64,000 nt of DNA, taken from positions 124,001 to 188,000 of the forward strand of contig LSRY02000004.1 in NCBI GenBank assembly GCA_001643675.2, given 5' to 3'. The notes beneath the pieces were generated by a model. That model was not told the DNA's origin and did no database searches. It worked only from the letters and a program-made list of their open reading frames with translations. Shown piece after piece: positions 1-64,000 of the stretch (position 1 is its first letter; every line of letters starts with the position of its first letter). A program made the translations under genes and the position numbers. Source of the stretch: Monocercomonoides exilis PA203 (Eukaryota > Protista > Preaxostyla).

Positions 1-2633
1 CTTAAAAAGCATCAATTTAAAGCAAAGCCATTCAATAAAAAGGTATTTATTAGAAAAATCATTAGATATTTGATTCAATTCTTTTGAAAGATTGTTACGG
101 CATGCGGAACTCTTGGATTAAAACAAATAGCAAAAGCCAAAACAGTCATACCCAAGGTGTGCTTTCTCCTATCAATAAATTATGAAATATTGTTATAATG
201 ATTTGTTTTTGAAATAGACTCCAGAATTTGTTCGTCGTGTAAAAAAGCAGCTAAAACAATGCAAAACGAATGAGATTGTTGCAAAGCAAAGTCATAAAGC
301 GTTTAAGGCTCTTCCATTAAACGAATCTATTTTTTCAACTGTTTGCATGTTTCTTTTTAAACGTTCAAATTTTTTAAATCAATAAATATATTTAAAGGTT
401 ACGGGAGTACCGCCTCGTAAGCTTCCAAATGTTACAAAGCCACAACCTTTCACTTTGTTGAGCGATCAAAGGGCGCAGCGCTCTCTAGCACATAACAGTG
501 AAAAAAGTTTAGAAAAGGAGGAAGGTGAACAATTTGTGTTTAAAGCTCGTCCAGTTCCAAAATACAAAACGATTGTTTGATAAACTTTCAATAATTTTTA
601 AAATCTGAAAATGATAATAATTTATAGCAACCAATTCAACGTCATGAAACAAAAATAGAAGTTAAGCCATTTCGCCTTCTAACAGATTTGAGAGGAAAGC
701 ATGAAGAGGTTTGACTTTTCACTTTTTGTGTTTAGTAATTGATTCAAACTTTCTTTACAGGAACATATTAAGGAGGAAATAGAAAAGAAGAAAGAAGAAG
801 AAACAAAAGTTTATCCATTTAAAGCGCTTTCAACAAAACTTGAACATAAACCCTTTGTATGGAATTATTAATTCGTGTTATTGTTTATTTTGATTTGCAT
901 CACCAACATTGCAGGTTCCTGTACTCCCATCATCTTCTGGGTTGCATCAGCCAATTGTGCCAAAGCCATTTCACCTCCATACAGAAGAAAGAGTGCTGGA
1001 GCGCACTTCACGCAAACATTCATCTCGTCCAAACGCTTCATTTTCTCGTTCCTCAAATTCAACGCAGAATGAAACTTCTAGAGAAAAAACTACTTTCAAA
1101 GCGAGGCAAGCAACTGTCTTGCGCAAACCTCCGTTTGTTCCACAGAAATCGACTCGACCATTGACAAAGCCTGTTCAATTTGTCATTCATAGTGATCTAC
1201 GTGCAGAAGAACGCAAGCAGTTTGAAGAAAGGCAAAAACAACGTTTGATGAAAGAAAAAGAAGAGAGAGAGAGAAAGAAGAAAGAAGAAGAAAGAAGGTT
1301 GATGGAGGAAGAAGAAAGATTCAGAGAAGAGCACAAATTCAGAGCTCAGCCTATTCGTGCATCGTTTGACCATCCAACATTTGTCCCAACACTGGGAAGA
1401 TCAAAGCTGACAGAGGCAGCAACACCTCATTTGATGACAAAAGAAAGAGCAGCTGTAAAGTTATGGGAGCTTTACAATCATAGAAGATATTATGAAAATG
1501 ATGTAGATGATAAGCAGTTGGATGAACAAGATGATGAGACCTGCGGAAATGATGGTGAAATGGATGAACTGAATGAAAGCGATGTTGAAAAGCTTAAGAA
1601 AGAAGAGCAAGAGGCAGAAATTGAATATGATCATCGACTGATGACACCTCCTGGGGCAAAAGCGACATTCAATCGGAGCTTTCTCCCAATGGAAATTCGG
1701 TATATCTCTCCAGAATCGACAATCCGCGATGACATGATTTCGAGCAACGATCAACAGCCCAGCAATTCAATTCACGGGCAAGAATTACCTCGCACATCAA
1801 TGGATGATCAAGATGCTCTGAGGATAGAAATTAATCAATTCAATAAAAAGGATGAAGAAAATCGTATGGAAGTTGAAGACAGCAATGAGACTAATAATGC
1901 CATGTCTGTTGTGCCATCTGTCTTTGCAGTTCCGTTAAAACAAAATCTGAACGAAAGTGGTTGTGGTGATGTGATTTCAGAAGAAATACACGAAACAGAA
2001 AACAGAATGGATGTTGAAGAGCCGAAAGAAGTTGAGGATAATGAGCATGAAGATGATAAAATGGCTGAAGAAGCGTTGCTTAGAGAGATTAATGGTGCCG
2101 TATCAAATGAAAAAATGCAGATTGACAGCTGCTCTGAAGGCAGTCATATAAGTAGATTGGAAAGAAATAAAGAATCAATGGAAGTTGAACGTCCAGCTGA
2201 AAAGTTCTCCGAGTGCGAAATGTCTGAAAGGCAACAGATGATACCAATTAAGCGAGCAACGATTGCTCATCCAAGAGCAGCAGAACATTCAAAAAGACAG
2301 GAAAACAAGAGAGAGTGGCGCAAAGCAGAGCAAAATAGGAGAATGACAGACCATCCAAAACGCAGATTGATTCAATTTGAGGAAAAATTAGAGGACGACC
2401 AACGAAATACACCTCAAAGCAAAGGTCATTCCTCGGGTGATCAATGCTCTGATGAGTTTGCGGAGCATTTTGGAGATTCACAGCTCAGAGCCAGAATGAT
2501 TTTGATGAAAAAAAGAGAAGAAAAGCGGATTGAGATAGAGCATCAAGAAAAAAGAAGGAGAGAAGAAGAGGAAGAAAGAGCAATGAAAGAATGGGACGAA
2601 AGGATGCAACGGGAATGGGAATCTGGAAACTGA
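1..2633 (+). CDS. TPX2: TPX2-family microtubule-associated/spindle assembly protein, 5'-partial, multi-exon
   Basis: Manually spliced exons <1-42, 91-156, 218-340, 398-574, 628-708, 761-856 and 915-2633 (all GT-AG) give one continuous frame. It has repeated TPX2-type motifs (FKAKPFNKK, FKALPLN, VTKPQPFTLLSDQRA, FKARPVPKY, VPKPFHLHTEER) and the C-terminal TPX2 domain FKARQATVLRKPPFVPQKSTRPLTKPVQFVIHSDLRAEERKQFEE...HKFRAQPIR...LTEAATPHLMTKER. Confidence 0.88.
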
Positions 2634-3019
2634 ACATATTCAGTCATTTTTCTTCATGTCACACTTCTCGTTCACTTCACTTCCATCTCTGATCATTTTA
2701 CAAAATCGTGTTTTCAAAATCGTTGAAATTTCAAATCATGCAAGATTGACATATCGTTTTCAATCTTTTCATTTCACTTAACCATCTGTTTTTAAAATCA
2801 TTTCTTTTTATTTTTCATTTTTTTAAATACGTTTTGAGCATTGCTCTCATTTCATTTCAATCTTTTTCATTCATTAAATAAATTTTTACACAATTTTTGA
2901 AACAAACAAACAGAAAAAAAATTACTTTTTAAGATTAAATAATTTCCAATCTTGACAACGTTGAACTGTCTTCGACTAAAATAAACTGCCCAAACAAGAA
3001 TCAACTTTTCTTTTGCATT

Positions 3020-3627
3020 TTATTTCTTCTTTTCCCACAAAGACAATCAGTAGATGAAAGCAAAAGCGAAATCATATCTGATAAAAAAAATGATGTTTCG
3101 ATCTCTTTAAAACCAAGACCCTCTATCTTGGCTCTCAGCCCTCGACCACCATCCACACCGCTTCTGCTGCTTGCAATGCCTTCAGCTCTTTCAGTCGCCG
3201 ACCATTCACTTCCTTCTGCTTCCCCAGGTTTTCTGCCAGACATTCTTTGCAGAACAGATGCCCTTCCAGACTGATTAGCAAACACACACACAAACACAAA
3301 AACAAAAACAAAAATTGGCAATAGACACCACAACGAAATAATGAACGGAAAAAAAAAAACAAAATGGAAAGATAATGAAAAATGAATGAATGCTTGGCAT
3401 CTGCCTTTTCCTTTTCCCTTCACTTTTCTTTCCACGAGGCCTCGTCTCACCTCCCATGCAAACCACGTCACCGGGTTCCGCGCCTTTTCCAGGCAAAGCG
3501 TGCAGCACCCGAACCCTTTGAACCCATCTGCACCCACGCGCTGCCTTTTCGTTCCATATCCAGCCTCTGCCCGCTCAGACGCTGAGAAGTACGCTCTCGT
3601 GTTCCTGTTCAGGCTGTGCCGACTCAT
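3020..3627 (-). CDS. NOSIP: NOSIP-like protein (N-terminal zf-NOSIP/RING-like domain only)
   Basis: Exon 1 (3627-3464), intron 3463-3271 (GT...GCTAATCAG) and exon 2 (3270-3159) give MSRHSLN...YFSASER..AGYGTKRQRVGADGFKGFGCCTLCLEKARNPVTCLEGHLFCKECLAENLGKQK, matching the NOSIP N-terminus (MTRH.KN...GYGT...RL..D..K.FDCCCLSL.P...PV.T..G.L..RE.ILE..L.QK). The 3' end is uncertain: spliced stop at 3020 or unspliced stop at 3135. Confidence 0.78.
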
Positions 3628-3908
3628 TTTTTGTCTTGTGACGTTTCATTGATATTTAAAAAAATTCTTTTTAAATTTTTTTTCAAAATTTTAATTTAAT
3701 AATAAATGATAATACTTTATTTTCAATTCTATTTTGTTTCATCAGAAAAAAAAATTAATACTCCAAACAAATTACAACATTAACTTTTTGATATTGTGTA
3801 AACAATGTTTTGTTGAATTGCCAATAACATAAAACCTTAAATCTTTTAAAAATGAGCCAAAATGATATGATTTCATTCCTCAATAAATTGACATTTTGAA
3901 TTTGTTAT

Positions 3909-4397
3909 TTAATCTTTCTTTGCTGCATACAACCATGACGTTGTTCCCAAAACTTCGTCTTCTTCCTCTTTGGTAAGATCTGCTGCAATTCCCCAATCAG
4001 CGCGAATCTCTTTTGCTGTTTTGTTGTGGAGCTTGGCAACAGCTGCTCTCACAAGAAGTTTGAATAATGAAGGAATAATCAATTTATCAGCATTGACCAA
4101 CATTCTCAAATGTTGATCATTATTTGCAGTAACTTTCTGAACAAATTTTTGGTCCCAGTCTTGTTTATCTGCCTCTGGAACAGATGAATCGTTATCTGAT
4201 TTTGCGTGATACTCGCAATATTCAAGAATGTGTTTAAGATCCTCGCTGTGAACTGAATCCAATGTGATTTCTTCCTCTGCACTTGCGACTTCTAACAAAT
4301 TCTTAAGCATTTGAGATTGAAGCACAACATTCTTTGGTGCGGTAACTGTAACTCCATCAGCTGATAACAAACGATAAACTTCTCCCTCTGCAGACAT
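3909..4397 (-). CDS. SKP1: SKP1-family protein (divergent), intronless, 162 aa
   Basis: LLSADG...QSQMLKNLLE, ITLDSVHSEDLKHILEYCEYH, DWDQKFV and KTAKEIRADWGIAADLTKEEEDEV..SW follow the Skp1 POZ and dimerisation-domain consensus. Confidence 0.9.
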   Translation of the reverse strand: MSAEGEVYRLLSADGVTVTAPKNVVLQSQMLKNLLEVASAEEEITLDSVHSEDLKHILEYCEYHAKSDNDSSVPEADKQDWDQKFVQKVTANNDQHLRMLVNADKLIIPSLFKLLVRAAVAKLHNKTAKEIRADWGIAADLTKEEEDEVLGTTSWLYAAKKD

Positions 4398-4938
4398 CTT
4401 TTGTTTATTTAATTCTTGAAATAATTCAAACCATTATTACGTATTATTCTAACCATAATAATTTTATTCCATTGTGTTTTCCTTTAATGAGTTTCGTTGC
4501 TCCTGCTACTTAATAATGTTGACATACGAAAAAATGTTTGTATTTATATTTATGAAATATTTGATTATTTTGAAATTTAAAGAATTTGGTTATGATATTA
4601 TTTATGATGGTTTGTGTTATCAATTTGGACGAATAAAAAACTTATGAAATGACTTTGACTAAATAAATGAGGTTGATTTTTTGCTTTATCATATTTTTTT
4701 CTGGATTGTTTCAAACTTAAAGAATGTCCAAAAATTCTCACATCCTGTTGAAGTGAAAGTTTATTCATTTTTTTGAAAAATGAACTTAGAATGTTTGAAA
4801 TAATTTGTTTCAGTTATATATATTCGTCTATATTGATATATATGTTATCATTATCGATTATTCTTGACATTTGAAGATTTTGTCCCAATATTCTTTTTAT
4901 GAAACTGTAAATGATGTATTTGTTCTGTTTCTTTTATT

Positions 4939-7900
4939 ATGATTTTATTATTATTTGCAATAGTAATAGAAAAATGTTGTTTACAACCTCAGTTCACTGA
5001 TCATATTCGTATTACAAAAGGAAATTTTCCTGGAGATGAACCACCAGATAAGTCTGCTCTTCCGTATCAAAAATCAAATTCTTACGGAAGATTTTTTGCT
5101 GAAGATAATGAAGAGGAATTTTTAGTTCCATTAAGCTCCAATCCTGGTTTGTAATTTGTTTGCAGTTGTTTGTTTATAAAATAGTCATATTTTTTTGTTT
5201 CAATTTGAAATAGGTTCACCAAAACCACCTGTTTCATTCACATTTCCTTCCTCACCTCAATCATCACAAAATCAAAACTCAATTAGTACCACTGCTTCAA
5301 CTAGTTCAAATGAACAAAGACAAGAATCTTCTTCTTCATTTATGAAACCACCTGTAAAACCACCTGCACCACAACAAATTCAACAGCCAGTCCAACAGAC
5401 AGCAAGTCTAAAGGAAACTCCTATTCAATCAGATGCATTTGGTGGGCATTCCACAGTTGTTGGATCAGCATCTAAACAAAATTTACAACAGAATTCTCAG
5501 CAATCAGTTGTTGATTCAGATGCTTACAATATTGTTCAAGAACCAGCTGTAACACAAACTTCAAATACTACTCAAAATGTTCGATTTTATCGTTCAAATG
5601 ATCTTAGTTTACCAATTTTTGAAATTCCATCATTTTCATTCAGTACCAATTATCAGAGCAGCGCAATTAATCTTATAGACAAAGAAAATGATTCAAAAGA
5701 AAAGCACATAGCTAAGTTTCCGCATGCGCCTTTTGATTTGGAAATTTACAGAACAGGAGCTGTTTTTCAAACCCAGCTAATTGGAAGATCAAATTTCATT
5801 CCAAATAGTTCTTTTTTGTTGAGTGAACAAAACAGCACTGTGCATTCCCCTTCAATGCAGTTTCATCTGAAAGAGCATGTTGATATTCAGCGATGCGATC
5901 GGTTTCGTTTACCGTTAAATGTACAAGATCCAACTCAGGTGCTGATTCTTCCTTCAGTTGCTTTGTCAAATGCATATGGAGAACTTGGAATTGATGAAAT
6001 ATCAAATCGCTTCTTTTCTTCTGCAATGTCTTCTTCTAATTCTGCTTTTGCATCTTCTGTATCACAAGCACAAAATGCTTCTTCTTTGAAAGAAGACACT
6101 GCCAGGAACGATAAGAAATCTCCTTTCTTTTCCATCGATATCATTTCTGCTTCAATCTCCAAAGTTGTCGATGCTTCGCGTTTTCCTCCTTCTTCTCATT
6201 CAAACATCCGCACTTCAGATGCACATGCCCCACAAAAAAGCCTTCCGCCACAAAAAAGAAGCAGCAAAAGGAGCGTCTTTCGAGTACATTCGCTGAAAGA
6301 CGGGGTGATGGGAGTGAGTGAAGGCATTCTCGAAGAGTGCCCGCCGTCTCTCAGCCGCCTTGTGGCACAGACAAGCATCTGCCTGTTCTCCCCCACCCAT
6401 CCTCATCCCCTGACACACGTCTTGCCTTCTGCTCATGTGTTCTCCATCACCCCGATTGCCTTCAACAACATCAAAAATAACAGCAATATATTGCCTTCTG
6501 ATGGAAACAGTGAAGAATCCATTGAAAACGCTGAATCATCCCAGACTTCTTCCTCTTCTTCTGTTATGCAGCTGTCAGAAGGAGAGGAAGAGACGCCGAG
6601 TGTTTATGAGGCAGAGACCGAGCTGACTGTGTGCTATCGCATCACCTCTCTTCATTCTGATGCTTCTGCTTATTCAAATGATGCACCTCTCACTCCACTC
6701 AATTCTGCTCCAGATGAACTGAACAATCAATCTCACTCTAAACCAACAGAGAATTCTGCTTCTGCTTCTTCTGCTTCCTCTTCCTCCTCTTCTTCTTCTT
6801 CCTCTGTTTCTAATCCTTCTTCTCGCCATATTTCTATATTGAAAAATGTGAATGTGGAAGACAGCACAAAAGAAGAATTGAATCCATCTTCGTCTGACTC
6901 TCTTCTTCTGACACAAGAACTGCAGATGCCATCAATTCCGAAGCCAATTTCGTTTCTTCGTGGTTTGTCTACCAGTCAAGGCGATGAAGCAAAGGAAAAG
7001 CAATCTTCTTCCTCATCACCTGAGAATCATTCGGCATACTCTTCCGCATCAGCCTCTTCTTCTTCTCCCTCTGAAACTGAACGTGATGATGTTCTTGTGC
7101 TGAGTCCAACATTTAATGTTGTGGCAGTGACAGAAGACGTATCATGGGAGCCACATTATTCTCTTCTTATTTCTTTGGATGGAAACACACAAAGGTTTCA
7201 TTCTAATTCAATTTTAATGCTTATTTGATTTATTTCTTCTTCTTCTTCTTCTTCTTCAATTTTAAATTATATTTGAATTGACCTTTCTTTTATTATTCAT
7301 TTTTATTTATTTATTTATTTCATTCAGTTTGTCATTTTCAGCCACTCTTCACTCAAAAGCCTCACAATCATCACTTTCTTTTGCAGATGGTTCATCTTCT
7401 CCGCTCAAAAGTGTCATTTCTCCTTTGACTCTTTCATTCGTTGCATCAGACACGCCTTCCTCAAATGCTTTGTCTGCCTCTGCTTTTCATCCAGCTTCTG
7501 TTTCTTCTCTTTCCTCACTCAACTCCTTTGAGCCATATGCTGAGCGGAAAAGAAGAGCAGAAGATGGATTGCGTTCACTCACCAATGCTTCTTCTGCTTC
7601 AAATGACTGGCAAAGGCAATTCATTCACAACAGCCCTGAAAAGCAGCTGTTGAAGAATGGATCATCAATGATGAAGATGTCAGAGGCAGAAGAAGACGGG
7701 AAAAAAAGCAAAAGTTATCAAAAGCACCAGAATGAAGCAGATGCCAATCGAATGTTGTATCAATTCCCAGCTGTTGGCTCATCTTCTGTTGTGCTGTGTC
7801 CTCATTCAATAGACAGCAGTGATGCTTCTGATGGACATATGGAAAGAGATTTTGATGATTCTGTTATTGAAACTTCTTCATCTGCAACTGCTTCTTCTAT

Positions 7901-9283
7901 CCTTCCTTCTTCTTCTTCTTCTTCAACCACTTCTAGTTATTCTTCAGACAATTCACATTTGTCAATAGCATCTCCAAAAGAGAAACAGAAGATGGCCAGC
8001 ATCACCCGCTCTGTTATTTATGATGCATCTTCTGTTCCGCACACAGCCTCTTCGCATTTCTCGTCTCCGGCTGTGCAGATCAGAATCACGAACAGCCTCA
8101 CAAAAATAAACCAGCAGAAAAGTCTGTTTTTGCGTTATTCTGTTTTTATTTGCTTTTTGAGCAGTTTTTTCTCTTATTATCCAATATTTGTCTCAAATGA
8201 ATGCTTATCTAATTATTCTTCAGTACTTCCACCAGGTGTCATTCAAATATATCAGCTTCCAAATGCTCATAAAAAAGGTGTTAACAATAAGAACATCCAC
8301 TCAAAATATACCCTCCCTCATCTCATTGGAACAGTCAACATGACATCGCCGCTTCATCCTGGTGGTTTGTTTATTTTATCTCTTTCATTTCAATCATTTC
8401 TCACAATTATGATAATACCTATTGAACAATCGATCTTTATTGTATTTCATTTTCTTCTCTTTTATTAATAACCATTCTATTTTTTGACAAGAATCATTTG
8501 AGTTTCCTCTTATCACTTCGTCTTCGTCCATTCGGTGTCGTCGTTCGTTGCTCTCTTTGAGGAGCACAAAGAACGGCGAAGCTGGGTTTGAACTCTGTTT
8601 TCTTGCTTCAATAATTTATTATCATTTTGATATTTATTTCTTTTTTAATTTATTTGTTTGTTTGATGTTTTTATTAATCTAAAAAACGCCTTCCTTGTCT
8701 TTTTCTAATGGTTAGTACTGTTGAGCTGATTTGCACAAAAGACATTCAATCGAATAGATCAGACGCCGAAGAATGTGCAGATGCTTCAGCAAAAGAAGTT
8801 TGTTGTCATTCATTTTTTTGAATTATGTTTTAAAAAATAAATTTCATAATTCAATTTTCTGTTCAATTTTCATTTTTGTTGTTTCTTTTGTATGTTTTAT
8901 TGTCTCTTCTTCAGATATTGATGAAAGATAGCATTGCCTCTCAGCAGAACAGAATGAGTATTTTGTCTTCATTCACCAGCCATCCTCTTCCCTCACACAT
9001 CTCAACCTCTTCTTCTCCTCTCTTTGCATCTCGCACTTCTCCTTCATCCTCTTCAATGTTCTCCTCCTCTCCTTCTTCTTCCTCCTCTTCTCCTTCTCCT
9101 TCAACATCATCTGTATCATCTCCCTGTTCTGTTAATGCATCTCCAATGCCTTTGGCTGTTGTTGAATGGGAGCTGTCTTTTTCTTCTCCTTCTCCATCTT
9201 CTCTTTCTCTTCAGTCTGAAAGCGAACAAAATGAAAAGTCAACTGCTCGTGTGAGATATTCTTATGAGATTGAATACACATAA
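4939..9283 (+). CDS. DUF4139/DUF4140 (TIGR02231/MuiA-like) family protein with long Ser-rich insertions, multi-exon; true 5' end uncertain (extra exons possible up to ~4720)
   Basis: Introns 5147-5213, 7195-7327, 8122-8223, 8365-8491, 8586-8715 and 8798-8914 join the ORF-track pieces in frame. Family-like blocks occur in order: LEIYRTGA, RLPLNVQDP, ELTVCYRI, VSWEPHYSLLISLDG..SLSFSATL, IRITN...ILPPGVIQIY, LIGTVNM...LHPGESFEFPL, ILMKDSI, VVEWELSF, RVRYSYEIEY*. Recognised from remembered consensus; no HMM was run. Confidence 0.65.
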
Positions 9284-9526
9284 ACACTCTGAAATTGCAT
9301 TGTTGAATATCTTATCCTTTTTACAATTGCCCATTTCACTCGCCTCATCTGAACAAAGCTCAGAAATGAAATCTTTTTTATATTTCTAATTTCTGAATAA
9401 ATAAGGAATTTGTTATTTTTTTTTTTTCATTTTTATTGAAAAGTTGAAAGAAACAGGCAATTCATAGAATGCATAAGTGACAGTGAGTATTTATAAAAGA
9501 TAGAAAATTGATATGACCAATCAATC

Positions 9527-9612
9527 TGCTTCTCTGAAGCATTCTTGATTCCATCGCTCGACGAATGCCACGATAAAAAAGTGGTTTGTCTTCGCCAGGT
9601 CGATGGAATGAG
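9527..9612 (+). other. Candidate structured RNA element between convergent genes
   Basis: Small hairpin TGCTTC-TCT-GAAGCA (9527-9541), then stem ATTCCATCG (9548-9556)/CGATGGAAT (9601-9609) enclosing GACGA..GCCAC/GTGGT-TTGTC with G-U pairs. It is a GC-richer island in AT-rich DNA. Confidence 0.25.
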
Positions 9613-10021
9613 TTAAAGAAATACAAGCAAAGCAAACAGAAAGAGAATAAATGTTGAAAAAATGTTCGAACATAATCAGCCGAAAAGGATTAGATACATA
9701 TCAAAGAGGAGGAAGATGAGAGAACAAGGATAATGAAAGATAAATAGACACAGCTATCAGAAAGAATAATGTTAGCCTGAAGTGATGAAGACAATAAAGA
9801 TCAAGCAAACAACTAATAAGAAGACAGCAAAAGAGAAAGAACAAAGAAAATGAATGAATTGTAATGATGAATTAAAGGGGAAAAAAAAAGAATTAAAAAA
9901 GCAACTCCATTTCTAAAAGTTGTTTAGAAATAGCACAAATGTTTCATATGGAATTGCTCTAATAAAAAGAACAATGAAACATTTTGAATGTTTTTTTTTT
10001 TCTTGTTGTTTCAATGAGTCT

Positions 10022-13000
10022 TTATTTTTTCTGGATGTTCTTCAGAAACTGGAAGAATTGGTTTCCGTCCATCGAAAGAGATATTCCTGGATTCGCTTTC
10101 TCTTGTGGCTTTGCTGTGGAAGTCTGCGGACTAACTTCACTTTCTACACTCTTTTGAGTGATGGGTGCAAGTTGTGGAGGAGCAGGCAGATCTTCAAAGT
10201 GAAGAAGATCCAACACACTTTTCATTTGGCTGTCTGGTTTGCTCTCTTCCTCTTCTGCTTCGCTCTCTTCGTCTCCGTCAACAAGCCCTGGCGGCAGTGT
10301 CGCTGGATGTGGGGGCACATTGTCAGCCTCATTGCCTCCCAAACTATCCTGATTACTGCTGCTACTGCTGTTGTTGTCTTCGTCCATCTCCTCATCGCTC
10401 TCTTCGTCGTCTTCCATCGCTGTCAGTCCAGGCGGAGGCGGAGGAAGAGAGTCAAATGTCACTTCCTGTGGCACACTCGAAAGGAGCGGTGGAGAAGACG
10501 GGAGAGGAGGAGAGGATGGCAGAGGAATGGAGAATGGCGTCTGCTCTGTTGGATGCGAGGAGAATGAGAGAGAAGGGTTGGTCGGAGGCGACAGAGGTGG
10601 TTGGAATCCCTTTGTTGGGTCAGGCAGAGTGTAAGTGTTCTCAAAAGTGGAAGGCAAAAAGGACGAAGGGAAGGGAATAGGCGAGTCGTATGGTGCTGTG
10701 CTTGATTTGTTAGGTGTCAAAGAGAACGAGGAAGACAAAGATGAAGATGAAGATGACGAAGAAGATGAAGAAGAATAAGAGTCGTCAGAAAGACTGGCTA
10801 AAGGCAGTGTTGAAGGGGTCGAAGGCATAGCAGAATTAGCAAATGAAGAGAAAGAAGCAAGAGCGTTCTGAGGAGGCGACGAAGGCATCGGAATGGAGTC
10901 GATGAGGTCGAAGCCGTCGCCAGCAAAGGAGGCAGCAAAGGAAGAATAAGAGAGATCGTCTGGGGGAGCGAGTGTGGGGTACTGCAGGACAGACGGGGGA
11001 GGAGAGGCAGAAGGGCCAGGCTGGATGAGGGGAAGGGGCACAGATGAGGAGAAAGATGAGGCGCCTTTCAAAACAGACGAGCTGTCGATCATCGACGAAG
11101 AAGTGAAGGAGAGGTCATCGTGGTCGAACATGTCGTCAAAGTCGACTGAATATCTGTGTCCAATCTGCTCGTCCAGCGTCTTCCCTTCCAAAAGAGAAGA
11201 CGTCCGCCGATCGGATAGAAGCGAATCGGATGTGGTGAGACTGAATTCACTGAGCTTGCTGAGCGACTCCAAGCTTTCTGGCTTCGTGTCTGTTTTTTCT
11301 CCTTCTTTTTCTTCTTTTTCCTTTTCATTCGGTTTCTTTTGATCTTTTTCTTCTTCCTTGTCTGCTTCTTTCTTCTCTTCTTTCTTCTCAACCACTGCTT
11401 TCTCTTCTGTCTTCTTCTCATTCTGCTTCTCTTCTTTAACCACTTTCTCCTCTTCCTTCTCCTCCACCTTTCCAATCATCTGATTCAGCTGCTGCTGGTT
11501 CCACCCGCCTGCCTTCATCATCTCCACCACACACGCACCCACTCCCTTGTCTGCCTCTATCACACGCACAATCTCTGTCTGCATAGTCTCCCTCATCTCG
11601 CTTATTCCACACACCGTGAATGAAAACATTCCTTGCCCTGCTCCACCGGCTGCTCCTTCTGCTCCTTCTCCTTTCCCTTCGCTGCTCTTCGCCTCAGCTG
11701 CAATCGACGACGCCAGGGCAAACAGACGCCGGATGAACGAGAACCACATTTTGGGTGAAGTGGTGGAGATGGTGAAACGAGGGGGTGTCTGGGCAGAGAG
11801 GAGAGAGGAGGAGCCATATGAAGAGGAGGAGGCAGTGGCAGAGGTGTACGACGTCACCACAGACATACCTGCCACAGACATCGCTGGATGGCGCTGTTTG
11901 GTTGGCACATTCGGAGAGGACAAGACGGCTGCAGAGGAGTCTTCCTCATGATGCTCATTGGATTCTTCTTTCTGTTCTGTTGTGGATGCATTATTCATTG
12001 TGGCATCGTCGGCAACTGCTGTTTGTGGAGGGATGGGATGATGAAGGAGCATCGTGTTGAGAATCCTTAATGTTATTCTGTGATAAGGAGACAATGCAAT
12101 AGAAGACGGAGAAGAGGAGCCAAAAGCAGAAGAAGAGGAAGAAGAGGAAGAAAAGAGGGAACTTGAAGATGATCCATTCAGAGAAGAGAACTGGGATGAA
12201 TATGACGAAGAGGAAGAAGAAGGATACAGAGAAGAGTAAGACGAAGATAAAGATGAAGATGAGGAAGAAGCAGAAGAAGATGTAGGCATCACAGAAATGC
12301 TGTCATCTGGGATGAACAGAGTGTTCACAATGCGATGCACTGCCTGGTTGAGGACAGGGCGTGATGTTGTCTGTGAGTGTACACAGAGTGTCAGCAGCAG
12401 GCCGATGACAGACAGCGCCTCGTTGAAGGAGAAGCAGAGCTCGAGATGAGTGCGGGGCATCAGAATATACGGCACGATAGACAGATGCGTCGGCGGCATC
12501 ACACCCAGCCTGGTGAAGAACGTCGTGTCTGTCAGAAACGAAAACTGCAGGTTTTGTTCGATCATTGCTCTGGCTGAATTGGAAGATGATGAAGCAGAAG
12601 CAGACTGCTGTGGAGGGTACAGAAGCTCAGCCAGATGGAGCCACATCTCCTTTGTGAGCACTTTTGCCAGCTCATTCTTCATTTCTGCATTCAGCTCCAT
12701 CACCATCTTGTCGACCATCGTGCTGAACAGCACAGAAAACGAGAAAGGAGGAAATGACTTGATGACTTCGAGCGTCGACTGCAGCAGATGTGCAGACGCT
12801 GCCTGCAGATCGCCAACGCTCTCCTTCGGCTGCCTCTTCAGCACAGTTGCTGCCGACGGGTTCAGTGAAGACGAGTGGGCAGCACCCTTTTTGGAGCCCT
12901 TTTTGCCTTTCTTCTTCGACCCAGCAGACGCCGACGAGGAAGCACTGGGGCTGTCATCCAGCAGCGATGGTGGCACACCAGGTGAAGGAGAAGGCGAAGG

Positions 13001-15139
13001 ATGCGATGCAGCCACTTCGAAGGGGAAGGGGTAGAACGCATCGTGCAGGCGGTGGAGCTCGGTGATGATGCAGCGGGTGGCGAAGATGATGGGCAGAGGT
13101 ATCAGCACAGACAGCATCTTGGCGAAGACTGCTCTTCCTTTGGCAGTGTGGACGATGCGTGCAAAGACAGCCTCTGAAAACGAGAGAGGAAAGCGGAAGT
13201 TGAACGGCGAGGACGACGGCGTTGGGGACGGAGTGGGCGACGAGGAAAGCGGAGGGCGGGGAGAAGGTTGCCTCGCATTGGGGGTGGCTTTGCCGGCAGA
13301 AAGAGAAGCAGCAAAAGAAGGCGAAGGCACTGGCGATCCATTTGAAGAGTCGTGTAGAGTAGGCGACAAGAAGAGCGAAGACATCGAGTCAGGCAGCTCC
13401 GCCGCTTCGTATCGCAGCTGGCGAATGGATGTAACCTTCAGCATGTTGACTAGAGCAGCCAGCGTCGATGGTGCCACGGCTGGTGCTGGCGAAGAAGAGG
13501 TCAGCGAAGAGGCAGATTCTGATCTGGAATAGCGGCTGTTCTCGTGCTCTCTTCCTGCTTCTGCCCTCATCCGCATTTCTCTCTCTTCGTTTTCGTCGCT
13601 CTCCTCGTCTTTGAGGTCTTCCTCGTCGAACTCGGGAATGGAGAAGAACTGCAGTGCCTGTCTTGCCCGCTTGTTTGCGTCGATCATCAATTGGAGCAGC
13701 ATCTTGTTGGAGTAGGGCAGATGGTGGCGCAGTGGCACAACTGATTCGATCTGCTGGATGCGCTGGATGTCTGAGATGTCCACAAGACAGTCGCAAATGC
13801 ACTCAATTGTAAGTGCTATCGGATACGGACCCATGGGCAGCGCAAACAGTGGTATTGCTGCTCCGATTGACGTCAAAGGAGAATGGTCCGAGGAAGATGA
13901 GGATTCAGAAGAAGCTGATGATGCAGGCGAAGATGAACTCTGGGAAGAAGGTGAGGCCAAGTCCAGCTTAAGTCTTGGGGCAGAGTCATAAAACTTGAAA
14001 GGAGCCACAATGTTTGTTATCTTTCCGTACCATGACATTGGTATGAACGGTTGCGGCTTCACAACAAACGAATGAGCTCCTGGGGGATGTATCATACGGT
14101 TTCCAGAAGACAATGACTGTGTAGTTCTTTGAGGGCGACCTTGGTTTGGAAGAGGAAGAAGTGGACCAGATCCAACTGTTGTTGAAGATGATGATTGTGT
14201 AGTTGATCCAGAAGCAGTTCGTTCAATTGAAGGCGAAGAAGATGGTGACGGAGAATGTGTAGTTGATAAATTATTCGTAGATGAAGTTGATGATAGTATC
14301 GGAGAAGGACTTTTTAATTCACCTTCATTCTCTTTGACCTGTTCACTGTTATTCTCATTAACATGTTGTTGTAAACTATCATTTGCATTTTCCTTCTTTT
14401 CTTCTGAATAATCAATTTTCTCTTCTTTAACCGTTTTTTCATTTAAGTTTGTCAATTTCTTCCATTTGAGCCAAAATGATGTTTCTTCTGGGAGCACATT
14501 CATTGTTGATATCCAGCCAGTAAGATATTCCCTTGACGATTCTCTCATCCCCACAGTTACATAATAGTAATTATCGGAATAAGTGACTATTCGTTGAAGA
14601 GTTCTCTGAAATATGCCATCAACGTCCCGCTGGTTCATTAATCTTCGTGGAAGAGAATATAAAAAATTGGGAGGCAAGGTTTTTGGGTCAATGTTTCCAT
14701 GAAATTTCTCATCTACTGTGCCTTTGACATTTTTCGTTTCTTTATGAAGGTTATCATCATCAAGTTCTTTTTTATTTGTACCCTCATTATGTGTCGTATT
14801 TTTTTGTAGTTTGTCTTCCTTTTGGATGTCTCGTTCAATTCCTTGTTGTTTCATAATATCTCTTGGATTTTCGGATGTTGTTTTGTCATCTTTCCTTTTC
14901 ATTTTTCGTTCTCGTGCAATTATAAGCGTGCGATTAAGCAAGGCTTGTCGAGGCGTTGTGGTCAAAGTTGTATGTGATAAAGTTTCCATTCGTCTCATCA
15001 ATTGAAGCATCTGGTCGTTCATAAGCATTTGAGAACGTTTATCAAATTCTTCATGATGTGTTGAAAAAGGATATTTCTTATTCTGTTTATTTGCATTTGC
15101 ATATGATGGATTATTTATAGGCGTGTTACGCCTCCACAT
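10022..15139 (-). CDS. PAT1: PAT1-like mRNA decapping activator / P-body scaffold, 1705 aa, single exon
   Basis: LMNQRDVDGIFQRTLQRIVTYSDNYYY resembles the Pat1 Mid motif LMTPRDKDFITRYQLSQIVT.DPY.EDFY. GKITN...APRLKLDL resembles GKIS...NPR.QLQI. TIECICDCLVDISD and FARIVHTAKGRAVFAKMLSVL resemble the Pat1-C helices (VETVYEEILDLE; FISMLSFDKGIKIMPRIFNFL). Confidence 0.72.
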   Translation of the reverse strand: MWRRNTPINNPSYANANKQNKKYPFSTHHEEFDKRSQMLMNDQMLQLMRRMETLSHTTLTTTPRQALLNRTLIIARERKMKRKDDKTTSENPRDIMKQQGIERDIQKEDKLQKNTTHNEGTNKKELDDDNLHKETKNVKGTVDEKFHGNIDPKTLPPNFLYSLPRRLMNQRDVDGIFQRTLQRIVTYSDNYYYVTVGMRESSREYLTGWISTMNVLPEETSFWLKWKKLTNLNEKTVKEEKIDYSEEKKENANDSLQQHVNENNSEQVKENEGELKSPSPILSSTSSTNNLSTTHSPSPSSSPSIERTASGSTTQSSSSTTVGSGPLLPLPNQGRPQRTTQSLSSGNRMIHPPGAHSFVVKPQPFIPMSWYGKITNIVAPFKFYDSAPRLKLDLASPSSQSSSSPASSASSESSSSSDHSPLTSIGAAIPLFALPMGPYPIALTIECICDCLVDISDIQRIQQIESVVPLRHHLPYSNKMLLQLMIDANKRARQALQFFSIPEFDEEDLKDEESDENEEREMRMRAEAGREHENSRYSRSESASSLTSSSPAPAVAPSTLAALVNMLKVTSIRQLRYEAAELPDSMSSLFLSPTLHDSSNGSPVPSPSFAASLSAGKATPNARQPSPRPPLSSSPTPSPTPSSSPFNFRFPLSFSEAVFARIVHTAKGRAVFAKMLSVLIPLPIIFATRCIITELHRLHDAFYPFPFEVAASHPSPSPSPGVPPSLLDDSPSASSSASAGSKKKGKKGSKKGAAHSSSLNPSAATVLKRQPKESVGDLQAASAHLLQSTLEVIKSFPPFSFSVLFSTMVDKMVMELNAEMKNELAKVLTKEMWLHLAELLYPPQQSASASSSSNSARAMIEQNLQFSFLTDTTFFTRLGVMPPTHLSIVPYILMPRTHLELCFSFNEALSVIGLLLTLCVHSQTTSRPVLNQAVHRIVNTLFIPDDSISVMPTSSSASSSSSSLSSSYSSLYPSSSSSSYSSQFSSLNGSSSSSLFSSSSSSSSAFGSSSPSSIALSPYHRITLRILNTMLLHHPIPPQTAVADDATMNNASTTEQKEESNEHHEEDSSAAVLSSPNVPTKQRHPAMSVAGMSVVTSYTSATASSSSYGSSSLLSAQTPPRFTISTTSPKMWFSFIRRLFALASSIAAEAKSSEGKGEGAEGAAGGAGQGMFSFTVCGISEMRETMQTEIVRVIEADKGVGACVVEMMKAGGWNQQQLNQMIGKVEEKEEEKVVKEEKQNEKKTEEKAVVEKKEEKKEADKEEEKDQKKPNEKEKEEKEGEKTDTKPESLESLSKLSEFSLTTSDSLLSDRRTSSLLEGKTLDEQIGHRYSVDFDDMFDHDDLSFTSSSMIDSSSVLKGASSFSSSVPLPLIQPGPSASPPPSVLQYPTLAPPDDLSYSSFAASFAGDGFDLIDSIPMPSSPPQNALASFSSFANSAMPSTPSTLPLASLSDDSYSSSSSSSSSSSSLSSSFSLTPNKSSTAPYDSPIPFPSSFLPSTFENTYTLPDPTKGFQPPLSPPTNPSLSFSSHPTEQTPFSIPLPSSPPLPSSPPLLSSVPQEVTFDSLPPPPPGLTAMEDDEESDEEMDEDNNSSSSSNQDSLGGNEADNVPPHPATLPPGLVDGDEESEAEEEESKPDSQMKSVLDLLHFEDLPAPPQLAPITQKSVESEVSPQTSTAKPQEKANPGISLSMDGNQFFQFLKNIQKK

Positions 15140-15317
15140 CTAATTCTCGAGTATTGTTTATTGATCCAATTTGATCAAAATGATCGTTTCGATAATAATA
15201 ATGGATAAGAATAACTATCGTTCATTTTCAGACAAGCAATAATTCGTGCAAATGAGATTCAAAATGGATTAATTATTTAAAATGTTTTTTTTTTCATATT
15301 TGACATTTAAACTTGCC

Positions 15318-15547
15318 TTCAAATAAAGTGCTTTTTTTATCCAAACATTTTTTTTTTTTTGGCGTTTCTCACTAAAAAAAGACTGAAAATAGAAAAAGCG
15401 TATTGAACAAGGTTTGAATACGTATTTAATGTTCAGACTAAGAAAATTTTTTGTCAATTTTGGTTTTTGATGAAGATCTTGAGAATTTTTAATTTATTTT
15501 ATGATCATTTGTTTTGTCCATTTTGGACTATCTTTCTTCTTTTCTTT

Positions 15548-15591
<44 letters not shown>

Positions 15592-16124
15592 TTTGTTTGT
15601 TTGTTTGTTTTAAACAATAAGGCTATGAAAAAAATACAACGAAGTTTAATAATTGCAAATATTATTTATTTTTAATGGTGTGTGCATAAACCCGCACTTG
15701 TGCAAAAACCCGCACACTTGACATTTTCTTTCGAAATACACATCCACATTCATATATGTGAAAGCGTTTGGCATTTTGATGCAACCTGTAACTATTATTG
15801 TCCAATATCAAGTATTTCGACTGAAAAATCAAAAACAAAAAATATTGATCAAAAGATCAAAAAAGATCAAAATTTTTTGTTTTTGATTTTTCATTCGAAA
15901 TACTAAATATTGGACAAAAAAAAGTTATAGGTGGCATCAAAATGCCAAACGCTTTCACATATATGAATGTGGATGTGTATTTCGAAAGAAAATGTCAAGT
16001 GTGCGGGTTTTTGCACAAGTGCGGGTTTATGCACACACCATTAAAAATAAATAATATTTGCAATTATTAAACTTCGTTGTATTTTTTTCATAGCCTTATT
16101 GTTTAAAACAAACAAACAAACAAA

Positions 16125-16168
<44 letters not shown>

Positions 16169-16395
16169 AAAGAAAAGAAGAAAGATAGTCCAAAATGGAC
16201 AAAACAAATGATCATAAAATAAATTAAAAATTCTCAAGATCTTCATCAAAAACCAAAATTGACAAAAAATTTTCTTAGTCTGAACATTAAATACGTATTC
16301 AAACCTTGTTCAATACGCTTTTTCTATTTTCAGTCTTTTTTTAGTGAGAAACGCCAAAAAAAAAATGTTTGGACAAAAAAACCACCTTATTTGAA
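15318..16395. repeat. ~1.08-kb palindrome (two ~530-bp inverted arms, 14-nt loop at 15851-15864)
   Basis: The arms pair with a constant coordinate sum of 31716 over ~15361-15782 / 15934-16355, including the (TTTC)n/(TTTG)n and (GAAA)n/(CAAA)n tracts. This explains the twin ORFs 15269..15457(-) and 16259..16480(+). Confidence 0.97.
15677..16039. mobile_element. MITE-like core of the large palindrome (363 bp)
   Basis: GC-richer termini GGTGTGTGCATAAACCCGCAC.../...GTGCGGGTTTATGCACACACC with a tandem subterminal repeat TGTGCA(T/A)AAACCCGCAC x2 in each arm; the centre pairs imperfectly. No target-site duplication can be distinguished. Confidence 0.5.
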
Positions 16396-16475
16396 AAATG
16401 TCTTTTTTCCATTGCTGCAATTTTGTTTCCAAAAAAACAAAAGTCAAAAAATAAGGAAAAAGTGGAATCAATTGA

Positions 16476-16885
16476 TATAGTTAGTGTTAATAATAGTGGA
16501 CTCTTTCAATAACTGTGGACAGTCGCATTATCTCAACAACTATTGATAGTTGCAATTTGACAATAAACCCAATTATTCCTTCAATAACCACAAACTTATC
16601 AGTCACACAAAAATGAAATAACTTGCTCCCAAGAATAAAGAAAGATTCATTTTTATTTTTCGGAGAAACTCGAAGAATCTTATTTCTCCTAGTTTCTCCG
16701 AAAATAAAAAATAATTATTATGTTATATAACTGTGTTGATTAAGTCATAAAAACAATTCACATCAGTTCATATTCATTGAAGGAATAATTGTGTTTATTG
16801 TCAAATTGCAACTATCAATAGTTGTTGAGATAATGCGACTGTCCACAGTTATTGAAAGTGTTCACTATTATTAATACTAACTATA
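16476..16885. mobile_element. MITE-like element with 110-bp terminal inverted repeats, probably TA target-site duplication
   Basis: 16476-16585 and 16776-16885 are reverse complements with 4 mismatches (TA-TAGTTAGT...ACTAACTA-TA). An inner stem TTTTCGGAGAAACT/AGTTTCTCCGAAAA lies on the same symmetry axis (sum 33361). Non-coding. Confidence 0.75.
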
Positions 16886-17289
16886 CATATTTTGATCACA
16901 CTTATAAAATTTATATTTATAAAGTTTTTTTATTTTAGCAAGCTATGAATTGAAGCTTTTTAAGTGTTTAATGACTAATTGGGGGAAAATACGGACTTTC
17001 AAGCTTTTTATGCAAAAAGCGAGAAAAAATTGATTGACTCTTAACTTTGTTTAGCTTTCTCAAAATTCAAAAGAAATTTGATTTTCATATCCTGAAACAG
17101 CATCATTGAAATGAAAACATAAAGAATTGTGACATTTCACGAATGTCGAAAAATGGACTGATTTTTTGTTGTGTTTTTTGATCTCGAAAAGTCAATGAAA
17201 AGTGTATAATTTTTCTATGAAAATGTTTGAAGTGAAATATTTTCCCCCATATATTATTAAAAATAAAACAAATCAATTATCTTGTTTTT

Positions 17290-17785
17290 CATATAATTAA
17301 ACATGAACCAGGCTTTGCTTTAATGTGAATAATGTCTTACACTTTTTGTTCCTTTTCGCTCACTACTGCTGCAGGTCTGTCAATTTTTCCAACCAGCCTT
17401 CCTTTTCTCAGTGCTCTAACTGCATTTTTTACACCTGTACGGCTGAATTCCTTAGAATCGATAGTATTTGTTGTGCGAACAACTCCGTCAACAACGATGA
17501 GATTCATTCGCTCCAACAAACTGTTGTATTTCCTAAACTTGCGATTAGACATTGCACGCTGAAGTTTTTTTGTCCTTCTCAAATTTCTGTTTCTGAAGCT
17601 ATTTTCATTTTTTTAAATTATATTTTTAGATCATAATAATTTTTTTTTATTTTTTATTGAAATGAAATGAAAAAAATAAATAAATAAATAACATTTTTAA
17701 CAAACAAAAGGTATTATGCCCCATATTACCATCCAATTCCATACAGAAAGTCAAGGAAGGGGCTAAACTCCCCCATCTCCCCTTA
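17290..17785 (-). pseudogene. Probable relic of a pogo/Tigger (CENP-B/DDE_1)-type transposase N-terminus plus a possible 5' terminal repeat
   Basis: Translation SRTGVKNAVRALRKGRLVGKIDRPAAVVSEKEQKV*DIIHIKAKPGSCLII* resembles the HTH - GRP linker - CENP-B HTH arrangement. It has an in-frame stop, and the nearest ATG (17608) is out of frame. A G-run segment TA-AGGGGAGATGGGGGAGTTTAGCCCC (17785-17759) lies upstream. No DDE domain or matching second TIR was seen. Confidence 0.4.
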
Positions 17786-18785
17786 TGCGAAATTTGGTTT
17801 GTTTCAAAATGTATTTATTTTAATCAATTGTATTCATATATTTCCGAAAAATTCATTTAAAATAAGAAATTGTGGGAAAAGATAGTGATAAAACATAAAA
17901 AGTCTTAATTAAAAAAGGTCAAAATATAATCATAACACGATATTTATTCTGTGTGTGCAAAATATTCTGATTTACAAAATTTTGCAAAAGAATTATCAAA
18001 AAAAAAATTTCAAGCTTTCAAATTATTGTCTTTCAAATGCATATTGTAACAAAAAAATAGAGTAGTTTTTTTGTGATAATAATTAAAACATAAAATAAAT
18101 TTTAAGTTCAAACGATATTTTTTCTATTCGAAATTTTTGATAAGAAAAATATGAATTCAAAAATAATCTCCCAAATATATATTAAATGTGATTTTCCATA
18201 ATTAATTAAACACATTTGGCGTAGTATTTGTGGTTTTCTGTTGTGCATGGTTTTTTTTAAATACGATGAATTATGAAATTATTGAAAGAGTGATCAATTT
18301 CTTGAAATGTCTCAATACAGTTGTGCTTTTAGGTTTTTCGTTAATAATTGATAATTAATAAAACAATTTGTTACAAACAATCATTTGAAAAGAATTATGA
18401 TAAAGATTTATTAATAAAAATGATTTCAAGATGATTTTTTTGATTGAAATATTTCGAAAATAAATAATATTTTGGAATTATGAAAAAAAAGATGTTAATA
18501 ATTTTTTGTTTTTTTGTTCAATTTTTCCAACTCTTTTGCATTTTTGTTCATCATCTGACTCACAATAATGTGAAAAATATCAATAAAAAACAAAAATTCA
18601 GTGACCACAATAAGATATAATTAGACATGTGCGATTATTATTGAAATCAAATTTTTTCATTCGAAAATTTCTTTTCGAAAATTTCGCTTTAATGTCAACA
18701 AAAGAACACTGTAAAATGAAATGGCTTGTTGAAGAAATCACCATCTTTATTTAAGTGAAAACATTTATTATTCATACAGTTATTA

Positions 18786-19163
18786 CAGATATCGCACAAA
18801 ATACCGGACAAGATCGTTTTCTCAATAACCACTCTAAGAGAAAATCTGATAATATTCCACTAAATATATCGAAACAATGCTAACACATTTAGCATATCAG
18901 ACTTTCATTTCCGTGCAGACTGAATATATAAAAAATAATTTTTAAAATCTTGGAGAAATTCAATATCCTATTTCTCCGAAATATCAAATAATAATTTTTA
19001 TCGAGCACAAACGAGGAAGTCATGAAAGTCTCGTGTATCATATGAGTTAGTTTTGTTTCGATATATTTAGTGGAATATTATCAGATTTTCTCTTAGAGTG
19101 GTTATTGAGAAAACGATCTTGTCCGGTATTTTGTGCGATGTCCGGTATTTTATGCGATATCTG
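18786..19163. mobile_element. Tc1/mariner-superfamily MITE (378 bp), TA target-site duplication
   Basis: TA|CAGATATCGCACAAAATACCGGACAAGATCG... (TA at 18784-85) and ...GCGATATCTG|TA (19164-65). TIRs are ~92 bp, and the right one carries a 19-bp tandem duplication. TA-CAG ends are typical of Tc1/mariner/pogo elements. Confidence 0.8.
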
Positions 19164-19640
19164 TATGAATAAAGCATTAAAATACAAAAATTTTTTCTGA
19201 AAACAACCTTCCAGAAAACCAACACACAGAAAAAAGTTATAATTTCAAAAAAAATCACGCACATAATTCAAATTCAAAATTTTTTATAAGCTTATAAAGA
19301 GTATTGAAAACAAAAAAATTTTTCTCATCCTTTCTTTGCACAAATTTTTATTGTGATAAAAATTTATTTTCAAAACGAAAAAACGGAAATAATAAAAAAT
19401 AGTTCATCTCAACATGCAGTTTAAACATTGTCAGTTCAAAATATAAAAATTTGGTACACATAGAAGCAGATAGAACATTATGTGAAAATGTCAGTGATTT
19501 TCTTTTTTTTTTTTTAAAAATAGTAATTTAAAATGTATTTATTAATTTGTTTATTTATATTTTTTTTAAATTGAAATAAGATATTCTGTTTATAATATTC
19601 TCATTTTGAAAAAAATTATTGTTCAAAAGAACATCCGAAC

Positions 19641-19715
19641 AAATCAAAAACAAAAACAAAAACAAAAACAAAAAAAAAAACAAAACAAAAAATAAAAATA
19701 AAAAATAAAAAACAA
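19641..19715. repeat. (AAAAAC)n/(AAAAAT)n A-rich simple repeat ~190 bp upstream of the giant ORF
   Basis: Seen directly in the sequence. Confidence 0.85.
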
Positions 19716-19902
19716 GAGCGTATTTTTTTGCAAATAAATATAATTATTCGTTTAAAAGCAACAAATGAGCATAAATTTCATCACAAAAAATATGTATTTC
19801 GTTTTTTGAAATTGAGTGAAATGAATTTGCATATATAATTACTATTTAAAAATTTGATCATTATCTATTTTAATTATTGCCTAACAGCTTAAAGGCAAGC
19901 TA

Positions 19903-19971
19903 ATGAAATTCTACATTCACATTTTTGTATTGTTGAACTTTATATTCATATCGTTTACAAACATCTCAGCT
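19903..19971 (+). other. Predicted signal peptide of the giant protein
   Basis: MKFYIHIFVLLNFIFISFTNISA|HQ has a basic n-region, a hydrophobic h-region and a small residue at -1. Confidence 0.75.
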
Positions 19972-22900
19972 CATCAGAATTATGTTTATGAAGGTCAACA
20001 ACCATATGAAACAAATTTGATTTTCACAAAAACCACAGAAAATTTTCAGTTTTCCCAGAACATATTAAATGAAAAACACATAATTAATAAAAATTGCAAT
20101 GAATACGATGAGAAAATTGAAGATACAAAAGTTTTTGCGACAAATATAATAGCAACTCAAAATCTAAAAACTGTAGAATTTATAACAATCAATTCAACGA
20201 TGCAAATGAAAAAATTACATCTGCTTATAAATTCTTACCAACAATTACTCAATTCTGATGCACTTTCAACAATTTTCTTTGATGGTTGTTCTGTGAGATA
20301 TCTTTTTGAGCTACAACAATCACCAATTTCAACTTCAGGAACAATAATCATACAAAATTTAACTTTTAATTTATGGAACACTAAACAGAGCATATCTCAA
20401 TCTCTTGTTGCTTTTCATGGTGCTGGAGAATTTGTTTTTTGCCAATCTTTACTCAATGAAATAAATTGCCAAAGTGGAACTTCATTTTTTGCAAGTGGCG
20501 AACTTTTCAGTTTCAATCTGAATTCTTTGGGACTTTCTAATTTTACTACAAATAATCATAATGATGCTTTTTTGATTGGAACATCAATAAAATTCAGAAA
20601 ATGGAATAGCCAAACGACAAAAATTGAGAATTGCCACATAACTTCAGTAGATAATCCATTGAATGGGGCTATAGCCCAACTCGATGAATTAAAAGATTCT
20701 ATCGTTTCTAATACAACATTTTCCAAATGCACGACTTCAACGTTTTCAAATTCTAAAAACACGAATTCAGAGGCAAAAGAGTGCACATTGAGTGATATTG
20801 AATTTTTGCAATGCCATTGCTCGGAAAATTCAACGGGTTTTGCTGTGACTAGTCGTCAGAAAGTCTTTGTCATTCGATGCAATATTGTCGGTCCCTTCTA
20901 CAAGAATTATCAAGACTGTTCAGCAAATTCCACTTTGCATTCTTCTTCTTCTTCCTCCTGTTCTTCAAACTATTTATATTCAAACTTATATTCTTTTTTA
21001 CTCTTTCAACTTCCTCAACGAGATTCCAAAATTGTGAATTGTACATTTTGGCCTTCGCAATTGGAATGCTGCAATAAGAACCAAAAACACTTTTTCCTTC
21101 TAACAATTCAATCTTCTGACGAAACATTTAACGTAAGAGATTGCACGTTTGACTTGAAGGAAATCAGTCAGCACCAGAGTAAAAGAAAATATAAGATCAT
21201 TTCACTTATCGGAAATTATGATACAACTGGCACTTTTTGTTTTTTTAATTGCAGTTTTAAGTTGAACTCTTCATTTTCTTTGAACGAAGTATCCAACAAT
21301 TTGTTATCTTCTGCTGCAATCAGCAGTGCATCTTCTTTTCATTTTCTCAAACGCTTCATCAATCTCGACAATTTTTGGATTTCTTCGCATATTATTTCTT
21401 CTTCAGTTAATTGTTCTGAGAACGCATTAGTTTTTCTCTCAGAGCTTATCTTGACACGTGAAGAGAATATTTCAGACATATTTAATTATCAGTTTTTATC
21501 TTCACATTCTTCTTCACTTAACTCAGCATCCACACAATCTGTAATCACTTCTTCATCTTCTTCGCAGCATCGTCCCCACGACATTGAAAATGCAAATGAT
21601 GCCATATTTGTCAGTGATAGCGGGGCAGATGCAAATGGCTGCGGCACAACTGAAAATCCATGCAAAACACTTGAAGGCGCTTTACAGAGCTGTGGCTCTC
21701 CAAGTAATGCCATCTCAATTGAGATACAAGGCACCTTTTCGATAACAACATTTGTAGTACTTGCAGTAAATGCCTCAAATATCGTTGCACCGCTTAAGGG
21801 AACAGAAGTGGCTGCTACAAAACCAGCAAGCGGGAGCAAAGATGCGCTTATTGAAGTTGTTATTGAAACATCAATGACAAATATTACTTTTGTTATCCCT
21901 GGAACAATATCTCCTCTAAAGTCATTTTTTGTGTGCAGTAACAGCACATTAACTCTGTCAAACTGTTCAATAAAGTCAAAGTCATCGGCTTCTCTGTATA
22001 ATCAAAATTCCGCAACAATCTCTAATTTTTTTGAACCTTTTCTGAGACTTACTGGCGGAAGTGCAGTGCTTCAGTCAATGGAACTCGAAAATATTTCGTA
22101 TAGTGCTTCTTCATTTATTGAAATATCCCATTCTTCTTCTTCTGCAAAACTAACACAAGTGACTTTTACGCAAATTGTAACTGCAGCTGATGATTGTGGA
22201 GTTATTTCTGTTCGCAATGGAGGATCTCTTGTTGTTGGGGTAAATTCTTTATTCAATGGAAATAGTAACAGCTTTGAACGACCTTATTTTTTAATCGAGG
22301 ATGCTTCTTATGTGAATATAAGTGATTCACACTTTTCAAAATTTACAACGACATTAACACCAATCATCAAATTTGTGCAAGCAAGAACTTTTTCAATAAA
22401 TAGTTCAGCATTTTCGGAAATTAGTTCCAATTCTGTGAATGGGTCTGTACTTTCTTGGATTGATGGGATCACTTCTAGCGAGTGCAGAATCAATAATTGT
22501 AGCTTTTTGCAGTGTTCAACAACTGGGGATCATACATTTGGTGGAGTGATATACGCAGCACTTTCCCCACAACTGCGACTCAATGTGGAAAGATCGATAT
22601 TTACAACTTGCAGCTCAAGAACGATGGCTGGCTGCATTTTCATTAAAGCAAAAAGTACGTCTTGCAGTTTTTTCATTTCTGGAAACACATATACAGAATG
22701 CACATCCACAATTGCAGGACGAATGGTCATTGATACGAGCAATCTGACAGAATTGCTTTATCAAAAAAATCTACTGAAAGATATTTCAACAGCAGACTAT
22801 GATAAAGAAGAAATTCGAAAAGCATTTTTGGGATATGAAAATGAAGACTACACTGTTCCAATTCCGTTATGCATTTTTATAATGGACAGAAACCAGAACG

Positions 22901-25900
22901 AGGTATATGTGAAAATGAAAGATGCATCTTCTACATCAAGAAAAGGTTATCTATCAGGTGGCCACAATTTCACTGGATGTGGCTTTCAAGATTTCCCTTG
23001 CGCCACTGTTAATTATGCAGCTTCAGTGAGCTTGCCTTCTTCGTCTGACTGTTTTATTTATTTGATGAAGGACTATGTTATAACTGACTCAATCTATTTA
23101 AACAAATCAGATGCAACACTCACTACAAGTCCATCAAATAGTCGGATAAACGTGTCATCAACAGTGAACGCAGAATCCACTTCTGGCCTTATCACAGCTG
23201 TTGTTACATGTAATGTGAAAAACATTGAATTCTTATTACCCTCCAAAATTGGCAATTTGGAAGCATTTTATAATCATAAGAATGCCTCATCAACATCTTT
23301 TATCTCTTCAACAACCTTTTCTTTTATGAATCCCTCCGAGAATCAGACTTTTGTGTTATTTAAGAGTTCTGAAGGATCTATCGTTTTGAAAAGTGTAAAA
23401 TTAGAAAATGTTGTATGGGGAGACAAAGCAGTTATTAGCGTTGAAGCATCAGCATCTTGTGAAATAAAAGATTGCGCATTTACAAATGTGCATACAACAA
23501 GTGTTCCTTTTATTCAGGTGGAAACATCTGGCAATCTTAAGCTATCAAGTACAACATTTTCATGCACGTCTTCAACTGAAACGTTTACGAAGGCATTCAT
23601 TTCATCAGAGACTTCTTCAACAATCCAATTTGAAGGTGGTTCCTTTTCATCAATTAAACTTTCGGGCACTTCTTTGATAGAATGTAAAAGCAGAAAACTT
23701 GAAGTTAACCGAACCAATTTTCAATCCATAACACAAACAAACCCTCAAGGAGCTTGCTTTCTTACAGATCAATCGCCGATCGAATTCTCTTTGAATGGCG
23801 TTTCGTTTGAATCATGCAAATCTGAAACGCAAAATGTTGAAGGAGGAGCTGTTCGAACAGTTCTCGATTCTCAATCATCTTTCATTTGCGCCAACACTTC
23901 AATCACTTCATGCGAGGCCTCACCTGACAATAACGGAAAAGGAGGAGGATTATTTCTGTATTTATCCGAAGCTGAAGCTTCGTTTTGCTTTTCTAATTCC
24001 ACCAACAATCCTTCTTTGTGGAGCAACAACAATGCTACGTATGGGAAAAACATTTTTATTTCATCACCAAATCTTAGCACATCATGCAAAACAACCAGCT
24101 TCGAGCAATTCGGGTCATATTCCAACTGGGATGCATTTGATGCAGAAGGATACGATGTAAGCAACTCACCAGCAATCCCTCTAAAATATTTTTACATTAA
24201 CCGTTCATTGCCCATATGTGTTAACGAAGCTAGAAATTGCGAAGATGTTTCATTCTGTGGTTACTTAGATTTACCCTGTAGAACAATCAATTATGCATTT
24301 GAGAGGGTATCAACCTTGGGAGAATATAACATTTCCATCATTGAAAAAGTTATACAATGCGAGCTTTTTAACCTTTCAACCCACTCTTTAACAATTACAA
24401 CCTCATCAAGCCAGTCAATGGTAGAAATCAGTCCAACAACCACAGGACCCGAATCAATGTTTATTTCTCGACAAGATTTTTCTTGGTACAATGCAGTATT
24501 TAATGTTACTTCTTATCAATCTCTGAAAATGATATTTTCTTCAAAAGAAAATATCCTTAAATTTGTATCGTGCTCTCAGCGTGTTGAAAGTACAACTAGT
24601 GGATGCCGTATTTCGTTTGCCGTAGTGGACGGAGGCTCACTTATTATGCAATCATTTACGGTTTCCTCTTCACATCCAGAGTCTACTGCTCCATTTTTTG
24701 AAAGCACTCCATTTGTTGCTACATATTCAGGCTCACTTGAGATTGAAGAGTCCACCTTCAAAAATAGATCATCTTCTAATTCTCCTTTTATCTTAGCGAG
24801 TGGAAGCACCGCTACCTTAATACTTAAAAAAGTTATATTCCACAACTTTAACTCAATTGATACTCTTCTCGTATCTGCTTCTTCGGCATCTTCACTTTCT
24901 TTATCAAATGTCTCATTTTTAAACATCAAAACAAGCAACAGTTGTTTGATCGAAGTCACTTCAACTACATTCACTTGTAACGGAGACTCTTATTTCGATC
25001 AAATACAATCAACAAACGGAAATGGAACATGCATTAAAGCGAGCGTTACTTCACAGGATATTATTCTTAATAATTCTACTTTTTCAAATTCAGCAGCAGG
25101 TGGAAGCAAGTCATGCGGTGGAGCATTACATCTCACTTTCTCCAACGAAGGAAGTACAACATTGTCATCAAATTCATTCTTTACCAATTCAGCCAGCGAT
25201 TCAGATGGATTTGGTGGTGCTATTTACATGCGCGCATTAAACTCTGATTGCCGCATTGATATACAGACACAAATTGAATCAGGGAATCATGCATTTCGAG
25301 GATCTTTCATTTTTCTCGAAGGAATAAATCTAACTGAATTACTGTATCAGAAAAATAGGTTCTCAATTATTCCTCAATCAAACTACGAAAACAAAAGTAC
25401 ATGGACTCAATATTTGAGCGGAGAAAATGGCGATCAAATTAATCAAGTTCCTATTGTTGCATATTTGATGATTCGAAATGGAAGCGAAGCTTTCGTCGAC
25501 GGCCCAGATTCAGAAGGTTCAATAGAAAATGGTTATGTTTCTGGGGGATATGATTTCACAGCATGCGGCTTCTTAGACTTTCCTTGTGCAACAATTGCAG
25601 CAGCAATTAGCAACAGACTTCATGAAGTTAGTGGATGCAAAATTAATCTATTGTGTCACTTTGTGATTGATCAAAACTATTTGTTAAAAGACCCATTAGC
25701 AATACTTACATCTTCTCCTGCTAACACTCAAATAAACATTTCATCAAATGCAGCTTTTCAGGCAGATGCAACAGCTCTTTTTACCGCTACGACAACAGTT
25801 ATTGTTGAGAAAATAGATTTTCTTCTACCGTCTCAATTTTCATCAACATCTGCCGAAGCCTTTTATCTTCAAGACTCTTCTTCGACTCTTTCAACGTTAC

Positions 25901-28900
25901 GTTATCTGACAATTATGAAAGATGATTCAGTTTCATCTTTTAGCTATTCGCTTGCTAAGAGCGTGAATGGGCAGCTTCTTCTAGTAGAAATAAAGATCAG
26001 CAAAGTATCTTGGAAAAATCAACCAATGATTGACGCTAAAAAGGATGGTACCGTCATAGTTGTAAAATCAACTTTCGATTCTGTGAAAGGAGAAAACGTG
26101 GAATTAATTACTTCGCGAATGGGCGGAAGAATCGAAATTGAAAATTGCAAGTTTGGATCAACAAGTTCTGAAGTGATGACATCGATAAATCCTCTCATTT
26201 CAGTTACATCAACAGACACACAGTTTTCATCTGCAACAATTTCATCGAACTTTACCAAAATTTCTACGTCAAATCCTCTAATCATCATTTCTCAAAGATC
26301 TGAAATGACTTTAGAGAGCTCTTTCTTTCATGCAATATCATGCACCACGCACGATGTTTCATGCATAAATGTGAATAGCGAAAAAGCTCATGTAAGATTA
26401 ATGAAGAACGAGTTTCATAGTTGTGAGAATCAAGTGGCATCAGCAAAAGGTGGAGCAATACACGCAGTTCTCACATCCAATGCAAGTCTGACCATAACTA
26501 ATTGTGTTCTGGACGGATGCATCGCATGCCCAACAAATCTTGGCAAAGGTGGAGGGATATATTTAGCGCTAACATCATCAGAAAATAAGTATTCAATTGA
26601 AAACAAAACCGATGGAAGCATCCTTTGGAGTAACAATAATGCAGCAATGGGAAAGGACATATTCATTTCAGGGTCAAATTTATCAGGTCATCTGACACAA
26701 GCAGCTTTTCCTGGATTTTCCCCAGCTGCTTGGGATGAAGACTGTGGTCAAGGTTATAGTCTGCCAGATGAGGATCATCCGATTCCTCTTAAATACTATT
26801 TTTCAGAGATGAGTGACACTGTTTACATTTCAAACAGCGGAATAGACGCTAATGCATGTGGGCACATTGGTTATCCTTGCCGTACTTTTGAATACGCCAT
26901 GACCATCAAATTATTTGCTGGCAATGCTGATGTAACTGTATTGAATAGCTTAGATAAACAAAGCAAGATCGAAATTACTCAGTCATTTATCTTTTCTGGT
27001 AATTTGGGGGAAGGAAATATCGATGTGAATTTTGGGAGCGGAACGAATGATAATGCTGTTTTTGTTATCAAAGTTAATGGAACAATAAGAGATATCGTAT
27101 TCACTGCAACACATCCACCTGCTTCGTTGACAACTATTTTCTCTATCGAATCTAGCTATTTTACAATGGAGTCATGCAAACTTCAGCCAAAGTCTGCTTC
27201 TGACTCATTTTCATTCTGCTTTTTGACGAGCAATTCAGATTGTGATGTTAAAATATCTCAATTCACAATAAATGGGACAGTTAGGAAAAGCGCTATTCCA
27301 ATTGTCAATGGAGCTTCCTTGTTTAAGGCATCTGCTTCGTCAACTATAACTTTTGAAACTTGTTCGTTTCACTCGAGAGCATCAAGTGGAGCTTCTCTGA
27401 TTTATGGGGTTGATTCTTCTGTATTGAACTGCATAGGATGTGAGTTTAAAGAAATGGATGAAGTGAATAACAGCTTATTGGAATGCTTATCTAGCTCTTC
27501 ATTGAATGTTACTTCAACCGATATGACTAACATTACATTAAATAACGCGTCATGTATTAAATGCAATGATCCAATTTTGTTCACGATCAAACAATCATCA
27601 TTCTCTCACATAACACGTAGAATATCTGATGGATCTTGTATAAGTACTTTAAGCGAGTCAGGCAAAACTGTAATTGATGATTGCACTTTCAAAAATTGTT
27701 CAGTGAACTCTGACAAGTCTGGAGGCGGAGCTATTAATGGTCTGCTGAGAGGAAACGAAGCTGAGGCGATGTGGACACTTTCTCAGAGTAATTTCTCAAA
27801 TTGTGCTGCTCCAGTTTCATCAACACGCACCTCAAATGCTGCATCTGGAGGAAAAGGAGGAGGTGTATATCTTTACCTTTATTCACCGGAAGCTAATTTC
27901 ATGATTAAGAATTCGTCAACGAATGCTTTGTGGAACAATAACAAAGCCGAGTTTGGAAAGAACATTTTTATTTCATCTCCAAATCTTAATGAGTCAATAA
28001 CCCTTGAACAGTTTCCTGGTTTTAATGTAGAATCTACAGCTGCGAAAGAGCATTACGGATTTAATGAACACGATACTGATCAATTAATTCCATTGAACAT
28101 ATATTTTGTTCCTTCTTCGGATATCATATATGTAACTTCAGATCCAAATTCTTCAGATTCTCAATTTTGCGGTCCAGAAGCATTTCCTTGTTCCACATTG
28201 AATCACGCTGTTACTGTGAAGGAAGTTTTGAACAAAAAAGTGAGCATTATTTCAACTCTTAATCTGACAAATCTGCTTCGTGTAACTGGAATGACACTAA
28301 CAATGAATGGAGCTTATCCGGACTCTATTTTAAATATCCGGTTTTTAAATGAAGGGATTCTATTTGCATTTCAAATACAAAATTACACCCAATTATCATC
28401 AATTCAAATTACAGTTTCATCGGTTCCAACATCAATGTCTTCGATATTTTGTGTAAAAGATAGCATATTTGCTATGAACGAAATTAAACTTGCCCCAAAT
28501 GGCCCATCCACACCATTTTTATGCTCGATAGTTTCATCGCTTGGTGGTAAAGCAGATTTGTCAAAAATAAGTTTAACAACAGAATACTCTTCGACATCGT
28601 ATCCAATTACAACAAAGATGCCACTTTTTCATGCAGGAGACGGTGACTTAACAATTTCATCATTAAAATTTGCTTTTAGAAAACCGTCTTTAGAGCCACT
28701 GATTGCAATTAATGGAAGTGGCACACTAACAGTTCAGAACAGCACTTTTGTTAACTTCACACAAGTAGATACTTCCATCATATTCATCGATGAACAATCC
28801 AGTGCTTTCATCTATGATTGTTCGTTTGAAAATATTTCTCTTGTTAATTCTCCTCTCATTGTCTGCCAAACAGCTGTAAAGCTGTCGGTGTTTTCCTCAA

Positions 28901-31900
28901 AATTCAAATCCATTGAAAGATCTCAAGGAGATGGCTCTTCGTTACATATCACTGGGATTTCAGGAACGTTTCTCATTGAAAATTCATCATTTGCATTTTG
29001 CAAGGTATCAGAAACGAACCATAGCGGAGGAGCAATCTATGCTGTTTTGGGAAATACAGTTGATTTTAGGATAACACGCTGTAATTTTGATCAGTGCTCA
29101 GCTCCCGCAACAACAGATTATTTAAAGCCAGATCCAATAACAAACAGTTCTTTCTCACGTACGAGAGAAGGGAAAGGAGGGGGAGTATATCTTTATTTAA
29201 ACAATGCTTCAGCATTCTTTCAGATTGATGTTCAGTCGGATCTGTGGAACCAAAACAATGCTGATTATGGGAAGAATTTATTTATTTCATCTCCAAATCT
29301 TTCACTCTCTGTATCCAGAATTCAACTTGTTAGGTTTGATGATTCAGATTGGTGGCATGAAGAAATGATGGGATATCACTTACACAACACCAGCCTTCCT
29401 GTTCCTCTAGGATACTTTCTGATGACAACTCCATCAATACATGTTTCAGATGATGGAACAGATTCAATTGCCTGTGGGTTTAGCAATTACACCTGCCGTA
29501 CATTTGATTATGCTATTTCACGATCGATTGCAGCCCTAGGAAAGGTTTCAATAACAATCAATTCTGGATTGAATATCTCAAAGCATCAACAAATAAAATC
29601 TGTTTACAATTCATTTGAGCTTCTGCCCGAATTTGCAAACAGGCGGTCATTGATTGCTATCAACTGTATTACTGATGCGACCTCTTCATTTTCCATAAAC
29701 GCTTTTTCAATGATTAATTCAATAGCATTTGTACTTCCCTCAACTTCAACTGAAGCTGGAACTCTAACTTCTGCTATATTTCTTGAGAACTCAACTCTAA
29801 CCATTTCTTCTTGCATGATTTGTCCAAAATCAAGTTTAGCCCCGGTTGAAATATCTTTCGTTCATGTAGCCAATGGAGAAGCAATTGTGTCAAACCTCAT
29901 TTTATCATCCTCAGCCCCTTCTCCACTTTCAATGGCTTCAATTCGAGAAAATGAACTTGATATTTCATTTTCTTCATCCGTATTAAGTAATACAAAGAAC
30001 ATTCATCTCACCAAAAATTATTCACAACTTTATCAGACTTTAACGATGAGTAAATCATTTAAAGCTCAGAACGAAGCGCCTTTTCGTCTTGGGAAAACTT
30101 CACTGATTGTTGTTAACGATAGCGGAACTCTTCAAATTGAGTTTTGTAACTTCGAAAATATCACAGAGACTGAAGGATGTCTTATTTTTGTACAAAGCGG
30201 TAAAAGGGTAGATATTAATCAGTGCACTTTTTCAAACATCGAAAAATCCAATGGCAATGGAAGCTGCATAATGGTTGACAGTACCACTGCTCGTGTTACT
30301 GTTGATAGTTGCACATTCAATTCTTGCGAAGTTAATGCTCCTTCAAGCTGTGGAGGAGTGATCTGGGCATCACTACGAACAGTTTCATCTTTAATTTTCA
30401 GAGATTCTCGAATGCAGAGCTGCAATGCGCCGACTGACAGCGAAGGAAAAGGAGGAGGTATTTTTCTGAATTTGGGTGCAGGGACACCTTCTTTTACGCT
30501 TGTCAACCTTTCTTCCAACCCATTATGGACCGATAACAATGCATCCTTTGGAAGAAATGTTTTTGTTGTTTCGCTGAATTTAACAAAGGATATTACATCA
30601 AGAAGATTTAGTGGCTTTACTCCTAGCAATTGGATTGATGAGGATATTGAAGGATGCGAAACAACAAAGCTTCAGTCAATAATTTCACTAAAGTATTTTT
30701 TGATGAATCTTCCAGAAAATGTGTTTGTCGCAGACTCAGGCACAGACTTTGACCTATGTGGATTTGAATCATTACCGTGCAAATCACTTTCTTTTTCAAT
30801 AGTAAGGCAAACAGCAGCGATTCACAGAATAATAATTATCAATTCATTAACACAAAATGAAACAATTAAATTCACAGACTTTTCGTATACTATTCAGTCG
30901 AATAACACTGATGAATTAAGCAAGTTTCATATTGTTACAAATATAATCCAACAATATCTGATTACTGTGAAGACCGATGTTATTTTTCAAGCACTGACAT
31001 TTTGCACCATTGCTCCTTCATCAAATATTCTTACAGGGTTTTATGTGGAAGCTGGTGCACTACTTATTGCAGATTCCCTCATTCAGCCGTTAGATTCATC
31101 AACTCCGTTGAAATACTCTTTTGTGACTATTTTTGACGGAACTGTGAAAATTAGCAACTTAACTCTTACAACGAATAACAAAATGGCCACGGGATTTAAT
31201 TTATTCGAATCTCTTCCAATGCTTGCAGCAATTGGATCAGGTTCTTTGATTTTGGATAACATGAGAATGCATTCAAGAAGTTGCAGCCAATCATTTATTC
31301 ATGTTCAAAACTCCCAAAAAACTATATTACAAAGATGCATTTTTGAAGAGATGAAAGATATCCAATGTCAACTAATATCAGTTATGGGAGGTTCAGAATT
31401 AATTGTGAAAGAAACTACATTTAAAGATCTGAAATTTAATTTCCATTCAATATTTTGGTGTGCGTCTTCGTCATCAATAAATATATCATTATGTAAATTT
31501 GAGAATATTTGTAATAATGTAACTTGTGGAAGTTGCTTCTTTGGGATTATAAATGAAAATTTGCTGAACTTTGTTAATAACACTTTCAGCGAGTGCCAAG
31601 TGAAAGGATCTCAAAGTCAAGGAGGTGCATTCTATATCGAAAATTGTATATCAAATGGAAATATTGTATTCAAAGAATGTAGATTTTTGAAATGCTCTGC
31701 TTCACCTCTTGATGGAGGCAGAGGTGGTGCAATCTATATAAACACAACTTCAAACACCGACATTTCTTTTACAAATACATCTTCTCAAGAAATCTGGAAA
31801 GAGAATGATGCATCTGCAGGAAGAGATTTCTTCATTTTCTGCTTAAACTTTCAAACGTTTGTTGGCGCCTTTCATTTAAATGGTTTTGCTCCTTCTTCTT

Positions 31901-34900
31901 GGGATACGCAGTGCTTTGTTGGAATTGAACAAAGTGAAATTGATGCACTTGTACCATTGAAGTACCTGTTTTTCCAGTTGACATCCACCGTATTTGCCGA
32001 TACACTTGGACAAGACAACATTGTCTGCGGGTTTGACAGTTTTCCGTGTAAAACCTTAAGCTCTGCTGTGAGTCGTGCTTCTTCGACAAGCATTAATAAG
32101 ATAACTCTCATTGGAGCATATATGCATGCAACATCTCTGAGAGAAGCGAACATCACATTCTCAGTTATTCCACAAGCCACACCAGCAACTCTTACAGTTG
32201 ACACACCACAAATTTCTAACTCTGCATTTATTATAACATCAGATGTGTCTTTTAACAACTTTAAGATTATTATTAAATCGAACACTTTCTCTTTCTCACT
32301 CTTCAGTGTTGCTTCGTTATCTCTTACGCTGGAAAATTGCTCACTTCAACCATTCAATTCGACCGCATCATTTAACTTTTCCTTAATATCATTGACTGGA
32401 GGCCGTCTTATTCTTAACTCATTTTCTATTGAAGGTCAGCCAAACCCATCTACACATACACTTTTTGCCAATGCAGCGATGATAAATGCGGGTGGTTCGT
32501 CTTCAGTTTATCTGAACAAATGTACACTTCATTCACGCGGCTCACAGGGAAATCAAGGACTTATCCATATGTCAAACTCTTCTTCACTAACATTATCTGA
32601 AACAAACTTTCACAACTTCACAAACTTGGAAGATCCTCTTTTGCAAATTGTCGATCAATCTTCACTTTCCTCAACATCGAGAGTAGTTTTCAAAGATATT
32701 GTTTCTTCAAATAAGCCTCAAATTTATCTTGAAGATGGAGCAACTGCTATCCTTGCTTTTCTCCAGTTTTCTAATTTGAGTCAATCGGCTTCTGCTATAC
32801 AACTGTCAAATGCTCATCAACTAATCTTGGAAAATTGCTCTTTTAACAGAATTCAAAAATTAAATGGCCATGGAGCTTGTATTCTGAGTGAAGAAAGCAT
32901 GGATGTAACAATTAAAAACAACACTTTTGAAAGTACATCTTTAACATCCAATTCACTTTCAAAAGGAGGAGCAATCTTTGTTGAAGTTTCAAGAGATAAT
33001 GGTCGTTGCACAATTTATAATTCGATCATCAGATCGTGCTCTGCTTCACCACTCTATCAAGGGCGTGGAGGTGGAGTTTGCCTTCTTCTATCATCACTAC
33101 TAGGAGGTTACAGCTTCGTTAACAAGACATCATCTCCACTCTTTTCTTCAAATACAGCAGCTTTTGGAAACAATCTTTATATTGAATCTCCAAATTTAAA
33201 AGATTCAATTAAAATTTCTTGCTTTGAAGGATTTAGTGTTGGATCTGATTGGAACGATAATGATGCTCATGGATCCACAAACTCAGATTCTGCACAAAGC
33301 TTTCCACTACGGTATTATTTTATGACTCTTGGGCCAAAAATTTACGTTTCAACCAGTGGAGCTGATGGTGATGTCTGCGGATTCTCCATCATGCCATGCA
33401 AGACTATTCAACAAGCAATACAAAGACAAAGTATTCAACATTGTGATGTGATGGCACTTTCATCTGTTTCTATTGACAGTACATTAAATATAACTACATG
33501 CAATTTAACTCTTCACCCGGATACAGTAGAAACCACTCTGTTTGTTAATTGCACACACGGAACTAACACTTTCCTTGTTCTTGTTGCTTCACAATTGAGT
33601 ATTTTGAATTACACTTTCGATCTTTTATCGATTATTCCTCAAATGAAGTCTGTTTTCCTTGTAAATTCTGGGAATACTTCATTTCACGATTGCAAACTTT
33701 GCTTATCAACCGCTGCATATGTAAAGTGTGCATTTATCTCTGCAAGTGGCGGAGAAATTACACTTATGCAGTTTGCTTTCAAATATGCATCATATTCGAA
33801 TACTGCCAGATTTCAAGATTGTGGCTTAATTGATTTGACAGGAACTGCGTCTTTGTCTTTTATTGGTTGCGAATTATCGCGTCATTATTCATCTGGATCA
33901 CCTCTAATTGACATTTTAAACGAAGCCTCTGTGACATTTTCTGGAACTAACTTTTCTCTCATGGAAAATGTGGCTGCACCTCTGATTTCTGCCTCAAATT
34001 CTGGAAGAATCACCATATTGAATCAGTCCTCTTTCATTAAAATCTCAACAAGTAGTTCTATTTCGTTACTATCGATTCAAGATTCTGCTATCCTTCGAAT
34101 AAGCGGAGATTGCAGAATGGAACAACTTAATCTCAAAGCTCCTGCAATTACTTCAATTCATTCGTCAAGCTGTTCATTAACTCATACAACATTTGTGCAG
34201 GCAACATTGAATGATAATTCACTAATACTATCACAGAGTACGAGTGATATTTCTGTTCAAAGTTCTTCCTTTGAAACAGTTACTCGAGCTGTTGGTGATG
34301 GTTCATGCATTGTTGCTGAATTATCTCAAGGTTTGTGTACTATTGAATCCACAAACTTCTCTCGATGTAATGTGATTAAAGAAGGGGCAGGTGGTGGAGC
34401 AATTTACACTGAGCTCGCAACTCCTGCATCATTTATTGTTCAACAGTGTTCATTTTCTTTATGTACGGCACCTGTTATATCTGATAAATCACAAATCTCA
34501 AAAGGAGGAAAAGGTGGATGCATTTTCATCTCATTAATTGATCCGTCTGTCACGTGGCAGCTTGTGAACACTTCCCTTTCGAAGTATCTGAATAATGATG
34601 CAACATTTGGAAAAATATTGTTTGTACAGTCAACAAATTTATCGAAAACAATTGTGAGGAATCGATTTTCTGGTTTTGACTCACCAGATAGCTGGGATGA
34701 TCTCTGGTACGAAGGATCGGAACTACCAAATCTCTCTGCTTCTTTGCCATTGAAATACTTCTTCTCCGAGATTGAGGGTGCAATATATGTTGACGATGGT
34801 GGAGCAGATTTACAAGTTTGTGGAGACATAAATTATCCCTGCAAAACTTTGAAACACGCATTTACGAGACAAAACAATCTCTCAAGAGCGGCTAAAATTC

Positions 34901-37900
34901 TTTCCAGTGCAAGTCAAAAGGAGCAACTCTCATATGATAGTGGGTCAGTGTGCATAAATGGTTCTCAACCATCAAGCATGATATCTGTTGAACATACTAA
35001 TTCAACGGGGCAGTTTATTTTCAGAATTAATGCACCGTGGATACTTTCTTCTCTCTATTTTCAGATACTGTCAACTGGATCCTCAGTGAATACGATTTTT
35101 TCCGTTGTTAACTCAAATATATTACTTCAACAATGCGTACTGTGCCAACAAGATCCTTCTATTCCTTTTCAAGTGACATTTCTTGATTGCTCAGGTGGAA
35201 CAGCTAATTTTTCTGACTTCTCTTTTTTGTGCACCACGGCAACTGAAGATTCTCTTCTTTATGAAAACAAGCCATTTGTTAAAAGTAGATTAAGTGGAGC
35301 CATTGCCTTCGAGAATTCAGAAGTGATGGCAAGAACTTTGGGAGGAGTATCATTGTTCAGTGCAGAGTCAGGTGGATGCATAAACATGACTGAAGCAGTT
35401 TTTCAGAATTTAAAGATTTCATCTCCTGTGCTTCAAATTGGAGCGAGTTCGAAAGCGAATATGGCTAATTGTCAGTTTATTGATTTATCTGTTACGTCTT
35501 CTGCGGTAATTCAATCAAATACAGGGATATGTAATATTTCTTATTGTGTTTTTTCTTTGGTAAGTTTAAGCTCTAAATCACTAATTGAATTCGCTAATGC
35601 CATTGCAAATGTGGAAGGGAACAAGTTCAATGATATCACTTTATCGTCTGGAAATGGCTCATCTTTGAATATATTAAACGATGGTGCTTATATAACTTTG
35701 AGTAATAACACATTTGCCAGATGCAAAACTCTGGCAGGCAAATCCTGTGGTGGTGCGTTGTACGCAAACATGCAAAGTTTATCTGGTTCAATTGTTTTGC
35801 TTCCATGTAATTTTTCACAATGCAAAGCTGATCCAAACACAGAAGGTAAAGGTGGAGCACTTTGCTTTAATTTTTCAGAACCTTCGTCAAATTACACGAT
35901 TGATTTTTCCTCAACGATGCTAATGACTCAAAATGAGGCAAAAGTTGGCTTTAATATCTTTGTTATATCATTAGATTTATCTGAATCAATCACAACAGCT
36001 CATTTTATAAACTGTCCAACATTATCGTGGGGCTGGAATGATGCTGTTGGAGTTAATTCAGATCTTGATGCACAAGTTATTCCTCTTCAATTTTTCCTTC
36101 TTGAAAAACCTTCTTCTTTGTTTGTTTCATCTTCTATCGCAAAAAGCGATGATTCTCCAATTTGCGGATTTGAAATATATCCTTGTTTAACGCTCAATTA
36201 TATTCTTTCCGAGCGACCTCCATTATCTTCTGATTCAATACGTGCAACAATCATTTTACAATTAATTCAGGATGCTTCAGTAAATTTGGACTCAAAGCAG
36301 CTAATTTTATCTGGGCATTCTTCACAGGCAGAATTAATTGTTAATCAATTCTCAAGCAATGAAAAGCAACTCTTTTCCATTTTGCAATCGTTAACTGTAA
36401 ACGATATTACTTTCATCTTTACAATGAAAAATGAGTTGGAGACTGTTTTTCTGATTAAAGAGGGCTTGTCAAACATTCACTCCTGTTTAATTCAGCCTGC
36501 ATTAGATGTGAGCGGATGGCCCATTTCATTTGCTCATGTAACTGGTGGCCAATTGGAAATTACAAACTTTTCACTCACTGTCGAACCCCTTGCTTCAGAT
36601 GCACTTTTATTAGCTCGATCTTTTATTTCTGTTAACATTTCTGGGAATGTGGTTATTCAATCTTGCAAATTCCATTCACGTTCAACAGGAGAAGCATTTT
36701 TTAAAGCGTTCTGGGGAGGCTCCTTATCAATTCAATCTTCTTCATTCAGAGTTATGAATCAGGTGAAAAAACCTCTTATCTATGCTTCGGCAGCGAGAGA
36801 AGTTATTTTGAATGCTTCAACAATTGAAAAGATTGAATTCATAAATTCATCTGCAATTGAAGCAGTAGAATGTACGAATGAAGTTAAATTGATTTCATCA
36901 AAAATATCATCTTGTAACAGAACGACTGGATCAGCTGCTTGTATAGTCGCGAAAAACAATGCTGGAGATCTTATCATTAACAACAGCATATTTGAGGGCT
37001 GCTCTTCACTTAGCGAGAATACAGATGGAGGAGCTATTCACATAGAGCTTTCTTCTGAAGATGGAGAAATGATATTTTATGATAATAATATTTCATTATG
37101 CAAGTCTAGTCCAGCAAGTAATAATGGAAAAGGAGGAGGAATTTTCCTTCTTCTTTCAACTATAAACGCACGATTCACATTTTCCAACACCACCGGAGCT
37201 CCGTTATGGCTTAATAACGTTGCACATGAAGGAAGAAATCTATTTATTAACGGATCAAATTTATTCGAAAGTCTTTCTGAATCAAACTTTGTTCAATTCA
37301 ATCAACCTTCTGCTTGGGATACAGAAGATGCCAAAGGAATGCAAAACGATAACACTTCAGAAATAATACCAATAAAATATTTCTTTTCAGATATTTCCCA
37401 AATCATACATGTTTCATACAATGGCATGGATTCTTCCGCTTGTGGAGATATTGAATACTCATGCAACAGTTTGCCTTACTCTTTCTCAAGACAAAATTCA
37501 GCAACGAAAAAAAGATATGTGGCAGTTGTGGAGAGAGTGAATGTGAGAGGAGAATTGACATATTCTGATGGAAGTGTTGACATTCACAGCTCCAAGTCTG
37601 CGGACTGGTCTGTTGTTGATGTGGACATGACAACAGGTTCGTGTACGAGTATCTTCAGTGTGGAAGTTCCTTGGACGCTTAAGCTGATAGCATTTACGAT
37701 TGGAGGTGTGCCGGCATCTGTCAAGTCGCTGTTTGGCGTTACGGCGTCGGTTCTCTCTCTGCAAAATACCAAGCTTTGCCAGATCAGTGCAGCAGGATAT
37801 ATGTTTTCTTTTGTCTCGGTAATCAGCGGGTCTGTGAAGATTAGTGTGTTTAATTTTGATGGAGACGTCCGCTTTGCAAATTCTCCCCTCTTTTCTGGAA

Positions 37901-40900
37901 GTCCGATGATTTCTGTGAGTGGAAATGGAACATGTGATATTTCTTCAATGAATCTCCATTTGCGAGGCAGCACAGGAGCAAGCTTCATATCAGTTGTTGA
38001 CGAAGGAGAATTGATGATTAACAATGGAGGTGTTGAGAACATCGATGAAATGGATTCGAGTGTGGTGTGTGTGAATAGCGAGAACAGCACTTTGGATGTA
38101 AATGGGACAGTATTTAGTTCGCTTGTTTTTACAAGCAGCAGTGCTGTTGAGGTGCAAAACATTCGCTCAGGGATTATTCAAAACAGCACTTTTTCGTTTG
38201 TGAGGAAAACAAATGGAAGTGGAAGTTGCCTGGAATGTGCTGTTGGGAAAGGAGAGCTTAAAGTGAATGGGAATCGGTTTGACGGATGCAAAGTCAACTC
38301 ATTAGAAAGTTGTGGAGGGTGCTTGGACTTCACGATGGACAATGCGGCAGGGAAAGTGAGTGTTGATGGCGATGTTTTCATGAACTGCGAGGCGAGCGTG
38401 GCCAATGAAGGCAAAGGCGGTGCGCTGCATATGAATGTGAAGGAAGTGTTCAGCACATTTAGTATTGCAAATAGGACGATTGGAGACTGGTTTGAGAACA
38501 AAGCTTCAAAAGGCAAAAATGTCATGGTTGAATCACCGTCGCTGAGAACATCAGTCACGAACAACAGCTTCTATTCTTTTGCGTATTTTTATTGGGAGAT
38601 GGATGAATTTGAAGGATTTGACAATGGAAAAATTGATCTGTCGATCCCCTTGAAGTACTATCTGCTTGACAGGCCGGAATCTCTTCGTGTGTCATCGTCA
38701 GTTGCAAAAAGAGCAGACACGACAGCATGTGGCTTTGATGAATATCCGTGTGCGACGCTGGCTTATGGGTTGAGCGAGCAACTTAATCCGACGAAGAAAA
38801 TAACGATTATTGGAAGATTGGATCAAGATGCAAGCATTACTGTATCGTCTGGAAACACGACGATTGAAACGCATGCTTCTGGAGGCGAAATGAGCATTTG
38901 CCAAACAGCAAGCGCGGAGAAGCAACTGTTTTTGTGCTCAGCTGCATTTGCGATGAAAAAAGTGTTGTTTTCATTGGCTTCTTCGAAAACATTAGAAACT
39001 GTTATTCGCGTGTCTGATTCCACGACCGTGGTTGAAGGCAGCAGAATTCGGCGAGTATCGGAGAGTGAAAGATATAATTTCACATTTATTGTGTCAACCG
39101 GAGGCACGGTAATTTTGGAACAGTTTTCATTTGATCTTGGGATGCTGACTACGGCAGGCGTTCTGTTTTCTTCGTATCCAATGGTTGATTCAAAAGGAGG
39201 AGAAATCAAAATCCAGAATTCTGTTTTTGAAAAGCTGGGATCAGAAGGATCTCCGCTATTTGTTTCAGAAACCAGCGGGCGTGTGTCTTCAACGAATGTA
39301 ACAATAAATGGGATGAGTGGGCTGACACAGCCTTTGTTTTATGGCAGCGGAACAAGTACTGTGACGATTGCAGGTGTTTCGTCTTCGCCTATTGTTATTA
39401 GTAATATAACATCATCTGCAAACTTAATAGCGATGCAAGATTCAACAAGCTTACTGACAGAGAATGTGAAGTTCAGTGAAATAAGGATGAGTGCGGGAAG
39501 TGCAGTTTTCTGCAATTCGATACAAGATTTGAGGGTGTTGAAAACATCATTTGAAAATGTGAGCAAAAGTGTTGGAAATGGAGCAGCGATTAATGCTGAA
39601 AGCGGCTCTGGAGCAGTTCGGATTGAATCGAATACATTTGTGAGGTGCAGTGCGACTGAGGCGAATGGATGTGGAGGAAGCATATATTGCTATTTGAAGA
39701 GCGACCCGGCGCCACAAACTGCAATGATAATAGAGAACTCATTCACTTCCAGCGCAACAGCCTCGGATTCAGGATATGGAGGAGCGTTTTACTGCTTGAT
39801 AGATGATAGCGACCATTACTTCAACTTACGGAACACGTCCAACACATGGACAGGGAATAACGCGCTTCATGGAAAGAACATTTTTGTTTCGTCAGCAACT
39901 CTTCGGAATTCGCTGGAAAAGCCAGACGTGTTTATGGGCTTTGAGCCATCGAGCTGGAATGAAGAAGATTACGAAGGGTTTGATCTTCCCGACCAGCTGA
40001 CATCGATCCCGTTGAAGTACTTCTTTTCAAACATTGACGTGAATGTATTTGTTGGCGATGCTGGCTTGGATAATGATGCGTGTGGAGACGAGCTGTATCC
40101 ATGCCAGTCGATATCATACTCATTTTCCAGGCAGCAAAAGGAAACACGGAAATGCAGCATTTTGAATTCTGTCAATCAAACGAGAGCTTTGAGCTATGCC
40201 CTTGGGAATGTGAATATAGCAGGTGCGCTATCAGGAACGAAGAGCAGTATTGCTGTGGAGCAGATGTCCGGGAGTGAGACATGCGTATTTGGGATCACTT
40301 TGCCATGGACATTTGAGAACATCTGCTTCAAAGTTATAACAGTTCCGGCGTCTGTGAAATCATTAATTGCAGCAAGCTCGCAGACATCAACGCTGAAACT
40401 TCTGAGGACGTCGCTTCTGCCAAACGCATCCGGTGTATTTGAGTTCAGTTTTTTGAGTGTAACTGCCGGAAATGTTGAAATAAGAGAATTTGGATTTGAG
40501 GTTTCTGAATCTGACCGAATGGGTTGTGTGACGAGAGGCACTGGAGTCATTGAAATAGAAGGGAGTACCTCTCGATGCTTGATTGCAGACAGTACGTTCA
40601 GTTTGAAGGGAAGCGAGGAATCAGGGTTAATTGTAGTGAAGAAATCAGGAGAGCTTAATATTTCTCATTGCAGATTTGCAGAGCTCGGCGGTGTCAATAC
40701 GTCTGTGATTGAAGGATCAGCACTTGGATCGATTCGGATTGGCGAGAATACAAATTTCACGGCTTTTTCTAATTTTGATGGGCCGCTCATTTCGGTTTCG
40801 ACGTGCACGCTTTCTTTTACTGAAACATATTTTATTAATGTGACGGCATGCAAAGTTGCGATTGTCAGAGCAAGTGGGGAAACAGACATTACTTTGAGTA

Positions 40901-43900
40901 ATTCTACTTTTGAAACGATTGAGATGACCACAGCTTCCGCAATTGAGTGTGAAGAAATTGCTTCTACAGTAGTGAGCAAAAACAAATTTACAGAAGTTAA
41001 AAGGAGCAATGGAAACGGATCATGCATTTCAGTTACAACGGGAAACGGGACTATGAATATTGAATCAAATGTGTTTTTGAAGTGCGCTGTAGATGATGAA
41101 AACGCGTGTGGAGGAGGAGTGTACTGCAAACTGAAAAACGACGGAGATGGAAAGATATTGAATATGAATGAGAATTCGTTTGAAAGATGCGCTGTCTCCT
41201 CAACATCGGGGAAGGGGGGTGGAATCTGCATTGACATTGGAGATGTGCAGCGGCATTTCACGATAGTAAATTCTTCCCTTTCCAGCTGGGCAGAAAATAT
41301 TGCGAGATACGGGCGGAACGTTTTTGTGATCTCTCCGAATCTTCGAGAATCGGTAACTTTTAGTTCTGGATTTGTTGGATTTAATCCGCAGATGTGGACT
41401 GAAGATGATTACTATGGAGTTGACACGCGGGACTTATCTACTCTGATTCCTTTGAAGTACTTCTTTTCAAACATTGACGCGAATGTATTTGTCGGCGATG
41501 CTGGCTTGGATAATGATGCGTGTGGAGACGAGCTGTATCCATGTCAGACAATGGAATACTCATTTTCTAGGCAGCAAAAGGAAACACGAAAATGCAGCGT
41601 AATAGCGTCATTGAGCCAGACATCAAAACTGTCATATTCCAGCGGGAGCGTGCAAGTATCTAGCACCGTTTCAGGAGTAAGAAGCAACATTGTTGTGGAA
41701 CAAAGAACTGGAGTGTTTACAGAAATGTTTGAAGTGACCGTTGCATGGACCCTTGAAGATATCTGCTTTAATGTAACATATGTGCCTTCATCTCTAAAAT
41801 CTTTGTTTGCTGTTTGCTCATCTGACGCGACTTTAAAGCTTGAGCGCACAGTTTTGAAGCCGAATGGAACAGAAGCCTTTTTGTTTTGCTTTGTTAGAGC
41901 ATCTTCGGGGATGGTAAATATAAGCCAGTTTTCATTTGAACTATCAGAGTCAGACAGGATGAGCTGCGTAACAAAGGGATGTGGGCTTATAGAAGTTGAT
42001 GGAGAAGACGCAAGGTGCTTAATTAAAGACAGTGAGTTTTCGCGGAAAGGGAGCATTGAATCTGGAATGATTGTTGCCAAAGACAAGGGAGAGATAAATG
42101 TTATTCATTGCGAATTCAAGGAGCTGAGCGATAATGAAGGAGTTGTTATTGAAGGAAGCGCAGGAAGCACGATTAATATTGGGGGTTCTACAAGATTTTC
42201 ATCATTTACCAACAGCAAAATGCCGGCAGTGTCGGTGATATCAAGTGTGCTTGCGATCACAGATACATCCTTTGCGGATATGTCTTCGAAAGAATCGGCA
42301 ATAATATCTGCGACAGGAGAATCTGGAATATCTGCGAGGGCATGCACATTTGCAAATATTGAAATGAGCAAAGCTTCGATAGCAAAGCTTATTGATGTGG
42401 CTTCTGTCTCATTTGCGGAGAATAGCTTTGATAATATCAAAAATGCAATTGGGAATGGGTCTTGTCTTTTCGTCACATCCACGAACGGTACAACTAGCAT
42501 TGAATCCAACACATTTACCCATTGTGTGAACACTTTTGAAGAAGGCTGTGGAGGTAGCGTGCATATCCAGCTGAAGAGCAGCGAGACAAGCGAGATGGCC
42601 TACATACTTGGAAACTCATTTGAAAGATGTGCCGCATCCTCGACAAGAGGAAAAGGAGGTGGATTGTACATTGACGTGATCAATTCGATGCGGTATTTTA
42701 AGATTACGAACACTTCGATTTCGAGATGGGCAGAGAACACAGCAAAATACGGGCAAAATGTATTTGTTGCATCTCCAGATCTTCGGGCTTCTGTAACTTC
42801 TGATTCTGCATTTGTTGGGTTCAGTCCGTTGGCGTGGCCGGAAGACGATTATTATGGAACCGATACTCGAGACTTGTCGACTTTGATTCCGCTGAAATAC
42901 TTTTTCTCTTCGCTTGTACCCTATGTTTATGTTGGCGATGTTGGAAAAGACAATGATGCATGTGGTGACCAATCATATCCTTGCAATTCCATCGATTATT
43001 CTTTCTCAAGACAAAATTCAGCAACGAAAAAAAGATATGTGGCAGTTGTGGAGAGAGTGAATGTGAGAGGAGAATTGACATATTCTGATGGAAGTGTTGA
43101 CATTCACAGCTCCAAGTCTGCGGACTGGTCTGTTGTTGATGTGGACATGACAACAGGTTCGTGTACGAGTATCTTCAGTGTGGAAGTTCCTTGGACGCTT
43201 AAGCTGATAGCATTTACGATTGGAGGTGTGCCGGCATCTGTCAAGTCGCTGTTTGGCGTTACGGCGTCGGTTCTCTCTCTGCAAAATACCAAGCTTTGCC
43301 AGATCAGTGCAGCAGGATATATGTTTTCTTTTGTCTCGGTAATCAGCGGGTCTGTGAAGATTAGTGTGTTTAATTTTGATGGAGACGTCCGCTTTGCAAA
43401 TTCTCCCCTCTTTTCTGGAAGTCCGATGATTTCTGTGAGTGGAAATGGAACATGTGATATTTCTTCAATGAATCTCCATTTGCGAGGCAGCACAGGAGCA
43501 AGCTTCATATCAGTTGTTGACGAAGGAGAATTGATGATTAACAATGGAGGTGTTGAGAACATCGATGAAATGGATTCGAGTGTGGTGTGTGTGAATAGCG
43601 AGAACAGCACTTTGGATGTAAATGGGACAGTATTTAGTTCGCTTGTTTTTACAAGCAGCAGTGCTGTTGAGGTGCAAAACATTCGCTCAGGGATTATTCA
43701 AAACAGCACTTTTTCGTTTGTGAGGAAAACAAATGGAAGTGGAAGTTGCCTGGAATGTGCTGTTGGGAAAGGAGAGCTTAAAGTGAATGGGAATCGGTTT
43801 GACGGATGCAAAGTCAACTCATTAGAAAGTTGTGGAGGGTGCTTGGACTTCACGATGGACAATGCGGCAGGGAAAGTGAGTGTTGATGGCGATGTTTTCA

Positions 43901-46900
43901 TGAACTGCGAGGCGAGCGTGGCCAATGAAGGCAAAGGCGGTGCGCTGCATATGAATGTGAAGGAAGTGTTCAGCACATTTAGTATTGCAAATAGGACGAT
44001 TGGAGACTGGTTTGAGAACAAAGCTTCAAAAGGCAAAAATGTCATGGTTGAATCACCGTCGCTGAGAACATCAGTCACGAACAACAGCTTCTATTCTTTT
44101 GCGTATTTTTATTGGGAGATGGATGAATTTGAAGGATTTGACAATGGAAAAATTGATCTGTCGATCCCCTTGAAGTACTATCTGCTTGACAGGCCGGAAT
44201 CTCTTCGTGTGTCATCGTCAGTTGCAAAAAGAGCAGACACGACAGCATGTGGCTTTGATGAATATCCGTGTGCGACGCTGGCTTATGGGTTGAGCGAGCA
44301 ACTTAATCCGACGAAGAAAATAACGATTATTGGAAGATTGGATCAAGATGCAAGCATTACTGTATCGTCTGGAAACACGACGATTGAAACGCATGCTTCT
44401 GGAGGCGAAATGAGCATTTGCCAAACAGCAAGCGCGGAGAAGCAACTGTTTTTGTGCTCAGCTGCATTTGCGATGAAAAAAGTGTTGTTTTCATTGGCTT
44501 CTTCGAAAACATTAGAAACTGTTATTCGCGTGTCTGATTCCACGACCGTGGTTGAAGGCAGCAGAATTCGGCGAGTATCGGAGAGTGAAAGATATAATTT
44601 CACATTTATTGTGTCAACCGGAGGCACGGTAATTTTGGAACAGTTTTCATTTGATCTTGGGATGCTGACTACGGCAGGCGTTCTGTTTTCTTCGTATCCA
44701 ATGGTTGATTCAAAAGGAGGAGAAATCAAAATCCAGAATTCTGTTTTTGAAAAGCTGGGATCAGAAGGATCTCCGCTATTTGTTTCAGAAACCAGCGGGC
44801 GTGTGTCTTCAACGAATGTAACAATAAATGGGATGAGTGGGCTGACACAGCCTTTGTTTTATGGCAGCGGAACAAGTACTGTGACGATTGCAGGTGTTTC
44901 GTCTTCGCCTATTGTTATTAGTAATATAACATCATCTGCAAACTTAATAGCGATGCAAGATTCAACAAGCTTACTGACAGAGAATGTGAAGTTCAGTGAA
45001 ATAAGGATGAGTGCGGGAAGTGCAGTTTTCTGCAATTCGATACAAGATTTGAGGGTGTTGAAAACATCATTTGAAAATGTGAGCAAAAGTGTTGGAAATG
45101 GAGCAGCGATTAATGCTGAAAGCGGCTCTGGAGCAGTTCGGATTGAATCGAATACATTTGTGAGGTGCAGTGCGACTGAGGCGAATGGATGTGGAGGAAG
45201 CATATATTGCTATTTGAAGAGCGACCCGGCGCCACAAACTGCAATGATAATAGAGAACTCATTCACTTCCAGCGCAACAGCCTCGGATTCAGGATATGGA
45301 GGAGCGTTTTACTGCTTGATAGATGATAGCGACCATTACTTCAACTTACGGAACACGTCCAACACATGGACAGGGAATAACGCGCTTCATGGAAAGAACA
45401 TTTTTGTTTCGTCAGCAACTCTTCGGAATTCGCTGGAAAAGCCAGACGTGTTTATGGGCTTTGAGCCATCGAGCTGGAATGAAGAAGATTACGAAGGGTT
45501 TGATCTTCCCGACCAGCTGACATCGATCCCGTTGAAGTACTTCTTTTCAAACATTGACGTGAATGTATTTGTTGGCGATGCTGGCTTGGATAATGATGCG
45601 TGTGGAGACGAGCTGTATCCATGCCAGTCGATATCATACTCATTTTCCAGGCAGCAAAAGGAAACACGGAAATGCAGCATTTTGAATTCTGTCAATCAAA
45701 CGAGAGCTTTGAGCTATGCCCTTGGGAATGTGAATATAGCAGGTGCGCTATCAGGAACGAAGAGCAGTATTGCTGTGGAGCAGATGTCCGGGAGTGAGAC
45801 ATGCGTATTTGGGATCACTTTGCCATGGACATTTGAGAACATCTGCTTCAAAGTTATAACAGTTCCGGCGTCTGTGAAATCATTAATTGCAGCAAGCTCG
45901 CAGACATCAACGCTGAAACTTCTGAGGACGTCGCTTCTGCCAAACGCATCCGGTGTATTTGAGTTCAGTTTTTTGAGTGTAACTGCCGGAAATGTTGAAA
46001 TAAGAGAATTTGGATTTGAGGTTTCTGAATCTGACCGAATGGGTTGTGTGACGAGAGGCACTGGAGTCATTGAAATAGAAGGGAGTACCTCTCGATGCTT
46101 GATTGCAGACAGTACGTTCAGTTTGAAGGGAAGCGAGGAATCAGGGTTAATTGTAGTGAAGAAATCAGGAGAGCTTAATATTTCTCATTGCAGATTTGCA
46201 GAGCTCGGCGGTGTCAATACGTCTGTGATTGAAGGATCAGCACTTGGATCGATTCGGATTGGCGAGAATACAAATTTCACGGCTTTTTCTAATTTTGATG
46301 GGCCGCTCATTTCGGTTTCGACGTGCACGCTTTCTTTTACTGAAACATATTTTATTAATGTGACGGCATGCAAAGTTGCGATTGTCAGAGCAAGTGGGGA
46401 AACAGACATTACTTTGAGTAATTCTACTTTTGAAACGATTGAGATGACCACAGCTTCCGCAATTGAGTGTGAAGAAATTGCTTCTACAGTAGTGAGCAAA
46501 AACAAATTTACAGAAGTTAAAAGGAGCAATGGAAACGGATCATGCATTTCAGTTACAACGGGAAACGGGACTATGAATATTGAATCAAATGTGTTTTTGA
46601 AGTGCGCTGTAGATGATGAAAACGCGTGTGGAGGAGGAGTGTACTGCAAACTGAAAAACGACGGAGATGGAAAGATATTGAATATGAATGAGAATTCGTT
46701 TGAAAGATGCGCTGTCTCCTCAACATCGGGGAAGGGGGGTGGAATCTGCATTGACATTGGAGATGTGCAGCGGCATTTCACGATAGTAAATTCTTCCCTT
46801 TCCAGCTGGGCAGAAAATATTGCGAGATACGGGCGGAACGTTTTTGTGATCTCTCCGAATCTTCGAGAATCGGTAACTTTTAGTTCTGGATTTGTTGGAT

Positions 46901-49900
46901 TTAATCCGCAGATGTGGACTGAAGATGATTACTATGGAGTTGACACGCGGGACTTATCTACTCTGATTCCTTTGAAGTACTTCTTTTCAAACATTGACGC
47001 GAATGTATTTGTCGGCGATGCTGGCTTGGATAATGATGCGTGTGGAGACGAGCTGTATCCATGTCAGACAATGGAATACTCATTTTCTAGGCAGCAAAAG
47101 GAAACACGAAAATGCAGCGTAATAGCGTCATTGAGCCAGACATCAAAACTGTCATATTCCAGCGGGAGCGTGCAAGTATCTAGCACCGTTTCAGGAGTAA
47201 GAAGCAACATTGTTGTGGAACAAAGAACTGGAGTGTTTACAGAAATGTTTGAAGTGACCGTTGCATGGACCCTTGAAGATATCTGCTTTAATGTAACATA
47301 TGTGCCTTCATCTCTAAAATCTTTGTTTGCTGTTTGCTCATCTGACGCGACTTTAAAGCTTGAGCGCACAGTTTTGAAGCCGAATGGAACAGAAGCCTTT
47401 TTGTTTTGCTTTGTTAGAGCATCTTCGGGGATGGTAAATATAAGCCAGTTTTCATTTGAACTATCAGAGTCAGACAGGATGAGCTGCGTAACAAAGGGAT
47501 GTGGGCTTATAGAAGTTGATGGAGAAGACGCAAGGTGCTTAATTAAAGACAGTGAGTTTTCGCGGAAAGGGAGCATTGAATCTGGAATGATTGTTGCCAA
47601 AGACAAGGGAGAGATAAATGTTATTCATTGCGAATTCAAGGAGCTGAGCGATAATGAAGGAGTTGTTATTGAAGGAAGCGCAGGAAGCACGATTAATATT
47701 GGGGGTTCTACAAGATTTTCATCATTTACCAACAGCAAAATGCCGGCAGTGTCGGTGATATCAAGTGTGCTTGCGATCACAGATACATCCTTTGCGGATA
47801 TGTCTTCGAAAGAATCGGCAATAATATCTGCGACAGGAGAATCTGGAATATCTGCGAGGGCATGCACATTTGCAAATATTGAAATGAGCAAAGCTTCGAT
47901 AGCAAAGCTTATTGATGTGGCTTCTGTCTCATTTGCGGAGAATAGCTTTGATAATATCAAAAATGCAATTGGGAATGGGTCTTGTCTTTTCGTCACATCC
48001 ACGAACGGTACAACTAGCATTGAATCCAACACATTTACCCATTGTGTGAACACTTTTGAAGAAGGCTGTGGAGGTAGCGTGCATATCCAGCTGAAGAGCA
48101 GCGAGACAAGCGAGATGGCCTACATACTTGGAAACTCATTTGAAAGATGTGCCGCATCCTCGACAAGAGGAAAAGGAGGTGGATTGTACATTGACGTGAT
48201 CAATTCGATGCGGTATTTTAAGATTACGAACACTTCGATTTCGAGATGGGCAGAGAACACAGCAAAATACGGGCAAAATGTATTTGTTGCATCTCCAGAT
48301 CTTCGGGCTTCTGTAACTTCTGATTCTGCATTTGTTGGGTTCAGTCCGTTGGCGTGGCCGGAAGACGATTATTATGGAACCGATACTCGAGACTTGTCGA
48401 CTTTGATTCCGCTGAAATACTTTTTCTCTTCGCTTGTACCCTATGTTTATGTTGGCGATGTTGGAAAAGACAATGATGCATGTGGTGACCAATCATATCC
48501 TTGCAATTCCATCGATTATTCTTTCTCAAGACAAGCGAAAGAGGAAAAGAGTTGTGTTGTATTGAATAAAACCATATTAACAAGAAAATTGCATTATTTA
48601 TCTGAAGATACTTCAAGTATTAATATTAAAAGCGTTTTATCAGGAGAAAATTCTTTTGTAGAATTTAACTTTATGACTGATGAAGTTTGCGAGGAATGCG
48701 TTGTTGTGGAAGTTACATGGAGAGTATTATATGTCACATTTAAGGTTGCAAATGTGCCTGTTTCTTTGACATCGTTGATAAAGATTTCTTCTTCTTTTTT
48801 ATCTTCAATATTACTATCAAATTGCAAAATATGTCCAAAATCTGAAACGGAATCCTTTAATTCCAGCTTAATATCAGTTGAAGGAGGAAAAGTTTCTTTG
48901 GATAAATTCTCGTATGATTTGGGATCATCTTCGTCTGTTCAACCTATCTTCAATGGATGTTCAATGTATGATTTAAAAGGAGGTCAAACAATATTGGAAA
49001 ATGCAATTGTGGAAAAAAGAAGCTCGGTAGAAATTAGTTTAATGTCAATAGATCTTGACGGGGTATTTACAATCGCTAATTCAACTTTGAGGGACTTTCC
49101 TGATATTAAACAACCTTTGATATCTGCATATGATCGAGCACAATTGTTGATACAAGGAACAGAACTGCTTCCTGTTACATTTATGCAAATTGCAAGTGCA
49201 TCATCGTCTTTAATATTTCTTTCAGGTTCTTCATCTGCAACTTTAACGTATGTTACATTTCAAAATTTGATATTTGGAGATCGTTCAATTATTTTCTTGA
49301 GCGCATCAACTTCATTTGCATGCACACAGCTTCTTGCCACTGGAATCACTTTTGCAAACGGATCTGTTTTTCAAGCAAATAATGCAAGAAGTATTCAAAT
49401 TTTAAATTCTCAGTTTTCAAATATTCTTAGGACTGCAGGAAATGGCTCTTGCATTTGGATAGAAGCAGGAACAGACCCTTCTGTCTCGTTGACCAATCCT
49501 TCACATCAAATAGCAAATTCAAACTTTACTCAATGCCGAGTAACAGAGCAGCTTAGAGGAGGAGGTGCTGTTTATTCATTACTTGGATATGGAACTTCTG
49601 CAAGTAACTACGTGAATTGGCAGATGAGCGGGTGCTTTTTCAGTGAATGTGAAGCTCCAGTTACGGGCGGCATCATTTACTCAGCAGACGATAGACGTAG
49701 TGATCATTTAAAAGGTTATACACAATATGGAAAAGGAGGTGGAGTATTCCTTTATTTACTTGATTCGAATGCCACTTTCACATTTGATTCAAGAATGTCT
49801 TTCTCAAATAACAAAGCAGATTTTGGAAAAGATATCTTTATTTCAACGCCTTGTTTAGCTGATTCTGTTCGACCTAGCCGTTTTCCTTGGTTCAGCGATG

Positions 49901-52900
49901 CTTCGCAGTACACCCTTGACAACCCCAATACATTATGTGGATATGATGAACATGATGATACACTTCATTTCCAATTGGGGTATTTTATGATGGGAGTGAA
50001 TGGAAATGCATTTGTCTCTGATAAAGGCGCAGATACTTTAATCTGTGGTGTGATGGACTATCCATGCGCAACTATCTTATTCGCTGCAGAACGTCAAGAA
50101 ACTACACAAAAGGAAATAGCTATCTTGGAAAAGCTAACTTGCAACTCAACTCATTTATTCGATGAAGGATCATTTGTTGTTAAAGGAAACGATATCGTAA
50201 CAAAATCGGATGAAATGATTCTATTTTTGGCATCTTCTGTTGGGTTTGAATTGTTCAGTATTTCTGTAATGACGACATTTAACTCTTTTACAATGAGAAT
50301 CGACAGAAATGACACAAGCAGCATTACAATCTTTTCGGTTACTAGTTCTCAACTGACTATGAACAACATTCTATTATTAACTGCAACAGACCTTCCAGCC
50401 CAAACAGACTTAAAATTTGCATCTTGTACAGGTGATGGCACAACTTTAACGTTAACTTCTTTCATATTTGAAAATACTCGGCCTATGAAATTCATAAATA
50501 AGCCTTTCATTTCTGTTGGTGAAGGCAGTGTTTTGTCGATGACTTCTTCAAAATTCGCGATGCTAGAGTTCACGCAGGCTAACCTTATTAAAACTGAAGG
50601 CAGCAAAACGATCACATTGAATAATAATTCTTTTACAAACTTAACTTCTCATTCAACAACTGGAGTGAATGGCTCTGTTTTAAATATGAAATGTAATTCC
50701 TCTGCGTCATCCTCTTCTGTAGCAATTTCTGATTGTACTTTCGTTTCTTGTTCAGTTTCTGGAGAAAACAGTTGTGGAGGAGCAGTCTTTTCCAATTTAC
50801 AAACGAACGATGCTACATGGGTGATGAAGAAATGTTCATTCAACGGATGCTCCGCATCTCCAACTAACAATGGGAAAGGTGGAGCAGTTTGCCTTTGTCT
50901 TGAAATTGCCACGGCCCAATTTTCATTTTCTGATATTAATGGATTCTCAACCTGGGAAAATAACGTTGCGTCTCTTGGGATGAATATCTTTGTTTTTTCT
51001 CCTGATCTTTCTCAGTCTATTACGAACGATCGCTTCCAAGTTTTTAATCCTGATTCTTGGAATGACTCAACAGCCGAGGGATTTGATAAAGGAAACCTAA
51101 CACTATCAATCCCACTAAAATATTTCTTAATATCTCTTCAGCGCGAAGTATTTGTCTCTTCAGTTGATGGTACTGATACTGCTGCCTGTGGAACACGGAA
51201 CTATCCTTGCTTCACTTTATTTGCTGCCTGGGATAAATTAAATGTTGTTGTTGTATTAAATCATCTTATAATCAGTGAGGTCGTTGATATGTCACAAAAT
51301 AATCTTGAGTTAAAAGGAGAAGCTCAATCAGAAATAGAAATTAATTCTTCTCAACAATCTTGTGCAATTTTTGTTTGTGAGAAAAAATCCACTTTTACGA
51401 ATTCTAATTTGTCTGTAACGGCTGCTCACTCTGATACTGTTTCAATATTCAGGATTTCTGGAGGTGAATTTCAAATGGATAATGTTCATTTAATAGCTCG
51501 TGGTAATCAAGAAGCTTTTCCGTTCTCTTTCATACATATGGTGCAGGGGAATGTATCGATAAGTGCATTCTCTTATGAATTATTAGGATTGACAATAACA
51601 TCTCCTATGTTTGCATCTTGCCCATTTATCAAAGTTTCTGGAGGAAAAGTTGGAATTTCCTCGAGCACATTTGCATATCGCTCTTCTTCTGATTCACCAT
51701 TTATGTTGGTGGAATCACAAGGATTGCTGTCTTTATCAGCTACAAGATTCTGTCTGATGGAAGAGATTGGTTCATCTTTGATTTCAATTGTTGCAACTGC
51801 CTCTGTTCAGATCGAGAATAATTGTGCTTTCGAGAACATAATGAGTTCGCATTCAGATTTATTTAACGTTGGAGCTGAATCCATACTAAAGGTGAATGAT
51901 GCAAGCTTTTCTTCGATAGTCTGTGGTAATGCTGCTATTATATCGTCCACCAATTCAGTTGCGTTTACTGTGAATTCTTCAACATTCGAAGATATTACTC
52001 GCCAAGAAGGAGATGGTGCTTGCATAACTTGTTCGGGAACGACTGGAAATGTTTTGGTGAGTCAATGTACTTTCACAAGATGTCGCGTAACGGTCACTTC
52101 GAGTGGTGGAGGAGCAATATATGGAAGTTTAGATTCTGATATTCATTTCTCATTATCTTCTACAATAATAAGCGAATGCTCTGCTCCTTCAACTCCTTTG
52201 TTAAATGAGCAGGATATGTTTCCTTTACCTATTAATGAAGAAATTCATTTAAACACATTCGCATTGAAAGGAAAAGGAGGAGGTCTATATCTCAATCTTG
52301 TTTCTTATGAAGCAGATTTTAAATATCATTGTAATCGATCTGACTGGATTGACAACAAAGCTGATTTTGGACGGGACGTGTTTGTGAAGTCAAGTAATTT
52401 GTCATTATCTATCCAGCAAAGTCGCTTTGGCAGTTTTGCACCAATCATACCAATTGAAAAGACATCTTTTGGTGGGTTTGATGAAGGCAAAAGCTGGCCA
52501 AATATACCATTTGAATATCTACTTGTTCGTACTTCTCCAATTGTGTATATCTCTCAAAATGGTGTCAATTCTTGTAGTTGCGGTTTTATTGATTACCCGT
52601 GTGAATCTCTGCAGTATGCTCTATCACGGCAAACTGGAACAGTGAGAAATGTAACAATACTAAATTTGTTTGAGCAAAACAATAGCCTAACAATCGCTGA
52701 TTATGATGTTTCTGTATCTGGACAATCGTCATCTAACCTATCTTCTCTGGTTATTAATCAAATAGGAGGAGAAGCGTCTTCAATTTATTCTATTCAATGC
52801 AATACTTTTATAAAGTTTGTTCAATTCGTTATTAGCGGTGTATCAGAAAATACCACTTGCTATTTTTCTGTTGCTGGTGCAATCTGTTCTCTTTCATCTT

Positions 52901-55900
52901 GCCATTTTGTTGCATCACAATGCGATCATCAATTTTTCTCAGTCACTGGATCGACTTCTTCTGTAGAAATGACAACTTGCAAATTCCTTTCTTTTAGATA
53001 TGCTGCAGCATTGCCTTTTATAAGCATTCAAAATGGTGCAAGACTTTTAATGGAAGGAAGTTTATTTGAACATATTACTGTTGAATCTACTGATTTCATG
53101 GAAGCAAAAGAAAATTGCAGTCTTCAAATATCTGGTTCTTCCGCTTTTTCATTCATTACACTTGATACTGGGTCTTTAATAAAAACAATTTCATGTATTT
53201 CTCTTTCGATAACATGTTCTTTTGCAAATATCGTAAGCAGTGGAGGCGATGGAAGCTGCTTGAATATTGGAAATTCCAGTTTCTTTGAATTAAATCATCC
53301 TTCAACACATGAACCTACGGAAAATTCAATTCAAACAACAATCACAATTGTAAATAGCTCTTTTGATGGATGCAAATCGCAATCTATTCAAGGAAAAGGA
53401 GGAGCAATCTTTCTCATGATGATGACAAATACAAACCCTACACAAATACAAAATACATCTTTTTCTAACTGCGAGACATCTCATCTTCTTTCACTTTCTC
53501 GGGGAGCGGGAGGCGCAATTTATCTTTATGCTGATGATCAAACAAGCCAGTGGAAGCTCGATACTGTTGCTCAAAATGAAAATGAATCATCGTTATTTAA
53601 CAATAATAATGCAAAATATGGTAAAAATTTGTTTGTTTCGAGCTTTGACCTTGCAACTACAGTGACTCAAAGCAGGTTCTTGTCTTTCAATCGAAATGAG
53701 TGTCCGGCAGATCTTATTTCAATGAGCGGAAACGATGAGCTTGATAATTCCGTTGTTATTCCACTGTGCTTCTACTTAATGGAGCTGGACAATCCTGTGT
53801 ACGTCAAAATGGAAAGTGATGATAGGAATATCTGTGGATTTGTTGATTATCCATGCAAGACACTTCCTCATTCAATTTCTCGCTTATCTAAATCAGAAAT
53901 GCAAATTCATGTAATTAGATCATTCGAATTACTCGAAGAAATAAAGTTGAGTTTGGATATTCTTTCCCTGCGCCCTGCAATTGGTTCTATTTCTTCAAAT
54001 ATTGTGGTTAGTAAAGGAGAACTTTCCTCTCTTGTTGGAATGTTAACCACAATCAAAGAAATATCTGTCGAAAGCATCAACTTTTGCATGCCGACTGAAA
54101 TAAATAACCAAAATTTCATTTCTGTGGAGTCAGGTCATTTCTCCTTAAAAGCATGCTCACTCAAATCAATTTCTCATTCTTCTATGAAGTTCTCGTTTTT
54201 ACTGGCAACTAATGGAATTGTTAATGTAGAAGATTTTATTCTTGAACCAACTGCTCTATCTTCAAATGGTAGATATTCAAATGCGCTCATCTCCGACTCC
54301 TCACTGTTTGTAATGAAGAATTCTCTCACAAAGGGAACGCTTACAAATCTTACAATTGCATCTTCGTCTATTACAGGGAGCTCTCCTCTAATTTATGCTT
54401 CTAACGCGGCTTCAATAGATCTATCTTCGTCAACTTTCGAACGATTGTCATTTGAATCCACTTCACTTATCAAAATTGATACTAAAGCACATTTAATTGT
54501 GACAGATGTTGTATTCGAGGATATAACGTTCTCAAGCGGATCTGTTGTAAATCTCACTCTTCTCAGTTCTTCGATAATTACAGGAAGCAAATTCATAAGA
54601 ATAGTTTCTGAATCTTCAAATGGTTCTGCAGTCTCAATTAACCAACCAATTTCAAATGTGCCAGAGGCTGATAATTCAACAACAGATGAAAGTGAAGCTG
54701 CTATAATGGCAAATTCAAACTCAAATGCAGCTCTTTCTATTTCGATAGCCCAAACGCAATTCTTTGCATGCAAAGCAACTGGAAATGGGAAAAGTGGAGG
54801 AGCAATTTCAGCACAATTGAAAAATGATGTTGTGCTTTCTGTTGAAGAATGCGGATTTTCTAATTGTGAAGCAATGTGCAGATCTGAAAATGGCAAAGGA
54901 GGAGCCATATATTTAGAACTTATTGATTGTGATGCTTTATGGAAATTGGACACAGATCCTTTTAAGGGAGTTTTGCAAGCAACAAATAACAAGGCATCTA
55001 TCGGTCGTGACTTGTTTGTGTTTTCAACAGATTTAATAACGAGCATAATCGACTCAAGGTTCCCTTCTTTAACTCCAAATCTTATCAGCTCCGATTTTGA
55101 CAAAACATCAATGCTTGGATATGAACACCTATTTCAGGAGCCTGCAATTCCATTACTGTACTATCTTCTTGGATTCAAAGATGAGATTATCTCTGATGAA
55201 ACATATTCTGTTGTTTACCATTCAAAAGTAGGCAATGATACAACAACTTGCGGGTTCGAAAACTATCCTTGTCGTACCATCGTGCATTCAATAGACAGAG
55301 CAAGAAATAAAACTGGAAATTCGAAACTTCTTGTTGTGAATCAGGATGAAGCTGTTCTCGATCAAGACCACGTGCTTGACATTAGCTGGCTTATAATTCG
55401 AGGTAAAAAAATTATTGATGAACCGCTTTCAAAGCCAACTTCAAAACTGATTATTTCAAGCGAAGGCACAATTTTTTCAGAGTCTGGCTTATTGTGGAGT
55501 GTTAATGTTTCTTCGGTCGAACACTTGATAATAGAATTGAACACAATCACATCAGAAAAGCCCTTCTTTGCTCAGGAGAAGGGAAGATTGAATCTTGAAG
55601 ATATCATTTTAACAACTCGTAACGTTGATGCGCCTGTGGAAAATGCATTCATAATTTTAAAGGAAGGTGTCGTTAATATTGAGCATCTGGAATGTTCAGA
55701 TATTACATTTTCTAAGCCATTTTTATCTATTGCTGAAAAGCAGTCTGCAATTCTTAATGATATAAAAATCAATCGAACTGTATTTCTTTCTTCGGATCCA
55801 GTGATTTCGTTAGGCAAAGAAAGTACATTCTCATTGATGCATGCTTCAGTTGAAACTTCAAAGAGTGAATCAACTCTGATCTCACATTCGAAATCCAATA

Positions 55901-58900
55901 GTGTAACCATCAACGATGCCACGTTTGTTGGCTTTCTTTTTGCAAACGGATCAATTGTAGAGTCCCAGAAAGTCAAAGAGATGAATATTTCGAACTGTGA
56001 ATTCTCAGATATCCGTCGAAAAGAATCATACGGGTCAGTTATCAACTTGGACGAAGGTGATCAAAACACTTTAACTTCAATCAATTTTATTACCATTGAA
56101 AATACAAGTTATGTTCATTGCAGAGTTATGAATGATGAAGAAACTCTTTTGAGTGGTGATGGAGGAGCTATCTATGCAAAATTAAACACAGGAACGCAAC
56201 TTAGCTTCATTGGGTGTCCTTTGTTTAGAAGTTGCGTTGTTCCATTTGATGGAGAATCATGTTCAGGAAAGGGAGGAGCAATCTATCTTTATTTGCACTC
56301 AGCATATGCCGAATGGACCATTGACGATATCGATGTGGATATTCTTTCTGGTGCTGCTCCGAATAGGGCATCTGTCGGAAGAGACTTGTTTGTCTCAGCG
56401 AAAAACCTTACTGAGACTTTCAATATAAATCACATTCCCTTCGAAGATTATGAATCTGCTCAAAGATATTGGTTTGATCATTCTTCTCTTTGCGGATTCG
56501 ACAATCACGACGACTTGTACACTATTCCTCTCAGATATTATCTACTTTCATTTGAAAATGAGTCAATTGCACATTCTGATGCAATTACTGAGTTGTATAC
56601 GCGTGTGTATACAAATTACAATGGTGTTGATACATCTGCATGCGGATATGTGAATTATTCATGTCTTACGCTTCCTCATGCAATATCTCGAAGTATTTGT
56701 CAAGATAATTCGAATTATTCCATCATCATTATTCAAAAGAATCTAACATTAAGCGAAGAATATTCAAATCCTCTAAAGGGCTTAATCGTTAGAAACGAAA
56801 ATCCATCGAATCCAGCTTATTTTATCCTGACGCAAGGACTTATTGCAACTGCTGCTGCTTTCATCAACTCTGAGATGGTCACTTTCAGCGATGTTACAAT
56901 TGATCTTTCACCTATTTCGGTATTAAAGCCTTTCTTTTTATTGAATGGAACCAAAAGCACCTTTGAGAGATGTATATTGACAACGAGTATGTCAGATTCA
57001 ACAATCACAAATAGCGTATTCGAAGTATTAAAAGGAGTGTTAGTTATAACAGACATCAAATGCAAGCTGCCATTCGCAGAAGGAATATCAACAAAAATGG
57101 TATTTTCAGGAGCATCATTCGCAACGTTAAAAACTGAAGCATCTTCTGGTTTATTCAGCTGTCTTTCTCTCACTAACCTTCTGCTCAAAGGCTCAGAACC
57201 ATTTATTTCTGTTTTTCAAAGTTCACTACAACTAAGTGATTCTGATTATCAGAATATAACTTCTGAAGCTGAGGTAATCAATCTTGATTCAACTATTAGC
57301 GTATCCATTAATCATGTCAACTTTTATTCTTTGAAAATGATAAATAATGCTGTTTTCAGTACAACACTGAGCTCAGCATTGAATATTGAACACTGCTCGT
57401 TTATTACAATTTCTGGAACTTCAACGACAGGTTCTTGCTTCAATATGATTGAAGGTGATGGAACAAATGGAAATAAATGGATTCACTTTGTAAATACATC
57501 ATTCGATAAATGCATTATCGAATCAGACGATAATCCAAATGAAGGCTTAGGAGGAGGAATTTATGTTGAGCTGCAAAAGGGGGCTGATCTAATCGTCGAT
57601 AGCAATTCTTCATTCCATAATTGTCATGTGCCAAATGACTTAGCAGATGGAAATGGAAGAGGCGGAGCAATTGCTCTGTTTTTGTCTCAATCTGATGCAT
57701 CATGGATCATTCAAAAGCTCAACTTTTTGCAAGAGAATTCTGAAAGAACTACAAACGAAGCGCGATATGGAAAGGATTTATATGTTTATTCTCCGAATCT
57801 TACAGTGAGTATAACCACAGCAACAGTTCCATTTATCGACCCTCTTAATGATAGCCATTATTCATTTGATCATAATGCACTTGTTGGATTTGAAGGCAAC
57901 ATAACTGCTGCAATACCAATTCCATATTACATTCTTTATTTTGAGTCAGCAACAACTCAAGCACCGGATGATACAACTGTTATTTATGTTTCAACATCAG
58001 GGACTGATACTTCAGCTTGTGGCTTTGTTAATTATCCCTGCTTGACTATTGGTCAATCAGTTGATCGCTCTCAGAATTCCAATACAATTATTATTGTTAA
58101 AGAGAAAGTGGAACTAAAAAACGAAACAGAGCTTCGTTTTACAACTCTTGTGGTTAAGGGAATAGATGATACTTCTCCTTTATTTGTGCTGAGCGAGCCG
58201 GAGTCAGCTGAAGGTAATTCAATGGTTATCAATAATGATAATGCTTTATTCAAAAGCATAAGATTTGACTGCCAGCCACTTGGAGATGGTATGCAATACT
58301 TTTTGCTAAATGGAACAGCACTTCGCTTTGAGAATTGCATTATCACAACGAGTCATTCATTCAAAACAATTTCTAGCACTATTATTGTGGTTGTTAAAGG
58401 ATCTCTTTTTATTGATGAAATGTCTGTGAAGTTGGAAGCAAGCCTTCCATTTGAATCAAACTCTATAGTAAGTAATGTTGATCAACTGATTTTTGATTCA
58501 TCATCATTTGTTGCGCTTTCAGAAGTTGTTTCTATTGCTTCAATAAGCAAATTACTTGTGAACGAGTCGCAAATATATGGAAATAAGCCTTTTATCAATG
58601 TTGTTCGTCAGAGTCAACTAAAGCTAATCTCATCTAAGTTTTCAACTGTTTCCTCAAATTCTCCGCTTATCAATGTTGAACAAGCAGAATTTGTTGAAGT
58701 TAATTCTGTTTCTTTCTCAAAAATTAGTCTATCTGATTGTTCAGTCATTCGCTCTAATAATGTTAAAATGCTTCGTTTGGATGATTCTTCTTTCTTTGAT
58801 GTTTGCAGATCCACTGGAAATGGATCGTGTCTCTCGTTGACCGAGGGAGATGGAACGACTGTACCAAGCGCATGCACTGTGTCGCTTGCTTCTATTCGCT

Positions 58901-61900
58901 TTGACAACTGTCGAGTTATGGACGAGCATGAAGATTTACAAGAAGGTTGTGGAGGAGCAATCTACGCGGATCTTCAAAGAGGAACAAAACTGACTTTGAA
59001 CTCTTTGTGCACTTTCCAAAATTGCTATGTTCCTTCAACATTGCCAGAAATGAAGGGGTATGGTGGTGCAATGTTTTTCAAATTAAGGCAAACGGATGTT
59101 GACTGGCATATTGATTGGATTGACTTCCCATCAATTGGAGATGCAAATAGGAACAGGGCAGTATTTGGAAGAGATCTTTTTATAACTTCTCAGAATCTTA
59201 CAAAAAGCATTACAATTGACAGATTAGATTGCCCATCATGCGGTGAAGATGGTATCAGGAATCCTCGTGATTTCGATCATTCATCTTTGGAAGGGTTCAA
59301 TGACACGGATGAAACTCATGCAATTCCATTAAGATACTTCCTCACATCCTTTGAAATGAGAGAGATTGGCTCAGGAGACGATGCTGTTATCTTTCCAGTT
59401 GGTTTTGTTGGAACTGAAGGTGTGGATTCAATCTGTTGTGGCTTCTTCAACTACACATGCGAGTCATTACCTTGGCTTGAAACACGAATATTGTCCTCAA
59501 CAAATTCTAATCTCAATGCAATTGTAGTTATCAATAGCTCTCTAATTTTGACAGAAGAGTTTAAAAGTTTGTACAGCGAATTGCAGATCCAAAATGATCC
59601 GTTAACAGATGTTTGCCATCTTATTGTGAAAAGTATATCTGAAGGAAGCCGCAAAGGAGTCATATGCAATGATCAAATATTATCTATCACAAATGTTGCA
59701 TTTTGCATTCCGTCATCATTTAGAAGACACGAAGCATTGTTCCTTCAGTCAAACGGAGAACTCAACATACAAACCTCAAACATTATCCCAACTGATTCTG
59801 GGTCAGTGCTCAGTTATCCACTCTTTGTTGTAACTGGAGGGTCTCTTGCTGTTTCAGACTTCGAAATTGTGCCTGTTCAACCTCTTTCATCGGATGAAGT
59901 GCATCAAGAAAGCTTATCTTTTGGGAAATCAAACTCTTTGCAACACAGGAAAAATCAGGATGCGTCACCTTCGGCAATTCAAATCAACAAATCTTCTCTT
60001 TTACTTATTAATGGCACTGGAAAAGTATCGCTTACAAGAATGACAGTGAAGGAGCTTCTATTAGCTGAAGAGAATCCATCATTAGTTATTCAAAGTGGTG
60101 CATCCATTTCGTTTGAATCGTGCATATTTGATGGAATAGGCTTTCCAGCTTCTTCTCTTATTTCTACGTCGATGGGAGAGTTGAGTATTGAATCATCATC
60201 ATTTTCAAATATGAACTGTATTTCATCCCCCCTAATCACTTCTGAAACATCACGTTCATTTTCAATGACAAACAGTAATTTTACAAATATTGCCCGAGAA
60301 TCGGGAGATGGAAGCTGTCTTCACTTTGAGGAAGGTGACCTCCCTGAGTCATCACTTACTGAGATAGAAAAAATAGTCGCAATGTCTCACTGCAATTTTA
60401 CAAATTGTTGCATAAAGAATTCTTTGGATGAAAACAACGAAGGGAGAGGAGGAAGTATTTTTGCACGATTAAGCGCAGGTGTCAGATGGACGTTTGATTC
60501 TTCTTCAATTGCCCAGTCTTCGGCTCCATATGACAGCAGTTCATCCAAAGGAAAAGGAGGTGGGATCATGATTTATGCAGTTGACAGCGCTTTGGATTGG
60601 GAAATAAATCCAATTTCTTTCCCTGAACTGGGTCAGATTGATCAAAATCAAGCATTTTCTGGAAGAGACATTTTTGTTTCGAGTCCGGCATTAAATTCTA
60701 CCGTAACTAAATTATCATTCATTTGGGATACATGGGATTATCAGCAGTCATATCGCTTTGACCATTCATCCATGGAAGGGTACAATGAACACAATTCTGA
60801 ATATGTCATTCCTCTCCCTTACTATTTGTATCAGCTTCATCCAACCATTTATGTTTCAACGCCACTTGGATTCGATACAACAGCTTGTGGATTCGATAAT
60901 TACACATGTCAAACTCTTCCTTGGGCAATCTGGCGCCAAACTGGAAACGATGAAGCAGTCGAAGGCGATGTGACGATCAATTCGACTGTAATTGTGAAAG
61001 AAGAATATCAAATTGTTACAAAATCGCTTAGCATAAAGTCAAATGAATCACAAAGCCAAATTATCATTCAGAATGGTATAAACCAATCTCTTGATGCAAT
61101 TTTGTTAAACCAGAAAATTTTATCATTTACGAACATTGATTTCTTCCTCCCACAGACGATTGGTCAACATCAATCAATCATCCACAATAAAGCAAGTGGA
61201 TCTACAACAATTGATAACTCTCAACTGATTGTTACTGACATATCACATGAGTTGCAGTATCCATTTTTGGTTGCTGATGGTGGATCTGTGTCACTTCATT
61301 CATTCGTAGTCGAGCCATGTTCGGCTGGATTCAGTTCTCAGTCAGCAAACGATGTACAGTCAATAATATTTAATTCAACTTCACTTCTGTTGGCAAAAGG
61401 AAGCTCGACTGCCATAACTATCAACGCACTCACTTTCACTGCAGCAAAATTCATCGGAAGCGAAACTTTGTTCAAAATAACCGAATCAGCTTCATTTACA
61501 ATTTCTAATTCCAAATTTTCACATCTGGATGATATGTCAGTTTCTCTGTTTGATTTATTAGGAGCTTCAAGGTGTTCAGTTGAATCACTGATTGTTGAGG
61601 ATATTGATGAAAAATGTGATCGTCCATTTATTTCAGCAGATAATTGTGTTGAATTTTGTCTGCAGCACTCAAATGTTTCATCATATCGATCATCTTCATC
61701 TTCTGTTCTATCAATAACCAAAACTCAACAATCTTCATTAGAATCAAATAATTTTTCTCTTGTCGAAGTCGAACAAGAATCTGCAATCTCTGTTACAAAT
61801 GTGAAAAGGAGGTTTTCAGTGATTGATTGCAGCTTTAAAGACATCAACCGTAAATCCAGCGATGGGTCATGCCTTTCTTTCAACGAGAAAGAAGAAAATT

Positions 61901-64000: not shown

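Follow-up and report, generated by a model that had tools for sequence, protein, structure and literature searches.

The stretch of DNA analysed here, referred to as the window, comprises 64,000 nucleotides of Monocercomonoides exilis PA203 (contig C36:124001-188000). Translated in frame +1 from the ATG at 19903, it gives 14,699 codons without a stop through 63999, and an in-frame TAA at 19882 lies 21 nt 5' of this ATG. When the frame is extended with the next 10 kb of the contig (C36:188001-198000, here called L003), it is closed by a TAG at window coordinate 69880 (L003:5880-5882), 5.9 kb past the window edge. The complete open reading frame (ORF), at C36:143,903-193,882, runs uninterrupted for about 50 kb (49,980 nt including the stop codon) and encodes 16,659 aa, with a computed mass of 1.81 MDa and a pI of 4.9. 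A preliminary description of the window had proposed an ORF of at least 44 kb and at least 14,699 aa, starting behind an in-frame stop, still open at the window edge and belonging to one gene that ends beyond 64000. Translation through the adjacent sequence to the stop bears this out, and the megadalton scale given there also stands, although the figure of ~1.6 MDa has to be revised upward.

Given the base composition of the window, a stop codon is expected about every 15 codons, so that an ORF of this length is beyond chance. The other five frames are short, as had been noted earlier: their longest ORF has 1,705 aa, lies on the minus strand at 10022-15139 and is located upstream of the giant gene, and the next longest in the minus-strand frames has 247 aa. 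The features of the locus are the following.

909-2633, plus strand: TPX2-domain ORF, intron-free (domain match)
3001-3627, minus strand: NOSIP-type zinc finger ORF, intron-free (domain match)
3909-4397, minus strand: complete Skp1 with POZ and dimerisation domains, intron-free (domain match)
10022-15139, minus strand: the 1,705-aa ORF, Ser/Pro-rich and of low complexity, with no Pfam match
19641-19712, plus strand: A-rich (AAAACA)n tract, about 190 nt before the ATG in an AT-rich (23% GC) upstream region
19882-19884, plus strand: in-frame TAA, closing the frame 5' of the start
19903-19971, plus strand: start codon and putative signal peptide, aa 1-23, MKFYIHIFVLLNFIFISFTNISA (then HQ), read by eye
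19972-21603, plus strand: N-terminal region of 544 aa, aa 24-567, only faintly module-like and with no Pfam match
21604-63999, plus strand: tandem modules M1-M31 and the start of M32, predicted beta-helices, aa 568-14,699 (HMM tiling)
37480-48534, plus strand: exact tandem duplication (sequence identity, junction contig, 2:1 depth)
to L003:3506, plus strand: rest of M32, M33 and the divergent M34 (HMM tiling)
L003:3507-4580, plus strand: stalk of 358 aa between M34 and the transmembrane helix, aa 15,869-16,226
about L003:4581-4652, plus strand: predicted transmembrane helix, a hydrophobic segment at about aa 16,225-16,250
L003:4653-5879, plus strand: predicted cytoplasmic tail of 409 aa, acidic and Ser-rich, with a polybasic cluster near its end
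L003:5880-5882, plus strand: stop codon TAG (translation)

The TPX2-, NOSIP- and Skp1-like genes upstream are eukaryotic genes, which agrees with the eukaryotic origin assumed for the giant from the outset. The 1,705-aa ORF forms a patch of 50-53% GC, compared with 37% for the genome, and has no exact protein on record. The (AAAACA)n tract may be part of a promoter or 5'UTR. An AAAUAAA-type motif is located about 280 nt 3' of the giant's stop codon, which would fit the polyadenylation signals reported for M. exilis and its mean 3'UTR of 312 nt. About 640 nt past the stop codon, at L003:6524 (~70524), a new ORF begins with MVNFTVAQLREHMGNRHNIRNMSVIA, which looks like the N-terminus of elongation factor 2.

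Apart from its putative signal peptide, the giant protein has a single segment of transmembrane grade, which is followed by RRRNRKKR; there is no second such segment in the whole protein. Both features support the entry into the secretory pathway that had been claimed, the C-terminal helix being located past the window edge. The preliminary description had advised looking for a transmembrane helix, a GPI signal or a cytoplasmic, kinase-like domain; the helix is there, and the 409-aa tail contains no kinase domain. The 34 tandem modules span aa 568-15,868, are 377-536 aa long and are separated by gaps of 0-15 aa; in the HMM alignment, three of the 34 are split, and the last, which is divergent, aligns only in part. 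Ser makes up 15% of the ectodomain, in which there are 301 N-glycosylation sequons.

The N-terminal 567 aa give only a non-significant alignment to the module HMM, and an Atlas feature search with them points weakly to beta-helix and parabasalid hypothetical proteins (scores of at most 0.90, low recognition). The region of aa 24-567 may be a divergent beta-helix cap. The stalk has neither an Atlas nor a Pfam match and contains no recognisable Ig-like domain. In the last 1,959 aa, Pfam at E<=0.1 shows neither a kinase nor an autotransporter barrel, and stalk and tail show no BLAST similarity to the relatives found in the protein library. The whole protein, scanned against Pfam in 5,000-aa pieces, has nothing at or above the curated cut-offs.

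Sequence and predicted fold of the modules

The modules typically start with V.V..G.D...CGF..YPC.T and contain the further motifs GGAI, GKGGGI, N.A..G.N.FV and IPL.Y.L. Their median pairwise identity is 22%, and apart from the duplicated block and the pair M15/M16 (54%) they are at most 34% identical. Tandem Repeats Finder shows no repeats in the giant gene, because the modules are too diverged at the DNA level. The columns conserved in at least 60% of the modules are of a core type (Cys, Gly, Phe, Asn, Pro and Leu) and make up the motifs given above. At this level, charge is conserved only at D9 and R29, which belong to the N-terminal cap, and at K334; the helix body has no conserved acidic cluster, and there is no conserved catalytic-type residue among these columns.

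Module M8 (aa 3607-4029) was modelled with AlphaFold2, with 29 diverged modules of the giant serving as their own alignment. The model (pLDDT 87, pTM 0.89) is composed of short strands with a triplet rhythm throughout. Among 48,161 PDB representatives, VIA-align, the most informative of the structure searches, aligned about 280-340 residues of the model with right-handed parallel beta-helices, at Z 19-25 and an rmsd of about 3-4 Å. Matches at Z 21-25 over about 300-340 residues include the AlgE4 epimerase (Z 24.9, 318 aa, 3.0 Å), lyases (RbmB and PL6), phage tailspikes, the adhesin PfbA (Z 23.4) and the passengers of Vag8 and pertactin (Z 23). The Foldseek matches in the PDB score weakly and are likewise all beta-helices (E 1e-4 to 1e-2, TM 0.2-0.44), and the ESM Atlas neighbours belong to beta-helix, DUF1565, autotransporter and Chlam_PMP "adhesin-like" clusters (TM 0.55-0.67). 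A model of two modules keeps both helices (pLDDT 83.7, pTM 0.62). The modules of the giant are thus predicted to be right-handed parallel beta-helices, and the likeness to giant repetitive bacterial adhesins, drawn earlier, is borne out in design by 34 such modules in tandem.

The sequence searches for single modules are faint. Pfam indicates Chlam_PMP (PF02415) in 4 of 29 modules, with a best E of 5.6e-5, and Beta_helix in 1 of 29; module 1 scores 10.7 bits against PF02415, for which the cut-off is 20.6, and the whole-protein scans give no Chlam_PMP match. The module profile finds nothing below E 0.16 among the PDB sequences.

The best structural matches (AlgE4, RbmB, PL6 lyases, GH28, GH87 and tailspike depolymerases) would also suit a surface-anchored array of carbohydrate-active enzymes, whose modules would be lyases, hydrolases or epimerases of the polysaccharides in bacterial capsules, mucus or dietary fibre. 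We consider such an array improbable: the identity to the enzyme structures is only 7-12%, no Pfam enzyme family is indicated, the three conserved charged columns leave the helix body with no acidic cluster, and adhesins and passenger domains score equally well. Individual modules could be enzymatically active. Since the conserved catalytic-type residues are lacking and the fold is common to enzymes, adhesins and sensors, we favour non-catalytic binding for the array.

Tandem duplication, assembly and transcription

The sequence at 37480-43014 is identical to that at 43000-48534. The repeated unit is an in-frame block of four modules (5,520 nt), arranged in tandem with 15 nt shared at the ends, and at the DNA level it has only two copies in the genome, both of them local. 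In the region 38000-48000, the GC content is 43-44%, compared with 36-38% in the rest of the gene, and the GC skew, at about +0.2, is strongly positive by comparison with the remaining gene. Gene conversion from another locus was considered as the source of this GC-rich block and rejected, because only the two local copies exist at the DNA level. M15 and M16 lie inside the duplicated block, and their identity suggests an earlier duplication event.

The public runs were searched with a 4.9-kb mid-gene stretch (40600-45500). Four DNA runs, all of one sample, which is probably the source of the assembly, contain 98-100% of its sampled words. In the 2022 DNA run, the depth is 209 for the repeat unit, 100 for the contig across the junction (42985-43029) and 106 for the single-copy flank; in the 2016 run, the corresponding values are 11.6, 5.9 and 5.9. 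With the junction at single-copy depth and the unit at double depth, there are exactly two copies and the duplication is real.

The M. exilis PA203 assembly is Nanopore-based and comprises 82,301,135 bp in 101 contigs (PMC8767320). A long-read assembly of a repeat-rich genome, together with a perfect 5.5-kb tandem repeat within the gene, invites the explanation that a mis-assembly joined paralogous modules or inflated the array. This explanation is scarcely credible. Sequencing errors break frames and do not create them, so that an intact 50-kb frame in such an assembly argues for a correct sequence. The contigs of the 2016 and 2022 DNA runs match 40600-45500 except where adjacent paralogous modules cross-map, the junction and unit depths agree with two copies, and modules of at most 34% identity outside the duplicated block and M15/M16 leave little to mis-join.

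The same mid-gene stretch is present in four RNA-seq libraries of a second study, again with 98-100% of the sampled words, and the contigs (not the raw reads) of two of these runs span it entirely. In the two runs, the RNA depth is about 74 for the repeat unit and 61 and 44 for the junction contig; the flank has a depth of 17.4 in one run. RNA libraries can contain DNA, a caveat on this evidence; the contigs of one run add up to 63.8 Mb in total, less than the 82-Mb genome, which makes even genomic carry-over at that depth unlikely. The source study of the RNA runs is probably one on M. exilis that used DNase-treated, rRNA-depleted total RNA (PMC12308965). The giant gene therefore appears to be transcribed, as judged from this one 4.9-kb stretch. 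The longest contigs in two metatranscriptome RNA runs have 24,149 and 23,968 nt; these contigs of about 24 kb could be transcripts of the giant or of another giant gene.

A family of predicted oxymonad surface proteins

The module profile gives 131 matches in the genome of M. exilis itself, distributed over 36 or more distinct open frames with lengths of 2,000-10,375 aa; 96 candidates out of 10,308 flagged were scored, and the count is a lower bound. The largest paralogous frames have 10,375 aa (C22), 9,080 aa (C58), 8,211 aa (C25) and 8,137 aa (C14), followed by frames of 5,036 aa (C1) and 4,746 aa (C91) and about 15 near 4,100 aa. The preliminary description had presented the giant as the best candidate for a novel system. 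It does not stand alone: a big family of oxymonad proteins, of which the giant is the largest found, is already in the databases as hypothetical proteins and receptor-like kinases.

Searching a library of 1.84 billion representative proteins with the module profile yields 4,795 proteins at E<=1e-3, 410 of them at E<=1e-30. Of the 30 top matches sampled, every named one belongs to M. exilis, Blattamonas nauphoetae or Streblomastix strix, the others being unnamed proteins of metagenomes or of Logan, and the relatives from the three named oxymonads match the profile at E 0 to 1e-76. As far as sampled, the module family of about 430 aa seems to be specific to oxymonads. Literature searches found no published description of it. 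The module is shared by the M. exilis proteins MONOS_5407 (7,986 aa), MONOS_955, MONOS_336, MONOS_9641 and MONOS_5695, by B. nauphoetae BLNAU_15988 ("adhesin-like", 6,570 aa) and by S. strix EZS28_009714. The giant differs from these in being at least twice as long as any family member found in the protein library, and its identity to the best 150 of the 4,795 matches does not exceed 36%.

The layout of a module array followed by one transmembrane helix and a tail is found in 19 of the 21 relatives examined, the other two having extra hydrophobic segments. Two intact giant paralogues, of 10,356 aa (C22:878333-909457, minus strand) and 9,077 aa (C58:1281031-1308270, plus strand), share with the giant a signal-peptide-like start, one transmembrane helix, an acidic tail and a polybasic end; the signal-peptide-like N-termini were read for these three proteins only. 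The tails of the three giants cannot be aligned by BLAST and have a common design, which consists of a basic stop-transfer, a long acidic Ser-rich stretch, Trp-acidic patches (for example, NPWGQFEE, IDWEGEEED and MDEWEIG) and a Lys/Arg cluster near the C-terminus. This design could be a sorting or cytoskeleton-linking signal.

Several annotated relatives have a tyrosine-kinase-like domain at their end. The Pfam tyrosine/Ser-Thr kinase domain PF07714 is present in the tail of 9 of the 13 relatives retrieved with the N-terminal aa 1-3200, and some Blattamonas members have kinase or PPM phosphatase domains. MONOS_7290, 3938, 13035, 4902, 119 and 388 combine the ectodomain modules of the giant and a single transmembrane helix with PF07714. 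These kinase-bearing relatives have 7-18 module matches each, some of them partial, compared with 34 modules in the giant, and the giant differs from the M. exilis TKL receptor-like kinases in that its 409-aa tail has no kinase domain (PF07714/PF00069).

The kinase and phosphatase domains behind the same ectodomain modules, and the tail layout common to the giant and its 10,356-aa and 9,077-aa paralogues, allow the giant to be read as a kinase-less receptor, co-receptor or decoy, which would serve mainly in signalling or ligand buffering and less in adhesion, either by means of its tail or in a pair with a kinase-bearing paralogue. We regard this role as rather unlikely, given that 34 modules are more than any receptor needs, that no domain is recognisable in the tail, which BLAST does not relate to the tails of the library relatives, and that the giant has no known ligand or partner. 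A binding or spacer role at the cell surface is the reading we prefer.

With 332 genes, the TKL kinases form the largest gene family of M. exilis (PMC6759080). Repeats, most of them unclassified, occupy about 37.8 Mb of the assembly and overlap tyrosine-kinase genes (PMC8767320). The beta-helix module likely explains the overlap of unclassified repeats with TKL kinase genes, and it may account for a good part of the 37.8 Mb.

No protein near-identical to the giant was found in the library. The search with aa 568-5405 against proteins of 5,500-17,500 aa gives only MONOS_5695, at 22% identity; with aa 1-3200 against proteins of 1,760-5,600 aa, there is no close match (best identity 29%), and with aa 1-900 against proteins of 495-1,575 aa there is no match at all. 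Neither is a near-identical protein among the best 150 of the 4,795 profile matches, where any fragment with at least two modules of the giant would rank. The gene looks unannotated in the public protein sets searched. The earlier expectation that gene predictors would miss or fragment it agrees with these results, obtained over the N-terminal part for proteins of 495-17,500 aa. The 10,356-aa and 9,077-aa paralogues are not among the best 150 matches either, and the absence of the three largest family members reconstructed here suggests that annotation systematically overlooks the longest genes of a single exon. Models of up to 7,986 aa from the M. exilis assembly are present in the library, as are paralogues on the contig of the giant itself, and a length limit of protein collections may lie behind the absence of the longest members.

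The mostly unclassified repeats that overlap the kinase family, together with a gene that is not found in the public protein sets searched, could also mean that the array is decaying or selfish, a part of these repeats that is open by accident and yields no functional protein. This is very improbable. The frame has 16,659 open codons, and the core motifs are kept at a module identity of about 22%, which implies long purifying selection; furthermore, the signal peptide, transmembrane helix and tail are intact, and the RNA libraries contain the mid-gene stretch.

Proposed function and comparison with known systems

Overall, we consider it probable that the locus is a genuine single-exon M. exilis gene encoding a 16,659-aa type I membrane protein with a glycan- or bacteria-binding or spacer role. 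The putative signal peptide would direct the protein into the ER, and an ectodomain of about 16,200 aa, made of 34 abutting beta-helix modules, would be held at the plasma membrane by the one transmembrane helix. The acidic, Ser-rich tail of 409 aa, which has no enzymatic domain and ends in the polybasic cluster, would face the cytoplasm. With about a dozen coils and about 6 nm per module, our guess is an ectodomain of about 200 nm, in the form of a fibril or a string of rods. The giant would be a non-catalytic surface binding molecule or a spacer or coat molecule; it may engage glycans on bacteria, either prey or associates, or in gut mucus, and gain avidity from its many diverged modules.

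The proposed fibril that binds glycans or bacteria follows from a fold that is the classic one for polysaccharide handling and for adhesins, and from the life of M. exilis as a bacterivorous gut commensal. Binding to bacteria is further suggested by the relatives in Streblomastix, an oxymonad covered by attached bacteria. M. exilis itself feeds on bacteria by phagocytosis (PMC12308965). Within the family, the giant would be the kinase-less, hyper-expanded extreme, with smaller members in which the ectodomain modules are joined to a tyrosine-kinase-like domain in the cytoplasm. Blocks of modules are probably added to the array by tandem duplication in frame, the exact four-module copy being the latest step and displaying the growth route of such arrays.

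A broader reading, which we put forward tentatively, is that the module of about 430 aa defines an undescribed superfamily of eukaryotic surface receptors and adhesins. The module would be the ectodomain of the TKL kinases and make up a sizeable share of the 37.8 Mb of repeats, and the kinase-less giants of 16,659, 10,356 and 9,077 aa would form fibrils of more than 100 nm, with which an amitochondriate phagotroph would catch bacteria or hold them. If true, this would be a eukaryotic convergent counterpart of the bacterial giant adhesins and of Trypanosoma cruzi DGF-1. The present results link the largest gene family of M. exilis, and probably some of the unclassified repeats, to one beta-helix ectodomain module and offer a concrete hypothesis of the way in which bacteria and glycans are sensed or held by oxymonads. 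M. exilis serves as the model of a eukaryote that lacks mitochondria, and arguments of the inventory type draw on its annotation, so that missed giants matter. A single exon of 50 kb is remarkable in a genome with, on average, about two introns per gene and is not unprecedented among protists.

The closest described analogue of the giant is, in our comparison, DGF-1. The T. cruzi protein has a signal peptide and tandem right-handed parallel beta-helix "ribs" of about 390 aa with about 12 coils each, seven ribs in total, an Ig-like "hat" domain and 7-9 transmembrane helices, and it belongs to a large multigene family that is poorly annotated owing to size and repetitiveness (bioRxiv 10.64898/2026.07.27.741050). 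Both are protist surface proteins with tandem beta-helix modules after a signal peptide, and the likeness is one of fold and layout. The giant has 34 modules, no hat and one transmembrane helix, and the host lineages are unrelated, DGF-1 being found in Discoba and the giant in Metamonada. DGF-1 has a total length of about 3,400 aa. Oxymonads would thus be a second, independent protist lineage, after the trypanosomatids, with tandem beta-helix surface modules of about 400 aa.

The giant also contains 34 GGA[ILVFM] and 60 FxxN motifs, reminiscent of the GGA(I/L/V)- and FxxN-type coils of the chlamydial Pmp proteins. The fold is like that of Pmp and other autotransporter passengers, such as pertactin and Vag8, and of the "adhesin-like" Chlam_PMP proteins of archaea or bacteria, but the giant has only two GG-motif coils per module, and its anchor is a single alpha-helical transmembrane segment with the 409-aa tail, whereas autotransporters have a C-terminal outer-membrane beta-barrel. 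Membership among the chlamydial Pmp proteins or autotransporters was therefore rejected, the beta-barrel translocator being lacking. The folds of PL1/PL6, GH28/GH87 and AlgE/AlgG match the module at Z 19-25, and the giant differs from these polysaccharide lyases, hydrolases and epimerases in having neither a Pfam enzyme family signature nor conserved catalytic-type residues. With the giant bacterial adhesins it shares the megadalton size, the tandem diverged modules and the proposed surface location, but the module family and the anchoring differ.

The preliminary description had ranked the protein among the largest eukaryotic surface or secreted proteins. Protist proteins of the size of the giant (16,659 aa) are known, with 17,226 aa in Toxoplasma gondii and 11,561 aa in Babesia duncani (PMC10993292). 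For the largest apicomplexan proteins, the reported domain matches (HECT, dynein-type AAA and polyketide synthesis; PMC10993292) indicate functions inside the cell, whereas the giant is a predicted beta-helix surface array. The giant is best seen as an extreme variant of tandem beta-helix surface proteins such as DGF-1 and not as a categorically new system.

What the first reader, a model, noticed from the sequence alone, without database searches (positions are those of the whole stretch)
21601..64000. Beads-on-a-string array of >=31 Cys-capped Pmp-like beta-helix modules
Seen: each 381-536-aa unit runs (V/I)YVS..G.D...CGx4PC.T, then Ser/Ile/Phe/Asn-rich coils, G(D/N)GSC, FxxC..GGA(I/V)Y, FxxC.A..GKGGG(I/V)YL, N.A..G.(D/N)(I/L)F(V/I)SS.NL and G.D...IPLKYF, with many N-x-S/T sequons. 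Established: YVS..G.D....P..T is the N-cap of pectin-lyase-like parallel beta-helices, and GGA(I/L/V) plus FxxN repeats typify chlamydial Pmp adhesins. Inference: a disulfide-stabilised, glycosylated rod or fibre, roughly >=200 nm if each module is ~7 nm, acting as a glycocalyx filament, holdfast or bacteria-capturing adhesin.
Basis: partly seen in the sequence, partly recalled or inferred. Interest (0 to 1): 0.85.

Follow-up and report, generated by a model that had tools for sequence, protein, structure and literature searches.

The report
Giant 34-module beta-helix surface protein
The window holds most of one uninterrupted, transcribed gene of the mitochondrion-less gut protist Monocercomonoides exilis; it encodes a 16,659-residue membrane-anchored protein made of 34 separately capped beta-helix domains in a row, probably a quarter-micrometre surface filament or adhesin, and I could not find it in the public protein collections searched.

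Summary
One open frame runs from an ATG at window 19903 through the window end to a stop 5.9 kb further on. It encodes 16,659 aa: a signal-peptide-like start, a 540-aa head of unassigned fold, 34 modules of 338-541 aa (31 complete in the window), a membrane-proximal region, one membrane helix and a 410-aa low-complexity tail.

A single module folds with pLDDT 93.8 as a right-handed parallel beta-helix (Z 24 to Vag8, Z 23 to pertactin). Each module has its own N-cap carrying an invariant Cys pair. Its conserved C-terminal third aligns with Chlam_PMP-type coils, but FxxC replaces FxxN. No catalytic-type residue is conserved.

RNA-seq contigs from one study cover the gene but not the upstream spacer.

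The gene is the largest member found of an oxymonad family (Monocercomonoides, Blattamonas, Streblomastix). This scan has already met that family on other DNA, as 2-5 kaa receptors with half-kinase tails. This gene, like the other giants, has no kinase tail.

The central modules arose by in-gene amplification; the latest step is an exact 5.5-kb, four-module duplication.

The function (adhesive or spacer filament) is inferred, not shown.

The parts
19903..19971 (+). Start codon and signal-peptide-like hydrophobic N-terminus (aa 1-23). It is the first ATG after the in-frame stop at 19882-19884.
   Evidence: sequence read directly; no signal-peptide predictor was available
19972..21591 (+). N-terminal 'head' region (aa 24-563), rich in Cys and sequons; fold unassigned.
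   Evidence: No Pfam match. hhalign to the module profile is not significant. Atlas feature search gives only weak leads to beta-helix clusters.
21592..63687 (+). Modules 1-31, each a complete capped beta-helix domain of 380-541 aa.
   Evidence: profile self-search, boundaries, alignment A1
63688..64000 (+). Start of module 32. The gene runs on outside the window: modules 32-34 at L001:688-4380, membrane-proximal region at L001:4381-5577, TM helix at about L001:5578-5649, tail to the stop at L001:6880.
33322..34770 (+). Module 10, the module modelled alone: right-handed parallel beta-helix with an N-cap helix and about 15-16 rungs.
40033..42906 (+). Modules 15+16, modelled together: two separate beta-helices joined by a short, confidently modelled linker. 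Their relative orientation is uncertain.
37480..48534 (+). Exact in-frame tandem duplication: 37480-43014 is identical to 43000-48534 (5,535 nt, period 5,520 nt = 1,840 aa = four modules, 15-nt overlap). It is found only in this gene. GC is 42-44% here against about 36% elsewhere in the gene.

Best explanation
This is a single intron-less gene of Monocercomonoides exilis for a 16,659-aa type I membrane protein.

Shown: the open frame; the 34-module anatomy; the beta-helix fold of the module; the single C-terminal membrane helix with a basic cluster on its far side; RNA-seq contigs over the gene; and kinship with a large oxymonad family.

Inferred mechanism: the N-terminal hydrophobic peptide sends the chain into the ER. 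Each module folds on its own into a capped right-handed beta-helix about 7-8 nm long. The invariant Cys pair in the CGx4PC N-cap and the stacked FxxC cysteines stabilise it, and N-glycans are added. The chain is then held in the plasma membrane by its one helix, so the 34 domains plus the head form a segmented filament that could reach roughly 0.25-0.3 micrometre from the cell.

In each module the C-terminal third (the Pmp-type GGA and GKGGG coils and the C-cap) is conserved and acts as scaffold and junction. The N-terminal two-thirds vary in sequence and in number of rungs. That gives many different lateral faces for multivalent, non-enzymatic binding, most plausibly to bacteria, mucus or other gut surfaces, or for a protective spacer coat.

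The gene grew by tandem duplication of whole central modules on a conserved membrane-proximal scaffold that it shares with other giant paralogues. Its disordered tail of acidic, Ser-rich and then strongly basic stretches has no kinase remnant, so it is not built like the half-kinase receptors of the same family.
For: - Open frame and ends.
- Modules and motifs.
- Fold: AF2 pLDDT 93.8, pTM 0.91. All Foldseek PDB hits are beta-helix proteins. VIA-align gives Z 24.3 to Vag8, 23.0 to pertactin, 19.9 to PfbA and 18.4 to Fap2. Atlas gives TM 0.74-0.78 over 420-449 residues to bacterial wall-anchored proteins carrying NosD, Chlam_PMP or Beta_helix.
- Separate domains: in the di-module model (pLDDT 90.7, pTM 0.72) solved chains align to one module at a time. 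Two-domain chains fit both modules only at rmsd 28-38 A.
- Pmp-type coils: hhalign 95%, E 4e-8.
- No conserved catalytic-type residues: only D15, R35 and K397 reach 60%.
- One TM-grade segment, followed by RRRNRKKR.
- Transcription: four RNA runs of one study hold 96-98% of the sampled words of 57001-63000. Their contigs cover from about 20330 onwards and nothing between 16501 and 20300.
- Family: 5,610 representatives at E<=1e-3. All 20 hits looked up by name (18 from the top 150) are M. exilis, Blattamonas, Streblomastix or unnamed metagenome contigs.
- Tails: relatives of 2-5 kaa have half-kinase tails; the giants do not.
- Growth pattern.
Against: - There is no protein-level or localisation evidence, and no ligand is known.
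- No signal-peptide predictor was run.
- RNA contigs start about 430 nt downstream of the ATG in all four runs, so the 5' end and the use of the signal peptide are unconfirmed.
- All the RNA evidence comes from one study and from assembled contigs, which cannot show one full-length 50-kb transcript.
- The relative orientation of neighbouring modules is uncertain (pTM drops to 0.72) and no coordinates could be read, so the extended length is an upper bound.
- Disulfides and glycosylation are not shown.
- The exact 5.5-kb duplication could be an assembly artefact. That would make 30 modules rather than 34.
Confidence: 0.6

Rival explanations
1. It is a ligand-sensing receptor like its half-kinase-tailed paralogues. 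The long ectodomain samples ligands and the cytoplasmic tail passes on a signal, for example by recruiting partners or by release after cleavage; its basic clusters resemble nuclear-localisation signals.
For: It shares the module type and the membrane-proximal element with the kinase-tailed receptors. The 410-aa tail is long and carries acidic and strongly basic clusters. The tails of two other giants have no clear sequence similarity to it (best E 0.039) but show the same pattern.
Against: The tail has no kinase remnant or any other Pfam domain. It has no similarity to the tails of 150+ relatives. It has no NPx[YWF], YxxPhi or di-leucine motif. Thirty-four modules is far more than a binding site needs.
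Confidence: 0.15
2. It is a passive structural coat or spacer: a glycocalyx fibre that keeps bacteria, enzymes or host surfaces at a distance, with no specific binding.
For: It is very long, has a modest sequon excess (301 vs 244 +/- 13) and a protease-resistant type of fold. Module sequences have drifted to about 25% identity, as if only the fold were under constraint.
Against: Structural neighbours are largely adhesins and receptor-binding tailspikes. The family diversifies its variable parts strongly, and other members look like receptors. One gene copy among hundreds of family genes seems little for a bulk coat.
Confidence: 0.15
3. It is a tethered array of carbohydrate-active enzymes (polysaccharide lyases, hydrolases or epimerases), since most solved beta-helix proteins are such enzymes.
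For: Many fold matches are PL6 lyases, AlgG/AlgE epimerases, pectin methylesterase and phage depolymerases.
Against: No acidic, basic or His column is conserved in the body of the module. Only D15 in the cap, R35 and K397 in GKGGG reach 60%. There are no Pfam or PDB sequence matches to enzyme families. Sequence identity to the enzymes is 7-13%.
Confidence: 0.04
4. It is not a working gene: a repeat array, pseudogene or assembly artefact that happens to be open.
For: I did not find the protein in either protein collection. The published annotation noted that 'unclassified repeats' overlap expanded families (PMC8767320). An exact 5.5-kb duplication sits in a nanopore-based assembly.
Against: A 49,995-nt frame (16,665 codons; 16,659 aa from the ATG) without a stop in 36%-GC DNA cannot persist by chance. 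The modules are 25% identical yet keep every structural motif. The frame has proper ends: a signal-like start, a TM helix and a stop. RNA contigs cover the gene and not the spacer.
Confidence: 0.03

Closest known systems
Oxymonad modular beta-helix surface proteins. In the M. exilis literature the kinase-tailed members are counted only as the 'tyrosine kinase-like' largest gene family (PMC6759080, PMC8767320). Earlier reports of this scan describe them as giant beta-helix receptors with dead-kinase tails.
   Same: The same N-capped module is recognised by the module profile in 150+ relatives, at 5-16 modules each. They also share the membrane-proximal element and a single TM helix. The same three genera carry them: Monocercomonoides, Blattamonas and Streblomastix.
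   Different: This gene has 34 modules, more than twice any relative in the collections (up to 16). The largest other open frames among family matches in this genome are 10,375, 9,080 and 8,211 aa, against 16,665 codons here. It has no half-kinase tail. The tail shows no clear sequence similarity even to those of the other giants; the best pair is E 0.039.
Trichomonad Pmp-like surface proteins (TvPmp; Handrich et al. 2019, PMC6701047)
   Same: Both are eukaryotic (metamonad) type I membrane proteins whose ectodomain carries Pmp-type GGA[ILV] coils, with a TM helix in place of the bacterial autotransporter. Expressing a TvPmp in another trichomonad (Tetratrichomonas gallinarum) increased its adherence to host cells.
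   Different: According to that paper TvPmps have FxxN+GGA repeats along the protein, a conserved ATPITK motif and NPx[YWF] tail motifs. Here FxxN is replaced by FxxC, there are only about two such coils per 450-aa module, and ATPITK and NPx[YWF] are absent. The architecture here is a chain of separately capped domains. Direct homology to TvPmps was not tested, because no trichomonad sequence was in hand.
Chlamydial polymorphic membrane proteins (Pmps) and other autotransporter beta-helix adhesins (pertactin, Vag8, Fap2)
   Same: Same right-handed beta-helix fold (Z 18-24). The GGA[ILV]-containing coils align with a Chlam_PMP-bearing protein. In Pmps these motifs are known to form the coils of the helix (abstracts of PMC11166332 and PMC10715098).
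   Different: Those are bacterial proteins with one continuous helix, exported through a C-terminal beta-barrel. This one is eukaryotic, anchored by a TM helix, and built of 34 discrete capped helices. Pfam Chlam_PMP reaches only 4 of 31 modules.
Gram-positive and archaeal wall-anchored 'adhesin-like' beta-helix proteins (PfbA; ESM Atlas clusters with LPXTG, InlB B-repeat, NosD/Chlam_PMP/Beta_helix)
   Same: These are the best whole-module structural matches: TM 0.74-0.78 over 420-449 residues and PfbA at Z 19.9. They are surface-exposed, non-enzymatic binders.
   Different: They carry one beta-helix per protein, combined with Ig-like or repeat stalks, and are prokaryotic. Apart from one weak hit, no sequence-level match was found.

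Membership tests
Right-handed parallel beta-helix (pectin-lyase-like fold) | Stack of three-stranded rungs that superposes on solved beta-helix proteins | tested here: met
   AF2 pLDDT 93.8. VIA-align Z 24.3, rmsd 4.0 A over 382 residues to Vag8; Z 23.0 to pertactin; 157 chains at Z>=8, with beta-helix proteins throughout the 50 rows shown. Foldseek hits are all beta-helix proteins.
Right-handed parallel beta-helix (pectin-lyase-like fold) | N-terminal cap (strand plus helix) closing the helix end, with the YVS..G.D...P..T-type motif | tested here: inconclusive
   The model has strand 6-9 and helix 29-34 ahead of the first rung, and the motif is present in nearly all modules. No Pfam cap-bearing family such as DUF1565 matched by sequence. 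The link between this motif and known caps rests on recall.
Chlamydial Pmp (autotransporter adhesins) | Repeated GGA[ILV] tetrapeptides | tested here: met
   30 observed against 0.6 in shuffles; GG[AGSC][ILVM] 66 against 4.8, about two per module.
Chlamydial Pmp (autotransporter adhesins) | Repeated FxxN tetrapeptides paired with GGA[ILV] | tested here: not met
   FxxN 51 against 64.8 +/- 7.3 expected. FxxC takes its place (84 against 27).
Chlamydial Pmp (autotransporter adhesins) | Match to Pfam PF02415 (Chlam_PMP repeat) | tested here: inconclusive
   4 of 31 modules match, best E 5.7e-5. One hit of 22.5 bits (cut-off 20.6) in 8.3 kaa. hhalign to a PF02415-bearing metagenome protein gives 95%, E 4e-8, over 116 columns.
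Chlamydial Pmp (autotransporter adhesins) | Pmp middle domain and C-terminal autotransporter beta-barrel | tested here: not met
   No such Pfam match anywhere. The C-terminus is a single TM helix plus a cytoplasmic tail.
Trichomonad Pmp-like surface proteins | C-terminal transmembrane domain replacing the autotransporter | tested here: met
   One hydrophobic segment at aa 16222-16252, followed by a basic cluster.
Trichomonad Pmp-like surface proteins | Conserved ATPITK motif and NPx[YWF] endocytic motif in the tail (PMC6701047) | tested here: not met
   ATPITK occurs 0 times; there is no NPx[YWF] in the tail.
Trichomonad Pmp-like surface proteins | Sequence homology to TvPmp proteins | not tested
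The word-indexed searches returned none.
Oxymonad modular beta-helix surface-protein family | Chain of the same N-capped ~450-aa module | tested here: met
   The profile of the modules finds 455 representatives at E<=1e-30, with up to 38 matched stretches each. N-caps counted per relative: 5-16.
Oxymonad modular beta-helix surface-protein family | Shared membrane-proximal element followed by one TM helix | tested here: met
   aa 15827-15930 matches 30 relatives at the corresponding place, just before their TM helix.
Oxymonad modular beta-helix surface-protein family (kinase-tailed receptor subgroup) | Cytoplasmic half-kinase (C-lobe) remnant | tested here: not met
   Relatives P0034, P0151 and P0043 match PK_Tyr_Ser-Thr positions 161-257, and 72 of 154 relatives have such a tail. 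This protein's tail has no kinase match.
Beta-helix polysaccharide lyases, hydrolases and epimerases | Conserved catalytic acidic or basic residues on the helix face | tested here: not met
   No D/E/K/R/H column reaches 60% in the helix body. The only ones are D15 (cap), R35 and K397 (GKGGG).

The most novel reading that the evidence does not exclude
Oxymonads build quarter-micrometre, segmented poly-beta-helix filaments on their plasma membrane. This would be a eukaryotic counterpart of bacterial giant adhesins, made of dozens of separately capped beta-helix domains instead of Ig-like repeats or one continuous helix. The filaments lengthen or shorten by whole-module tandem duplication on a conserved membrane-proximal scaffold. 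This gene would be the longest such filament. It would capture or hold bacteria, or anchor the cell in the gut, which bears on how oxymonads attach their well-known bacterial partners.
Probability: 0.3. Interest if true: 0.75.

Novelty: new variant of a known kind. Interest (0 to 1): 0.6.

Why it matters
M. exilis is the model eukaryote without mitochondria, and its cell-surface biology is essentially undescribed. The genome papers I read mention this family only as 'tyrosine kinases' or not at all.

A transcribed 50-kb single-exon gene that I could not find in the protein collections shows that the published proteome misses some of its largest surface components.

The architecture is also unusual. 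Beta-helix adhesins are normally one helix per protein, whereas here 34 complete capped helices are strung together, with a visible record of how the array grew.

If the protein is a surface filament, it gives a concrete molecular candidate for protist-bacterium attachment in oxymonads. It is also a natural example of a very long modular beta-helix fibre.

Tried and rejected
- Pfam on the whole gene, in pieces and module by module, is almost blank: only weak Chlam_PMP hits and one Beta_helix hit.
- A profile search of PDB sequences found nothing.
- Word-indexed homologue searches with the module profile, the di-module profile and a 10,000-aa piece gave only 1, 1 and 2 hits. They say little about range.
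- The search for related loci could not use the module alignment because it has no conserved 7-10-column stretch.
- Head domain: no Pfam match; hhalign to the module profile is not significant (3.5%); Atlas gives only weak beta-helix leads. It is left unassigned.
- Tail: no domain, no similarity to relatives, none of the endocytic motifs searched (NPx[YWF], YxxPhi, [DE]xxxL[LI]).
- Pfam on the Blattamonas and M. exilis giants P0004 and P0152 gave nothing.
- Annotation status: looking up the neighbouring 1,705-aa ORF found no record.
- Inter-module geometry: the di-module model is confident locally, but no coordinates or PAE are returned. A search for chains spanning both modules found only high-rmsd fits. 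Rod versus flexible chain stays open.
- The 'joints' reported by read laying at 20963/21507 are 24-nt matches of unrelated low-complexity contigs. I rejected them as splice evidence.
- Tandem Repeats Finder sees nothing because the modules are too diverged and the 5.5-kb period exceeds its limit.
- I did not run complex prediction, because I make no binding claim.
Full report
**What is there.**
The window is G000:C36:124001-188000 of an 82,301,135-base, 101-contig assembly. That size and contig count match the published nanopore assembly of Monocercomonoides exilis PA203 (PMC8767320). Relatives of the gene carry MONOS_ locus tags, and one of them lies on a contig of the same length as C36.

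In the standard code, one frame is open from 19885 to the last full codon of the window (14,705 codons). The genome search reports the whole open frame as 16,665 codons. I fetched the next 6 kb (L001). The frame ends at L001:6880, giving 16,659 aa from the first ATG at window 19903.

The protein starts with a short hydrophobic, signal-peptide-like segment. It contains only one other TM-grade hydrophobic segment, at aa 16222-16252. That segment is followed at once by a run of Arg/Lys and then a 410-aa tail rich in Glu, Ser and Arg. By the positive-inside rule this topology puts about 16,200 residues outside the cell. This is an inference.

**The modules.**
An iterated profile search of the protein against itself finds 34 consecutive units. 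They start at aa 567 and end at about 15826, with lengths of 338-541 aa. Thirty-one are complete in the window, and the 32nd begins at 63688.

- an N-cap, (V/I)YVS..G.D...CGx4PC.T(L/I)..A, with the two Cys invariant;
- G.GSC;
- two coils of the form FxxC...GGA(I/V)Y and FxxC.A...GKGGG(I/V)YL;
- N.A..G.N.FV.S.NL;
- a final IPLKYF.

Against shuffles, GGA[ILV] occurs 30 times (0.6 expected), GKGG 22 (0.1), FxxC 84 (27) and sequons 301 (244 +/- 13). FxxN is not enriched (51 vs 65).

Conservation is highest in the cap and in the last third of the module. Length differences sit in the middle as whole-rung insertions and deletions. The Cys at reference positions 349 and 381, in the two FxxC coils, are gained and lost together (25 modules have both, 4 have one). 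That fits a stacked pair on neighbouring rungs. No D/E/K/R/H column is conserved in the helix body.

**Fold.**
With the 31-module alignment as input, AlphaFold2 models module 10 at mean pLDDT 93.8 and pTM 0.91. The model is all short strands, with one helix after the cap motif.
- Foldseek against the PDB returns only right-handed beta-helix proteins: PfbA, AlgG, PL6 lyases, pectin methylesterase and tailspikes.
- The Foldseek-independent search gives Z 24.3 (382 residues, 4.0 A) to the Bordetella autotransporter Vag8. It gives Z 23.0 to pertactin, 19.9 to the pneumococcal adhesin PfbA and 18.4 to Fap2, with 157 chains at Z>=8.
- In the ESM Atlas the best whole-module matches are bacterial wall-anchored proteins whose clusters carry NosD, Chlam_PMP and Beta_helix (TM 0.74-0.78 over 420-449 residues).

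The strand pattern indicates about 15-16 rungs, or roughly 7-8 nm per module at 0.48 nm per rung. This is an inference.

**One helix or beads?**
I modelled modules 15+16 together, using an alignment of all neighbouring pairs (A2). The result has pLDDT 90.7 with a confidently modelled junction, but pTM falls to 0.72. Solved chains align to one module at a time. Chains with two beta-helix domains fit both modules only at rmsd 28-38 A, and long single helices such as Fap2 do not span the pair.

So each module is a separately capped helix joined by a short linker, which fits 'beads on a string'. The angle between beads and their stiffness could not be measured, because no coordinates are returned. 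About 0.25-0.3 micrometre for 34 modules is therefore an upper bound.

**How Pmp-like is it?**
Pfam's Chlam_PMP model reaches only 4 of 31 modules, and one hit is above threshold in 8.3 kaa. A profile-profile comparison with P0155, a metagenome protein that carries PF02415, is significant: 95% probability, E 4e-8, 116 columns, 30% identity. It lines up that protein's F..N...GGAIYA coils with the F..C...GGAIY and GKGGAIYL coils here.

The conserved third of each module is therefore made of Pmp-type coils in which Cys replaces the ladder Asn. The protein lacks the Pmp middle domain and the autotransporter barrel. It also lacks the ATPITK and NPx[YWF] motifs that define the trichomonad Pmp-like proteins in PMC6701047. 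I do not file it as a Pmp. It works like one in fold and probably in exposure.

**Family.**
A profile search of 1.84 billion representatives finds 5,610 proteins at E<=1e-3 and 455 at E<=1e-30. The 20 hits I looked up by name are from M. exilis, Blattamonas nauphoetae (one is named 'Adhesin-like protein' by UniProt), Streblomastix strix, or unnamed metagenome contigs. I cannot see the weaker hits, so the range beyond oxymonads is open.

Relatives of 2-5 kaa carry 5-8 modules, a TM helix and a tail that matches only the C-lobe of protein kinases. This is the family the genome papers count as 'tyrosine kinase-like'. Earlier reports of this scan describe it as beta-helix receptors with dead-kinase tails.

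The annotated giants (6.6-8.0 kaa, 13-16 modules) have non-kinase tails, as this gene does. The first 100 residues after the last module are shared across the family. The tail shows no clear sequence similarity to any other.

With 34 modules and 16,665 codons, this is the largest open frame among the family's matches in the genome. The next are 10,375, 9,080 and 8,211.

**How the array grew.**
Central modules M02-M23 mostly find their best matches inside the same gene; M07 and M21 are exceptions. M01 and most of the membrane-proximal modules M24-M34 match modules of the giants MONOS_955, MONOS_5407 and MONOS_3825 better, roughly in order. The last module matches the last module of MONOS_955. 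This points to a conserved proximal scaffold plus in-gene amplification.

The newest step is an exact duplication: 37480-43014 equals 43000-48534 (5,535 nt; period 5,520 nt = four modules; 15-nt overlap at the joint). It has no further copy in the genome. Within the block, M15 and M16 are 54% identical, which marks an older duplication.

The block has 42-44% GC against about 36% in the rest of the gene. I cannot explain this. The exact copy should be checked against raw long reads before it is trusted.

**Is it expressed and annotated?**
Four RNA-seq runs of one 2024 study hold 96-98% of the sampled words of 57001-63000. I laid them on 16501-22500. Their contigs, up to 11 kb on this stretch and 24 kb overall, cover from 20326-20375 onwards in all four runs. 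They leave the AT-rich spacer 16501-20300 empty.

That contrast argues for transcription rather than DNA carry-over. It also leaves the first 430 nt of the ORF uncovered. Contig depth falls towards that end (about 8 against 13-26), so the gap may simply reflect low coverage. The 5' end is unresolved.

The protein itself did not appear in either protein collection. The best match of any retrieved relative is 36% identical, although another gene of the same contig is present. I report it as 'not found', probably unannotated.

**Literature.**
Searches for oxymonads with adhesin or beta-helix terms, and reading of the three Preaxostyla genome papers, found no description of these proteins as beta-helix surface proteins.

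**Verdict.**
Its 'Pmp' label holds only at the level of the coils. Its functional part (filament, holdfast or adhesin) remains an inference that fits the topology, the fold neighbours and the lack of catalytic residues.

The family has been met before in this scan on other DNA. New here are the kinase-less giant with 34 modules, the evidence that each module is a separately capped helix, the link to Chlam_PMP coils, and the growth pattern.

Noticed in passing
window 37480-48534: Exact in-frame tandem duplication of four modules (5,535 identical nt, period 5,520, 15-nt overlap at the joint). The block has 42-44% GC against about 36% in the rest of the gene. There is no other copy in the genome. 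It could be very recent or an assembly artefact; the GC step is unexplained.
   Followed up: partly
window 19903-20330: In all four RNA runs the contigs begin at 20326-20375, about 430 nt after the ATG, while the upstream spacer is empty. The cause could be falling coverage at the 5' end of a 50-kb mRNA or a downstream start; it is unresolved.
   Followed up: partly
window 10025-15139 (- strand): A 1,705-aa ATG-started ORF with 50-53% GC in a roughly 36% GC neighbourhood. It is Ser/Pro-rich (17.5% Ser), has no Pfam match, and no exact record was found.
   Followed up: partly
window 894-2630 (+): An open frame with a TPX2 domain (E 6e-8), an ordinary eukaryotic spindle-protein gene. It helped to show that the window is eukaryotic.
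   Followed up: no
window 19301-19900: The stretch just upstream of the start codon is extremely AT-rich (GC 9-29% per 100 nt) and contains the repeats that read laying skipped (19490-19527, 19636-19719).
   Followed up: no
L001:3367-5577 (outside the window): Module 34 is truncated: it has the cap but no GGA/GKGGG coils. After it come a ~100-aa element shared with about 30 relatives, a Ser-rich linker, a further ~180-aa region, and an acidic Pro-rich juxtamembrane stretch.
   Followed up: partly
L001:5650-6879 and tails of P0001, P0003: The cytoplasmic tails of three giants show no clear sequence similarity to this one (best E 0.039), but all combine acidic/Ser-rich stretches with a strong Lys/Arg cluster near the C-terminus. 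This could be a shared function, such as lipid binding or nuclear targeting after cleavage, or just composition.
   Followed up: no
G000:C22:881660-901876, C58:1288366-1295091, C25:1375689-1377092: Other giant open frames of the same family (10,375, 9,080 and 8,211 aa) carry full modules. Some exceed the lengths of the annotated proteins retrieved (up to 7,986 aa), so they too may be under-annotated.
   Followed up: no
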